Origin: Streptomyces sp. V2I9
GTDB taxonomy: Bacteria > Actinomycetota > Actinomycetes > Streptomycetales > Streptomycetaceae
NCBI RefSeq assembly: GCF_030817475.1
Contig: NZ_JAUSZJ010000002.1
Coordinates: 3,516,626 to 3,548,625 of the forward strand
DNA length: 32,000 nucleotides
Reading direction: 5' to 3'
Shown: positions 1 through 32,000 of the stretch, piece by piece
Layout of the letters: each line of letters opens with the position of its first letter
How positions within the stretch are numbered: position 1 is the first letter of the stretch
The notes under the pieces: model-generated
Seen by the model: only the letters and a program-made list of their open reading frames with translations
Told to the model about the DNA's origin: nothing
Databases searched by the model: none
Translations under genes and position numbers: made by a program

Positions 1-67
1 AACCTACGGCGGGCCGGTGCACCGACAACACCCGGTGGCGGCCCGCCGATTCACCCGGAGGTACCGC

Positions 68-964
68 ATGAGCGCGACGACACCGCCCGACACCGCCGCC
101 ACCGGGTTCACCGGGCCGCTCGTCGGGGCCGACCGGCTGGCGGCGCCGGCGGCCGCCCGGAGCGGTGAGGGCGTGGTCCTCTTCGACGCCTCGGTCGGAG
201 CCCACCGGGGCGCCCCGGTGCGCATCCCCGGGGCCCGCCCCTTCGACCTCGACGGCGAACTGTCCGACCACACCTCCCCTGTGCCGCACACCATGCCGGA
301 TGTCCGGCAGTTCACCGAGGCCCTGCGTGCGCTCGGCGTCGACGACTCCGACACGGTGGTCGTCTACGACGCCCGGGGCATCTACTCCAGCGCCCGCGCC
401 TGGTGGATGCTGCGCGCCATGGGCTTCGACCGGGTCGCCGTCCTCGACGGCGGCCTGCCCGCCTGGATCGCGGCCGGCCATCCGGTCGAGTCGACGCCCG
501 CCGCCTACGACGGCCCGCGCGGCGGCTTCACCGCCCGGCCCCGACCGGGGCTGATCGTGGACGCCGACGCGGTCGCAGCAGCCCTCGCCGACCCGGCGTC
601 CGCCGTGCTCGACGCACGTACCGCGGAACGGTACGCCGGCACCGCGCCCGAGCCGCGGCCCGGCCTGCGCCGGGGCCACATGCCGGGCGCCGCCGGCCTC
701 CCCTTCGGCGAACTCCTGCGGGACGGCGGTGTGATGCGGCCGGCGCACGAACTGCGCACGGTGTTCGAGGCGGCGGCCGGGGGCCGTGAGCAGCTGTACT
801 TCAGCTGTGGCTCCGGGGTCACCGCCTGCGTCCTCGCCCTGGGGGCCACTCTGGCCGGGTACGACGACCTCGCCGTGTACGACGGCTCCTGGAGCGAGTG
901 GGGCCTGCCCTCCGACCGGCCGGTGGCCACCGGCGACGCCCTCGGCGGGAGCGGCCCGCGGTGA
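68..964 (+). CDS. sseA: Two-domain rhodanese sulfurtransferase (3-mercaptopyruvate/thiosulfate sulfurtransferase type)
   Basis: ORF 17..964 trimmed to ATG 68, which has GGAGG 6 nt upstream. Tandem rhodanese layout with active-site loop YFSCGSGVTACV and a SWSEWG tail. Confidence 0.85.
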   Translation: MSATTPPDTAATGFTGPLVGADRLAAPAAARSGEGVVLFDASVGAHRGAPVRIPGARPFDLDGELSDHTSPVPHTMPDVRQFTEALRALGVDDSDTVVVYDARGIYSSARAWWMLRAMGFDRVAVLDGGLPAWIAAGHPVESTPAAYDGPRGGFTARPRPGLIVDADAVAAALADPASAVLDARTAERYAGTAPEPRPGLRRGHMPGAAGLPFGELLRDGGVMRPAHELRTVFEAAAGGREQLYFSCGSGVTACVLALGATLAGYDDLAVYDGSWSEWGLPSDRPVATGDALGGSGPR

Positions 965-1288
965 CCGGGGCACGGTGCGGCGGGCGGCTCACCGCGCAGG
1001 GGCGTCCCTTCACCGGCCCGCCTCGCGGATGGTGCGGACCGATGCGAGGCGGAACGCCGCGCCCTTCGGGGGGAAGCAGCGGTGCTCCGGTTGCTGAACG
1101 GCCTCCGACCGGCCGACGCCCGCCCCGCTGAGCACGGGTGAACAGGGGGCACTGCGGGGCGCTGCGGAGACCGTGTTCCGGCGCCTGAACGGTCACGGGT
1201 GGGACGCGTACAACCAACCGACGCTCTGGTCCGTCTTGTTCGGCGACGTCTGATCGACATCGGCCGCCGAACAGGACTGAAGGACTTG

Positions 1289-3700
1289 ATGAACCCAGCC
1301 AGACGCACGACCGCCACCGCCTTGGTTCTGGCGACGGCAGGCGGAGTGCTGTACGCCACCGCCGTACCCGCCACCGCCGCGGTGAGCTGTGCCTCCCCCG
1401 TCTTCACACGGCAGTTCTTCACGAACACGACGTTCTCGGGCACGCCGAAGAAGACGGACTGCGACTCCGCGATCGCCCAGAACTGGGGCAAGGGGGCGCC
1501 CGCCTCCGGCGTGCCGTCCAACCACTTCGGTGTCCGCTGGACGGTGACGCGCGACTTCGGTTCCGGCGGCCCCTTCACGTTCACGGCCTCCGCCCAGGAC
1601 GGCATGCGGGTCTACCTCGACGGGGTCCGCAAGATCGACGTGTGGAAGAACGTCTCCGCCACCGTCGAGAAGACGGTCAACGTGACGATTCCCCAGGGGA
1701 AGCACACGCTCCGCTTCGACTTCGTCAACTGGACGGGTTCCGCGAACGTCAGGTTCACCTACACGCCGCGCACCTCCGCCGTCCATGACAAGGTCAGGCC
1801 CCTCACTCCGACGGGCGCGGCCGTTTCGTACGACTCCACCACCGGTGCGGCCAAGCTCACCTGGACCAGGAACCGGGAGATGGACCTGGCGAACTACCGG
1901 GTCTACCGGCGGCTGAAGGGCACGCCGTACGGAAGCAAGCCGCTCGGGACGACCACGGCCACGTCGTACACCGACAGCGCGCTGCCCAGGACCGGCGCGG
2001 CCTACTACTACGAGGTGCGGGCCGTCGACCGGGCGGGCCATGCCTCCGGCGGCAGCACCGACGCCCTCGTCACCACCATCGACAGGACGCCGCCCGCCGC
2101 ACCCTTCGTCGAATGGGACGCCTGCCCGGCCGACCAGCCCTACGCGGCGCCGGAGCTGGTCACCACCGCGCAGAACGCCGCCGACATCGCCCGGTACGAG
2201 ATGCAGCGGCTCGACGCCGTCACGAAGCGCTGGAGCACCGTCTACTCCGGCACCAAGGGCGCGATCTGCGACACCGGCTACCGGGCCGACGGCAGCCAGG
2301 TCACCTACCGGGGGCGGGCACGGGACGCCGTCGGGAACTGGTCGGCGTACTCGGCCGCCAGGACGTTCACCACCCCCGACCTGACCCCGCCCGCCGCCGT
2401 CACGGGGCTCCGCACCGAGTATCGCTCGGGCGTTCCGCATCTGGTGTGGTCACCGGTCACCGGGGCCGCCTCGTACCAGGTCCTCCAGTACGACCCGGCG
2501 ACCGGCGGCTACACCGACGCTCTTCCCGAGGGGAGCGCCGCCACCCGGACCGACGTGGTGCCGCGGCAGACGGCCGCCGTCGCCGACAGCTACCGGTACG
2601 CGGTCCGCTCCGTGGACGCCCGGGGCAACGCCGCCGCGCCGGTGGAGATCACGCTGGAGATGGCCGACCGGCCGGAGGCGATCCCGGCCTTCAAGACCAC
2701 CGCCAAGAGGTTCGACGAGGGCGTGATGGTCGCGTGGAGCAGCGTCGACCCGTGGACCGTCGACGAACAGCACCTTCCCACGTACAGGATCATCCGGACC
2801 GACACCGCGACGGGCGAGACCGCCGTCGTGGACCAGTGCAAGCCGTTCACCGCGGTGGACCAGCCGTTGGACGACCCGGACACGTACTGGACCTGGGCGG
2901 ACGACGACGCCCCCCTCTCCGCCCGCAGGCAGGTCAACGGCAGCTGCTGGGACGTCCAGGGCGCGTCGGAGACGACGTACGAGTACCGGGTCGTGACGAC
3001 CGACCGGTACGGGCGGGTGTCGCAGGCCGGTCCGCCCGCCACGGAGACCACCCCGGACACCCGGCGTCCCGCCCCGGTCCAGGACCTGACCGCGGAACGC
3101 GTCCCGCTCGGCGTCCGGCTGACCTGGACGCCGCCCGCCGACGCCGACGTCCGCGGCTACCACGTATGGCAGGGCGTCACCGACCCGGACAGCGGTGAGA
3201 CGGTCTGGAAGGAGAACTGCTGGACCGGCAGTTCCCTGGCCGGCACCGAGATCCTCTGCCCGACGGTCGCCGACGGCGCCACCCACGTCTACAAGGTGGC
3301 GGCCACGGACGACCGGCTCCTGCACGACGACGAGCCACTCGACGTACTCCACCCCGCCGAGGTGTCGGTCACGCTGCCCGACACCCGGCCACCGGGCTGG
3401 ACGGAGACCGACGTCCGCGAGGGCCAGTACCCGGAGCTGTACGTCGGCTGCTCCGAGAGCTCCGGACTCGGGGACTGCTCCCGCTTCGCGAGCTACCGCG
3501 TGGAGCGCTGGGACCCCGTCACCGCCGCCTACGTCGCCCTGACGGAGGGCACGGCGGGTGACGCGGCGTTCTTCATGGACACCACGGTGCACGAGGACCG
3601 GCTCGGCCTGTACTACTACCGCGTCGTACGGCTCGACGCCTCGGGCGCCGAGGCCGCGACCCGATCGACGGCCTACGGCATCTGGGACTCCTGGCTCTGA
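1289..3700 (+). CDS. Secreted PA14-domain protein followed by several fibronectin type III-like repeats
   Basis: ORF 1199..3700 trimmed to ATG 1289 (GAAGGA upstream), giving a Sec-type signal peptide MNPARRTTATALVLATAGGVLYATAVPATA. PA14-like segment FFTNTTFSGTP...GVRWT...DGMRVYLDG...GKHTLRFDF. This is followed by repeated ~90-aa units with a W..........Y.V.R....Y.Y.V.AVD..GN pattern. Confidence 0.85.
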   Translation: MNPARRTTATALVLATAGGVLYATAVPATAAVSCASPVFTRQFFTNTTFSGTPKKTDCDSAIAQNWGKGAPASGVPSNHFGVRWTVTRDFGSGGPFTFTASAQDGMRVYLDGVRKIDVWKNVSATVEKTVNVTIPQGKHTLRFDFVNWTGSANVRFTYTPRTSAVHDKVRPLTPTGAAVSYDSTTGAAKLTWTRNREMDLANYRVYRRLKGTPYGSKPLGTTTATSYTDSALPRTGAAYYYEVRAVDRAGHASGGSTDALVTTIDRTPPAAPFVEWDACPADQPYAAPELVTTAQNAADIARYEMQRLDAVTKRWSTVYSGTKGAICDTGYRADGSQVTYRGRARDAVGNWSAYSAARTFTTPDLTPPAAVTGLRTEYRSGVPHLVWSPVTGAASYQVLQYDPATGGYTDALPEGSAATRTDVVPRQTAAVADSYRYAVRSVDARGNAAAPVEITLEMADRPEAIPAFKTTAKRFDEGVMVAWSSVDPWTVDEQHLPTYRIIRTDTATGETAVVDQCKPFTAVDQPLDDPDTYWTWADDDAPLSARRQVNGSCWDVQGASETTYEYRVVTTDRYGRVSQAGPPATETTPDTRRPAPVQDLTAERVPLGVRLTWTPPADADVRGYHVWQGVTDPDSGETVWKENCWTGSSLAGTEILCPTVADGATHVYKVAATDDRLLHDDEPLDVLHPAEVSVTLPDTRPPGWTETDVREGQYPELYVGCSESSGLGDCSRFASYRVERWDPVTAAYVALTEGTAGDAAFFMDTTVHEDRLGLYYYRVVRLDASGAEAATRSTAYGIWDSWL

Positions 3701-3736
3701 CCCGAGGTGGGCCAGGGGGAGGGGACCGGTGGGCCC

Positions 3737-3774
3737 GGGGGAGGGGACCGAAGAGTTCTTCGGTCCCCTCCCCC
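3737..3774. terminator. Bidirectional intrinsic terminator hairpin between convergent genes
   Basis: Perfect 17-bp stem GGGGGAGGGGACCGAAG / CTTCGGTCCCCTCCCCC with loop AGTT. It lies between stop codons at 3700 (+) and 3841 (-). Confidence 0.6.
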
Positions 3775-3840
3775 TCCTCTGTGTCCCGGCGCAACGAACC
3801 GTGGTGAAGGGCCAACGGTTCCTGCGGCCGACTGTCGCCC

Positions 3841-5211
3841 CTACGGGGCGATGTTCTGGTTCACGTGGAAGAGGTTTCCGGGGTCGTAGTCCCTCTTGAC
3901 CTCGACGAGGCGTTCGTAGTTGCCCTGGTAGTTGGCCCTGATGCGGTCCTGGTCGTCCTCGGACATGAAGTTGATGTACCCGCCTTCTTCCGCGTGCGGT
4001 GCGGTGGCCTGGTAGTAGTCCCGCACCCAGGCGATGTTGGCCTCGTTGTCGGCAGGGTCCGGCCACATGCCCGCGATGACGGTGGCGAAGTTGGCGTCAC
4101 GGTAGGCGAAGGCCGTGTCCTCCGGTGCCACGCGATGGCAGGCGCCGTTGACCGGATAGATGTGCACCGTCGAGTTCATGGCGGGCAGCCGGGCCGCGTG
4201 ATCGAGGTGTGCCGTGATCGCCGCATCACTGAGCTCCGTCACGAAGTTGGCCTTCCAGTAGTGCTGCAGGCCAGGCGGTACCAGCGCGTCGAACGCGCTG
4301 TTGAGAGCGGGATACGGCAGGGGGCCGACGTGCTCGGCGACCACCGGTGCGATATCCCGGAACCGCTGGACGGCGCGCTCTCCCTCGTCCATGGGTCCGG
4401 ACCAGCACGCGACGATGAGGATGAAGGTGTCGCCGTGCCGGTCCTCCGGGATGAACGGCAGTGGCGGAGCGATCTGGAAGGCGGGGAAGCCGCCGAGCTC
4501 CTCGGGGGCGTCGGCGATGAACTCGCGGAACGCGCGCAGAACCGTGCCCGCATCCTCCAACTCGTACAGGATGGGCCCGCCGTAGATGTTCTCGACCGGA
4601 CTGAGCCGGAACTCGGACGACGTCACCGCGCCGAAGTTGCCGCCGCCACCGCGGATGGCCCAGAACAGGTCTTCGTGTTCGTGCTCGCTCGCCACGAGCA
4701 GCCTGCCGTCCGCAGTCACCACATCGGCCGAGACCAGGTTGTCGCAGCTCAGCCCGAGGCTGCGGGCAAGGTACCCGATCCCTCCACCGAGGGTGAGCCC
4801 CGCGACGCCGGTGGTGGAGATGATCCCGCCCGTTGTGGCCAGACCGAACGTGTGCGTCGCCGCGTCGAAGTCGCCCCAGGTCGCTCCGCCGTCCACCCGC
4901 GCGGTCCGCCGCCGGGGATCGACCCGGACGCCTCTCATGCCCGACAGATCGGCCACAACACCGTCGTCGCAGGTCCCGAAGCCGGGCACGCTGTGCCCAC
5001 CACCACGCACCGCGAGGTCCAGCTCATTCCCGCGTGCGAAGTCGACCACAGCCATCACATCGCCCGCATGCGCACACTGCACGACGGCAGCCGGGTACCG
5101 GTCGATCATGCCGTTGTAGACCTTGCGCGCCTCGTCGTAGCCGTCGCAGTCACGCGTGATCACCGGCCCCCGTACACGGTCCCGCAGCTGGTTGATCGAT
5201 GAGATGTTCAT
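3841..5211 (-). CDS. FAD-linked oxidase (PCMH-type FAD-binding domain plus BBE-like C-terminus)
   Basis: Motifs RGGGHS, GGGIGYL, LFWAIRGGGGNFG and the C-terminal YINF...NYERL..VK..YDP.N.F..NQNI. AAGGAG sits 8 nt upstream of ATG 5211, so this start is preferred over GTG 5220. Confidence 0.9.
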   Translation of the reverse strand: MNISSINQLRDRVRGPVITRDCDGYDEARKVYNGMIDRYPAAVVQCAHAGDVMAVVDFARGNELDLAVRGGGHSVPGFGTCDDGVVADLSGMRGVRVDPRRRTARVDGGATWGDFDAATHTFGLATTGGIISTTGVAGLTLGGGIGYLARSLGLSCDNLVSADVVTADGRLLVASEHEHEDLFWAIRGGGGNFGAVTSSEFRLSPVENIYGGPILYELEDAGTVLRAFREFIADAPEELGGFPAFQIAPPLPFIPEDRHGDTFILIVACWSGPMDEGERAVQRFRDIAPVVAEHVGPLPYPALNSAFDALVPPGLQHYWKANFVTELSDAAITAHLDHAARLPAMNSTVHIYPVNGACHRVAPEDTAFAYRDANFATVIAGMWPDPADNEANIAWVRDYYQATAPHAEEGGYINFMSEDDQDRIRANYQGNYERLVEVKRDYDPGNLFHVNQNIAP

Positions 5212-5469
5212 CCATCTCACTCCTTGCGCGCTCTTGCACGAGTTCCGGAGACGTCCAGCCCTCTACGTCGGTCGCTCCTGGCTCCCCTGCCCGTCAGCGA
5301 CCCGGCTGCCCTCATCCAGGCGTCTTCCACGCTACGCCGGTGAGCCGGATGCTCAACTCGACCAGGGTGGGAGCATGCCCGCCGGATGTCCGACCACGGG
5401 TCGCCGATGGCCGCCGGTCGCGGTCGGCCTGTTCCTCCGGTTCCTCCGATTCCTCCCGGGGGAGGGGGC

Positions 5470-5824
5470 ACAGGGCGTCGGCCGGTCGGTGGCGGTTGTA
5501 GTGGAGGCCCGATTCCGGGTCGGAGTACCGGCCGGGGAAGCGCAGGGGGGTGTACGCGCCGGCGTCGCGGTCCCACGACGTGGCTCCCCACAGGACGGAT
5601 CGGGTGCGCCGCCCGGTCTCGTCGTCGGCGCGACCAGTGCCTGGTCGCGCCGAGGGAGTCCGAGTACCGGTGACGCGGCCGCCCGTCGCCGGCCGGACGT
5701 CGTAGGCGAACGTGGACGACAGATAGCCGTCCGGGCCGACCGTGCGGACCACGCGGCCGGCACCGTCATACACATAGCGGAACGTTGGGGTCGTTACCGT
5801 CCACGAGGTGATCCGGTCGTCCGG
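5470..5824 (-). pseudogene. Decayed RHS tail (YD repeats plus core end), truncated after HYN.H
   Basis: Minus-strand translation gives DRITSWTVTTPTFRYVYDGAGRVVRTVGPDGY...WGATSWDRDAGAYTPLRFPGRYSDPESGLHYNRHR. At least one frameshift is needed (DQALVAPT in another frame). There is no DPxGL end and no toxin domain. Confidence 0.65.
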
Positions 5825-5871
5825 ACGGCGGGAAGGGTGTTGAGGGCGTTTTCCCCCGGTGTCCCACCTCA

Positions 5872-6190
5872 GCTGCACACTGACCGGCTCGGCGTTGAGG
5901 TGGAGATGGTCCGCCCCCGTGCCACTCGCCGTCCCCCTCGATGGGGACGTCGGCATTGACGGCGGCGGCATCCGGCACGATCCCCCTCTGACGGAAACAG
6001 CATCGACCCGTCCGGGTGGGCCACGTTCACCGCGGCTCCGGCCCCGTCCACCACAGCCCCGCACCTCGGCGAACGGTGACAACGCCGCCTCCCCGGCGAA
6101 CCTGCACGCCCACCGCACCCCGCCGAACTCGGCGGTCCATCACCCCTTACGGTCGTACGGCACGAGCACCAGGGCCCGCCGCAGAGCCCC
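5872..6190 (-). pseudogene. Decayed sseB-like gene (from about codon 20 onward) plus the first ~18 codons of the WXG-like gene
   Basis: Homologous to 16650..17075. ALRRALVLVPYDRKG*WTAEFGGVRWACRF carries an in-frame TGA. VNVAHPDGSMLFP and VPDAAAVNADVPIEG lie in other frames. It then continues as SGTGADHLHLNAEPVSVQL, matching the MSGTGAEDLNVDPVSVQQ start of 16054..16707. Confidence 0.65.
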
Positions 6191-6205
6191 CGCTGGGGTC
6201 CGTCC

Positions 6206-6364
6206 TCACAGCGATCGTGCCGAAAACAGCAACGACGGCAGGCTGACCGCTGCTTCGTAGGAAGGGGCGGTCTTGTCGCATCCGGTTGCGATGCCGCGGA
6301 TGGCTTTGAGCCGGGTGAAGCAGCGTCCGGCGGTGTTGCGGCGGTGGTAGGTGTCGCGGTCGAA
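6206..6364 (-). pseudogene. C-terminal remnant of an IS5-family transposase
   Basis: FDRDTYHRRNTAGRCFTRLKAIRGIATGCDKTAPSYEAAVSLPSLL matches the conserved Y..RN.VERCF..LK..RGIATRYDK....Y tail of IS5-family DDE transposases. No N-terminal part is present. Confidence 0.6.
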
Positions 6365-6981
6365 GCCTGGCGGTCGGCCGACACCGGGACCGTTCCCTCC
6401 CCGCTCCCGTACTACCCCCACCACCTTCTCGAATCGCCTCATCCGCAAGCCGGTGAGTGTCTCCACCCACACGACTCAGCCGGCAACGCCCCCCATAGAA
6501 GAGAAGTGCCCTGACTCAGGCGTTCCGCACCAACCTTGAGAGGCTGTCCCTCTGACTTCACAGCGATCGAGCGACGTGCGAGGGTGGCCGCCGTGCAGCA
6601 GCTTGGTCACTGGAGGTCTGCGCGGAGATGTCAGTAGCGGTTGACCATGAGGCTGTCAGGGAATTATGGCGTCCCATCTCGCATTCTGCGCTGGCAGTTG
6701 ACGGCGAGCGGAACTGACGTGAGGGGCGCAACCTCATGACCTCTCCGCAGCGACTGCCGGCGACTCCCTGCCTCGTGCTCGGGGCAGAGCCTGGCTTGTT
6801 CTGGGGCTGGCTCCCCTCTCCGTACCGGCATGGGGGTCGGGCCCGGCTTGAATCCAACCTGTGTCGATGTCGCTCCGCTGGAATAGATGACCGTGCCCCT
6901 TTCCGCGAAATTTGAGGCGCGGCCACCCGTGCTCGCGCGACCTTTTGGTGATCTACTTAAGACTTGGATTGCGAGGAATGC

Positions 6982-7476
6982 ATGATGATTTGGTCGGCAG
7001 GGCAGAGGTTCAGGGAGGGGGATGTCTGCAAAGGGGTGGTATCTGATGTCTTCGACTTCGGCGTTTTCGTAGATCTTGGGGGTTGTGCGGGATTCGTCAA
7101 CCCCTCCGAGATCACATGGATGAAGTACGCGGAAATCACCGAAGTGATGTGCGAAGGGCGGGAGGTGAGTTCCCTGGTCATCGGTCACGCCCCTGCGCGA
7201 GAGCAAGTCCTCCTCTCCATCAAGGGCCTGGAGGAGGACCCCATGAAGAAATTTGCGCGCGAGCATTTTGGGGCATCTTTTACTGGGAGTGTCGTGATGG
7301 TGACGCCTGTCGGTCTTCTCGTTTCATTGCCGGGTGGAGTGAGCGGACTGCTCCCTGGGTCTGCAATGGTCGATATTGCTGATGAATATCGAGTGGGCGA
7401 TGAGATCTGTGTCGAGGTTGCCAGAATTAATCTTCATGAACGTCAGATCACACTCTCGCTGAGAGCTCGTACGTGA
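6982..7476 (+). CDS. Small protein with two S1-like RNA-binding (OB-fold) domains
   Basis: GDVCKGVVSDVFDFGVFVDLGGCAGFVNPSEI and FTGSVVMVTPVGLLVSLPGGVSGLLPGS...VGDEICVEVARINLHERQITLSLR fit the S1 motif twice. ATG 6982/6985 follows GAGGAA. Local G+C is about 50-58% by hand count, well below the surroundings. Confidence 0.6.
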   Translation: MMIWSAGQRFREGDVCKGVVSDVFDFGVFVDLGGCAGFVNPSEITWMKYAEITEVMCEGREVSSLVIGHAPAREQVLLSIKGLEEDPMKKFAREHFGASFTGSVVMVTPVGLLVSLPGGVSGLLPGSAMVDIADEYRVGDEICVEVARINLHERQITLSLRART

Positions 7477-7666
7477 GCTACCGTTTTGACGGGCTGCCAA
7501 CACCATGCAACCGGCCAGTGCGGCGCACCTGACCCGCAGGACTGTCGGCGTACGTGGGAACGCGGCCCTGGCAAGGTTTACGTGAAGCTAAGGGCTGTCC
7601 CGTAAATGATCTTCGCCGAGGCGGTGACATGAACGCCCGTGGGGTGGTTTGTCCGTTCAGCCGTTA

Positions 7667-8065
7667 CAGAGCCCCTGGATTACCGACCTTGGCCCGCCGC
7701 TCGGCGATTCGATCGCCCACCCGGTCGCCCACCGGAAGCCCTCCCTGTACGCGAGTCATCACCCTTCACTTCCGCGCACGCCAGGCCACCCCGCCCAGCT
7801 GCAACCACGTGGTTCTTGCCACCACCCAGCGCCCACACCACAGGCCGGCACTGAACACAAATAGGGCCCCAGTCGCTGACCAGTGCCTTCATGGAGGGAG
7901 CGGGGACGAGAATCGAACTCGCGCTCTGAGCTTGGGAATCAACGGTGCTTGGGCTGCCAGAGATGCTCTGACTTGGACTTTTGAATGTCGCCGGTAGATT
8001 GCCTCGGTCTTTGGGAGCCGCATCTGACCGCTGTTGTCCGCGCTGCTGGGCACGGATGGGGCACG
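7667..8065 (-). repeat. Module repeat copy C: arm, tRNA-Gly 3' fragment, degenerate hairpin, promoter region and first ~22 codons of the sseB-like gene
   Basis: Collinear with 16993..17482 and 10006..10485 at an estimated 70% identity by eye. The tRNA-Gly(CCC) 3' fragment at 7898..7938 has a 1-nt deletion. The sseB-like start reads VGDRVGDRIAERRAKVGNPGAL and then TAA at the breakpoint. Confidence 0.8.
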
Positions 8066-8311
8066 GCTGTTGAGGTCTGCTCGGCCCGATGCAAAGCTTG
8101 CCTGCACGTCGAGCCCGTAGGCGGCGCACTTCGTGTCGCCGATCCAGTCGGTTTTGCCCTGTCGCGCCTGCAAGTCGCTCAGGCCGAAGGGGGCACCGGC
8201 ATGGCGCCGTCCGAGCTCCTTGGGTTCGGCTGGTTCCAGCGGTTCTCGGCGGACTGTACGTCGAGGTGTCGGGGCGAACAGCGAGTTAGGTAGACCCACG
8301 TCCTGCCCCAT

Positions 8312-9067
8312 TCACCAGTTCTCGTAGTCCTCGATCAAGCGAGCCACAAGCTGGTGGAGCGCTGCTGCCCTGTTCAGGTCCTCCTTCTGTTCGCGCAGGG
8401 CCCGCTCAGTCGCCCGCAGCCGATGCCAGGCGTCCGGTTCCTTGTCCATCACGTCGTCGACCAGCGGGCGGGTGATCAGCGCGAGGCACTCGGCCAGTCG
8501 CCGCCTGGTGGATGGCGCCGGCGGCGCCAGGTCGGCGACGGCGTACCCGGTCGTCAGGTATCGGACAGGGTCGGCCAGGCTCCAGCCGACGACTGCCCCG
8601 GTCTGGACCAGGAGCGCCAAGCCTGGGGCGATACCGATCCGGGCATCCAGCGGAGTGTCGAGGATCGCGAGATTCCGCAGGCAGGCCAGTTCCGTCGCTT
8701 CGGGGTCGCAGCACAGCACCGCCGTCTGCGCGAGGGCAAAGTCGTTTGCCTCCTCCGCGCGGAGCCCGCCCCGGACGGCCCGGGGCTCGGTGGGAAGGCG
8801 GACTCCGGCCTCTGCCGGGGCGGATACGGCGGGCAGGTGGAGGCCCACGCCGACCAGCTCGCGGCTGCCGTTGTCGAACAGAAGGTCGTCGTTCTCCGAC
8901 CCCAGCCACTCCTGGCTTCCGAAGGTGCCGGGCAGCAGCCGCTCGAATTCCGCCCGGTCGGTGAACTCACCGACGACCAACTGGGGGATGTCGAGGGCGA
9001 GGCGCGGGGTGGACGTGAGCGGAGTATCCGTCACCACGGCGCGAAGGGTGTTCAGGGCGATTTCCAC
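8312..9067 (-). CDS. Putative cognate immunity protein of the orphan toxin cassette
   Basis: 251-aa ORF starting at GTG 9067, 12 nt after the orphan toxin stop, with GAGGTGGG upstream. No recognisable family. The role is inferred from position only. Confidence 0.55.
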   Translation of the reverse strand: MEIALNTLRAVVTDTPLTSTPRLALDIPQLVVGEFTDRAEFERLLPGTFGSQEWLGSENDDLLFDNGSRELVGVGLHLPAVSAPAEAGVRLPTEPRAVRGGLRAEEANDFALAQTAVLCCDPEATELACLRNLAILDTPLDARIGIAPGLALLVQTGAVVGWSLADPVRYLTTGYAVADLAPPAPSTRRRLAECLALITRPLVDDVMDKEPDAWHRLRATERALREQKEDLNRAAALHQLVARLIEDYENW

Positions 9068-9079
9068 AGGTGTCCCACC

Positions 9080-10005
9080 TCACCGGATCTGATCGGCGGG
9101 CGCCAGCGTGCCGCCTCGGCTGTCCGGAATGTTGCCGTTCACAATATCGTCATGGGTCACCGGCAGGCCGGGGTCGTCAGGCGATCCGCCGAATGCCTTG
9201 GCGCCGCTTTCCCCTCGGGTCCCCGAAGGACCGTAAGCGGTGATGACATCGCCCGCGCCGGCGCCCGGCCCCTTGGTGATCACGACGTCTTCTCCTTGCC
9301 GGAAGGTGAGGTTTCCTCGCTGTCCCTGGGAGTGGTAGACCGCGTCGGGGTTCTTGAGGATCTCCAGAACCCGGTCGTCGCTGAACTGGTGCCGTGTGTC
9401 GGCGTGGTAGTTGCCGGACTTCCTCATCTTCCCTTCCTGGGCCCGCTCGATCACCTGGTCGGCAACCTTCCGGGCCCTCTCCTTGGGACACTTGGGCATG
9501 AGGCCCAGCGGGTCGCACCAGGTGAAGGGGTTGTCGACGTAGGCGACCGGGTTCGGCCCTGGCGCCAGACCGAGTGGGTCGGGAGAGACGTAGCGGCCTG
9601 CTGCCGGATCGTAGTGGCGGAAGAGGTTGTAGTGGAGGCCGGTCTCCGGGTCGTAGTACTGGCCGGGAAAGCGCAGAGGGGTGTAGGCCGTACTCGTCCG
9701 TTCCCAGGCAGTGGTGCCCCAGATAGTGGTGCGGGTGCGCCAAGCTATATCGCCCGATTCGTCGACGAGTTCGGTGGGGGCACCGACGAGGTCGGTGGCG
9801 ATGGCGTAGAACCGCCGGTCGATCTCGTCCTGACGGGTGTCGGCGGTCAGGATGCGCTCGGTCTGGGCGAGAGGGACTCCGGCGCTGTGATCCCATGTGA
9901 TGACAACGGTGTTCGGCAGAGCGGACTCTCGCATGGTCTGTTCGCAGAGGGTGAGGCCGTCCCAGGCGAATCTGACCTCTTCGACGACGGTTCCACCGTC
10001 GGATG
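9080..10005 (-). pseudogene. Orphan RHS C-terminal cassette: last RHS repeats, core and an alternative toxin domain (DUF4258/BrnT-like?), lacking its own N-terminus and start
   Basis: EEVRFAWDGLTLCEQ...YTPLRFPGQYYDPETGLHYN...NPFTWCDPLGL is 106/160 identical (manual alignment) to the end of the main RHS protein. An unrelated 139-aa tail follows, with NYHADTRHQFSDDRVLEILKNPDAVY...GEDVVITKG...GDVITAYG. The only upstream start in frame is an arbitrary GTG at 10075 inside out-of-frame sseB-like sequence. Confidence 0.75.
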
Positions 10006-10485
10006 CCACCGAACTCAGCGGTCCACAACCCGCCACGGTCGTACGGCACGAGCACGAGAGTCCGCCGCAGCTCACCTACCAGGGCTTCCGGGTCACCGAC
10101 CCCGGCCCGCCGCTCGGCTATCCGATCCACCAGCGCTGACCCGTCACCCACTGGTGCCTCCCCCATACGCGAGTCGTCGCCCTTCACTTCCGCACACGCT
10201 AGGACACCACGCCCACCCGTAACCACGTGGTTCCAGCCGTCCCCACAGCCCCCACACCACGGACCGCCGCCGAATACGAAGAAGGCCCCGGTCGGAGACC
10301 GGGGCCTTCTGAAAGAGCGGGTGACGAGAATCGAAATCGCGCTCTGAGCTTGGGAATCAGCGGCTCTTACGCTGCTGGAGGGGCTCTGACCTGCGCTTTC
10401 GGATTGGTCAGGTGGATGGCTCCCGGTCTCTGGGAACCATATCTGACCGCTGTTGTCCGCTTCGCTGGGCACGGATGGGGCACGA
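10006..10485 (-). repeat. Module repeat copy B: 129-nt arm, tRNA-Gly 3' fragment, hairpin, promoter region and first ~50 codons of the sseB-like gene
   Basis: Arm 10357..10485 differs from 17354..17482 at 3 of 129 nt. tRNA fragment 10315..10356 matches 41/42. The sseB-like 5' part 10006..10151 differs at about 18 of 146 nt from copy A. Confidence 0.9.
10281..10309 (-). terminator. Hairpin downstream of the tRNA-Gly fragment (copy B)
   Basis: GAAGGCCCCGGTC-gga-GACCGGGGCCTTC, a 13-bp perfect stem. Confidence 0.55.
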
Positions 10486-10594
10486 CCCGGAGAGATCGGA
10501 CGCCACGTCCGGAGGTGCCCGGCTCTCGCCTGCGGGGAGCCGGCCCCGCCACCAGTCTCCACGGCGGCCGGTCCTCAGAGGTCTCTGACGCTGG

Positions 10595-11383
10595 TCATTC
10601 CGCTTTGCGCAGCAGCTCGATGACGGCGTTCTTCAATTCGTCGTCCGACAGGTCGTCCGGCTCCTTGAACTGCGGGTCGATGGAGTAGTCCTCCAGCAGC
10701 GAGAAGACACGATCGAGGAGCGTCTCCAAGGGATCGCGGACCCGCTCGCCCCGCTGCTGCGAACGACGACGTGCGTCGAGCCAACCGACGGCGAATTCCG
10801 CCCCCGTGCAGTGTCCGGCTGCTAGATCTCTCATCAGTGCCAGCTGCTGGCCCGTGGCGGTGGCCTCCGGAACGTCCCTCGGGTACTTCCAGGCGATGTG
10901 TCCGGGAGGAAACGACCGCGCGGTCGACTCCAGAGCGGGCCATTTCCGTGCTGCTGCCCGAGCGTAACGGGCGAAGCGAGCACGCGCCTGGTCCACTCCC
11001 TCTGGCGCTGCTCCCGCGAGGAACGCCGACGTGCCGGCGACCAAGGCGTAGCCCGGTCCGGGAAAGAGGACCGCGCCCTCCAGGTTCGCAGCGACGAGCA
11101 GAAGATCCGCAGGCAGCGAGACAAGGCCCGGATCGGCCGGCGGCAGGCTGTCCGCAGTGGCGATTGCCCCGACGGAGGGGTGAATCACCAGGACGGCGTC
11201 GGCGCCTGCAGTCCGGCATCCCTCGGTGATACGCCTGACCAGAGAGTCGTCCGTGTGACTGCCTGCCGGCACCGGGGCGACCTTCTTCTCTCCTGCCGCG
11301 AGCCATTGTCCGCTGAAGGCGCCCTGCCTGTCGAGAACAGCCATGGCGTTTCCAGCTCCGCCCTCGTTCGACCCTGTCACCAT
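10595..11383 (-). CDS. Immunity protein of the main RHS toxin: unknown N-terminal domain fused to a colicin-immunity-like C-terminal domain
   Basis: Its ATG overlaps the RHS stop (ATGGTGA at 11377..11383). The C-terminal ~85 aa (LALMRDLAAGHCTGAEFAVGWLDARRR...LLDRVFSLLEDYSIDPQFKEPDDLSDDELKNAVIELL) fits the pattern I recall for the bacterial self-protective colicin-like immunity family. Confidence 0.75.
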   Translation of the reverse strand: MVTGSNEGGAGNAMAVLDRQGAFSGQWLAAGEKKVAPVPAGSHTDDSLVRRITEGCRTAGADAVLVIHPSVGAIATADSLPPADPGLVSLPADLLLVAANLEGAVLFPGPGYALVAGTSAFLAGAAPEGVDQARARFARYARAAARKWPALESTARSFPPGHIAWKYPRDVPEATATGQQLALMRDLAAGHCTGAEFAVGWLDARRRSQQRGERVRDPLETLLDRVFSLLEDYSIDPQFKEPDDLSDDELKNAVIELLRKAE

Positions 11384-14300
11384 AGGAACCCTTTATCGAT
11401 GATGCTCTGAAATTGCTTGTCGCCCAGTTTATAGCCTGACCAGAATTTTCCGGTGTCCGCGTGTAGCATGACCATCTTCTGAGTGGTCGGGTCAATGAAG
11501 CCGATCGCTTGTCCTTGGCCTCTGTAGTCGAATCGATAAATCTTCGTGTCATCCGCTTTTATGTGAGCCCGCATGCTATCTTCGAACCTTTGGAGATTCG
11601 CCTTTTTGAGATTACCCGGCTCGTCCAGGAAATCTCCCGCGTGTGCGTGGAATTTCTTGCTCATCACACTCTGGCTGGAGAAGTCGGCTTTTTCTTCCCA
11701 CCCCCCTCGGGGGCAGGGGCCGAGCCCCAGCGGATCGGACCATGTGTGGGGGTTGTGGACGTAGGTACGGGGGTTGGGTGCAGGTGAGAGGCCGAGGGGA
11801 TCGGCTGTGAGGTAACGGGCGGTCTGCGGATCGTAGTGCCGGTGGTGGTTGTAGTGCAGGCCGCTCTCCGGGTCGTAGTACTGACCGGGAAAGCGGAGCG
11901 GCGTGTAGGTCGTGCTGTCTCTCGCCCATGTCGTACTGCCCCAGAGAGCCGCGCGGGACTGCCATCCCACGTTCCCGGTCTCATCGATGAGTTCGGTGGG
12001 GGTGCCGATCAGGTCGGTGGCGATCGCGAAGAATCGCTCGTCGATCACGTCCTGTCGCGTGTTCGAGGACAGGATGCGTTCGGTCTGGGCGATCGGGCGA
12101 ATACCGTCGTGATCCCAGGTGAGCGTGACTGGACGAGGAAGCTCCGAAGACAACGTGGTCTGCTCGCAGAGCGTGGTGCCATCCCAGGAGAAACGGACCT
12201 CCTCGCCCGTGGGGTCACCCATGTCGGAAAGCCGGACTTTGCTTGTGCGGCGGCCAAGGGGGTCATAGCGGTAGCGCCACGCGATGCCGTCCGGGGTGGT
12301 CACCGCCGTCAGGCGGTCCTCGACATCCCACGTGTACCGCCAGGTGTCGGGCTTGCGGGACAGCCGTGTCTTCCGGCGGACGGTGACCCGGCCCAGAGCA
12401 TCGTGCTCGAACCGGAGCGCGCCGGCGCGAATGATCTCCGTGCCGGTGTAGGAACGAGGTCCCGTAGCCTCCTGGCCGGGATGGGAGGCAGTCCAGGACG
12501 CCGAAGTCTGATTTCCGTCGGCGTCGTAGGAGTAGCTCTCGGCCCATCGGTCCGCTGTGACGGACACGACCCGGCCGACAGCGTCCAGGGTGAACCGCGA
12601 CATGCCGCGCAGTGTGTCGTCGACCGCTGTGAGCCGGTCGTCGGCGTCGTAGGTGTAGGACCGGCGGTTCACTGTGTCTTCGCCACTGAAGATGTGCTGT
12701 GTGACCAGCCTGCCAGCGCCGTCCCACGCCGAGTTGAAGGTCAGCTCGGGGCCGAAAGCGCGCGTCAGTTCGCGGCCCGCCAGGTCGTGGGTGAACGCGA
12801 TGGTCCGGTTGCCGCTGATCAGCTCGGTGAGCCGGTCGGAGGCGTCGTAGGCGTACCTGGTGCGCTGACCGGTGGGTGTCACGCGCTGGGTCCGGCGGCC
12901 CAGCGCATCGTAGGTATAGGTGGTGACTCGGCCGTCGGCTATCTCTACTTTCACACGGCCGATTCGGTTGTACTGATAGAGCAGTTCGCTTTCCGGCCCC
13001 ACAGCATGGAGCAGGCGCCCCGCTCGGTCGTAGGAGAAGGTCGTCACCGTGCCCGCCGCGTCTTTGCGGGTAACTCGGCCGCACGCGTCACGCTCGTACG
13101 TGATGGACTCACCCAGCGAGTTGGTGCGCGTGACTACCTGTCCGGCAGCGTCCGACTCGTAGCTGAGCGTGCGGCCGTCGAAGTCCGTCTCCGAAACGAG
13201 CCGTCCCGCAGGGTCGCGTGTGTACGACCACACCGAGCCCAGCGTGTTCCGGACCTGCGTGAGGTTGAGGTCGCCATCGTGCTGGAACTCGAAACTCGCT
13301 CCTCCGGGTGACCTGCTCGCCGAGAGAAGATCGAAGTGCGTGTACTCGAAGTGGGACTCCCGTCCGAGCGCGTCGACGTGACGCGTACAGTTCCCTTCGC
13401 CGTCGTAGGTCCAGGACTCCTTGGAACCGTCAGGGGTGGTACGACTGGCCAGCTCTCCGTCGGCTGACCATTCCAGGACCGTGGTCGCACCCAGGGCGTC
13501 GGTTATCCGGACAGGGCGACCAAGGAGGTCCCGCTGGTAACGGGTGGTGGCACCGACGGCGTCCGTGACCGCCACAGGCTGCCCTGACGCATCGCACCGT
13601 ATCGAGGTGACCGCCCCGAGCGGGTTGGTCGTCCCGGTCAGGAAACCGGCAGCGTCGTAGCTGTAGCGCGTTGTGTGCCCCATGGGATCGGTGACGGCGG
13701 TCCGGTTACCACGGTCGTCGAACTCCTGCAGCCAACGAGCACCATCTTGAGCCGTGTAGTGAGTTGGCAGGCCGAGCCGGTCGAAGACGATGCGCTCCTC
13801 ACTGCCATCGGGGTGGAGGACCGCGGTCTGTCTCCCCTCCTCGTCGTACTGGTGAGTTGTGGCGCGACCGAGTGGGTCGGTGAGCGTGAGCAGCCTTCCG
13901 CGGGTGTCGTGGGTGAAGCGAGTGGTATGGCCGAGCGGGTCCGTCGTGGAGAGGATGCGGCTGCCTCTACCGACGAGATAGCGGGTGGTGTGACCGCGCG
14001 CGGTCGTCAGAGAGGTCGTGCGGTGGCCGGTCCCCGTGTCCGGATCGCTGTAGGCGAGGGTCATCTGCAGGTGGCCGCCCTCACCTCCCTGCGCGATCAC
14101 GCGGTCGTTGTTGTCGTAGGTGTAGTCGTAGCGGTGGTTGTTGGAGTCGATCCAGGCGGTGATCCGCCCTCGATCGTCGTAGATGAAGGTGAGTGTGGCG
14201 CCGGACGGTTTCGTGACGGTGGTGAGATCGCCGCCCGTGTAGCCGTAGGACCTGATGGGGGTGGCCGCGCCTGTCTCGTCTCTCACACTCAGCACGGTGA

Positions 14301-16050
14301 TCCCCGTTTCGGTGCTGGTGAGCGAGAGGCGGTACCCGGCGGAGTGGGCGAGTTCCTGGGGTGTCCCGTCCTCGGTGCGGTCGATGCTGATGGCGTTGTC
14401 GTTGCGGTCGCTGATCTGGACGAGCCATGCGGTTCCGTCCTGGCCGGGTTCCGTTCCATGAGGAGCGGAGAAGTACTTGGTCAGTCGAGTGTCGGAGTCG
14501 GTGAGGGTGTAGTCGCCGGATTCATCACGGCTCAGGGAATTGCGTGAGGTGCCGGATTCCGGGTGGGTGGGCAACCCGGGCAAGGGGTGGGGGTAAGTGA
14601 TGAGCAGGCCGTCGGCGGTGACGTGGATGACGCCGTGGGCGTCGATCTCCAGGCGTTCGTCGACGGTGGAGGACCAGGAGGGTCCGAAGAACCGGCCGGC
14701 TGTGTACCCGGACTCGAAGCGACGCGTGAATGTCAGGGGCAGTACGCCGGGGAGCCTCACGTCGGTCTGAGGAAGGAACATGCGACCGGAGGCGAGGTCG
14801 ACCGGGTCGGTTCCCCCGCTGGTGCGCTCGCTGTCGGGGCGGTTGTGGGTTCCTTCGGGTGCGGCGCGCTCCAGCTTGCGGGCGTCGGAGGCGAGGTCGG
14901 CGGCCTCCTTCACCACTCGGGCTCCCTTGACGCCGGCCCCCGCGCCGCCGGTCGCGGCGGTGAGGGCGAGGTCCGGCAGGAGCCGGCCGAACCCCTCGGC
15001 GGGGTCCTTCATGAAGTCGGTGACCATCTGCTTGCCGGTGCCCCAGGGGTCGTTGGCGACCCGGACGAGGCCGGCGGCGGTGTTGTTGAGCGCGAGTCCG
15101 TACTCGGCGGGGTGGGTGATGTTGTACGGGTCGGTCGGGTTGACGCTCCGCGCGAAGTTCAGGATGCCTGCCGCGCCCTTGACGACGCCGCCCGCGATAT
15201 GAGTCTGGATCACCTGGTACTCGGCGAGCCCGTCCAAAGCCTGCTCGGCGTACCGGGGCTTCGGCGGCGCGGAGTCCCGGGCCGCGGTGACGGCCTTGCG
15301 TGCGATGTCGGCGGCGGTGTTGCGCTGCTTGCGCGCCTCCGCGAGCAGCGACTGCGCCTCCTCCATCCGCCCGATGCCCGGGTCCGTGAACGCGCCGGGC
15401 TTGGGCGGCAGCGAGGAGGGGTCACGGTCGTCGGCGGGCTTGGCGTTGTACGCGTCGACGGCCTTCTTGTACGTGTCCGCCTTGGCGTTGTACGCGTCCC
15501 TGGCCTCCTCCGACGCCTTGGTTCCCGCCTTCCACTTGTCGATCGCGGTCTGCGCCTGCCCCTGCGCCCACTCCACGGTCCCGGCGAAGGAGTCGAGCGC
15601 GCCGGCGGCCTTCTCGAAGGCGTCGGCTGCCTTGAACCACTTGGGCGGCTCGATGGACACGGAGTCCCGGAAGGCGTCGGCGGCCTGCCCCTTGAGCGCG
15701 GAGGAGTCGACCCCCTTGAGTCCACCGCCGACCTGGTCGAACGACCCCTGCAACTTACGGAGATGGGTCGCGGTGGACCGGATCGTGGACGGGCTGCCGT
15801 AGATGAGCTTGGTCTTGTCCTCGGTCTGCCCGAGGTCCATCTCGTCGACCTCGGCGCCCATCCGGTTCGCCACCGAGCGGGACTTCTCCCGGACCCAGTC
15901 CGCCCCGGACTCCCAGCCGACGTCCTCGAGCCGGTCGCCGGTCCAGTTCCCGGCGTCCTCGACCCGGTCACCCGCCCACTCGACACCGTCCTCGACCGCG
16001 TCCTCGACGACATCGGGCGTGATGTCACTGACGAAATCCCCGAACCCCAT
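11377..16050 (-). CDS. RHS-repeat polymorphic toxin with a T7SS-signal-type N-terminal domain and a colicin D-like C-terminal toxin domain
   Basis: 1557 aa. The N-terminal helical region reads IYGSPSTIRSTATHLRKL...GQAADAFRD...KWFKAADAFEKAAGALDSFAGTVEWAQGQA. The DUF6531-like segment is DPVDLASGRMFLPQTDVRLPGVLPL. Dozens of YD repeats follow (Y.YD..GR). The core ends YTPLRFPGQYYDPESGLHYNHHRHYDP...TWSDPLGL, followed by a 113-aa variable tip. Confidence 0.95.
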   Translation of the reverse strand: MGFGDFVSDITPDVVEDAVEDGVEWAGDRVEDAGNWTGDRLEDVGWESGADWVREKSRSVANRMGAEVDEMDLGQTEDKTKLIYGSPSTIRSTATHLRKLQGSFDQVGGGLKGVDSSALKGQAADAFRDSVSIEPPKWFKAADAFEKAAGALDSFAGTVEWAQGQAQTAIDKWKAGTKASEEARDAYNAKADTYKKAVDAYNAKPADDRDPSSLPPKPGAFTDPGIGRMEEAQSLLAEARKQRNTAADIARKAVTAARDSAPPKPRYAEQALDGLAEYQVIQTHIAGGVVKGAAGILNFARSVNPTDPYNITHPAEYGLALNNTAAGLVRVANDPWGTGKQMVTDFMKDPAEGFGRLLPDLALTAATGGAGAGVKGARVVKEAADLASDARKLERAAPEGTHNRPDSERTSGGTDPVDLASGRMFLPQTDVRLPGVLPLTFTRRFESGYTAGRFFGPSWSSTVDERLEIDAHGVIHVTADGLLITYPHPLPGLPTHPESGTSRNSLSRDESGDYTLTDSDTRLTKYFSAPHGTEPGQDGTAWLVQISDRNDNAISIDRTEDGTPQELAHSAGYRLSLTSTETGITVLSVRDETGAATPIRSYGYTGGDLTTVTKPSGATLTFIYDDRGRITAWIDSNNHRYDYTYDNNDRVIAQGGEGGHLQMTLAYSDPDTGTGHRTTSLTTARGHTTRYLVGRGSRILSTTDPLGHTTRFTHDTRGRLLTLTDPLGRATTHQYDEEGRQTAVLHPDGSEERIVFDRLGLPTHYTAQDGARWLQEFDDRGNRTAVTDPMGHTTRYSYDAAGFLTGTTNPLGAVTSIRCDASGQPVAVTDAVGATTRYQRDLLGRPVRITDALGATTVLEWSADGELASRTTPDGSKESWTYDGEGNCTRHVDALGRESHFEYTHFDLLSASRSPGGASFEFQHDGDLNLTQVRNTLGSVWSYTRDPAGRLVSETDFDGRTLSYESDAAGQVVTRTNSLGESITYERDACGRVTRKDAAGTVTTFSYDRAGRLLHAVGPESELLYQYNRIGRVKVEIADGRVTTYTYDALGRRTQRVTPTGQRTRYAYDASDRLTELISGNRTIAFTHDLAGRELTRAFGPELTFNSAWDGAGRLVTQHIFSGEDTVNRRSYTYDADDRLTAVDDTLRGMSRFTLDAVGRVVSVTADRWAESYSYDADGNQTSASWTASHPGQEATGPRSYTGTEIIRAGALRFEHDALGRVTVRRKTRLSRKPDTWRYTWDVEDRLTAVTTPDGIAWRYRYDPLGRRTSKVRLSDMGDPTGEEVRFSWDGTTLCEQTTLSSELPRPVTLTWDHDGIRPIAQTERILSSNTRQDVIDERFFAIATDLIGTPTELIDETGNVGWQSRAALWGSTTWARDSTTYTPLRFPGQYYDPESGLHYNHHRHYDPQTARYLTADPLGLSPAPNPRTYVHNPHTWSDPLGLGPCPRGGWEEKADFSSQSVMSKKFHAHAGDFLDEPGNLKKANLQRFEDSMRAHIKADDTKIYRFDYRGQGQAIGFIDPTTQKMVMLHADTGKFWSGYKLGDKQFQSIIDKGFLW
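11380..11717 (-). other. Variable C-terminal toxin domain (CT1) of the RHS protein, a low-GC module
   Basis: Hand count gives 159 G+C in 320 nt over 11381..11700 (about 50%) versus 45/60 in 11701..11760. The peptide is SKKFHAHAGDFLDEPGN...YRFDYRGQGQAIGFIDPTTQKMVMLHADTGKFWSGYKL. Confidence 0.7.
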
Positions 16051-16053
16051 GGC

Positions 16054-16707
16054 CTAGTTCCCCCCGCCGCCCTGCTGCTCCTTCTGCCGCGCCCGCTCCT
16101 CGGGCGATGGCCCGAACATGTCGTCCACGGACCGGTCGAACGTCTGCTGATCCACACCGAACAGCTCTTTCAGCTGCTCCGCCTGTCGACCGCCGTTCCC
16201 CTCGGTGACGAGCGCCCGTCCGGTGTCCTTCCAGGTCTGCCCGGCCTCGTCCGCCGCCCGCTCGAACGACTCGCGGCTGTAGTCGGGGCTCAGATAGTCC
16301 GGGGTGAACACATCGCCCCACCCCTGCTTGACGATCTCGTCCTCGGAAGCATGCGGATTCCCCACGCCCGCGTTGACGACGATCTTCAACGTGCCCTGGA
16401 CGTACTGGTCCTCCTCCCACACGATCCCCGCCGCCAGCCCGAGCTTCGCCGCGATCGCGTTGGCGTCCTGGACGAGCGCGCGGACGCCCCACTCCCACCG
16501 CTCGCAGAAGTCCTCGAAGTCCACGGACAGCCCGTGATGTCCGGCCTCCATCCCGGTCATCGACAGCTCGGACAGCCCTTTGCCCAGCACGGCCCCCGTG
16601 CCGTCCCCGATCTCCTTCAACTCGGCCACGGCCCCGCGCAGCCCGCTGGTAATCTGCTGAACGCTGACCGGATCGACGTTGAGGTCCTCGGCCCCCGTAC
16701 CGCTCAC
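16054..16707 (-). CDS. 217-aa helical WXG100-like/T7SS-partner-like protein of unknown function
   Basis: GTG start overlaps the upstream stop (GTGA at 16704..16707), and its stop lies 3 nt before the RHS ATG. The helical N-terminal half has FEDFCERWEWGVRALVQDANAIAAKLG. The C-terminal half is charged and Gly-rich. Confidence 0.75.
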   Translation of the reverse strand: MSGTGAEDLNVDPVSVQQITSGLRGAVAELKEIGDGTGAVLGKGLSELSMTGMEAGHHGLSVDFEDFCERWEWGVRALVQDANAIAAKLGLAAGIVWEEDQYVQGTLKIVVNAGVGNPHASEDEIVKQGWGDVFTPDYLSPDYSRESFERAADEAGQTWKDTGRALVTEGNGGRQAEQLKELFGVDQQTFDRSVDDMFGPSPEERARQKEQQGGGGN

Positions 16708-17138
16708 AGGTCCCGCCCCTCGCTCGGTACGTCCGCATCGACGGCGACGGCATCCGGCACGATCCCCACCACTGGCGGGAACAGCATCGACCCGTCCGGA
16801 TCAGCCACATTCACCGCGACCCCGGCCGGCACCCCCATCGCCGGAATGACCTCGTCCAGCAACCGGGCCCCCCGGAACGCGGCGTACTCCCAGCTCCTGG
16901 AGCCGGCCCCGGCCATCCCTTCCAGCACGGCCCGCTCCTCGGCGAACCGGGCCAGAGCGGCCTCATCGGTGAACCCGCACACCCACCGCACCCCACCGAA
17001 CTCGGCGGTCCACAACCCACCCCGGTCGTACGGCACGAGCACCAACGACCGCCGCAGCTCACCCACCAGAGCCCCCGGATCACCGACCCCGGACCGCCGC
17101 TCGGCTATCCGATCCGCCAGAGCTACCCCGTCAGCCAT
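16704..17138 (-). CDS. SseB-family-like protein, first gene of the RHS toxin operon
   Basis: ORF 16704..17273 trimmed to ATG 17138. The pattern LRRSLVLVPYDRGGLWTAEFGGVRWVCGFTDEAALARFAE...GVAVNVADPDGSMLFPP fits the SseB N-terminal domain as I remember it. Confidence 0.75.
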   Translation of the reverse strand: MADGVALADRIAERRSGVGDPGALVGELRRSLVLVPYDRGGLWTAEFGGVRWVCGFTDEAALARFAEERAVLEGMAGAGSRSWEYAAFRGARLLDEVIPAMGVPAGVAVNVADPDGSMLFPPVVGIVPDAVAVDADVPSEGRDL

Positions 17139-17143
17139 CGAAT

Positions 17144-17158
17144 CCCCCCCCCCCCCCC
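17144..17158 (-). repeat. Homopolymer C15 (G15 on the coding strand) in the ribosome-binding region of the sseB-like gene
   Basis: Counted directly: 15 consecutive C at 17144..17158, ending 5 nt upstream of ATG 17138. Copy B has GGGGGAGG at the equivalent place. Confidence 0.95.
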
Positions 17159-17191
17159 GGATACGCGTGCTGTCGCCCTTCACTCCTGCAC

Positions 17192-17235
17192 ACGCTAGGG
17201 CACCACGCACGACGGCAACCACGCGGTTCCAGCCG
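17192..17235 (-). promoter_or_regulatory. Putative promoter of the RHS toxin operon
   Basis: Minus strand reads TTGCCG-N15-TAGCGT about 55 nt upstream of the ATG. TAGCGT is kept in copy B (10196..10201) and is degenerate in copy C. The spacing is sub-optimal and this is pattern-based only. Confidence 0.2.
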
Positions 17236-17276
17236 TCCCCACAGCCTCCACACCTCGGCCGGGCCCCGAACACAAT

Positions 17277-17305
17277 GAAGGCCCTGGTCTCCGACCAGGG
17301 CCTTC
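17277..17305 (-). terminator. Hairpin downstream of the tRNA-Gly fragment (copy A)
   Basis: GAAGGCCCTGGTC-tcc-GACCAGGGCCTTC, a 13-bp perfect stem. Confidence 0.55.
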
Positions 17306-17522
17306 ATCAAAGAGCGGGTGACGAGAATCGAACTCGCGCTCTGAGCTTGGGAATCAGCGGCTCTTACGCTGCTGGAGGGGCTCTGACCTGCGCTTTCGGA
17401 TTGGTCAGGTGGATGGCTCCCGGTCTCTGAGAACCATATCTGACCGCTGTTGTCCGCTCTGCTGGGCACGGATGGGGCACGAGAGCTGGCAGTGCGACGC
17501 GTGATCCGGGCGGGCCGGCTGG

Positions 17523-17924
17523 TCAGAGGGAGATGATGCGCACTTGGTTGCCGCAGAGCTTGTTCATGTCGTCGCTGTCGGACGTCAGCAGGGCGACGGG
17601 TTTCGGCTGGCGGAGGGCGACCTCGGCGACCGTGGCGTCGAGGGCGTACTTGTGCCTGTGCAGTCCGGCACCTTTGAGGAGTACAGCCGCCGCTTTCGCC
17701 GACTGTTCGGTGACCGGCTCCACCTTGACGCGGGAGAGGACCCAGTTCAGGGCGAGGCGCGTTGGTACGGGAGTGGCTGACTTCCACAATGGTGGTGGCC
17801 CGATGACCAGGTTGGCTCCCATGTCATGGAAGACTTGAAGCATCGCGAGGAGCTTGCGGTCCTGCGCGATCCAGGCGGAGAGCCCTTCCGAGTCCAGGAC
17901 GACGGTTTCGATGCGCTCGCTCAC
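17523..17924 (-). CDS. vapC: PIN-domain toxin (VapC family)
   Basis: VVLDSEGLSAW near the N-terminus and LLTSDSDDMNKLCG near the C-terminus. GTG start overlaps the antitoxin stop (GTGA at 17921..17924). Confidence 0.75.
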   Translation of the reverse strand: MSERIETVVLDSEGLSAWIAQDRKLLAMLQVFHDMGANLVIGPPPLWKSATPVPTRLALNWVLSRVKVEPVTEQSAKAAAVLLKGAGLHRHKYALDATVAEVALRQPKPVALLTSDSDDMNKLCGNQVRIISL

Positions 17925-18169
17925 GCGGCGTCCGCACCCGTGGAGGTGCCGGCGGAGCCGAAGATCTTCGCGCGAGCCTCGGCGAGCTCCTCGTCGCTGA
18001 AGGGACCGTGCTCTTCCTCGTGACGGCGGAGGTCGTCGACCAGAAGCTGGTGCCGGATCTGGCGGGATACGGCTTCCGCCACGTACCCGGAGACGTTGTC
18101 CGTGAGCTTGCGGAGCTCCGCCACCTGGTCGCTGGGCAGCGTGACAGTGATGCGAGTCGTTGAGGGCAT
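17921..18169 (-). CDS. vapB: Ribbon-helix-helix type antitoxin (VapB-like)
   Basis: 82 aa, MPSTTRITVTLPSDQVAELRKLTDNVSGYVAEAV (beta-strand then helix-helix pattern). Translationally coupled to the PIN gene. Confidence 0.65.
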   Translation of the reverse strand: MPSTTRITVTLPSDQVAELRKLTDNVSGYVAEAVSRQIRHQLLVDDLRRHEEEHGPFSDEELAEARAKIFGSAGTSTGADAA

Positions 18170-18356
18170 CAAACCAATCATATTGGAGTATGCGAGGGTC
18201 GGCTGAGTCACAGGCCCCTGCCTTGATGGTTGCGACCGCATGCGTCGGGTGATGACAGAGCAGCCGCTCTCCGGCCGTCCACTGGGGGGCAAGGATTTGG
18301 ACCGACGCCGCTGGAGGGCAAGCGAAAGGCCCCGGTCTCTGACCAGGGCCTTCATT

Positions 18357-19241
18357 GAGCCCTTTCCAACCTGACGGTGTGCGCCGGTGGTTGGCGGGAT
18401 ATGCGAAGCGGTGAAGCTCCTGGTAGACGGGTTCACGACCAAGATCACCCGTGCCGACCAGGAGCTTCGCGTGCTTGTCTACCCATCGGCGATCGATCTG
18501 TCCAGTGGCCATCTGCGCCACCTCGCCGGGCACCTGGCTGCGCGTCGTCGTGAGATCGGCACCCGGTGGCGGCGCATCACGCCGGGCCGCCAGGCCCTCC
18601 TGGTTCTGGCGCATCTGCGCTGCGGTGACACCTACGCCCAGCTTGCCGCCGGGTTCGGCATCGGGGTCGCGACGGTCTACCGCTATGTCCGCGAGGCGAT
18701 AGAAGTCCTGGCCACGCTCGCTCCCAGCCTGGCCCAGGTCATGCGGACCGCGAGCCGCCCGGCCTTTGTGATCCTCGACGGCACCCTGCTGCCGATCGAC
18801 CGAATCGCCGCCGACACCCCGTACTACTCCGGCAAACACAAACGTCACGGCATGAACGTCCAGGTTCTCACCGACCCGTTCGGCCGCCTGCTGTGGGCTT
18901 CGCCCGCGCTGCCCGGCTCCACCCACGACCTGACTGCGGCCCGCACTCACGGGATCGTCGAAGCTCTCGCCGCTGCCGAACTCAAGTGCTGGGCGGACAA
19001 GGCATACCAAGGTGCCGGCTGCCCGGTCCGGGTGCCCTTCCGCGGCCGTCGCCTCAAGCGGTGGCAGCGCCGGCACAACAGTACGCACGCCAAGATCCGC
19101 TGCCTCGGCGAGCAGGCCATGGCCGCCCTGAAGGGCTGGCGACTGCTACGGAAGCTCCGCTGCAGCACGAACCGGATCACCGACGTGGTGAAGGCCGTCC
19201 TCGTCCTTCACCACGCGACAGCGTGAGGTTGGAAAACCCTC
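18357..19241 (+). mobile_element. Small (about 0.89 kb) IS element with a single DDE_Tnp_4-type transposase gene
   Basis: Imperfect terminal inverted repeats GAGCCCTTTCCAACCTG (18357..18373) and GAGGTTGGAAAACCCTC (19225..19241) match at 13/17. The transposase stop lies inside the right repeat. No clear target duplication was seen. Confidence 0.65.
18471..19226 (+). CDS. Transposase, PIF/Harbinger-like DDE (DDE_Tnp_4) with an N-terminal HTH
   Basis: LAHLRCGDTYAQLAAGFGIGVATVYRY (HTH), then VILDGTLLPIDR...YSGKHKRHGMNVQVL...GSTHDLTAAR...WADKAYQG. The start is set to GTG 18471 (VLVYPSAIDLS), typical for this family. The track ORF starts at 18387. Confidence 0.8.
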   Translation: MLVYPSAIDLSSGHLRHLAGHLAARRREIGTRWRRITPGRQALLVLAHLRCGDTYAQLAAGFGIGVATVYRYVREAIEVLATLAPSLAQVMRTASRPAFVILDGTLLPIDRIAADTPYYSGKHKRHGMNVQVLTDPFGRLLWASPALPGSTHDLTAARTHGIVEALAAAELKCWADKAYQGAGCPVRVPFRGRRLKRWQRRHNSTHAKIRCLGEQAMAALKGWRLLRKLRCSTNRITDVVKAVLVLHHATA

Positions 19242-19640
19242 ATGGCGTAAGGGTATAGCCAAGGCCGTTGTTCACGCTGGCGGTTCCGACAAGGTCGGCG
19301 GAGCGGGTTTGGCCGGTGTCCTGCCCGGTTTGGGGTCGGGCATGATCAGGGGGCCGTACGCTTGCCGCAACTCGGGCAGGCTGTGATCCTGCCCGGAATT
19401 TGAACGAGTGGCCCCCTGGTCTTGCTCGATGCGGAACCCGAACCGGGGAGGTGGCTAAAGCCGTGGAGCCGACCGCCCCGGCCACAGCGGGTTTCCTCCC
19501 CACCATGGTGCTCGCTCCAGCCGTGCGACCGGCGGTGAGCCGGGGAGCGCGCGGCGAGCGGAGCGAGCCACCTTGATGAAGTAGGGAAAGTTCTACCGTG
19601 CTGGAAACAGGTGCCTGCCGCAGCTTGTGTGTCGAACTTG

Positions 19641-19675
19641 GCCGTCGACCGCCTTCAGCTGGAGCGGTCGACGGC
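19641..19675 (-). terminator. Hairpin after the MazG-like gene
   Basis: 12-bp perfect stem GCCGTCGACCGC / GCGGTCGACGGC with an 11-nt loop, 16 nt downstream of the stop at 19691. Confidence 0.5.
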
Positions 19676-19690
19676 TACGTCCGGAGGCTG

Positions 19691-20020
19691 TCAGGCCGCC
19701 GCAGCGGCCTCGCGGCCCCTGCGCGTCCGGCGGTGGAGGATCTCGTCGAAGGTGGCGCGGGCGCCCGTGGGGTCGATGTAGTGCATGGCCAGGAGGGCGG
19801 CGATGACGGAGCCGACCAGGTCGTTCTGGACCTCGGACCAGGTGTGGTCGTCGCCGCAGGTGGTGAGGCCCTTCAGGCCGTGGAGGGCGTGTATGGCCTC
19901 GCCGGCTTCCTCGGCGACCTTGCCGACCTGGAGGGCTTTGAGCTCCTCGTCGGGGAGGTGGGCGCCGGCTGCTCGGCAGACGGCGGAGAGCTTCTCGATG
20001 TTGTCCCACAGGGTGTCCAC
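19691..20020 (-). CDS. MazG-like nucleotide pyrophosphohydrolase family protein
   Basis: GTG 20020 with GGAGG 6 nt upstream. LWDNIEKL...LQVGKVAEEAGEAIHALHGLKG...EVQNDLVGSVIAALLAM fits the all-alpha MazG-like pattern (E..GE ... E/D..D). The 331-aa track ORF upstream of this start overlaps ugd and is a shadow frame. Confidence 0.65.
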   Translation of the reverse strand: MDTLWDNIEKLSAVCRAAGAHLPDEELKALQVGKVAEEAGEAIHALHGLKGLTTCGDDHTWSEVQNDLVGSVIAALLAMHYIDPTGARATFDEILHRRTRRGREAAAAA

Positions 20021-20046
20021 GTCGGACCTCCGGTCGATGGGTTCGG

Positions 20047-21369
20047 CTATTCCTGTGCGGGTCGTCCGAGCTGGCGTACGGTCCATCCGGCCATGCGCCA
20101 GGCGTCGGCGTCGATGAGGTTGCGGAGGTCGACGAGGACTTGGTCCGCGACCAGTGGGGCGAGGGCCTTGGGGTCGGCCTCGCGGAAGTGGGGCCATTCG
20201 GTGGCCAGGACGATCAGCTCGGTTGCCGCGAGGGAGTCTTCGAGGCTTTCGCAGTAGTCGAGTTCGGGGTGGCGGCGCAGTGCTGTGGGCACGGCGTGCG
20301 GGTCGTGGACGGTGACGGTCGCGCCGCGCTGGTGCATGAGGGCGGCGATCGCCAGGGCGGGGGATTCGCGGACGTCGTCGGTACCGGCCTTGAAGGACGC
20401 GCCCCAGACGGTGATGCGTACGCCGTCGACGGGTCGGCCGAGCGTCTGCTCGATGAGCTTCAGTGCGGCGGTGGGTCGGGATTCGTTGACCTCCTCCGCC
20501 GCGCGCAGCATGGTCGCTGCTTCGGCGGCGCCCAGGGTGCGGGCGGAGGCGGTGAAGGCGCGGACATCCTTGGGGAGGCAGCCGCCGCCGTAGCCGGGGC
20601 CGGCGTTGAGGCCGCCGCGGCCGATGCGGGGGTCCAGGCCGATGGCTTCGGTGAGCTGCTGGACGTCGGCTCCGGCGGCGGTGCACATGTCGGCGACGCC
20701 GTTGATGAAGGAGATCTTCATGCCGAGGTAGGCGTTGGCGGCGCCCTTGATGAGTTCGGCGGTGGCGGGGTCGGTCACGAACAGCGGGATGCCGTTCGCC
20801 AGGAGGGGTGCGTAGACCTCACGTACCGCGTCCTCGGCGCGGGCCGAGGGCACGCCCACGACGATGCGGTCGGGGCGCAGGGTGTCGTCGATGGCGTGGC
20901 CCTCGCGCAGGAACTCGGGGTTCCAGACGACCTCCACGTCCTCACCGGCCGGAGAGAGCCGGGCGAGGAGAGCACCGAGGTCGCGGGAGGTGCCGACGGT
21001 GACCGTGGACTTGCCGATGACGACCGTGGGGCGGGTCAGGTGCGGGGCCAGGGCGCGGGCGGCGCCGAAGACCTGTCCGGTGTCGTAGCTCCGCCCGTCC
21101 GCGTCGATGGGCGTGCCCACGGCCAGGAAGTGGATGTCGGCGAACTCGGCTGCCTCAGCGAGGCTGGTGGTGAACCGCAGGCGGCCGGTGGCGGTGTGGG
21201 TGCTGAGGAGTTCGGGCAGGCCGTCCTCGTAGATGGGGCACTCGCCGGTGTTGAGGCGGTCGATCTTCGCCTGGTCCAGGTCCACGCCGATGACCTCGTG
21301 GCCGATCTCGGCCATGGCAGCGGCGTGGGGAATGCCCAGGTGACCACAGCCGATGACGGATACGCGCAT
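20047..21369 (-). CDS. ugd: UDP-glucose 6-dehydrogenase
   Basis: MRVSVIGCGHLG Rossmann start, NPEFLREG, catalytic GYGGGCLPKD, and the C-terminal WGASFKAGTDDVRESPA UDP-binding domain. GGAAAGGAG precedes the ATG. Confidence 0.9.
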   Translation of the reverse strand: MRVSVIGCGHLGIPHAAAMAEIGHEVIGVDLDQAKIDRLNTGECPIYEDGLPELLSTHTATGRLRFTTSLAEAAEFADIHFLAVGTPIDADGRSYDTGQVFGAARALAPHLTRPTVVIGKSTVTVGTSRDLGALLARLSPAGEDVEVVWNPEFLREGHAIDDTLRPDRIVVGVPSARAEDAVREVYAPLLANGIPLFVTDPATAELIKGAANAYLGMKISFINGVADMCTAAGADVQQLTEAIGLDPRIGRGGLNAGPGYGGGCLPKDVRAFTASARTLGAAEAATMLRAAEEVNESRPTAALKLIEQTLGRPVDGVRITVWGASFKAGTDDVRESPALAIAALMHQRGATVTVHDPHAVPTALRRHPELDYCESLEDSLAATELIVLATEWPHFREADPKALAPLVADQVLVDLRNLIDADAWRMAGWTVRQLGRPAQE

Positions 21370-21476
21370 GGGTCGACGCTCCTTTCCTTGTCCCTCGCCC
21401 GCCCAGGGGAGTCCGGGCCGGCCGGGTGCGTCACGCTAGCGCCAACACCCGGCGCGGCCCTCTTCGTGCAGGTGGA

Positions 21477-22751
21477 TCAACCAGCTTGCTGTTTCAGCAG
21501 GTTGACGAGGGCGGGCAGTGCCTCGGCGGCGGTTGCCCGGCACACCAGGTCGCCGTCCTGGGGGCCTTCCAGGGGGTACGGCATGAACTGGCCGTCGCGC
21601 CAGAAGCCCTCCGGGTCCAGGTAGACGACCTGCATGCCGCGAGCGCGGGCTCGGGCCTGGACCTTGCGGCGGTCGGCGTGCAGGCCGACGACGAGGAGGG
21701 CCTTGGCGCTGTCCACCCACTCGACGTCGGGTACGGCCTGGTCGTAGCGGCGCATGAAGCACTCGTCGAGCCCGGCGCGCGCCGCGAGCACGTCGAAGTT
21801 GTTGGTGATGACAGGGCCGACGAGATGCCCGGCGTCCTTCAGTTCCTTGAGCGCCCACATGGCCGGGGTCGGCTCGGCCAGGAAGCATGCGCGGAACATC
21901 TCCACGAATTCCGCCGCCTTCTCCTCCGGCTCTGTCAGCAGCTCGTGGAGGAGGGTGTCCGCTGTCGGGGAGAGGGTGAAGCGGTGTTCCCGCGGTTCGT
22001 GGCCCTGGCGGTCGGTGACCCGGTAGATCTCGTGGAGACGGTGCAGGGGCGGGATACCCGCCTCGACCGACGTACCGCATCCGATCTCCACCTGGAACGG
22101 CAGCAGGTCCGCGAGGACGGACAGGTCCGTGACGCGGGTCGGCGTACCGGGGCGGTCCTTGCACCTGATCCCGGTGGAGAGGACGTTCCACGGCAGCTGC
22201 CGCACCGAGGGCGGCGGTGCGTAGGACACCGAGGCGATCTGCACGTCCAGGCTCCGGTAGCCGACGGGGAGGGTACGGCCCGCAGCGGCGTCCTGGGGGT
22301 GGACGTCGTGCTCGGTGATCCGGCACTTCAGATCCCGACGTGTCCATAAGAATCCACCGGGAGCCTCCTTCCAGCCGCCGGTGGCGAGCGAGTCCCACAG
22401 GGCGTCGTGGTGCGCGTCGATCTCGTCCGCGGGAGCGGTAGCGGAGTGGTAGAGGTACAGGTCGGTCAGGCCGATGGCCGGCGCAGCGGTGGTGGGGACC
22501 AGGCCGTACCGGTAGCGGTAGTGGATGATCCGCCGCCGGGCGTCGTCGTCGGCAGTCCAGCCGCTCTGTTCGGCCGTGGCCTTCTCCTGCGTACGGCGCC
22601 AGATGCCTTCCTCGATGTAGCGGGGTCGGTCGGCATCGCCGAAGTAGGTCTTCCAGACCTGCTGTTGGTCGGGGGTGAGCTGGTCGATGACGATGTACGG
22701 GATGTCCACGATCTCTCCCTGGAGAATCACGCCTGGATGTTCCGGGTGCAT
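21477..22751 (-). CDS. Protein with an unknown ~230-aa N-terminal domain and a C-terminal SIR2-like (DHS-like NAD-binding) domain
   Basis: ORF trimmed to ATG 22751 (ACGGAG upstream). IGCGTSVEAGIPPL resembles the GAGxS..GIP loop, VITNNFDVL the TTNYD/TQNID motif, and LLVVGLHADRR the VGxS..D strand. No HG histidine motif or Zn-ribbon cysteines were seen. Confidence 0.6.
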   Translation of the reverse strand: MHPEHPGVILQGEIVDIPYIVIDQLTPDQQQVWKTYFGDADRPRYIEEGIWRRTQEKATAEQSGWTADDDARRRIIHYRYRYGLVPTTAAPAIGLTDLYLYHSATAPADEIDAHHDALWDSLATGGWKEAPGGFLWTRRDLKCRITEHDVHPQDAAAGRTLPVGYRSLDVQIASVSYAPPPSVRQLPWNVLSTGIRCKDRPGTPTRVTDLSVLADLLPFQVEIGCGTSVEAGIPPLHRLHEIYRVTDRQGHEPREHRFTLSPTADTLLHELLTEPEEKAAEFVEMFRACFLAEPTPAMWALKELKDAGHLVGPVITNNFDVLAARAGLDECFMRRYDQAVPDVEWVDSAKALLVVGLHADRRKVQARARARGMQVVYLDPEGFWRDGQFMPYPLEGPQDGDLVCRATAAEALPALVNLLKQQAG

Positions 22752-22806
22752 GGCAGGCTCCGTTTGCTGGGAACGTGGGGTGAACGTCCCGGACAGCGGA
22801 GCGGAG

Positions 22807-23016
22807 TCAGTGGTCGGAGGGCGAGCTCGCGTCCGTTGAGACGGCGGCGGGCTGGTGACCGAGGCCGTTGAGGAGCGGGACGGCCTGCTCACGCAGTGCC
22901 CAGGCCGGGCCCACCAGGCCGACGACGGCCAGAAGCGTGAGCGCGATGCCTCCGCCTTCGGGGTGCACGGAGCGCGGCGCGGCTTTTCGGGCGTGGCGTC
23001 GCCGAGGCCCGGTCAC
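22807..23016 (-). CDS. Possible 69-aa single-pass membrane peptide
   Basis: GTG 23016 overlaps the upstream stop (GTGA at 23013..23016). A basic N-terminus is followed by the hydrophobic IALTLLAVVGLVGPAW. Coding status is uncertain. Confidence 0.3.
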   Translation of the reverse strand: MTGPRRRHARKAAPRSVHPEGGGIALTLLAVVGLVGPAWALREQAVPLLNGLGHQPAAVSTDASSPSDH

Positions 23017-23459
23017 GGGGTGCCGCCGAGGGCCCGTCCGTGTGCGTCGACGAGGCGGCTGGTCTGCTGGTGCAGCCACTCCAGCTCGACAGAGGTGAGG
23101 ATGAGCGCGCCATCGAGGGTCGATCCGTCGTCCAAGTGGAACTCGATGGGAACCGATCCCTGCCGGGCACGCGGGTCGTAGACCGCGTCCCGTCCGGCCG
23201 AGAGCGTGGCGTGGGTGGCCCTCACCGGCACGGGACGGAGCGTCGTCCCGTCAGCGGGCGCGGACCACGGGGCTCCGCCCCCGGGCGGACGCAGGTGGTA
23301 CGTCGTAGCGGAGCCCTCACCGGGGAGAGCGACCACGACCCCGAGACGGCCATCGCGAGCGCTGTCCGTGGCGAGGTCGCCGAGCCGTGGAACGAACGGT
23401 GCTGCCGTACCTAACTCGGCTCCCTGCGAGGGAAGATGAGAAGAACGTCGTCGCGTCAT
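23013..23459 (-). CDS. Hypothetical 148-aa protein
   Basis: ORF with the segment GDLATDSARDGRLGVVVALPGEGSATTYHLRPPGGGAPWSAPADGTTLRPV, which resembles small SH3/Tudor-like Streptomyces proteins that I cannot name. The RBS is weak. Confidence 0.45.
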   Translation of the reverse strand: MTRRRSSHLPSQGAELGTAAPFVPRLGDLATDSARDGRLGVVVALPGEGSATTYHLRPPGGGAPWSAPADGTTLRPVPVRATHATLSAGRDAVYDPRARQGSVPIEFHLDDGSTLDGALILTSVELEWLHQQTSRLVDAHGRALGGTP

Positions 23460-23514
23460 GCCCCGAAGTTAGGGACAGGACGGGCCTCGAATATGAGCCG
23501 GAGGAATACGACCC

Positions 23515-24744
23515 CTATCCGTCCAGGTGAAAGCGGTCGGACATGTGCCGCAGCTTCTCCCTCGTGGCTGCCCGTTCCGCGTAGACGATGCTGCGAAGCG
23601 TTGAACGGGCGATGGGGTGGTTCCGTACGAGCTGCGGCGCGATCCGCTCAGCCGTCTCCAGCTCGGTGAGGGCCTTTGCCCGGTTCCCGTCCCACAGCCA
23701 GGCCCGTGCGACGTCCATGTGGTGGTGGCCCTGACGGGAGTTGGGTAGTGCCCCGACCAAGCTCGGGCTGGTGCGGCGGTTTATCTCCAGAGCTTTGCCC
23801 TGCTTGCCCATTTCGAGGGCCACGCTGATCGCGTGGATCTGTACGTTTCCGGCGGAGAACGTCAGCGAATGCCGGTCGTACACCGGTGCGCTGACGTACG
23901 CGTCCATGCGTTCGGCAGCGTCCTTCGCGTGTCCGATCCGGTCCTCCGCTTCCGATGGGCGGTTGGCCCGAGCGGCGGAGATGGCCGCTCGGAGCTGAAG
24001 CGTGCCCCAAGCCCGTACGGCCAGCGGATCACCGTGCTCGTACGGCTGTTGCACCGAGGCGATCGCCTTGTCCGAGAGGGTCAGGGCGTCGGTCCAGTCG
24101 GCCGTCGCCCACATGTCCCAGACGCGCATCCAGTCGGCGACGGCAGGCAGCACCGGATCTCCCGACAACCTGGCTGACCACGCGGCCCGTTCGCACGCCA
24201 TGGCCACCAGCTCGGGGTGTCCGAGGGCGTGCGCGGCGGTGTGCGCGAACTTGCAGCACACGGCGTAAATGGCATACGCCTCTTCCCGCTCGTGCCCGTC
24301 CGAGTCCTCCGCCAGGCTGCGCGCTTCCCGGAACAGGTCCGGGAGAACTTGGAGGATCGCGGCGTTGGAGGCGGTGTCCCGCAGGCGGTGCAGCCGGGTC
24401 ACCTCACGCCATAGCTGTGAGGCCGGCCGGGGAACCCCGTCGAAGACGGGAACGAGGTCGTAGCGGCGCAGCTCGCGCAGGATCGACGAGGCGGCGATCT
24501 GCCACTGGCTGTCGTCGGGGGAGCTGCTGTACGGGCGTCCGATCAGGTCGTTCGGATGGACGTGCAGCTCTGCGGCCACCTGGTTGAGCAGCCCGACCCG
24601 GTCCAGTTCGATCAGGCCCCGTTCCATCTTCGACACCCAGCCCTGTGACTTCCCCAGGGCCGTCGCCAGGTCGGCCTGCGGCATGCCCAGTCGCAGCCTC
24701 GCCCTGCGAGCGCGTTTGCCGATCTCCTCGGCTTCCTCCAGCAT
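23515..24744 (-). CDS. XRE-family HTH regulator with a long helical/TPR-like C-terminal domain (WhiJ-like type)
   Basis: HTH segment RLRLGMPQADLATALGKSQGWVSKMERG. ATG 24744 is preceded by GGGAGG at 7 nt, so it is preferred over ATG 24825. Confidence 0.85.
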   Translation of the reverse strand: MLEEAEEIGKRARRARLRLGMPQADLATALGKSQGWVSKMERGLIELDRVGLLNQVAAELHVHPNDLIGRPYSSSPDDSQWQIAASSILRELRRYDLVPVFDGVPRPASQLWREVTRLHRLRDTASNAAILQVLPDLFREARSLAEDSDGHEREEAYAIYAVCCKFAHTAAHALGHPELVAMACERAAWSARLSGDPVLPAVADWMRVWDMWATADWTDALTLSDKAIASVQQPYEHGDPLAVRAWGTLQLRAAISAARANRPSEAEDRIGHAKDAAERMDAYVSAPVYDRHSLTFSAGNVQIHAISVALEMGKQGKALEINRRTSPSLVGALPNSRQGHHHMDVARAWLWDGNRAKALTELETAERIAPQLVRNHPIARSTLRSIVYAERAATREKLRHMSDRFHLDG

Positions 24745-25044
24745 CAGGACACCTCCCGGCCGCCGGACGATCCGGCGCGACCGCCGGTCTGTCCGTACAG
24801 AGTTCGTCTCCTGCACGGTACCCATGACGCGGCTTCAGCGTGAGGCGAGCTGCCAGGACGGTGGCGGCGACGGGCCGTGTACCGCTGTCCCGTCCTGAAC
24901 GGCCGGTCCAGGGCCGGAGGCGCTTCTGTCCGCCATCAGTGCCCGGACTGCCACCAGGCATTGAACCTGAAGCCGCCGGTGCCGAGCGACAGCGGATCAT
25001 GGGGATGAGGGACATTCCACGTCGCACACCGCCGGAGGCAGCCA

Positions 25045-25887
25045 GTGATCACCGTGACTGTCCTCCACCCTGGAACCATGGGCGCGGCGATCACCGCCGA
25101 GCTCGTCGCCGGCGGCCATGAGGCACTGTCGGTGACCAAGGGGCGCAGTGAGAACACCTGGCTACGCGGGAGGGAAGCCGGTGCCACGGCGTACGACTCG
25201 CTCGCGGAAGCGCTGACCCGAAGCGCAGTCGTTCTCTCGGTGTGCCCACCACAGGCGGCGGAGGACGTTGCAGCGGCGGCGGCCGCGCACGGCTTCGCGG
25301 GGGTGTACACCGATGTGAACGCCATCAGCCCTCAACGCGTACGGCGCATCGCCGACGAGATCCGCCCCGGCTCCGCAGTCGTCGACGGTGCCGTTTTCGG
25401 TCAGCCGCCAGGCGAGGGGCGTGCCACACGGCTCTATCTCGCAGGCGCCGATTCTGCCGTCGAGCTGGTGGCGTCGCTGTTCACGGACTCTGTGCTGCAC
25501 GTGTGCCGCGTCAGGGACACACCCGGTTCCGCTTCCGCTCTGAAGATGGCCTTTGCCAGCTACCAGAAGGCCGCCCGCACCCTCGCCGGCATCGCTCACG
25601 CGCTCGCCGACGCCCATGGAGTCGGTGCCCAGCTCACGGCCGAAGTCGAGATCATGGTCTCCGCGATCCTCTCCGACTCCGAGTATCTGCCGAGCGTGGC
25701 AGCCAGGGCCTGGCGCTGGGCGCCGGATATGGAAGAGATCGCCCCTACGCTCCGCGCGGCTGACCTGCCCCCGGACATGGCCGAGGCCACGGCTCGGGTG
25801 TTCGCTTATTGGGAGCAGGACAAGGACGAGTACGACTTGACTGTCGTGCATGCCCTCTCCCAGCTCCAGCCTGGAAGAAGCAGTTGA
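25045..25887 (+). CDS. NAD(P)-binding 6-phosphogluconate-dehydrogenase-like oxidoreductase (DUF1932-type C-terminus)
   Basis: VTVLHPGTMGAAI Rossmann start and ASALKMAFASYQKAARTLAG. GTG 25045 has GGAGG 6 nt upstream. Confidence 0.75.
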   Translation: MITVTVLHPGTMGAAITAELVAGGHEALSVTKGRSENTWLRGREAGATAYDSLAEALTRSAVVLSVCPPQAAEDVAAAAAAHGFAGVYTDVNAISPQRVRRIADEIRPGSAVVDGAVFGQPPGEGRATRLYLAGADSAVELVASLFTDSVLHVCRVRDTPGSASALKMAFASYQKAARTLAGIAHALADAHGVGAQLTAEVEIMVSAILSDSEYLPSVAARAWRWAPDMEEIAPTLRAADLPPDMAEATARVFAYWEQDKDEYDLTVVHALSQLQPGRSS

Positions 25888-26226
25888 CTCGTTCACACCG
25901 ACCGCACCGCCGAGGGGCGGTCGCCTCCGCCCAAGGCGAGACGTAGTAACGGTGGGCTCGGCCGACGCAGCAGGTTCCCGCGAAGCCGTGGGGCGTAGAA
26001 CGGCGCTGCGCGTCTGTGCCGTCAGAACTTGCTGGCTTGGAGAGGGCCTTTGCGAGAGCCGCTATACGCACCAGGCCGGTGTTCTTGCGGGGGGCCGGGC
26101 ATCATCGAGGGCGCATTCGTCTGCTGCAACATGCGTCCGGGGCCGTGGCTTGCGGTCTCTGCGTCACCCCATTGCGGTGGGCGCGGAACGGGCACGCAAA
26201 CCTAGACAGATACCAGACACCAAACA

Positions 26227-26251
26227 AGGCCCAGGTCGATGACCTGGGCCT
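26227..26251 (-). terminator. Hairpin immediately downstream of tRNA-Gly
   Basis: AGGCCCAGGTC-gat-GACCTGGGCCT, an 11-bp stem 6 nt after the tRNA 3' end. Confidence 0.6.
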
Positions 26252-26257
26252 CAGTCG

Positions 26258-26331
26258 TGGAGCGGGTGACGAGAATCGAACTCGCGCTCTGAGCTTGGGA
26301 AGCTCATGTTCTACCATTAAACTACACCCGC
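26258..26331 (-). tRNA. tRNA-Gly (anticodon CCC), CCA encoded
   Basis: Reverse complement is GCGGGTG TA GTTT AATGGTA GAAC A TGAGC TTCCCAA GCTCA GAGC GCGAG TTCGATT CTCGT CACCCGC T CCA. This folds as a full cloverleaf of 74 nt with discriminator U. Confidence 0.95.
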
Positions 26332-26567
26332 GAAGCATGCCGATCACCGGCGCTGCAGCGTTTCACACTGTACCCCATGCCAGGCCCCCGGCGGATGCGC
26401 CGTGGGGCCTCTCTGTTGTGCGGGCGAGAGGGGGTGGGGGATGGACAGGGGTGTGGTGGGCGGGAGTTGAGGGCGTAGCGTGGGTGGTCGGAGTGCCGGG
26501 TGTGGTGGCGTCCCGTTCATCCCCTAATGTGGCTTTCTCGTCCGTATGTGGTTGGGGAAGGGACTTG

Positions 26568-26741
26568 ATGGAGTCGATGGAGCGCACCGTCGTCCGCTGT
26601 GCCGAAGGGCATGTTTTCGCTACCTCGTCGTTCCCGATGCAGCAGCTCGGGGCCGGCCGGATCGGGCCCGGGCGGTTGATCCGGTGTCCCCGCTGTGCGC
26701 GCTTGCGGCAGGCCGTGCCGGTGGCGTTCGAGAAGCGGTAG
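26568..26741 (+). CDS. Small (57 aa) zinc-ribbon-like protein
   Basis: MESMERTVVRCAEGHVF...LIRCPRCARL has CxxxH and CxxC pairs. GGGAAGGGA precedes ATG 26568. The rest of track ORF 26016..26741 runs antisense across the tRNA and is not credible. Confidence 0.5.
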   Translation: MESMERTVVRCAEGHVFATSSFPMQQLGAGRIGPGRLIRCPRCARLRQAVPVAFEKR

Positions 26742-27137
26742 CGGCATCCGGGGCGGAGCCGAAGACCGGTAGCCGTAGCGGCATCCAGGTGGGAGCCGAC
26801 GAGCAGGAGCGGTAGCCGGGCACGAGTCGGGCGGTAGCCGTGTGCGGGCCGTGGCGTTCGGGTAGCCGTCGCCACGGCCTCTCGTCACAGCAGGCCTGCG
26901 CGAGCGGCCCCGACCGAAGCCTGCCTACCGAAGTCGGCCCCGCGAAACCCCTGCCCGCCGGGACCGGCCCCGCGCAGCCCCCGCGCGCCGGAGCCGGCTC
27001 CGCCGAAGTCGGCCCCCCCATGGGCCGCCCCGCCCAGCCAGGCCGCCGAAGGCAAACCCCAGGCCCCCAAACCCCCGGCCCAACCCCCCCCGAACCCCGG
27101 CCCCCAAACCCCCGGCCCCCGAACCCCCGGTCCCCAA

Positions 27138-27221
27138 CCCCCACACCCATCTCCCCCGGGCGCATGTGGGTGGTCCGGTCCCCCACACCCATCTCCCCCG
27201 GGCGCATGTGGGTGGTCCGGT
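27138..27221 (+). repeat. Perfect 42-nt tandem duplication upstream of dcd
   Basis: CCCCCACACCCATCTCCCCCGGGCGCATGTGGGTGGTCCGGT occurs at 27138..27179 and again at 27180..27221, ending 36 nt before the dcd start. Confidence 0.95.
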
Positions 27222-27257
27222 TGGGGTGGGGTCGTGCCTTCTGCGTATCCTCGGGGC

Positions 27258-27833
27258 GTGCTTCTCTCAGACAAGGACATCCGGGCCGAGATCGACGCCG
27301 GCCGAGTCCGTATCGATCCGTACGACCCTTCGATGGTGCAGCCGTCGAGCATCGACGTGCGGCTGGACCGCTACTTCCGGGTGTTCGAGAACCACCGGTA
27401 CCCGCACATCGACCCGGCCGTCGAGCAGACCGACCTGACCCGTACGGTCGAGCCGGAGGGGGATGAGGCGTTCATCCTGCACCCCGGGGAGTTCGTGCTG
27501 GCGTCCACGTACGAGGTGATCTCGCTCCCCGACGATCTGGCCTCCCGGCTGGAGGGGAAGAGCTCCCTCGGGCGGCTCGGTCTGGTGACGCACTCGACCG
27601 CCGGGTTCATCGACCCCGGCTTCTCCGGGCACGTGACCCTGGAGCTCTCGAACCTCGCCACGCTGCCCATAAAGCTGTGGCCGGGGATGAAGATCGGGCA
27701 GCTGTGCATGTTCCGGCTGACGTCGCCGTCCGAGTTCCCGTACGGCTCCGAGCGGTACGAGTCGCGGTACCAGGGCCAGCGGGGGCCGACGGCCTCGCGG
27801 TCGTTCCAGAACTTCCATCGGACCCAGGTGTGA
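27258..27833 (+). CDS. dcd: dCTP deaminase
   Basis: [23 protein letters not shown]...SSIDVRL...[25 protein letters not shown] is the canonical Dcd pattern. The start is GTG 27258 rather than 27234. Confidence 0.95.
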
Positions 27834-27839
27834 TCAATC

Positions 27840-28340
27840 ATGGCGAGTGACGTGCGGGAAAACCTCACCTACGAGGGCTTCGGGCGGGCGATGCGCGAGC
27901 TGGCGCAGGCCGTCGCGGACGACGGGTACGAGCCGGACGTGGTGCTGAGCATCGCCCGCGGCGGTGTGTTCGTCGCCGGTGGGCTCGCCTACGCGCTCGA
28001 CTGCAAGAACATCCACCTCGTCAACGTGGAGTTCTACACCGGGGTCGGGACCACCCTGGAGATGCCGGTCATGCTGGCGCCCGTCCCCAACGCGATCGAC
28101 TTCTCCGACAAGAAGGTCCTGATCGCGGATGACGTCGCCGACACCGGCAAGACGCTCAAGCTCGTCCACGACTTCTGCGTCGACCACGTCGCCGAGGTCC
28201 GCAGCGCCGTCATCTACGAGAAGTCCCACTCCCTCGTGAAGTGCGAGTACGTGTGGAAGAAGACCGACCAGTGGATCAACTTCCCCTGGAGCGTGGAGAA
28301 GCCCGTCGTCCGGCGGGACGGGCAGGTGCTGGACGCGTAG
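27840..28340 (+). CDS. Purine phosphoribosyltransferase-like protein (type I PRTase)
   Basis: PRPP loop VLIADDVADTGKTL. VLSIARGGVFVAGGLA and the WINFPW tail are reminiscent of Gpt-type enzymes. Confidence 0.85.
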   Translation: MASDVRENLTYEGFGRAMRELAQAVADDGYEPDVVLSIARGGVFVAGGLAYALDCKNIHLVNVEFYTGVGTTLEMPVMLAPVPNAIDFSDKKVLIADDVADTGKTLKLVHDFCVDHVAEVRSAVIYEKSHSLVKCEYVWKKTDQWINFPWSVEKPVVRRDGQVLDA

Positions 28341-28348
28341 GGCCGTGG

Positions 28349-28504
28349 CCCCCCTGACCGTGGGCCCGCCCGGCCGTCACCCCCCTGACCGTGGGCCCGC
28401 CCGGCCGTCACCCCCCTGACCGTGGGCCCGCCCGACCGTCACCCGCCTGATCGTGGGCCCGCCCGACCGTCACCCCGTCTGACCGCGGCCCAGCCCGGCC
28501 GTCA
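28349..28504 (+). repeat. 31-nt tandem repeat, five copies
   Basis: CCCCCCTGACCGTGGGCCCGCCCGGCCGTCA at 28349, 28380 and 28411, with progressively diverged copies at 28442 and 28473. The array is head-to-tail with no spacers. Confidence 0.95.
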
Positions 28505-28511
28505 CCCCGCC

Positions 28512-28560
28512 TACGCGAAGGTCCCCGGAGCGCCGTGCGTGCTCCGGGGACCTTCGCGTA
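28512..28560. terminator. Strong bidirectional terminator hairpin
   Basis: 20-bp perfect stem TACGCGAAGGTCCCCGGAGC / GCTCCGGGGACCTTCGCGTA with a 9-nt loop, between convergent stops at 28340 and 28567. Confidence 0.7.
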
Positions 28561-28566
28561 CCTGCC

Positions 28567-29604
28567 TCAGATCGTGCCCAGCTTGATGATCGACAGGAGC
28601 GCGATCAGCTGGATCGCCGACGCTCCCAGCGCCTTCGGCCAGGGCAGGTCGTGCGACTTGCTGACCATCGACGTGAACAGCGCTCCGGCCGCCAGCCAGG
28701 TCAGCCAGCCCAGGATCTGGACCAGGGAGTTCTCACCGCCCAGGAACACGGCGAAGACCAGGCGCGGCGCGTCCGTCATCGACATGATCAGCATCGACAG
28801 GCCCACCGTCGGCTGCCACGAGCCCGTGCCGCCGAGCTGGCGGGCCAGGGTGTGGGTGACCGCGCCGAGGACCAGACCGCCGATGACGAAGCCGACACCG
28901 GTGAACAGGACGTACGGGATGGCCGTCGAGATCGTCGCGTTGATCGCTTCTTCGCGTGCCTGGTCGAAGCCGAACAGCGCGAGCAGTCCGTAGAGGAACG
29001 TGACGACCAGCGCCGGACCCCAGACCGGGTAGTCCCGCATCTGCCAGAACGTCGGTCCCGGGCGCATCACGATGCCGCTCAGGAGCTCCTTCCATCGCAG
29101 CCGCGGGCCGGCCGGCGGGGCGGGGGCGTCACCGGCGTGGTAGGTGCTGCCGTCGCCGTACGGGTCCTCGTCGACGCGGAACGCCTGCGTGTGACCGGGG
29201 TTGTTGGCGTACGGGTCGTGGGGCGCGGGGTCGGCGTAGGGGTCGCCGAAGTACTCCGGCTCGCCGTGGCCGCCTCCGCCGTGGTGGCCGCCGGGGCCGT
29301 GCGGAGGCCGTCCGCCTCCGCCCTGCCGGCCCTGGCCCGGATGGCCGCCCCCGGTGTACGGGGGGCCCTGCGGGGCGCCGTACGGCGGTGGCACCGAACC
29401 GTTGCCGGGGGCGCCGGCGGTCGGCCACGGCTGAGCACCGTACGGCGGCTGTGGTGCCTGCCCTCCGTACGGCTGCTGCCGCTGCTGCTGCGGTTGTTGC
29501 GGGGTGCGGTTGTCCCGGCCGCGTCCGATCCTGAATCCAGCCACCCGTCGAACGTACCTGGTCCCCGGCGTCCGGGGGCAGGGCAGGGGAGGGCCGTCCG
29601 CCAT
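28567..29604 (-). CDS. Yip1-family integral membrane protein with a Pro/Gly/Gln-rich N-terminal region
   Basis: The low-complexity region PYGGQAPQPPYGAQPWP...GGHHGGGGHGEPEYFGDPY is followed by about five hydrophobic segments (WGPALVVTFLYGLLALFGF, IPYVLFTGVGFVIGGLVLGAV and others). The start is uncertain; GTG 29544 (VAGFRIGRGRD) is an alternative. Confidence 0.8.
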   Translation of the reverse strand: MADGPPLPCPRTPGTRYVRRVAGFRIGRGRDNRTPQQPQQQRQQPYGGQAPQPPYGAQPWPTAGAPGNGSVPPPYGAPQGPPYTGGGHPGQGRQGGGGRPPHGPGGHHGGGGHGEPEYFGDPYADPAPHDPYANNPGHTQAFRVDEDPYGDGSTYHAGDAPAPPAGPRLRWKELLSGIVMRPGPTFWQMRDYPVWGPALVVTFLYGLLALFGFDQAREEAINATISTAIPYVLFTGVGFVIGGLVLGAVTHTLARQLGGTGSWQPTVGLSMLIMSMTDAPRLVFAVFLGGENSLVQILGWLTWLAAGALFTSMVSKSHDLPWPKALGASAIQLIALLSIIKLGTI

Positions 29605-29661
29605 TGCGGCCGAGCTGTGACATCCCCTAAGGGGTGAACCCCGGCCCGCCGGCGGGGGAGT

Positions 29662-30801
29662 TCAGGGGAGGAAGACCGCCGTGGAGAAGGTGACGGCGGG
29701 CTTGTCCGTGGTACCCGCCGGGTAGAGCGCGACCAGGTCCTGCCGCTCGCCCCGGTACGTCCGTACCACCGTGTCCGGCTTGCGGTCGCCGTCGTGGTCG
29801 CCGTGGCTCAGGAGGGCGGTGCGGGTGGTGCCTGTCACGTCCAGCGGCGCGCCGGGGAGCTTCTCCGCCGCGAACGCGTACGGCCCGCCCGGCCGCACCG
29901 GGCCCTCCGCCGAGCCGAGGAGGAGGGTGCCTTTGCCCGCCTGGCCGGGGGCGTGCGGGCGGGCGGCGGCGACGAGGTCGTCGTAACCGTCCCCGTCCGT
30001 GTCGGCCTTGGGTTCGGGAGCGTAGAGGTACGGGCCGCCGTCGGGCAGCAGTTCCGCGCCGCGCGGAGCTCCGGCGCGGGTGAAGGGGCCGTGCAGGAAG
30101 GTGATCCGGCCGGCGCTGGCGGTGACCGCGAGGTCGGCCTCGCCGTCGCCGTCGAAGTCGCCGCAGACCGGCTGCTCGGGCCAATCGTTGCCGGACCGGG
30201 CCTTCTGCGGGATGCGGACGGTGACCGCCTTGCCGGTGAGTCCGGCCGGGGAGCCGAAGAGGATCTGGAGGGGGACGGGCGGAGCACCGATGCCGTTGTA
30301 CGGGGGGTCCGTCGAGACGATCAGGTCGCTGAAGCCGTCCCGGTCGAGGTCGCAGGCGGCCTCGGCGTCGAACGCGGCGGGCAGGGTGTCGCCGGACTTC
30401 GCCGCGTTCGCCCGCGCGCTCAGGAGCTGCCGTACGGCCGGGTCCAGGGGGCGGTCGGGGTCGCCGGTGCCGTAGACGACCCCGATGCCCGCGTCGTCGC
30501 CGTGGCTGTCCTCGGGGGCCTTCACCAGGTCGTCGAGGACCAGGTCGCGGTGGCCGTCGCCGTTGAAGTCGTACGGGACGCGGCTGCCGTCCCCGCGGGG
30601 CACGGGCAGGCTCGCCGTGCCCGCCCCGGCCCGGGCCCGTGGCGGGGTGTCCCCGTTCTTGGCGCCGGACGCGGGGGAGGGGGACGGGCCCGAGCAGGCC
30701 GTGAGCGCCAGCAGCAGGACCGAACAGCCTGCGGCGAGGACGGCCGGTACCCGGCCGGGTATCGCGGCCTTCGGGTGCTCGGGGCGGGTGGGTCGGCGCA
30801 C
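29662..30801 (-). CDS. FG-GAP/VCBS-repeat lipoprotein
   Basis: Repeated Ca-binding-like motifs FNGDGHRDLVL, DLDRDGFSDLIV, GDFDGDGEADLAV, DTDGDGYDDLVA and HDGDRKPDTVV. Lipobox LLALTAC follows a basic n-region if GTG 30801 is used. The maximal ORF extends to ATG 31086 but would add 95 low-complexity residues. Confidence 0.75.
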   Translation of the reverse strand: MRRPTRPEHPKAAIPGRVPAVLAAGCSVLLLALTACSGPSPSPASGAKNGDTPPRARAGAGTASLPVPRGDGSRVPYDFNGDGHRDLVLDDLVKAPEDSHGDDAGIGVVYGTGDPDRPLDPAVRQLLSARANAAKSGDTLPAAFDAEAACDLDRDGFSDLIVSTDPPYNGIGAPPVPLQILFGSPAGLTGKAVTVRIPQKARSGNDWPEQPVCGDFDGDGEADLAVTASAGRITFLHGPFTRAGAPRGAELLPDGGPYLYAPEPKADTDGDGYDDLVAAARPHAPGQAGKGTLLLGSAEGPVRPGGPYAFAAEKLPGAPLDVTGTTRTALLSHGDHDGDRKPDTVVRTYRGERQDLVALYPAGTTDKPAVTFSTAVFLP

Positions 30802-31103
30802 GGGTGCCTCGTCGTCGTTCGTCGGCCGGTGCCCGCCGGGTCCGGGGCGGGGGTCCTCAGCCGTATCGGGCGTCTTCCGCGCACATGATGCTCCAGATAC
30901 GGCATCCCGTACATGTCGGGGCTCACACCCGGTGGCCGTCACCGCGGGGGAGGGGGCGCCGGGCACGGAAGCGCGACCACCGCGGGGGCGGGGCGCCGGG
31001 CCCGGAAGCACGGTCGCGGCCGGGAAGGGGCCGCCGGGCACGGGAAAGCGGCCGGTCCCGCCCCCGAGGCGGGTCCGGCCGCTCATCGCGGCGTTGCCTT
31101 ACG

Positions 31104-32000
31104 TCACTGTGCCGGTTCGGGCTCCGGTGCGTCCACCGCGTCGGCCTCACCGGCCGGGTCGATCGGGGTCTTCACCGAATCCAGCAGGAGCTGGGAGACA
31201 TCCACGACCTGGATCGACTCCTTGGCCTGGCCGTCGTTCTTCTTGCCGTTGACCGAGTCGGTCAGCATGACGAGGCAGAACGGGCAGGCGGTGGAGACGA
31301 TGTCCGGGTTGAGGGCGAGGGCCTCGTCGACGCGCTCGGTGTTGATGCGCTTGCCGATCCGCTCCTCCATCCACATCCGGGCGCCGCCGGCGCCGCAGCA
31401 GAAGCCGCGCTCCTTGTGGCGGTGCATCTCCTCGTTGCGCAGCCCCGGCACCTTCGCGATGATCTCGCGCGGCGGGGTGTAGATCTTGTTGTGCCGGCCC
31501 AGGTAGCACGGGTCGTGGTACGTGATCAGGCCCTCGACCGGGGTCACGGGGATCAGCTTGCCCTCGTCGATGAGGTGCTGGAGCAGCTGCGTGTGGTGGA
31601 TGACCTCGTACTCGCCGCCGAGCTGCGGGTACTCGTTGGCGATCGTGTTGAAGCAGTGCGGGCAGGTGGCGACGATCTTCTTCGACGACTTGGGCTTCTT
31701 CGTCTCCGGTTCGTCGTCGTCCTCGCCGTACGCCATGTTCAGCATGGCCACGTTCTCCTGGCCGAGCTGCTGGAACAGCGGCTCGTTGCCCAGGCGGCGG
31801 GCGGAGTCACCCGTGCACTTCTCGTCGCCGCCCATGATCGCGAACTTGACGCCCGCGATGTGCAGCAGCTCCGCGAAGGCCTTGGTGGTCTTCTTCGCCC
31901 GGTCCTCCAGGGCGCCCGCGCAGCCGACCCAGTACAGGTACTCGACCTCGGTGAGGTCCTCGACGTCCTTGCCGACGATCGGGACCTCGAAGTCGACCTC
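31104..32000 (-). CDS. (Fe-S)-binding oxidoreductase with cysteine-rich CCG domains, 5' end outside the window
   Basis: CPHCFNT, YHDPCYLGR, FCCGAGG and TACPFC motifs. The frame stays open upstream of Met 31835 to position 32000 (EVDFEVPIVGKDVEDLTEVEYLYWVGCAGAL...). Confidence 0.85.
   Translation of the reverse strand, partial: EVDFEVPIVGKDVEDLTEVEYLYWVGCAGALEDRAKKTTKAFAELLHIAGVKFAIMGGDEKCTGDSARRLGNEPLFQQLGQENVAMLNMAYGEDDDEPETKKPKSSKKIVATCPHCFNTIANEYPQLGGEYEVIHHTQLLQHLIDEGKLIPVTPVEGLITYHDPCYLGRHNKIYTPPREIIAKVPGLRNEEMHRHKERGFCCGAGGARMWMEERIGKRINTERVDEALALNPDIVSTACPFCLVMLTDSVNGKKNDGQAKESIQVVDVSQLLLDSVKTPIDPAGEADAVDAPEPEPAQ

Follow-up and report, generated by a model that had tools for sequence, protein, structure and literature searches.

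The question raised by this locus is why the 3' end of a tRNA gene recurs along accessory DNA that carries no gene for its own movement. The window, which is the whole 32,000-nt stretch of Streptomyces sp. V2I9 that was analyzed, very probably records the stacking of AICEs, integrating elements that resemble plasmids, at one tRNA gene: the tRNA-Gly fragments would be att scars of elements that then lost their integrase, with the cargo lying in att-bounded blocks. Overall, accretion at this site is supported. AICE accretion and decay is already known, and the window is a new example of it, in a form that is unusually modular and recurs widely across Streptomyces.

The repeat unit at tRNA-Gly(CCC)

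One tRNA-Gly(CCC) gene was called, at 26258 to 26331 on the minus strand (ARAGORN; Rfam RF00005, 69.6 bits). Its 3' 42 nt (TTCCCAAGCTCAGAGCGCGAGTTCGATTCTCGTCACCCGCTC in tRNA sense; 26258 to 26299, minus strand) form the att identity block and the attL core. As the sequence-only reading had reported, this block recurs three more times, always in the same orientation (minus strand): at 17312 to 17353 (pseudo-core 1, a 42/42 match to the tRNA 3' end), 10315 to 10356 (pseudo-core 2, 41/42, with one G>T), and 7898 to 7938 (pseudo-core 3, with one deleted A). The core had 0 matches in shuffled control sequences, and Rfam found nothing at the pseudo-copies, matching only the true tRNA. The core, present four times, is a direct repeat equal to the tRNA 3' part from the anticodon loop to the 3' end and bounds inserted DNA.

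The 42 nt had been taken as the repeat unit, which was too short; the core is real, and the unit consists of an arm, the core, and a covarying hairpin. Every core copy is preceded (5') by the same arm of approximately 129 nt, a length that had been read correctly, and followed (3') by a hairpin. The P-type arms (all minus strand) lie at 17354 to 17482 (arm 1, with CGTGCCCCATCCGTGCCCAGC, GCGGACAACAGCGGTCAGAT, GCAGGTCAGAG, and a TGA abutting the core), 10357 to 10485 (arm 2, 95% identical to arm 1, with unrelated adjoining cargo), and 7939 to 8065 (arm 3). The hairpin 3' of core 1 (17278 to 17307, minus strand) is a terminator-like stem that covaries across loci; its counterparts, also on the minus strand, are at 10282 to 10311 (core 2), 7863 to 7892 (core 3), and 26226 to 26255 (beside the tRNA, within the P' arm), and a fifth hairpin copy was found at 18326 to 18355, upstream of an antitoxin gene. 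In the three RHS-linked copies the unit extends to about 250 nt of gene-1 leader as well, with 16993 to 17482 matching 10006 to 10485 at 87% and 7667 to 8065 at 75 to 77% in self-BLAST.

Repeated motifs were found at fixed distances within the arms, namely two CGTGCC repeats 11 nt apart (about -128/-117 from the core) and CGG(T/A)CA repeats (about -104/-95). Both occur at the same offsets in the attR arms of two integrase-bearing elements from other genomes (L125 and L126), and they are candidate arm-type binding sites, as judged from sequence only. An integrase-side (P') arm survives in the tRNA-proximal block (26155 to 26257, minus strand; alignment with attL of L125 and L126), with about 95 nt left beside the tRNA. 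It carries a TGTCTGG..CTGTCTAG motif and a degenerate CGTGCC...TCCGCGCC corresponding to the last codons of a lost integrase gene. The P' motif beyond the hairpin was absent from all three RHS blocks.

Cargo and absent mobility genes

The proposed division of the accessory DNA into four blocks held insofar as cores bound the blocks, but more than four were found. The interval from 17354 to 26257, read earlier as one block, contains two cassettes, as indicated by the fifth hairpin and by an IS where the related genome L012 has a core. The tRNA-proximal cargo (19246 to 26154; Pfam), which is 95 to 96% identical in L012 and L054, includes genes annotated as encoding a DUF1932 NAD-binding protein (25045 to 25887, plus strand), an XRE-HTH protein (23515 to 24825, minus strand), a weakly matched SIR2-like protein (21477 to 22892, minus strand), and a UDP-glucose dehydrogenase (20047 to 21369, minus strand), together with a small-ORF region. 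In L054, the homologue of this block adjoins a pseudo-core instead of the tRNA. The IS (about 18356 to 19245, plus strand) carries a DDE_Tnp_4/HTH_Tnp_4 transposase gene (18387 to 19226; Pfam) and terminal inverted repeats (GAGCCCTTTCCAACC / GAGGGTTTTCCAACC), and it occupies exactly the place of core plus arm in L012. A toxin-antitoxin (TA)-like cassette follows (17483 to 18355, minus strand, fifth hairpin included), with a CcdA/RHH-like antitoxin (about 17921 to 18181, minus strand; CcdA, 23.3 bits) and a putative PIN-like toxin (about 17523 to 17930, minus strand; weak PIN match, E=0.11). Of 120 loci, 81 have the TA-like cassette immediately 5' of the arm.

The three RHS blocks, all on the minus strand, differ in completeness. 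The complete element (block C; 10486 to 17277; Pfam), whose orthologues are core bounded in L094, L098, and L121, contains gene 1 (16704 to 17273), gene 2 (16054 to 16707), an RHS toxin gene (11377 to 16050), and a candidate immunity gene (10595 to 11383). The toxin has a T7SS_signal (PF21725), DUF6531 (PF20148), 14 RHS repeats (PF05593), an RHS core (PF03527), and a Colicin D C-terminal domain (PF11429), the features of a T7SS-associated RHS polymorphic toxin; the immunity gene is assigned on a weak match (Colicin_immun, E=0.0046). In the internally deleted element (block B; 8066 to 10314), a gene-1 5' remnant (10006 to 10309) is fused to an RHS C-terminal part (9080 to 10075; PF03527), followed by a candidate immunity gene (8312 to 9067); this element matches the 3' end of the full-length L094 element at 95% identity and L025 at 92%. 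One or more decayed elements (5363 to 7897; self-BLAST and a weak RHS_repeat match) retain a gene-1 5' remnant (7667 to 7892), a gene-1/gene-2 remnant (5869 to 6184), and RHS-repeat remnants (5487 to 5610).

Left of 7897, the array probably extends to about 1120, as the BBE and PA14 genes in this part are arm- and core-bounded cassettes in other genomes. The BBE/FAD-oxidase gene region (3823 to 5362, minus strand) is so bounded in L023 and L064, with arm and core deleted here; the PA14-domain gene region (1120 to 3718, plus strand) is so bounded in L102, L107, and L119, and no arm or core is left in the window copy.

Pfam scans and tblastn with the complete AICE gene set of L125 agreed with the earlier statement that genes for an integrase, an excisionase, replication, or transfer are lacking in the 32 kb. 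Matches to this set in the window included nothing below E=0.18; the window therefore contains remnants and is not an AICE. Its sole integrase trace is the degenerate 3' end of about 40 nt inside the P' arm. Neither a tyrosine integrase gene adjacent to an att site nor RepSA-type replication and FtsK-type transfer genes between att sites were found in the window, and the former is present in relatives. The blocks at 17354 to 26257, 10357 to 17311, and 7939 to 10314 resemble cis-mobilizable elements (CIMEs), being att flanked and free of integrase and transfer genes.

The same site in other Streptomyces genomes

Two intact integrase-bearing elements occupy the tRNA-Gly(CCC)-dcd site in other Streptomyces genomes. 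L125 is an AICE of pSAM2 organization (GntR, NUDIX, FtsK/SpoIIIE, SpdB, RepSA, HTH_17 Xis, and Int), with a full-length Int (P0008) 52 nt from tRNA-Gly(CCC) and a second core 10.7 kb away; L126 is an 8.2-kb island with an integrase at the same site. The P0008 and P0016 integrases lie 52 to 55 nt from the tRNA in relatives. Both elements are bounded by the 42-nt identity block of the window, and their far-end arms have the motifs and core distances of the window arms, in line with the att-core geometry of tyrosine-integrase elements that had been recognized in the repeats. Their integrases are intact relatives of the one left as pseudogene fragments (PF00589) in about 25 to 30 loci, where each fragment sits immediately 3' of a core or of the tRNA and points towards it.

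Arrays are common. The arm 20-mer was found in >120 Streptomyces loci and was followed by the core in 116 of 144 occurrences, with a spacing of exactly 127 nt in 86; arm length was constant (127 ± 1 nt). A window-like arm was present at 161 of 195 pseudo-cores, the remainder keeping short motifs. Up to 5 core copies per 8 kb, the intact tRNA included, were found at the tRNA-Gly-dcd locus, and pseudo-cores had a median spacing of 1.5 kb (115 of 203 perfect). These arrays and the integrase fragments beside them bear out tandem accretion at one att site.

The suggested comparison of related genomes showed that blocks are present or absent independently, with breakpoints exactly at cores. Homology between the window and the 96%-identical relative L001 stops exactly at the tRNA 3' end, beyond which a different island begins, and a given cassette, its hairpin-to-cargo junction unchanged, stands between different neighbors in different genomes.

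Probable accretion and decay, and possible continued recombination

The three tRNA-Gly fragments are best read as attR-type junctions, each a P arm with a 42-nt core. Each integration would rebuild the tRNA from the core and hairpin of the incoming element and would move the earlier element and its displaced core farther from the tRNA; this is the order of events envisaged for V2I9. Deletion would then have removed int, xis, rep, and tra. The cargo left between hairpin and arm plus core comprises metabolic genes, a TA-like pair, and RHS toxin/immunity operons of the T7SS type, both whole and shortened by deletion. If Int and Xis were supplied in trans, the attL still present (tRNA with P' arm, 26155 to 26299) could presumably recombine with any of the three arm-core sites, which would free circles nested within one another, about 8.9, 15.9, or 18.4 kb in size (cis-mobilization). 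The RHS blocks may be unable to excise one by one, since the P' motif beyond their hairpins is missing. Because the three RHS blocks share the hairpin/gene-1 junction, unequal crossing-over between cores and arms may have caused some change in copy number.

Passages of PMC9513070 and PMC3218068 provide precedents for AICE accretion and decay and for truncated integrases between direct repeats: AICEs and DAICEs accrete and decay at Streptomyces tRNA hot spots (Choufa et al. 2022, PMC9513070), tandem AICEs occur in S. avermitilis and Frankia (PMC3218068), and cis-mobilization of AICE remnants was predicted by the authors (Choufa et al. 2022, PMC9513070). Those arrays, too, have several elements at a single tRNA, set between identical direct repeats; window-type blocks differ in being small (median, 1.5 kb), numerous, almost all without int, and each still carrying its whole P arm at a constant distance, in a pattern that spans >100 species-level genomes and includes T7SS-type RHS toxin operons as cargo. 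In pSAM2-type AICEs, a tyrosine integrase gene oriented towards the tRNA adjoins the att site; L125 shares their korSA-like GntR, pif-like NUDIX, FtsK-type Tra, SpdB, RepSA, Xis, and Int, as outlined in part of a review (PMC2440964), whereas the window has att scars and cargo and none of these genes. The passages of two AICE surveys (PMC3218068 and PMC2440964), partly checked for "Gly," do not name tRNA-Gly(CCC) as a target.

Likenesses extend to other systems. CIMEs of streptococcal ICEs are also att-flanked DNA without recombination and transfer genes, derived from an integrative element and potentially movable after accretion with a functional one; host phylum and transfer system (FtsK-type, double-stranded DNA, for AICEs) differ. 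Tandem islands linked to ssrA in Dehalococcoides, as described in part of PMC3146451, are likewise delimited at one site by repeated 3' ends of a small-RNA gene but involve another target gene and integrase family. Integron arrays likewise occupy a single site and consist of short, promoter-poor cassettes with a recombination site at the end of each, and new cassettes would be expected beside the primary site. The window is not an integron: it lacks an adjacent IntI-type integrase, an attI/Pc platform, and a folded single-stranded site of the attC type, its arms show no conserved pairing, and its sites are of the lambda att type and carry arm motifs.

A possible but clearly less probable alternative to decayed accretion is that the blocks form a working cassette array, mobilizable in cis or trans and akin to an integron in its logic, in which a P0008-family AICE, either resident or incoming, supplies Int and Xis and cassettes are excised, reshuffled, and reinserted at any core; a polymorphic RHS toxin/immunity repertoire would then be assembled by site-specific recombination. 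Tandem AICEs of Frankia excise jointly and separately, according to passages of PMC3218068. Across 49 TA-like cassette-arm-core units, conservation was 0.95 in pseudo-cores and 0.96 at codon positions 1 and 2, compared with 0.825 at third codon positions and 0.57 to 0.73 in neighboring noncoding DNA; the unascertained arm motif GCGGACAACAGCGGTCAGAT scored 0.875, and the exact arm 20-mer used to pick the loci has an inflated apparent conservation. Between the two fates offered by the sequence-only reading, cassettes mobilized in trans or relics fixed after integrase loss, pseudo-cores conserved like nonsynonymous positions lean towards sites that may still be in use, as do the fixed arm length, the near-identity of arms 1 and 2, which have a sharp outer boundary and are attached to unrelated cargo, and the recurrence of one cassette among different neighbors. 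However, fresh, frequent integrations or gene conversion against the tRNA could also conserve the cores, the P' arm-type motif is kept in just 2 of 212 cassettes, and the window lacks an integrase.

Local segmental duplication or unequal crossing-over of the arm, core, and 5' end of the RHS operon in the course of ordinary RHS orphan formation, without site-specific integration, is very improbable. In its favor, the three RHS-linked copies share roughly 250 nt beyond the core as well as the 5' part of gene 1, and RHS loci in general gather orphan toxin/immunity modules via homologous recombination. Orphan arrays also resemble the window in that a complete rhs gene precedes truncated C-terminal toxin and immunity modules (blocks B and A). 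Here, however, every module carries an arm, a core, and a 5' remnant of gene 1 of its own, which makes the modules whole elements with internal deletions, placed by integration, rather than products of C-terminal displacement within one gene. Purely local duplication, named in the sequence-only reading as the refuting case, is contradicted by the closer match of block B to L094 (95%) than to block C (73 to 87%) and by a block C remnant (90%) directly at the tRNA in L022, adjoining an integrase fragment. The same arm and core, which have unrelated cargo beside arms 1 and 2, also bound cassettes of the TA-like (vapBC-like), BBE, and PA14 kinds as well as genuine elements with an integrase, so that cross-genome data largely refute this account.

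Least probable is that arm and core form a structured RNA gene or 3'-UTR element, a tRNA-like 3' module stabilizing or processing cassette transcripts: the strongly conserved core does include the T-arm, and a terminator-like hairpin that covaries comes after it, but RNAalifold on 120 diverse units gave no conserved arm pairing and covariation in the downstream hairpin only, Rfam was silent at the pseudo-copies, cargo genes (e.g., PA14) occur in both orientations relative to the unit, and the unit demonstrably ends integrase-bearing elements.

tRNA-Gly(CCC) repeats and the blocks between them

The only tRNA gene of the window, tRNA-Gly(CCC), was placed at 26258-26331 on the minus strand by ARAGORN and Rfam. 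Its 3' 42 nt, spanning the anticodon loop to the discriminator (the core), recurred in the orientation of the tRNA at 17312-17353 (42/42), 10315-10356 (41/42), and 7898-7938 (one base deleted); no such matches were expected by chance. The sequence-only reading had named these three extra copies, and they were present as described. It had taken the repeat to be the 42 nt, which holds for the core, but the true unit was larger. An arm of about 129 nt lay on the tRNA-sense 5' side of each of these pseudo-cores (17354-17482, 10357-10485, and 7939-8065, respectively) and a G+C-rich hairpin on the 3' side, past which the three window copies shared a further ~250 nt running into gene 1 of the RHS operon. 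The first two arms were 95% identical despite unrelated adjoining genes. A AACCACGTGGTT-like palindrome, conserved in all three copies ~90 nt 3' of the pseudo-core and upstream of RHS operon gene 1 (about 17215-17234, 10221-10238, and 7801-7820), could be a candidate operator.

Block C (10357-17311) was a complete minus-strand operon of two small genes (16054-16707 and 16704-17273) that matched nothing in Pfam, NCBIfam, or PADLOC, a gene for a 1557-aa RHS protein (11377-16050), and a candidate immunity gene. The RHS protein joined an N-terminal T7SS-signal domain (PF21725) through DUF6531, 14 RHS repeats, and an RHS core to a Colicin-D (tRNase-type) C-terminal domain; the candidate immunity ORF downstream (10595-11383) had only a weak Colicin_immun match. 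Block B (7939-10314) was an internally deleted copy, with a 5' remnant of gene 1 fused to an RHS C-terminal part and, behind it, another candidate immunity gene, and more decayed RHS remnants occupied 5363-7897. The tRNA-proximal block (17354-26257) carried a DUF1932 protein, an XRE-HTH protein, a weak SIR2-like protein, a UDP-glucose dehydrogenase, an IS, and an antitoxin/putative-toxin pair. This pair had been read as vapBC; the pair stands, but the VapC label is only tentative (PIN, E=0.11 for the putative toxin). Neither PADLOC nor NCBIfam yielded an assignment for the SIR2-like, XRE, toxin-antitoxin (TA)-like, gene-1, gene-2, or immunity proteins.

A cognate integrase family and a shared att architecture

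Integrase, excisionase, replication, and transfer genes were absent from the 32-kb window, as the sequence-only reading had claimed, and tblastn with the full gene set of an AICE (a plasmid-like integrating element of the pSAM2 type) gave a best match of only E=0.18. Related loci were the source of the integrase family; these were 8-kb stretches picked by an exact arm 20-mer. A search for the canonical tyrosine-recombinase motifs (HxLRH...LGH...Y) returned zero matches in about 1 Mb of these loci, a false negative because the family reads YDLRHT...AGQSS...Y. ORF translations of the loci revealed a recurrent ORF with the tyrosine-recombinase catalytic region YDLRHT...AGQSS...IYQH, and its database homologues contained PF00589. 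Integrase fragments were recovered by tblastn with this ORF in about 25 to 30 loci, a count that varies with the thresholds used, and most of those checked lay directly 3' of a core or intact tRNA and read towards it. At the truncated N-terminal end of one integrase pseudogene (locus L060, 7142-7849) was a small two-gene pair that looks TA-like, with an HTH/XRE-like second gene, by ORF inspection only; that it was inserted there is a guess.

A full-length homologue (P0008; 355 aa, 78% identical) was found in Streptomyces sp. ICN441 (locus L125), where its end was 52 nt away from the tRNA-Gly(CCC) 3' end, beside dcd. It closed an element that also carried GntR, NUDIX, FtsK/SpoIIIE, DUF2637, SpdB, RepSA, and HTH_17 (Xis) genes, and a second core lay 10.7 kb away. 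The gene order is the pSAM2 organization given in an AICE review (PMC2440964). A second homologue (P0016) occupied the same site in S. peucetius (locus L126); its 8.2-kb island had neither rep nor tra genes. The closest plasmid-borne relative was the integrase (42% identity) of the 11-kb Micromonospora rosaria plasmid NC_006910, which we take to be the AICE pMR2. Exact-protein look-ups for P0013, P0021, P0046, and Dcd (longest-ORF start) gave no match. The enzyme missing from the window can be named as the tyrosine integrase family of pSAM2-organized AICEs that target tRNA-Gly(CCC) beside dcd.

Alignment of the far-end arms of the L125 and L126 elements with the three window arms revealed common motifs at equal offsets from the core. 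Each arm had a pair of CGTGCC repeats spaced by 11 nt (about -128 and -117), a pair of CGG(T/A)CA repeats spaced by about 10 nt, the motif TCAG.G, which reads GCAGGTCAGAG in the window, and a TGA abutting the core. The integrase-side (P') arm of both elements, 3' of the tRNA, consisted of a hairpin, TGTCTGGACCTGTCTAAG, and CGTGCCACATCCGTGCC inside the last integrase codons. In the window, a recognizable P' remnant immediately followed the 3' end of the intact tRNA (from 26257 to about 26155); the P' motif was absent after the window's three pseudo-cores and was found elsewhere in only 2 of 212 pseudo-cores. Pseudo-cores with arms unlike those of the window still held AACAGCGGTCA, CAGGTCAGAG, GTGA beside the core, and the hairpin.

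An exact scan with the arm 20-mer, using one genome per species, identified at least 120 Streptomyces loci. Elements with this core and these arm motifs occur in other Streptomyces genomes, including the integrase-bearing L125 and L126; the sequence-only reading would have been refuted by their absence. Of 144 occurrences of the 20-mer among the matches listed, 116 had a tRNA-Gly core behind them, 86 of these at exactly 127 nt. The loci had up to five cores per 8 kb (intact tRNA counted), a median core spacing of 1.5 kb, and 115 perfect copies among 203 pseudo-cores; 17 of the loci listed contained the intact tRNA beside dcd. In the most common cassette, an antitoxin/toxin pair preceded the arm and core (81 of the 120 loci listed, a count biased by the way loci were chosen), and others held RHS C-terminal/immunity modules, complete RHS elements, a BBE oxidase gene, or a PA14 gene. 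Cargo across loci also included helicase, beta-lactamase/VanZ, amidase, SDR, regulator, sigma factor, and IS genes; because this reaches beyond toxins and defense, the idea of an all-toxin array was dropped. In PLSDB plasmids, BLAST with arm plus core matched the core or hairpin only, never the arm, and the two matches inspected had no nearby integrase; the arm 20-mer did not occur in the viral contig collection.

Block-wise variation and constraint

The genome at locus L001 (GCA_044742245.1) was 96% identical to the window from the dcd side through the last base of the tRNA, beyond which it had a different island. Directly 3' of the same tRNA-Gly, in place of the window's island, it encoded a Shedu-type SduA_C protein (L001 104-1644), so the site also takes in defense genes. 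These alignments make the tRNA-Gly locus a hot spot whose breakpoint lies at the core, and blocks vary INDEPENDENTLY between genomes. S. durocortorensis (L054) had the window's tRNA-proximal block (96% identical, P' arm included) preceded by a pseudo-core with arm and TA-like cassette rather than by the tRNA, so that one extra cassette separates block and tRNA. Another locus (L012) had a core between the Ugd-side genes and the TA-like cassette, where the window has its IS; L098 lacked a TA-like cassette between the Ugd-side genes and the RHS element. The 3' end of a full-length, core-bounded RHS element flanked by two TA-like cassettes (L094) was 95% identical to deleted block B, and a block-C remnant (90% identical) lay right at the tRNA beside an integrase fragment in L022. 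Such separate presence and absence of blocks, with breaks at cores, had been expected from the sequence alone; it contradicts local duplication as the sole origin of the repeats, and that explanation was rejected.

The IS (18356-19245; DDE_Tnp_4/HTH_Tnp_4 transposase, ~15-nt terminal inverted repeats) occupied the exact position of the L012 pseudo-core and arm and abutted an orphan att hairpin (18326-18355); its insertion seems to have been accompanied by deletion of that core. The PA14 and BBE genes converge on a strong bidirectional terminator-like palindrome, GGGGAGGGGACCGAAGAGTTCTTCGGTCCCCTCCCC (3719-3822), whose position holds arm, core, and P' region in other genomes.

Across 49 units of TA-like cassette, arm, and core from different genomes, mean pairwise identity was 0.95 in the core, 0.96 at codon positions 1 and 2 and 0.825 at third positions of the adjacent toxin gene, 0.875 in the arm motif GCGGACAACAGCGGTCAGAT (outside the ascertainment 20-mer), and 0.57 to 0.73 in neighboring noncoding DNA; DNA after the hairpin was unrelated (about 0.35 to 0.41). 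These values indicate that the core and arm motifs are under constraint. Any one of three processes could account for it: continued use in recombination, repeated new integrations, or conversion against the tRNA. An RNA gene in the arm was dropped as an explanation, and an RNA role of arm plus core is unlikely, because RNAalifold detected no pairing conserved in the arm, and covariation was confined to the downstream hairpin.

Proposed stacking of elements and their possible mobility

In the proposed mechanism, elements of the P0008-type integrase family would have entered the tRNA one after another, each bringing its own core, hairpin, and arms, and later deletion of int-xis-rep-tra would have left cargo beside a P arm. 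Int and Xis supplied in trans could then recombine the surviving attL (tRNA plus P' remnant) with the three P-arm and core sites, and the composite circles released would be nested, with sizes of about 8.9, 15.9, and 18.4 kb. Taken singly, the RHS blocks have no P' motif and may be unable to excise. The proposed stacking and decay gives the 25-kb accessory region a mechanistic explanation. For polymorphic toxins, it offers a testable alternative route to RHS "orphan" arrays, by integrase stacking of whole elements and then internal deletion.

Together, three papers (PMC2440964, PMC3218068, and PMC9513070) document that AICEs integrate at the 3' ends of tRNA genes, form tandem arrays, excise jointly or separately, and decay to cargo and truncated integrases between direct repeats, and the idea that such remnants are mobilized in cis is also already published there. 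The window thus adds a new case to an established process. Its distinctive points are the target, tRNA-Gly(CCC) beside dcd; arrays that are fine-grained, nearly free of integrases, and recurrent in many species; scars under constraint; and T7SS-type RHS toxin operons and "orphans" as att-bounded cargo. The att-bounded modular array recurs in at least 100 Streptomyces species-level genomes, with scars conserved like coding sequence. A more speculative reading, which we consider rather improbable, takes the tRNA-Gly(CCC) locus as a working cassette platform in many Streptomyces, where AICE integrases acting in trans capture, reorder, and export integrase-less blocks with a complete P arm and pristine core. 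Were it true, site-specific recombination, not homologous recombination, would generate the diversity of T7SS-type RHS toxin/immunity, TA, and accessory genes. With a cognate integrase, the arm-plus-core site (about 170 to 230 nt) might give Streptomyces genetics an integration tool, or a marker that predicts which accessory blocks can still move.

Further repeats lay on the dcd side of the tRNA. C-rich 15/30/37-nt repeats (CCCCGGCCCCCAAACCCCCGG-like) occupied 26928-27161, between the tRNA and dcd, and a 37- to 38-nt repeat occurred three times at 30938-31053, near the 5' end of an FG-GAP-repeat gene (29662-31086, minus strand). A Logan contig of 1187 bp (SRR35247537, locus L002) was 100% identical to 27192-28378 and was the sole match to the phosphoribosyltransferase in an exact-protein look-up. 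A 31-nt G+C-rich unit was repeated in tandem about six times between the phosphoribosyltransferase and Yip1-domain genes (28330-28516), and the copy arrangement of this repeat in L001 differed from that of the window.

Follow-up and report, generated by a model that had tools for sequence, protein, structure and literature searches.

The locus described here lies within a stretch of 32,000 nucleotides from Streptomyces sp. V2I9 (contig NZ_JAUSZJ010000002.1, positions 3,516,626 to 3,548,625), referred to as the window. All genes of the locus are carried on the minus strand. A complete RHS toxin operon, the main module, is followed downstream of its RHS and immunity genes by a much shorter assembly starting at 10485. 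In this relic, a copy of the operon upstream region and 50 codons of an sseB-like gene lead into a piece of RHS core 167 codons long, followed by a tip of 139 aa (CT2) and a reading frame of 251 aa (Imm2). A preliminary description of this DNA had recognized the anatomy of an orphan Rhs-CT/immunity cassette directly after a main rhs–immunity pair, and that view is supported. The features are listed from the highest coordinate to the lowest.

26258..26331: intact tRNA-Gly(CCC)
17272..17482, minus strand: repeat U_A, in front of the main operon, with a tRNA-Gly 3' fragment at 17353..17312
10595..17271, minus strand: main module, complete, with leader, sseB-like gene, gene2, RHS and Imm1
17138..16704, minus strand: main sseB-like gene
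16707..16054, minus strand: main gene2
16050..11377, minus strand: main RHS gene, with T7SS_signal, DUF6531, RHS repeats and a Colicin_D tip
11383..10595, minus strand: Imm1, the main immunity gene
10276..10485, minus strand: repeat U_B, with an arm of ~130 nt (10485..10357), a tRNA-Gly 3' fragment (10356..10315) and a G+C-rich hairpin with T-rich tail (10311..10282)
10152..10275, minus strand: leader copy between the hairpin and the first start codon, the presumed promoter region, with the palindrome AACCACGTGGTT, a conserved TAGCGT and the Shine-Dalgarno sequence GGGGGAGG
10001..10151, minus strand: sseB', the first 50 codons of a second sseB-like gene, with a GTG start at 10151
10000..10002, minus strand: probable deletion joint, a 3-nt CCG microhomology common to the sseB-like and RHS parents
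9500..10000, minus strand: RHS-core remnant, the last 167 codons, ending in a PxxxxDPLGL cleavage motif
9499..9083, stop codon 9082..9080, minus strand: CT2, a 139-aa polymorphic-toxin C-terminal domain of a family without annotation
8312..9067, minus strand: Imm2, a 251-aa putative cognate immunity protein, with a GTG start and its own ribosome-binding site GAGGTGGG
7857..8065, minus strand: repeat U_C, with arm, tRNA-Gly 3' fragment (7938..7897) and hairpin, closing the relic module and opening a third, older relic
5487..7856, minus strand: third module, decayed, with frameshifts and with neither tip nor immunity gene

The name of the first operon gene is tolerable but weak. Its match to PF07179 (SseB) reaches E=0.18 and 12.4 bits, below the cut-off of 21. 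NCBI or UniRef assign the SseB family name to some homologues at ~70% identity, one of which carries PF07179.

The relic opens with DNA of the main operon's 5' end. Positions 10485..10006 match 17482..16993 at 86.7% identity over 490 nt (E=1e-170). In the main operon, that interval takes in the upstream region and the 50 opening codons of the sseB-like gene. A copy of the operon upstream region thus does precede the cassette, as first reported. The conserved blocks of the leader are present in an alignment of six leaders from four genomes. The notion of a duplicated promoter fares less well: the duplicated DNA belongs to a ~210-bp tRNA-Gly repeat present three times in the window, and a sigma-70 consensus scan found no match in either leader copy, relic or main.

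The joint was placed by comparing both parental sequences, taken from the sister-strain loci L002, L003, L005 and L006. An out-of-frame joint had been proposed at 10005/10006; it is indeed out of frame, and the parental comparison moves it by 3–6 nt, to the CCG at 10002..10000. Here, the RHS frame is one base off from that of sseB'. The sseB' frame stays open beyond the joint, running over the RHS tail and CT2 in the wrong register until it meets a stop at 9177 (ORF 9177..10562). The tail has no conserved start, and the sole in-frame start upstream of the joint is a GTG at 10075 with a weak GGAAG 10 nt upstream, in keeping with the earlier remark that a credible start is lacking. No other fetched genome carries the sseB'::tail joint, which is found only in reads of the same strain. 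A chimeric mis-join at repeats might be suspected in so repeat-rich a region, the more so as Logan contigs break inside the U repeat (L083 starts at 10366 and L085 ends at 10403). The joint itself lies inside L083, away from the repeat boundary and with unique sequence on both flanks. This independently assembled contig (SRR35247537) is 100% identical to window positions 10366..7912 (2455 nt), reproducing the joint, and an assembly artefact is accordingly rejected as extremely improbable.

The RHS tail begins at the equivalent of residue ~1277 of the main RHS protein, and of codon ~1276 of the 1582-aa RHS in L002. Positions 9983..9500 match the main core at 12205..11722 with 73% nucleotide identity (E=5e-74). 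At the protein level, 107 of 161 residues are identical from EEVRF to DPLGL, a recount that agrees with the 106/160 obtained earlier by hand; the likeness stops beyond DPLGL. The Pfam RHS core (PF03527) scores 30.5 bits on the orphan reading frame, above its cut-off of 27.9. The wholly different 139-aa tip that follows, and the 251-aa frame 12 nt further on with its own ribosome-binding site, are confirmed as first described. GAGGTGGG overlaps the CT2 stop codon.

The tail is 94–95% identical at the nucleotide level to L002 and L005, and CT2 differs by one amino acid from the tips of L002 and L003. No stop and no frameshift occurs in the 306 codons of tail plus CT2. Compared with L002, the tail has a dN/dS of 0.09 and CT2 one of 0.02, with pS of 0.13–0.16. 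By these measures, the event that created the relic looks recent; the low dN/dS of CT2 could alternatively reflect continuing selection on the tip. The CT2 family comprises about 160 clusters at 50% identity and is carried on RHS, PT-HINT and eCIS-core scaffolds. Judged by these scaffolds, CT2 is a genuine polymorphic-toxin tip. A word-indexed homologue search returned short reading frames only, as though CT2 were always an orphan; that idea was overturned by an exhaustive profile search and a genome scan.

The assignment of CT2 to the DUF4258/BrnT-type RNases, suggested from its motifs, is not borne out by profile searches. CT2 has no Pfam or NCBIfam match at E<=10 and no PHROGs match. None of 31 family members matches DUF4258 at E<=5, and a profile search against PDB sequences gave nothing meaningful. 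What remains is a weak fold hint. The AF2 model of CT2 (pLDDT 86) has N-terminal helices followed by a meander of four strands, which fits the description of the BECR fold (PMC3482391). For this model, Foldseek against BFVD gives a DUF4258 phage protein as the best-named match (E=0.027, prob 0.96), and none of the fold matches in the PDB attains E<0.7. The conserved residues are Y31-H32, R67, D71, T87 and Y89, and their arrangement in the predicted topology, with a His close to the N-terminal end, an Arg in the second strand and an invariant Thr in the fourth, resembles that of BECR-fold RNase toxins, a group that includes DUF4258/BrnT proteins and the CdiA-CT/CdiI pair of EC869 (PMC3482391, PMC9071432). 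CT2 differs from the DUF4258/BECR families in having no Pfam (DUF4258 included), NCBIfam or PHROG profile match, and in an additional conserved Gly-rich C-terminal half (YGPSGxxGxSGA...DPGxPxTH) that has no counterpart there.

Imm2 presents a similar picture. For Imm2 as for CT2, neither the single sequence nor the full set of alignment members matches anything in Pfam, NCBIfam or PHROGs. The AF2 model (pLDDT 92) has as its best PDB match CdiI-EC869 (E=0.012), the immunity protein of a BECR-fold tRNase (PMC9071432). The RNase and toxin/immunity assignments rest on synteny together with fold matches, none of which reaches E<0.001. The synteny is extensive: an Imm2 homologue lies 11–169 nt downstream of CT2 in 80 of 80 Streptomyces loci, and the earlier treatment of tip and adjacent frame as a unit is upheld by this conserved adjacency.

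Relatives provide the key to the origin of the relic. Full-length RHS genes are present in 59 of the 80 CT2 loci; 58 of these have a T7SS_signal N-terminus and 50 are accompanied by the sseB-like gene and gene2. In sister strains L002, L003, L005 and L006, CT2 (93–99% amino acid identity) and Imm2 stand on an intact operon, with an open frame extending 1445 aa upstream of the tip. The order of the parent module is U or tRNA, leader, sseB-like gene, gene2, full-length 1582-aa RHS, Imm2, and U or tRNA fragment. Window positions 10002..8098 match L002 9498..11402 at 94.9% over 1905 nt. Given these full-length parents, the window copy is read as a full module that has undergone an internal deletion of ~4.8 kb. 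The stretch 10485..8066 is probably what a second RHS toxin operon, once complete and of the T7SS-signal N-terminus type, has left behind, with Imm2 as a putative orphan immunity gene. The 'own promoter', previously regarded as a special property of the cassette, is on this comparison the residual front end of that second operon, and the relatives indicate that a full-length second RHS gene has been broken here, the very outcome named in the preliminary description as contrary to its proposal. Promoter capture is not a general pattern either: no sseB-like or leader fragment lies upstream in the other short-frame CT2 loci (L004, L013, L018, L057, L064 and L066). In L006, the orphan tail has part of a DUF1932-family gene as its fusion partner.

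The two halves of the relic relate differently to the parents. Its 5' part (U_B, leader and sseB') is only 82–85% identical to the full modules of L002, L005 and L006, and its 3' part is 94–95% identical; on these values the halves may have different origins. A possible, rather doubtful, account of this kind is a single step of homology-facilitated illegitimate recombination. An incoming module of the ColD type, together with the start of the next module (U, leader and 50 sseB-like codons), would have undergone homologous exchange at its left end, within the conserved 5' region, and illegitimate joining at its right end, at CCG in a resident RHS-CT2 gene, displacing the resident tip and immunity gene downstream. 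The present function would be the same as after a deletion. The main RHS body, only ~72% identical to L002 at the nucleotide level alongside 84–90% for the 5' genes, fits an imported foreign block of shell, tip and immunity gene, as does the difference between the relic halves. That difference is not decisive, because the 5' parts of the full CT2 modules are themselves only 72–92% identical to one another; with 5' regions generally more divergent than the 3' blocks in all CT2 modules, discordance is expected anyway. Moreover, no donor-like genome was found with a ColD module followed by another module, and an exact Imm1 occurs only in the same strain's reads.

The deletion reading can be set out as a sequence of stages. 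(i) At least three modules stand in line downstream of tRNA-Gly(CCC), each bounded by a U repeat. (ii) An illegitimate deletion of ~4.8 kb at CCG would have joined sseB-like codon 50 to RHS codon ~1276. (iii) This event would have taken out gene2, along with the secretion domain and almost all of the RHS shell. (iv) CT2 would then no longer be made, released or delivered as a weapon. (v) The intact Imm2 gene probably continues to be transcribed from the former operon promoter, with the surviving leader about 1.1 kb upstream of the gene and the U hairpin likewise ahead of it. (vi) Imm2 would guard the cell against RHS-CT2 toxins fired by sister strains that carry the full operon. The intact CT2 frame would be owed to the recency of the deletion rather than to its upkeep as a reserve. 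The most likely present role of Imm2 is thus that of a putative orphan immunity gene. Other mapped relics point in the same direction. In L082 and L084, the sequence right after the U hairpin is joined to CT2 codon 48, and Imm2 is still identical at 768 of 768 nt. In S. californicus L001, CT2 is truncated by an IS fragment and Imm2 is intact.

A maintained orphan reserve, in which a private promoter copy keeps Imm2 expressed and core homology serves to move CT2 onto the main RHS gene, is quite unlikely. The anatomy does resemble that of enterobacterial orphan rhs-CT/rhsI modules (PMC3150448, PMC3967940), the CT2 frame is intact with low dN/dS, and the reading frame would be kept if the orphan tail were fused to the main RHS at codon ~1277. 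The ~490 nt of core homology once put forward as a substrate for tip swapping is nevertheless a poor one, at 73.7% identity and with no exact run above 19 nt. An exact run of 96 nt is common to the leader repeats, and the favoured recombination would therefore delete the whole main operon and yield no tip swap. Exchange of tips between CT2 and the main RHS gene accordingly looks unlikely on sequence grounds. The unit of similarity between strains also speaks against a reserve: the highly similar block comprises the whole RHS shell, tip and immunity gene, with a step in identity near RHS codon 440–520, away from the core/tip boundary. The joint is private to this strain, and the relics of L082, L084 and L001 truncate the tip while keeping the immunity gene. 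On the deletion reading, the relic is an ordinary decay product rather than a toxin reserve with a purpose-built promoter.

Comparison with known systems clarifies what is particular to this locus. Like the enterobacterial orphan rhs-CT/rhsI modules (Poole et al. 2011, PMC3150448; Koskiniemi et al. 2014, PMC3967940), the relic comes immediately after a full rhs gene with its immunity gene. It likewise consists of a core fragment with a DPxGL motif, an unrelated tip and a tightly linked immunity gene, and has neither an N-terminal region nor a proper start. It differs in that its 5' end goes beyond a truncated core: the operon leader and 50 codons of the first gene have been joined to it out of frame, by the proposed internal deletion. 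The full-length parent survives in sister strains, and the core probably resembles that of the main gene too little for the two to recombine readily. Furthermore, the locus is actinobacterial, with a T7SS-signal N-terminus in place of the PAAR/T6SS association. A second comparison is with orphan immunity and poly-immunity loci, such as the Serratia Rhs immunity genes (PMC10539506) and the T7SS EsaG arrays (PMC9484751). These also keep an immunity gene without a usable cognate toxin, and progressive loss of the toxin with conservation of the immunity gene is seen in L082, L084 and L001. Whereas poly-immunity loci are arrays, one immunity copy, itself putative, is present here.

Current ideas on Rhs evolution are not overturned by these results. 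They provide a case, with both parental sequences in hand, in which an actinomycete orphan tip/immunity cassette would have arisen by internal deletion of a tandem operon, as opposed to the capture of a loose tip. The part that persists across strains after deletion would be the immunity gene rather than the toxin. A widespread, unannotated family of toxin tips is identified together with its immunity family.

These loci are partitioned into modules by a repeat derived from tRNA-Gly. Within each U repeat of ~210 bp, an arm is followed by the 3'-terminal 42 nt of tRNA-Gly(CCC) and then by a hairpin. The preliminary description mentioned neither the tRNA-Gly(CCC) fragment with its hairpin nor the third repeat copy (8065..7667) nor the second, older relic. 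In U_B, the 42-nt fragment runs from the anticodon loop to the 3' end with one mismatch, and the hairpin is flagged as terminator-like; U_B is 95% identical to U_A over 185 nt. Rfam at gathering thresholds reports only the real tRNA, and a relaxed search over U_A gave chance-level matches only. The folding z-score of U_A (-5) is mostly due to the terminal hairpin. The RHS-CT2 module of L003 has an intact tRNA-Gly(CCC) on one side and, on the other, a 45-nt repeat of the 3' end of that tRNA. Modules bounded by U include RHS operons, PIN-type toxin–antitoxin pairs and relics, and their order differs among L001, L002, L005, L006, L082 and the window.

This arrangement recalls tRNA-linked genomic islands formed by tandem accretion, with an intact tRNA-Gly(CCC) at one end, three partial copies of it, each comprising 42 nt from the anticodon loop onward, and content that varies between strains. 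Such islands differ in that the repeats here extend over ~210 bp and include a conserved arm and hairpin, the modules are toxin operons or toxin–antitoxin pairs of 1–7 kb rather than whole mobile elements, and no integrase was found in the window. The U repeats might nonetheless be attP-like sites of a trans-acting recombinase, at junctions of tandem elements. RHS operons, PIN-type pairs and orphan relics would then be integrase-less cassettes captured, reordered and lost at tRNA-Gly. The leader after each U would be a cassette-borne promoter, and the 'promoter copy' of the relic simply the left end of a cassette. If true, the Streptomyces griseus/anulatus clade would possess an integron-like armoury of interbacterial toxins. 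In favour of this view are the sharp edges of U at either end, the tRNA part it contains, the flanks of the L003 module and the shuffled module orders. The proposal is unlikely all the same: the shuffling is explained equally well by homologous recombination between U copies that are 80–95% identical, and the illegitimate sseB'::RHS joint is left unexplained. Pfam detected no integrase among the 10 largest ORFs between the tRNA and U_A (18.4–25.9 kb, window only), and the U arm pattern was not found in viral contigs. The ORFs at 18.4–25.9 kb do include a DDE transposase, a UDP-glucose dehydrogenase, an HTH protein and a weak SIR2 match.

Decay of a like kind has occurred twice in the window. 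The 5' part of the third module consists of the leader and 22 sseB-like codons (to 7667), followed by an insertion of 1.47 kb. In its 3' part, the sseB-like gene is completed and gene2 follows for ~18 codons (6184..5869), at which point late RHS repeats and a shortened core tail (to ~5487) are fused on.

The cassette that follows the main RHS operon is what a recent deletion left of a second RHS operon. It lies in high-G+C Streptomyces DNA with its nearest relatives in the S. griseus/anulatus/californicus group, and all relevant genes are carried on the minus strand. Five parts make up the main operon (17271..10595): leader, sseB-like gene, gene2, RHS gene and immunity candidate. One of three copies of a repeat, U, lies in front of it. 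The features are as follows.

26258..26331: tRNA-Gly(CCC) gene
17482..17272, minus strand: U_A (~210 bp), front of the main operon
17138..16704, minus strand: first gene (sseB-like), 144 aa; Pfam SseB match only E=0.18
16707..16054, minus strand: gene2, 217 aa, without family
16050..11377, minus strand: RHS protein, 1557 aa; N-terminal T7SS_signal, DUF6531, RHS repeats, RHS core, Colicin_D (ColD) tip
11383..10595, minus strand: immunity candidate, 262 aa
10485..10276, minus strand: U_B (~210 bp), front of the relic cassette
8065..7857, minus strand: U_C (~210 bp), after the relic cassette
6193-7666: insertion, 1.47 kb, lower G+C (56-60%), interrupting the third sseB-like copy
5487-6184, minus strand: gene2/RHS fusion relic with frameshifts; core tail breaks off after GLHYNRHR

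The features listed in the preliminary description are all present, far beyond chance. The segment 10485..10006 matches 17482..16993 (86.7% identity over 490 nt, E=1e-170), and 9983..9500 matches the main core at 12205..11722 (73%, E=5e-74). At the protein level the relic tail is identical to the main core at 107/161 positions up to DPLGL, and it scores above threshold for Pfam RHS. The tail is followed by the toxin tip CT2 (139 aa) and, after 12 nt, by the putative immunity gene Imm2, an ORF of 251 aa preceded by GAGGTGGG. The second sseB-like copy starts with GTG at 10151 and is 50 codons long; its frame, from which the RHS frame is offset by one base, stays open to 9177, out of frame with the RHS tail. 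The joint exists, a few bases from the 10005/10006 first proposed: read from relatives, it is the CCG at 10002..10000, common to both parental sequences. An assembly error as its source is ruled out, since an independent Logan assembly (L083) holds an exact copy of window 10366..7912.

Four close relatives carry an intact module with a full 1582-aa RHS protein tipped by CT2 (93-99% amino acid identity). These four are L002 (Streptomyces sp. NPDC088744), L003 (NPDC001985), L005 (NPDC006320) and L006 (S. stephensoniae). Window 10002..8098 is 94.9% identical to L002 9498..11402; compared with L002, the cassette lacks about 4.8 kb between sseB-like codon 50 and RHS codon ~1276. Together with the intact modules, this missing segment identifies the cassette, at the level of sequence comparison, as a deletion derivative of a complete operon. 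There are no stops or frameshifts in the relic tail or CT2, and differences from L002 are mostly synonymous (dN/dS 0.09 in the tail, 0.02 in CT2, 0.32 in Imm2), a picture in line with a recent deletion. The observation behind the preliminary description is thus confirmed and its interpretation partly upheld, but the special orphan with tip swapping gives way to a deletion relic: the full-length RHS operon is intact in relatives, the outcome it had itself named as refuting.

Other strains display further stages of decay. In L082 (GCA_044742175.1) and L084, CT2 codon 48 directly follows DNA that lies ~20 nt beyond the U hairpin, so that the conserved Tyr-His region of CT2 is gone, and Imm2 is the same as in the window at 768/768 nt. 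CT2 of S. californicus L001 is truncated by an IS fragment, with Imm2 intact. L006 carries, between U copies, a further orphan (tail, different tip, 143-aa ORF) fused to a DUF1932-family gene fragment. What recurs across these loci is that the RHS body and toxin are lost while the immunity gene is kept. The block of truncated CT2, Imm2 and U is 99-100% identical (L082 9713-11182 versus window 9355-7885), with flanks at 91-96%, which hints that this immunity block was recently exchanged or transferred, or underwent a sweep. As an orphan, the relic's immunity gene is probably still functional.

A more interesting by-product is that U, with a tRNA-Gly fragment, structures the locus. The duplicated segment includes a 42-nt copy of tRNA-Gly(CCC), from anticodon loop to 3' end, preceded by a conserved ~130-nt arm and followed by a G+C-rich hairpin that resembles the one 3' of the real tRNA-Gly(CCC). 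Each of the three U copies is followed by a leader and by the beginning of an sseB-like gene. The third opens an older relic: 22 sseB-like codons, the 1.47-kb insertion, then the remaining sseB-like gene and about 18 gene2 codons that run straight into late RHS repeats and a core tail that is cut short. This relic (5487-6184) retains neither tip nor immunity gene, and its structure indicates that it was formed in the same way as the cassette, but is older. The insertion is edged by a 9-bp direct duplication, GGGGCTCTG (7675-7667 and 6192-6184), and contains, on the plus strand, a 170-aa ORF (6964-7476) that encodes two S1 domains; neither a transposase nor terminal inverted repeats were seen in the insertion. 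Three U copies, each opening a leader and sseB-like gene, and the older third relic make the locus, as read from its sequence, an array of three U-bounded, unequally decayed RHS modules. Modules in L001, L002, L005, L006 and L082 are also U-bounded, in orders that differ between strains.

A duplicated operon promoter and leader had been proposed. The upstream copy is present, but it holds the tRNA-Gly fragment and hairpin, and neither the main nor the relic leader has a detectable sigma-70 consensus promoter. Conservation of the leader across genomes extends to AACCACGTGGTT, TAGCGT and a Shine-Dalgarno sequence; that the leader is a promoter we infer solely from its position. Just 5' of the first ATG of the main operon is a run of 15 G (17144-17158), where relatives have the Shine-Dalgarno GGGGGAGG. 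Its length is the same in an independent Logan contig (L085), and no run of at least 8 G occurs at that site in L002, L005 or L006. The run may act on the main toxin operon as a slippage-prone switch.

Several smaller observations concern the surroundings of U. The hairpin loops of U_B (10282-10311) and U_A (17278-17307) are reverse complements (GGA versus TCC) on near-identical stems; the hairpin core appears flipped between the two copies. A hairpin-only copy without the tRNA fragment (18326-18355, 93% to the U_A hairpin) adjoins an IS5-type DDE transposase gene (18387-19226, plus strand). A 133-aa ORF, by eye a putative PIN-type toxin, lies 41 nt upstream of U_A (17523-17924, minus strand); a ~20-residue stretch differs from relatives and looks like a compensated double frameshift. 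L002 has three copies of this ORF (2723-3124, 3786-4187, 12151-12552; 93-94% identical), with U after each. On the tRNA side, tandem 31-nt repeats (5 copies) and C-rich 15/37-nt repeats (28330-28516 and 26928-27161) appear unrelated to the relic cassette.

The tandem arrangement fits two routes. A ColD-type module may have inserted beside a CT2 module already in place, with recombination in U and leader as one possible mechanism, and the 4.8-kb deletion may have come afterwards; or a single homology-facilitated illegitimate recombination may have carried in the ColD module together with the next leader and joined this DNA within the resident RHS gene. The latter is mildly favoured by the relic's 5' half, which is less like CT2 modules than its 3' half, but the same asymmetry is found among intact modules, so the data do not choose between them. 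Sharp U boundaries, module orders shuffled between strains and the L003 module, flanked by an intact tRNA-Gly(CCC) on one side and a 45-nt repeat of its 3' end on the other, suggest a third route, with U copies as attP-like sites and modules moved by a recombinase. Homologous recombination between U copies accounts for the same facts, however, and no integrase was found in the window by Pfam among the 10 largest ORFs between the tRNA gene and U_A.

Tip swapping through core homology is not favoured. Orphan tail and main core are 73.7% identical and their longest exact match is 19 nt, whereas the leader repeats either side of the main module share an exact run of 96 nt; the easier recombination would remove the main operon, after which no functional RHS would be left. 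Between strains, CT2-type modules are 95-98% identical from about RHS codon 520 through Imm2, against 72-92% in U, leader, sseB-like gene, gene2 and RHS N-terminus; the main module compared with L002 has 84-90% in the 5' genes and only ~72% in the RHS body. From these steps, exchange seems to move the whole block of shell, tip and immunity gene, with the crossover seemingly placed in the conserved N-terminal region rather than at the core/tip boundary.

A further by-product is the CT2 and Imm2 families, which are without annotation: no Pfam, NCBIfam or PHROG model matches either. The predicted CT2 model is confident (pLDDT 86, pTM 0.81) and has helices, then four strands, then a conserved Gly-rich half, an order consistent with the BECR RNase fold (Zhang et al., PMC3482391); conserved His, Arg and Thr are positioned in the expected elements. 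Foldseek gave no match in PDB; in BFVD the best-named match is a DUF4258 phage protein (E=0.027, prob 0.96), with a RelE-type repressor at rank 10. The Imm2 model (pLDDT 92) best matches CdiI-EC869 in PDB (E=0.012), an immunity protein whose cognate toxin is a BECR tRNase. Both hints, weak and independent of each other, point towards the DUF4258/BrnT-type RNase suggested earlier; membership of DUF4258 itself is not established.

A word-indexed homologue search that returned CT2 only as short ORFs was misleading; exhaustive profile search gave 163 cluster representatives, many C-terminal in 1000-1700-aa proteins whose N-terminal parts are RHS, PT-HINT or eCIS-core. Scanning one genome per species yielded 172 CT2 loci, 80 of which were fetched. 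In 59/80, CT2 tips an open frame that has an RHS tail and a length of at least 1300 aa; in 10/80 it tips a non-RHS scaffold; and in all 80 an Imm2 homologue lies 11-169 nt downstream. Among the 59 RHS-borne loci, 58 have a T7SS_signal N-terminus and 50 have the sseB-like gene and gene2 upstream. One distant protein from the profile search (P0203, 1500 aa) has Pfam Ntox1 (residues 1280-1361) directly before a CT2-like domain (about 1360-1498), so CT2-type domains may stand in tandem with another toxin domain.

Follow-up and report, generated by a model that had tools for sequence, protein, structure and literature searches.

How a toxin enclosed in an RHS shell might leave a Streptomyces cell, and what two small genes immediately upstream of it contribute, are the questions raised by a locus within the 32,000-nucleotide stretch of Streptomyces sp. 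V2I9 analysed here (contig NZ_JAUSZJ010000002.1; hereafter the window). On its minus strand, positions 10595–17138 carry four closely coupled genes, encoding in order a 144-aa SseB-like protein and putative cytoplasmic chaperone or adaptor (16704..17138), a 217-aa helical partner and putative T7SS targeting or co-secretion factor (16054..16707), a 1,557-aa RHS polymorphic toxin recognized by Pfam and NCBIfam profiles (11377..16050) and a 262-aa probable cognate immunity protein (10595..11383). We think it probable that, in this member of the S. griseus/anulatus/globisporus group, they constitute a polymorphic RHS toxin/immunity cassette for interbacterial competition equipped with its own two-protein export module.

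A four-gene cassette at the head of a tRNA-Gly array

The coordinates and junctions by which the first-pass annotation had delimited this minus-strand cluster all check out: the TGA stop of the SseB-like gene shares bases with the GTG that opens the 217-aa gene (GTGA, 16707–16704), the TAG stop of the latter (16054–16056) is followed by three nucleotides (gcc) and the ATG of the toxin gene at 16050, and the toxin TGA stop (11377–11379) falls just inside the 262-aa gene, which begins at the ATG of ATGGTGA (11383–11377). Gaps of 0–13 nt or start/stop overlaps recur, in the same gene order, across 80 Streptomyces species loci and three other actinomycete genera, so this tight spacing is not due to chance. 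The ATG start of the SseB-like frame (17138 to 16704) is backed by homologue N termini; a GTG start as far upstream as 17273 is improbable because the longer frame would cross a hairpin and a tRNA fragment.

Direct repeats derived from the 3′ portion of tRNA-Gly(CCC) delimit the four genes as a discrete unit of 7.0 kb; an intact copy of this tRNA gene anchors the array (26258..26331; this and all following features lie on the minus strand). The upstream boundary, unit A (17139..17520), comprises a 130-nt block X (17354–17482), a tRNA-Gly 3′ fragment 100% identical to tRNA positions 31–72 (17312–17353), a hairpin (17257–17309) and a leader with a run of 15 G. The downstream boundary, unit B (10157..10485), is 89% identical to unit A, and its tRNA-Gly fragment (10315–10356) lies 6,997 bp from that of unit A. 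Beyond it lies a displaced module B (8312..10151), in which codons 1–50 of a second SseB-like gene (SseB′, 10002–10151) are joined out of frame to an RHS C-terminal ORF with a tip unlike that of the operon (9080–10075), followed by a probable immunity gene (8312–9067); a comparable SseB′–tip fusion occurs in the related locus L007. A decayed module C (5477..8065) retains its repeat unit C (7739–8065; tRNA fragment, 7897–7938), an SseB″ pseudogene split by an approximately 1.5-kb low-GC insert and frameshifts (7667–7729 and 5934–6190) and an RHS core remnant (5477–5623).

The array opens with the intact operon, behind which lie older RHS-tip/immunity modules that have been displaced, two of them decayed. 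The earlier description of a self-contained operon holds in that the four genes are a discrete unit, but they do not stand alone: given the tRNA-Gly boundaries and the two displaced modules directly downstream, both of which had been overlooked, the locus is a cassette inside an array. This layout resembles tandem genomic islands at tRNA/tmRNA genes and integrase-less, cis-mobilizable elements, for example the ssrA islands of Dehalococcoides (PMC3146451), where copies of the 3′ part of an intact tRNA gene, beginning at the anticodon loop, likewise follow it as serial direct repeats, each closing one inserted module. It differs from them in that neither the window nor the inspected related loci showed an integrase, that modules can be as small as 1–7 kb and carry only a toxin operon or a small antitoxin-like gene pair, and that each repeat has the conserved 130-nt block X ahead of it.

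An RHS shell with a colicin-D-type tip

Profile searches against Pfam and NCBIfam recovered every RHS element anticipated from the sequence. The 1,557-aa protein has a canonical shell, with a DUF6531 N-terminal plug (aa 415–486, 14593..14808; PF20148, E = 2.4e-21), YD repeats (RHS repeats, E = 5e-93) and a core (aa 1345–1443, 11722..12018; PF03527, TIGR03696) that terminates in the self-cleavage motif DPLGL-x17-DPLGL, its two copies at aa 1417 and 1439. What had been called a variable toxin tip (aa 1444–1557, 11380..11721) can now be named a predicted colicin-D-type tRNase, as shown by a match above the cutoff of PF11429 (E = 1e-7), matches to the colicin D structures 1TFO, 1V74 and 5ZNM among PDB sequences (E = 3.4e-6) and conservation of KKxxHAGDF, the motif around the colicin D catalytic histidine. 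Homologues of the 262-aa gene were found only behind colicin-D-like tips (5 of 5 loci: L007, L015, L020, L022 and L064), and the C terminus of its product matches Colicin_immun weakly in Pfam (E = 0.005, below cutoff). The gene overlapping the toxin 3′ end is thus shown to co-vary with the tip, as expected of an immunity gene, and on this basis we read it as the probable immunity determinant, in keeping with its first assignment.

Several features are shared with the Rhs proteins of Gram-negative T6SSs (PAAR/VgrG, EagR) and with Rhs proteins genetically linked to T7SSb in Listeria (PMC10327511, PMC11217815): the YD shell, a DPxGx18DPxG self-cleavage motif, an exchangeable C-terminal tip paired with cognate immunity, orphan tip/immunity modules lying downstream and chaperones (putative here) dedicated to the N-terminal region. 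In contrast to the T6SS proteins, the N-terminal trafficking domain is of the T7SS_signal family rather than PAAR or a prePAAR transmembrane segment, and the candidate helpers are unrelated to EagR (DUF1795).

Two small proteins co-vary with the toxin N terminus

A T7SS-type N-terminal domain, proposed at first reading, is borne out by a strong match to the Pfam T7SS_signal family (aa 15–265, 15256..16008; PF21725, E = 9e-94), and the N-terminal sequence cited at that reading is indeed there. Within it, homologue alignment and a profile–PDB search delineate a WXG100-like hairpin with the motif L-K-G-x-AADAF (aa ~83–170, 15541–15804). The LKG of Streptomyces aligns with WSG or WQG of distant homologues, and the best PDB matches of the domain profile, aligned end to end, are EsxA (2VRZ/2VS0, E = 0.08) and the Mycobacterium abscessus Esx pair 4I0X. 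Outside any Pfam model, a further extension (aa 266–410, 14821..15255) is 61–95% conserved across Streptomyces loci, co-varies with the putative export module and recurs in a non-RHS toxin of Amycolatopsis.

The 217-aa protein of the window has no above-threshold match in Pfam or NCBIfam, so we examined its family, which comprises 215 clusters at 50% identity. Among 51 representatives, EspC (PF10824) is the commonest Pfam match (24), followed by WXG100 (PF06013; 22), with the whole N-terminal domain aligned end to end, all of them sub-threshold. The protein appears to combine a WXG100/EspC-like N-terminal hairpin (aa ~5–105) with a helical tail of about 110 aa; its AF2 model is all-helical (pLDDT 78.6, pTM 0.41), and a Foldseek search with it gave no match. 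In 38 of the 51 representatives, a Y-x-x-x-[DE] motif falls at the same place in the alignment, where helix 2 ends; in the window's copy it is degenerate (V-W-E-E-D), with Val in place of Tyr as in its closest relatives. The label 'WXG-like' is therefore apt for the family, but the window's own copy falls below Pfam thresholds and is not a true WXG100 protein, being twice the WXG100 length and lacking WXG in the turn. The label 'SseB-like' is likewise valid at the family level, where PF07179 is matched by 30 of 31 homologues (E = 8e-6 at best) and a Pseudonocardiaceae orthologue reaches its gathering score, whereas the window's protein is sub-threshold in Pfam (E = 0.18); its structure model is unreliable (pLDDT 48.6).

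Conservation of gene order across actinomycetes, suggested as a check on the first-pass annotation, proved strong. In 77 of 80 Streptomyces species loci the SseB-like gene, the 217-aa gene and the T7SS_signal ORF follow one another directly; the other three are visibly decayed. The SseB-like gene adjoins the 217-aa gene on its upstream side in about 75 of the 80. Both small genes also accompany T7SS_signal toxins in other genera, all of them non-RHS: in Amycolatopsis sulphurea the overlapping triad precedes an ART toxin, in Lentzea a 464-aa toxin and in a Pseudonocardiaceae strain a 1,404-aa T7SS_signal protein beside TNT genes. Across 67 loci, identities of the SseB-like protein, the 217-aa protein, T7SS_signal and aa 300–410 correlate at r = 0.75–0.90, reaching 0.90 between the 217-aa protein and the toxin N-terminal domain, while the RHS shell is decoupled from the triad (r = 0.25–0.41).

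By these sequence comparisons, the first ~410 residues of the toxin and the 217-aa and 144-aa proteins are shown to behave as one co-evolving unit, which stays together in Streptomyces and Pseudonocardiales whatever the predicted toxin, be it an RHS-tRNase, an ADP-ribosyltransferase or a TNT-linked protein; the RHS shell is swapped independently of the three. This implies that the two small proteins form an export module for the toxin N-terminal domain.

Export route

Weak superfamily similarity, together with a Pfam name that itself reads 'putative', leads us to infer export by a T7SS. The WXG100/EspC-like domain of the 217-aa protein would pair with the toxin's hairpin (L/WxG-AADAF, aa 83–170) in a four-helix bundle, like EsxA–EsxB, PE–PPE or LXG–Lap, and would provide the export motif YxxxD/E kept in most of its family. 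The alpha/beta SseB-like protein may act as a cytoplasmic chaperone that, on the model of EspG or DUF4176 chaperones, holds the complex in an export-competent state. The complex would then go to the ESX/T7SS ATPase EccC, whose gene would lie elsewhere in the genome; neither the window nor the inspected parts of the 20-kb loci contained a T7SS core gene (eccB/C/D, mycP, esxA/B). We know of no demonstration that a T7SS can export a folded RHS shell larger than 100 kDa.

A comparable actinobacterial layout is said to have been described by Tak et al. (2021) for the esxF-esxE-cpnT-ift operon of Mycobacterium tuberculosis. Both would be T7SSa-linked (a link inferred here), with small Esx-type partners encoded directly upstream of a large toxin that ends in an enzymatic tip, and an immunity factor after it, and the distant Pseudonocardiaceae triad adjoins TNT-domain genes. 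CpnT, however, has an outer-membrane channel domain and neither RHS shell nor T7SS_signal, and it is partnered by two canonical WXG100 proteins of ~100 aa, without an SseB-like gene. The proposed heterodimeric helical bundle, with YxxxD/E in one partner and a cytosolic alpha/beta chaperone, also recalls the PE–PPE–EspG and EspA–EspC sets of mycobacterial ESX, reportedly the work of Daleke (2012), Ekiert and Cox (2014) and Korotkova (2014). EspC is the commonest family match, yet sub-threshold, no similarity in sequence to PE, PPE or EspG was seen, and the substrate here would be an antibacterial polymorphic toxin rather than a virulence factor.

In the T7SSb of Bacillota, the role of export partners falls to Lap proteins bearing an FxxxD signal and to DUF4176 chaperones (PMC9600955, PMC10801868, PMC12478183). 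Common to LXG/Lap1/Lap2/DUF4176 loci and ours are a polymorphic toxin with an N-terminal helical domain of the WXG100 superfamily, small helical partner(s) directly upstream, one with an aromatic-xxx-acidic export signal, an additional non-helical chaperone (a candidate here), a downstream immunity gene and tight gene coupling. Phylum and machine differ (Actinomycetota, T7SSa), Pfam finds no LXG, DUF3130, DUF3958 or DUF4176 in the operon's proteins, a single 217-aa partner stands in for two Laps of ~100 aa, an SseB-like protein is the candidate chaperone and the payload is a whole RHS shell. Actinobacterial RHS toxins with WXG-type N-terminal domains have been predicted to be T7SS substrates (PMC3482391); the Rhs–T7SS links in the literature that we found are genetic only (PMC11217815, PMC10327511), and no report of T7SS-dependent antibacterial toxins in Streptomyces was found there.

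It is conceivable, if unlikely, that toxin and immunity protein act as described while export bypasses the T7SS, the small proteins being intracellular stabilizers or assembly factors for the N-terminal domain and release occurring by developmental lysis, surface display or an unrecognized machine. The lack of ecc/esx genes nearby would fit, as would the sub-threshold level of all WXG100, EspC and EsxA similarities, the Tyr lost from YxxxD/E in the clade of the window's protein, the qualified Pfam name and the developmental roles of Streptomyces T7SSs in the literature found (Fyans 2013, cited in PMC13492133). Against this, the toxin N-terminal domain and its partner point independently, over full-length alignments, to the WXG100 superfamily, and the W/LxG and YxxxD/E motifs diagnostic of it stand where expected; the architecture parallels LXG–Lap and EsxEF–CpnT, and the three proteins match no Pfam domain of any other known export route.

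Less probable still is that the 217-aa protein is co-secreted and works outside the cell as part of a pore or translocon, in the manner of EsxE/EsxF for CpnT or of EspC filaments, aiding toxin exit or target entry, with the SseB-like protein as its own chaperone rather than the toxin's. The prevalence of EspC matches, its double length with a conserved C-terminal helical half and the discussion of WXG100 proteins as channel-forming components (PMC13492133) favour such a role, but its co-variation with the toxin N-terminal domain equally fits a direct binding partner. It seems very improbable that the operon is a relic, silent or decaying like its two downstream modules: it does lie among degraded copies, and a G15 run (17144–17158) stands upstream of the first gene in place of the usual GGGAGG ribosome-binding site, but all four frames are intact with conserved starts, GC3 is high in the SseB-like, 217-aa and RHS frames (0.82–0.86; the immunity frame falls below the filter that these pass), identical proteins are present in another public assembly and near-identical orthologues are widespread.

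Following from the T7SS-exported cassette that we favour, autoproteolysis after export would free the tRNase from its shell to cleave the tRNA of a competitor, while the immunity protein would shield the producer and its kin.

Operon layout and toxin architecture

The locus comprises four minus-strand genes that the first-pass annotation had described as translationally coupled, and all coordinates of that layout proved exact. The SseB-like gene, an open reading frame (ORF) running from 17138 to 16704, ends in a TGA stop that shares bases with the GTG at which the 217-aa gene begins (GTGA, 16707-16704); the latter ends at 16054 and is followed, after 3 bases, by the ATG of the 1557-aa toxin gene at 16050, whose stop overlaps the ATG of the 262-aa gene (ATGGTGA, 11383-11377). 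GC3 is 0.82-0.86 in the first three frames, as expected of Streptomyces coding frames, and the 262-aa frame fell below the GC3 filter that these three passed. The likely start of the first gene is the ATG at 17138, because homologues start at the same residue; a longer, GTG-initiated ORF would cross a hairpin and a tRNA fragment. The nearest homologues, with identities of up to 96%, come from S. globisporus, S. anulatus, S. sindenensis and S. griseus. On the coding strand, 15 consecutive G residues (17144-17158) lie 5 nt upstream of the SseB-like ATG, where GGGAGGGCTTCC stands in other copies and other genomes. The Logan contig L001 shows an identical tract, which may be phase-variable or may have arisen as a sequencing artefact. 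A consensus promoter scan was uninformative in this high-GC organism.

Profile searches of all four proteins recovered the toxin domains, and Pfam and NCBIfam matches bear out the RHS architecture proposed for the 1557-aa protein, with a DUF6531 domain, YD repeats, a core ending in DPLGL and a variable tip. DUF6531 occupies aa 415-486 (Pfam), the YD/RHS repeats were found as 14 stretches by PF05593 (E 4.8e-93) and as 16 by TIGR01643 (NCBIfam), and the RHS core lies at aa 1345-1374 (PF03527 and TIGR03696 of NCBIfam). At the core end, DPLGL occurs at aa 1417 and aa 1439 in the pattern DPxGx(17-18)DPxG[LW], and similarity to a second RHS C-terminus in the window, an orphan copy, ends right after the second DPLGL. 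The tip beyond this point matches Colicin_D (PF11429) over aa 1465-1548 with 32.7 bits against a Pfam cutoff of 25, and matches the colicin D tRNase domain structures 1TFO, 1V74, 1TFK and 5ZNM with an E value of 3.4e-6. Its KKF-HAHAGDF stretch aligns to KKY-KHAGDF in colicin D, which we take to be the site of the catalytic histidine of colicin D. With the profile above cutoff and the histidine motif kept, the tip is predicted to be a colicin D-type tRNase.

The 262-aa protein matched Colicin_immun (PF09204) over its C-terminal 66 aa only, with 18 bits against a cutoff of 22 (E 0.005); among PDB sequences it had no relative and no ImmD match, and PADLOC and NCBIfam returned nothing for the immunity proteins. 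The tip recurs in five of the other 80 homologous loci compared (L007, L015, L020, L022 and L064), and across those 80 loci homologues of the 262-aa protein occur only in these five, always directly after the tip. The gene therefore behaves as a cognate immunity gene, the product of which would protect the producer.

A conserved three-part module with a predicted role in export

The toxin had been said to begin with a WXG-like T7SS signal domain, and T7SS_signal (PF21725) indeed matches aa 15-265 with an E value of about 9e-94 (Pfam). When the domains from 12 Streptomyces loci were aligned with those of two distant homologues, the motif L-[KR]-G-x-AADAF of Streptomyces lined up with H-W-S-G-D-AADAF and H-W-Q-G-S-AGDAY of the distant proteins, and we read it as the classic WXG signature with L in place of W. 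A profile built from this alignment had its best PDB matches in S. aureus EsxA (2VRZ/2VS0, E 0.08) and the M. abscessus ESAT-6-like pair 4I0X; these Esx-type matches (E 0.08-0.4) run end to end over residues 83-170 and are weak but consistent. The single RHS N-terminus as query against PDB sequences gave nothing. Residues 266-410 form a further conserved segment, common to non-RHS toxins, that has no Pfam model. The acidic N-terminal leader of the toxin (aa 17-50, window 15900-16000) contains repeated (V/L)ED..(W)xG-like units (EWAGD, NWTGD, GWESG), which are kept in Streptomyces and missing from the distant homologues.

The two small upstream proteins have no significant match on their own in Pfam, NCBIfam or PADLOC, and their affiliations come from their families. 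The 144-aa protein has more than 1,200 homologues, some of which are labelled 'SseB family' in some sources. Its description as SseB-like stands at the family level: of 31 homologues sampled, 30 match PF07179 with E<=1 (best 8.2e-6), and a Pseudonocardiaceae orthologue reaches the gathering score with 21.6 bits. The window copy itself has 12.4 bits, below the cutoff of 21. Neither this family nor the 217-aa family gave any match when its profile was run against PDB sequences.

The 217-aa family is the smaller of the two (215 clusters at 50% identity) and shares the core motif FCxRWxWGVRxLVQD. Among 51 representatives, 24 match EspC (PF10824; best 1.6e-7) and 22 match WXG100 (PF06013; 15-21 bits against a cutoff of 27.3), with alignments that span the whole profile over residues ~3-100. 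An AF2 model of the window protein is all-helical and locally confident (pLDDT 78.6, pTM 0.41), with a helix at residues 13-33 that is joined by a structured turn to a long helix beginning at residue 58; Foldseek of this model against the PDB gave noise only. Because of the family-level matches and the all-helical model, we describe the protein as an EspC/WXG100-like hairpin with a ~110-residue helical tail. The earlier label 'WXG-like' thus holds for the family but not for the window copy as a canonical WXG100 protein, because it is of double length and its turn reads MEAGHHGL. We rejected membership of the WXG100 family, to which the protein is related, on its 217 aa, the lack of a WXG turn and the sub-cutoff scores.

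At the end of helix 2, one column of the 217-aa family holds Y in 35 of 51 representatives and F in 3, and a D/E follows four residues later in 49 of 51, so that [YF]xxx[DE] stands at one aligned position in 38. YxxxD/E reportedly acts as an export signal of T7SS substrates. The window protein and its close relatives have another residue in place of this Tyr and read V-W-E-E-D here. The family motif sits where T7SS substrates carry their export signal (summary in PMC13492133).

Gene order is conserved across actinomycetes, and the two upstream genes co-occur with T7SS_signal toxins in other genomes, in keeping with the proposal of a functional gene set. Relatives of the 217-aa protein number at least 593 in species-representative genomes, and conservation was counted in the loci of the best 80 of these, all from Streptomyces. 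Wherever the sequence extends, the SseB-like gene lies directly upstream of the 217-aa gene, and in 77 of the 80 the next gene downstream is a T7SS_signal ORF; the three exceptions are decayed (a truncated RHS gene; Imm50 immunity genes alone left; unrelated genes). Distant 217-aa homologues (30-38% identity) stand in the same overlapping triad of SseB-like, 217-aa and toxin genes. The T7SS_signal protein of Amycolatopsis sulphurea has a C-terminal ADP-ribosyltransferase, and an ADP-ribosylglycohydrolase gene lies nearby; that of Pseudonocardiaceae bacterium YIM PH 21723 has 1404 aa, and TNT-domain genes come after it; and the toxin of the Lentzea aerocolonigenes triad has 464 aa. A glutamine-deamidase fusion is also present, in a degraded context.

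Across 67 complete Streptomyces loci, the identities to the window of the SseB-like protein, the 217-aa protein, the T7SS_signal domain and aa 300-410 correlate with one another (r = 0.75-0.90). The RHS shell is decoupled from this export module (r = 0.25-0.41) and is usually 52-65% identical even where the module is 90-95% identical. Because the two helpers co-vary with the N-terminal domain and the shell does not, they appear to belong functionally to that domain and, as judged from these sequence comparisons, not to the RHS shell or the payload.

An array of modules at tRNA-Gly

The first-pass annotation, which treated the operon as self-contained, overlooked that the locus forms one cassette of an array. 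An intact tRNA-Gly(CCC) gene lies at 26258-26331 (minus), and 42-nt copies of its 3' part recur on the same strand at 17312-17353 (in repeat unit A, 100% identical), 10315-10356 and 7897-7938. All three correspond to tRNA positions 31-72 at 98-100% identity, a stretch that begins with the first anticodon-loop base and reaches the acceptor end. Each is preceded by a conserved 130-nt block X, and after each come the terminator hairpin of the tRNA, a leader and the beginning of an SseB-like gene; the resulting units A, B and C, of ~330-380 nt, punctuate an array of RHS modules. In minus-strand order, unit A opens the intact operon and unit B, 6997 bp later, opens SseB'. In the displaced module B (8312-10151, minus), SseB' codons 1-50 run out of frame into an RHS C-terminus (ORF 9080-10075, minus), whose 139-aa tip differs from the colicin D tip and has no family match; a 251-aa probable immunity gene follows it (8312-9067, minus). 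An SseB'::tip junction of the same type occurs in L007. The decayed module C (5477-8065) holds unit C and an SseB'' pseudogene with frameshifts, which is split between codons 24 and 26 by a low-GC insert of ~1.5 kb (GC 0.59) and followed by an RHS core remnant (5477-5623). On its plus strand, the insert has an ORF (6964-7476) that encodes two S1 RNA-binding domains.

In related genomes, units of block X and tRNA fragment likewise bracket RHS operons. A locus of Streptomyces pakalii (L005, 2258-14588) contains two complete SseB-like/217-aa/RHS operons in tandem, each preceded by such a unit. Units there also bracket ~1-kb cassettes of a CcdA-like antitoxin gene and a 133-aa partner gene (L004, 17568-18226; L010, 5365-6023), and the window has this gene pair at 17523-18181 (minus). 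The CcdA-like gene encodes a ribbon-helix-helix antitoxin of 86 aa (Pfam E 5e-5) and overlaps the 133-aa gene; the window pair ends 3 nt ahead of unit A. A PIN/VapC identity of the 133-aa partner was rejected, with no Pfam support and no family match. In two further loci (L023 and L033) the intact tRNA-Gly gene lies 160-350 nt upstream of the SseB-like gene, and a ~105-nt direct repeat of the tRNA 3' part and hairpin, without X, follows the immunity gene; the L023 repeats enclose the four genes and nothing else.

The window has several other features. An insertion sequence with a DDE_Tnp_4 transposase (18387-19226, plus) adjoins a lone hairpin copy (18326-18357), and the repeat unit that preceded the antitoxin cassette was probably lost to it. 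From the intact tRNA-Gly gene to unit A extends a ~9-kb segment that encodes, at 20047-25887, an NAD-binding protein with DUF1932, an HTH_31 protein of 436 aa, a protein of 471 aa that faintly matches SIR2, and a UDP-glucose dehydrogenase; the genes of the first two are arranged in the same way in S. anulatus JCM 4721 (L003). This segment contained no integrase and no credible PADLOC defence-system match. A perfect 42-nt tandem duplication lies at 27138-27221, and about six tandem copies of a 31-nt unit (TGGGCCCGCCCGGCCGTCACCCCCCTGACCG) at 28330-28516, just after a phosphoribosyltransferase gene.

As in a site-specific integrative element, repeats of the tRNA 3' part bound the insert, and boundaries in the anticodon loop are said to be a signature of integrase-type insertion. 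No integrase domain was found in the scanned ORFs of the window or seen in those of related arrays, and on the lack of an integrase in the window and neighbouring arrays we rejected integrase-mediated mobility except within the tentative reading given below. The modules may have been captured serially by a site-specific mechanism acting in trans, or exchanged by homologous recombination between the repeats. We tentatively propose, as a reading we consider rather improbable, that the operon is a self-sufficient, integrase-less cassette captured serially at tRNA-Gly(CCC) into an integron-like weapon store. Along with a toxin and the matching immunity gene, every cassette would bring two T7SS adaptor proteins of its own; a recombinase would act in trans, each event leaving block X and the tRNA 3' fragment as its scar; the store would also take in small antitoxin-like gene-pair cassettes; and with age cassettes would move farther along the array and degrade until only immunity genes were left. 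Block X could be a recombinase arm site. Within the block (17354-17482 and copies), the 5' part is highly conserved, with a tandem direct repeat (CGTGCCCCA / CGTGCCCAG), and a 7-bp inverted repeat (CAGCGGT ... ACCGCTG) surrounds a variable middle of ~85 nt. That block X and the tRNA fragment form a structured RNA was rejected for now: RNAalifold on nine copies gave conserved pairs with no real compensatory support (covariation term 0.06), and Rfam gave no credible match for block X or for X with the tRNA fragment.

Export model and its implications

On our analysis, the model with most support treats the locus as the T7SSa equivalent of two known arrangements, LXG-Lap-chaperone in Bacillota (PMC9600955, PMC10801868, PMC12478183) and Esx/PE-PPE-EspG in mycobacteria. 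The locus resembles the LXG-Lap system of T7SSb in layout and is not a member of it; LXG (PF04740), DUF3130 and DUF3958 were not reported for the locus proteins even at E<=10. The model starts from the domain identities, gene linkage and co-evolution observed here. From these we infer pairing, chaperoning and T7SS dependence: the 217-aa hairpin would pair with the WXG-like hairpin of the toxin, one partner of the pair would present an aromatic-xxx-acidic signal, the SseB-like alpha/beta protein would chaperone the complex, EccC, encoded elsewhere, would export it, and the RHS shell would deliver the tRNase.

We count against this model that every WXG-type similarity is sub-threshold, that the motif Tyr is lost in this clade and that the structure model of the SseB-like protein failed. 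T7SS core genes (eccC and others) were found neither in the 32-kb window nor among the called genes around the distant triads of Amycolatopsis, Pseudonocardiaceae and Lentzea. That a T7SS exports an RHS shell is without precedent as far as we know. Such links between Rhs and T7SS as have been reported are genetic only (PMC11217815, PMC10327511), and we found no paper on PF21725, on SseB with T7SS, on these helper families or on T7SS-dependent Streptomyces toxins.

Overall, the observation of the first-pass annotation was confirmed and its interpretation of the gene set is supported. The toxin belongs to an already predicted class, the actinobacterial RHS polymorphic toxins with a WXG-type N-terminal domain, whose general prediction dates from 2012 (PMC3482391). 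What is new is a predicted export module of three conserved parts, among them an SseB-like protein and an EspC/WXG-like partner of double length, which is reused across payloads and genera and decoupled from the RHS shell, and its tRNA-Gly-bounded, integrase-less cassette arrangement.

This defines a compact, testable predicted export module that is kept across Streptomyces and Pseudonocardiales and reused with tRNase, ADP-ribosyltransferase and TNT-linked payloads, and it suggests a likely job for two protein families mostly annotated as 'hypothetical'. Because S. venezuelae ATCC 10712 has a copy, the module offers an entry point for secretion genetics in model streptomycetes. The repeat-bounded, integrase-less cassettes at tRNA-Gly suggest a route of weapon exchange and stockpiling. 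In Bacillota, T7SSb serves bacterial warfare; the locus bears on whether the actinobacterial T7SS (T7SSa) does so too, and on how a T7SS could cope with a toxin as large as an RHS shell.
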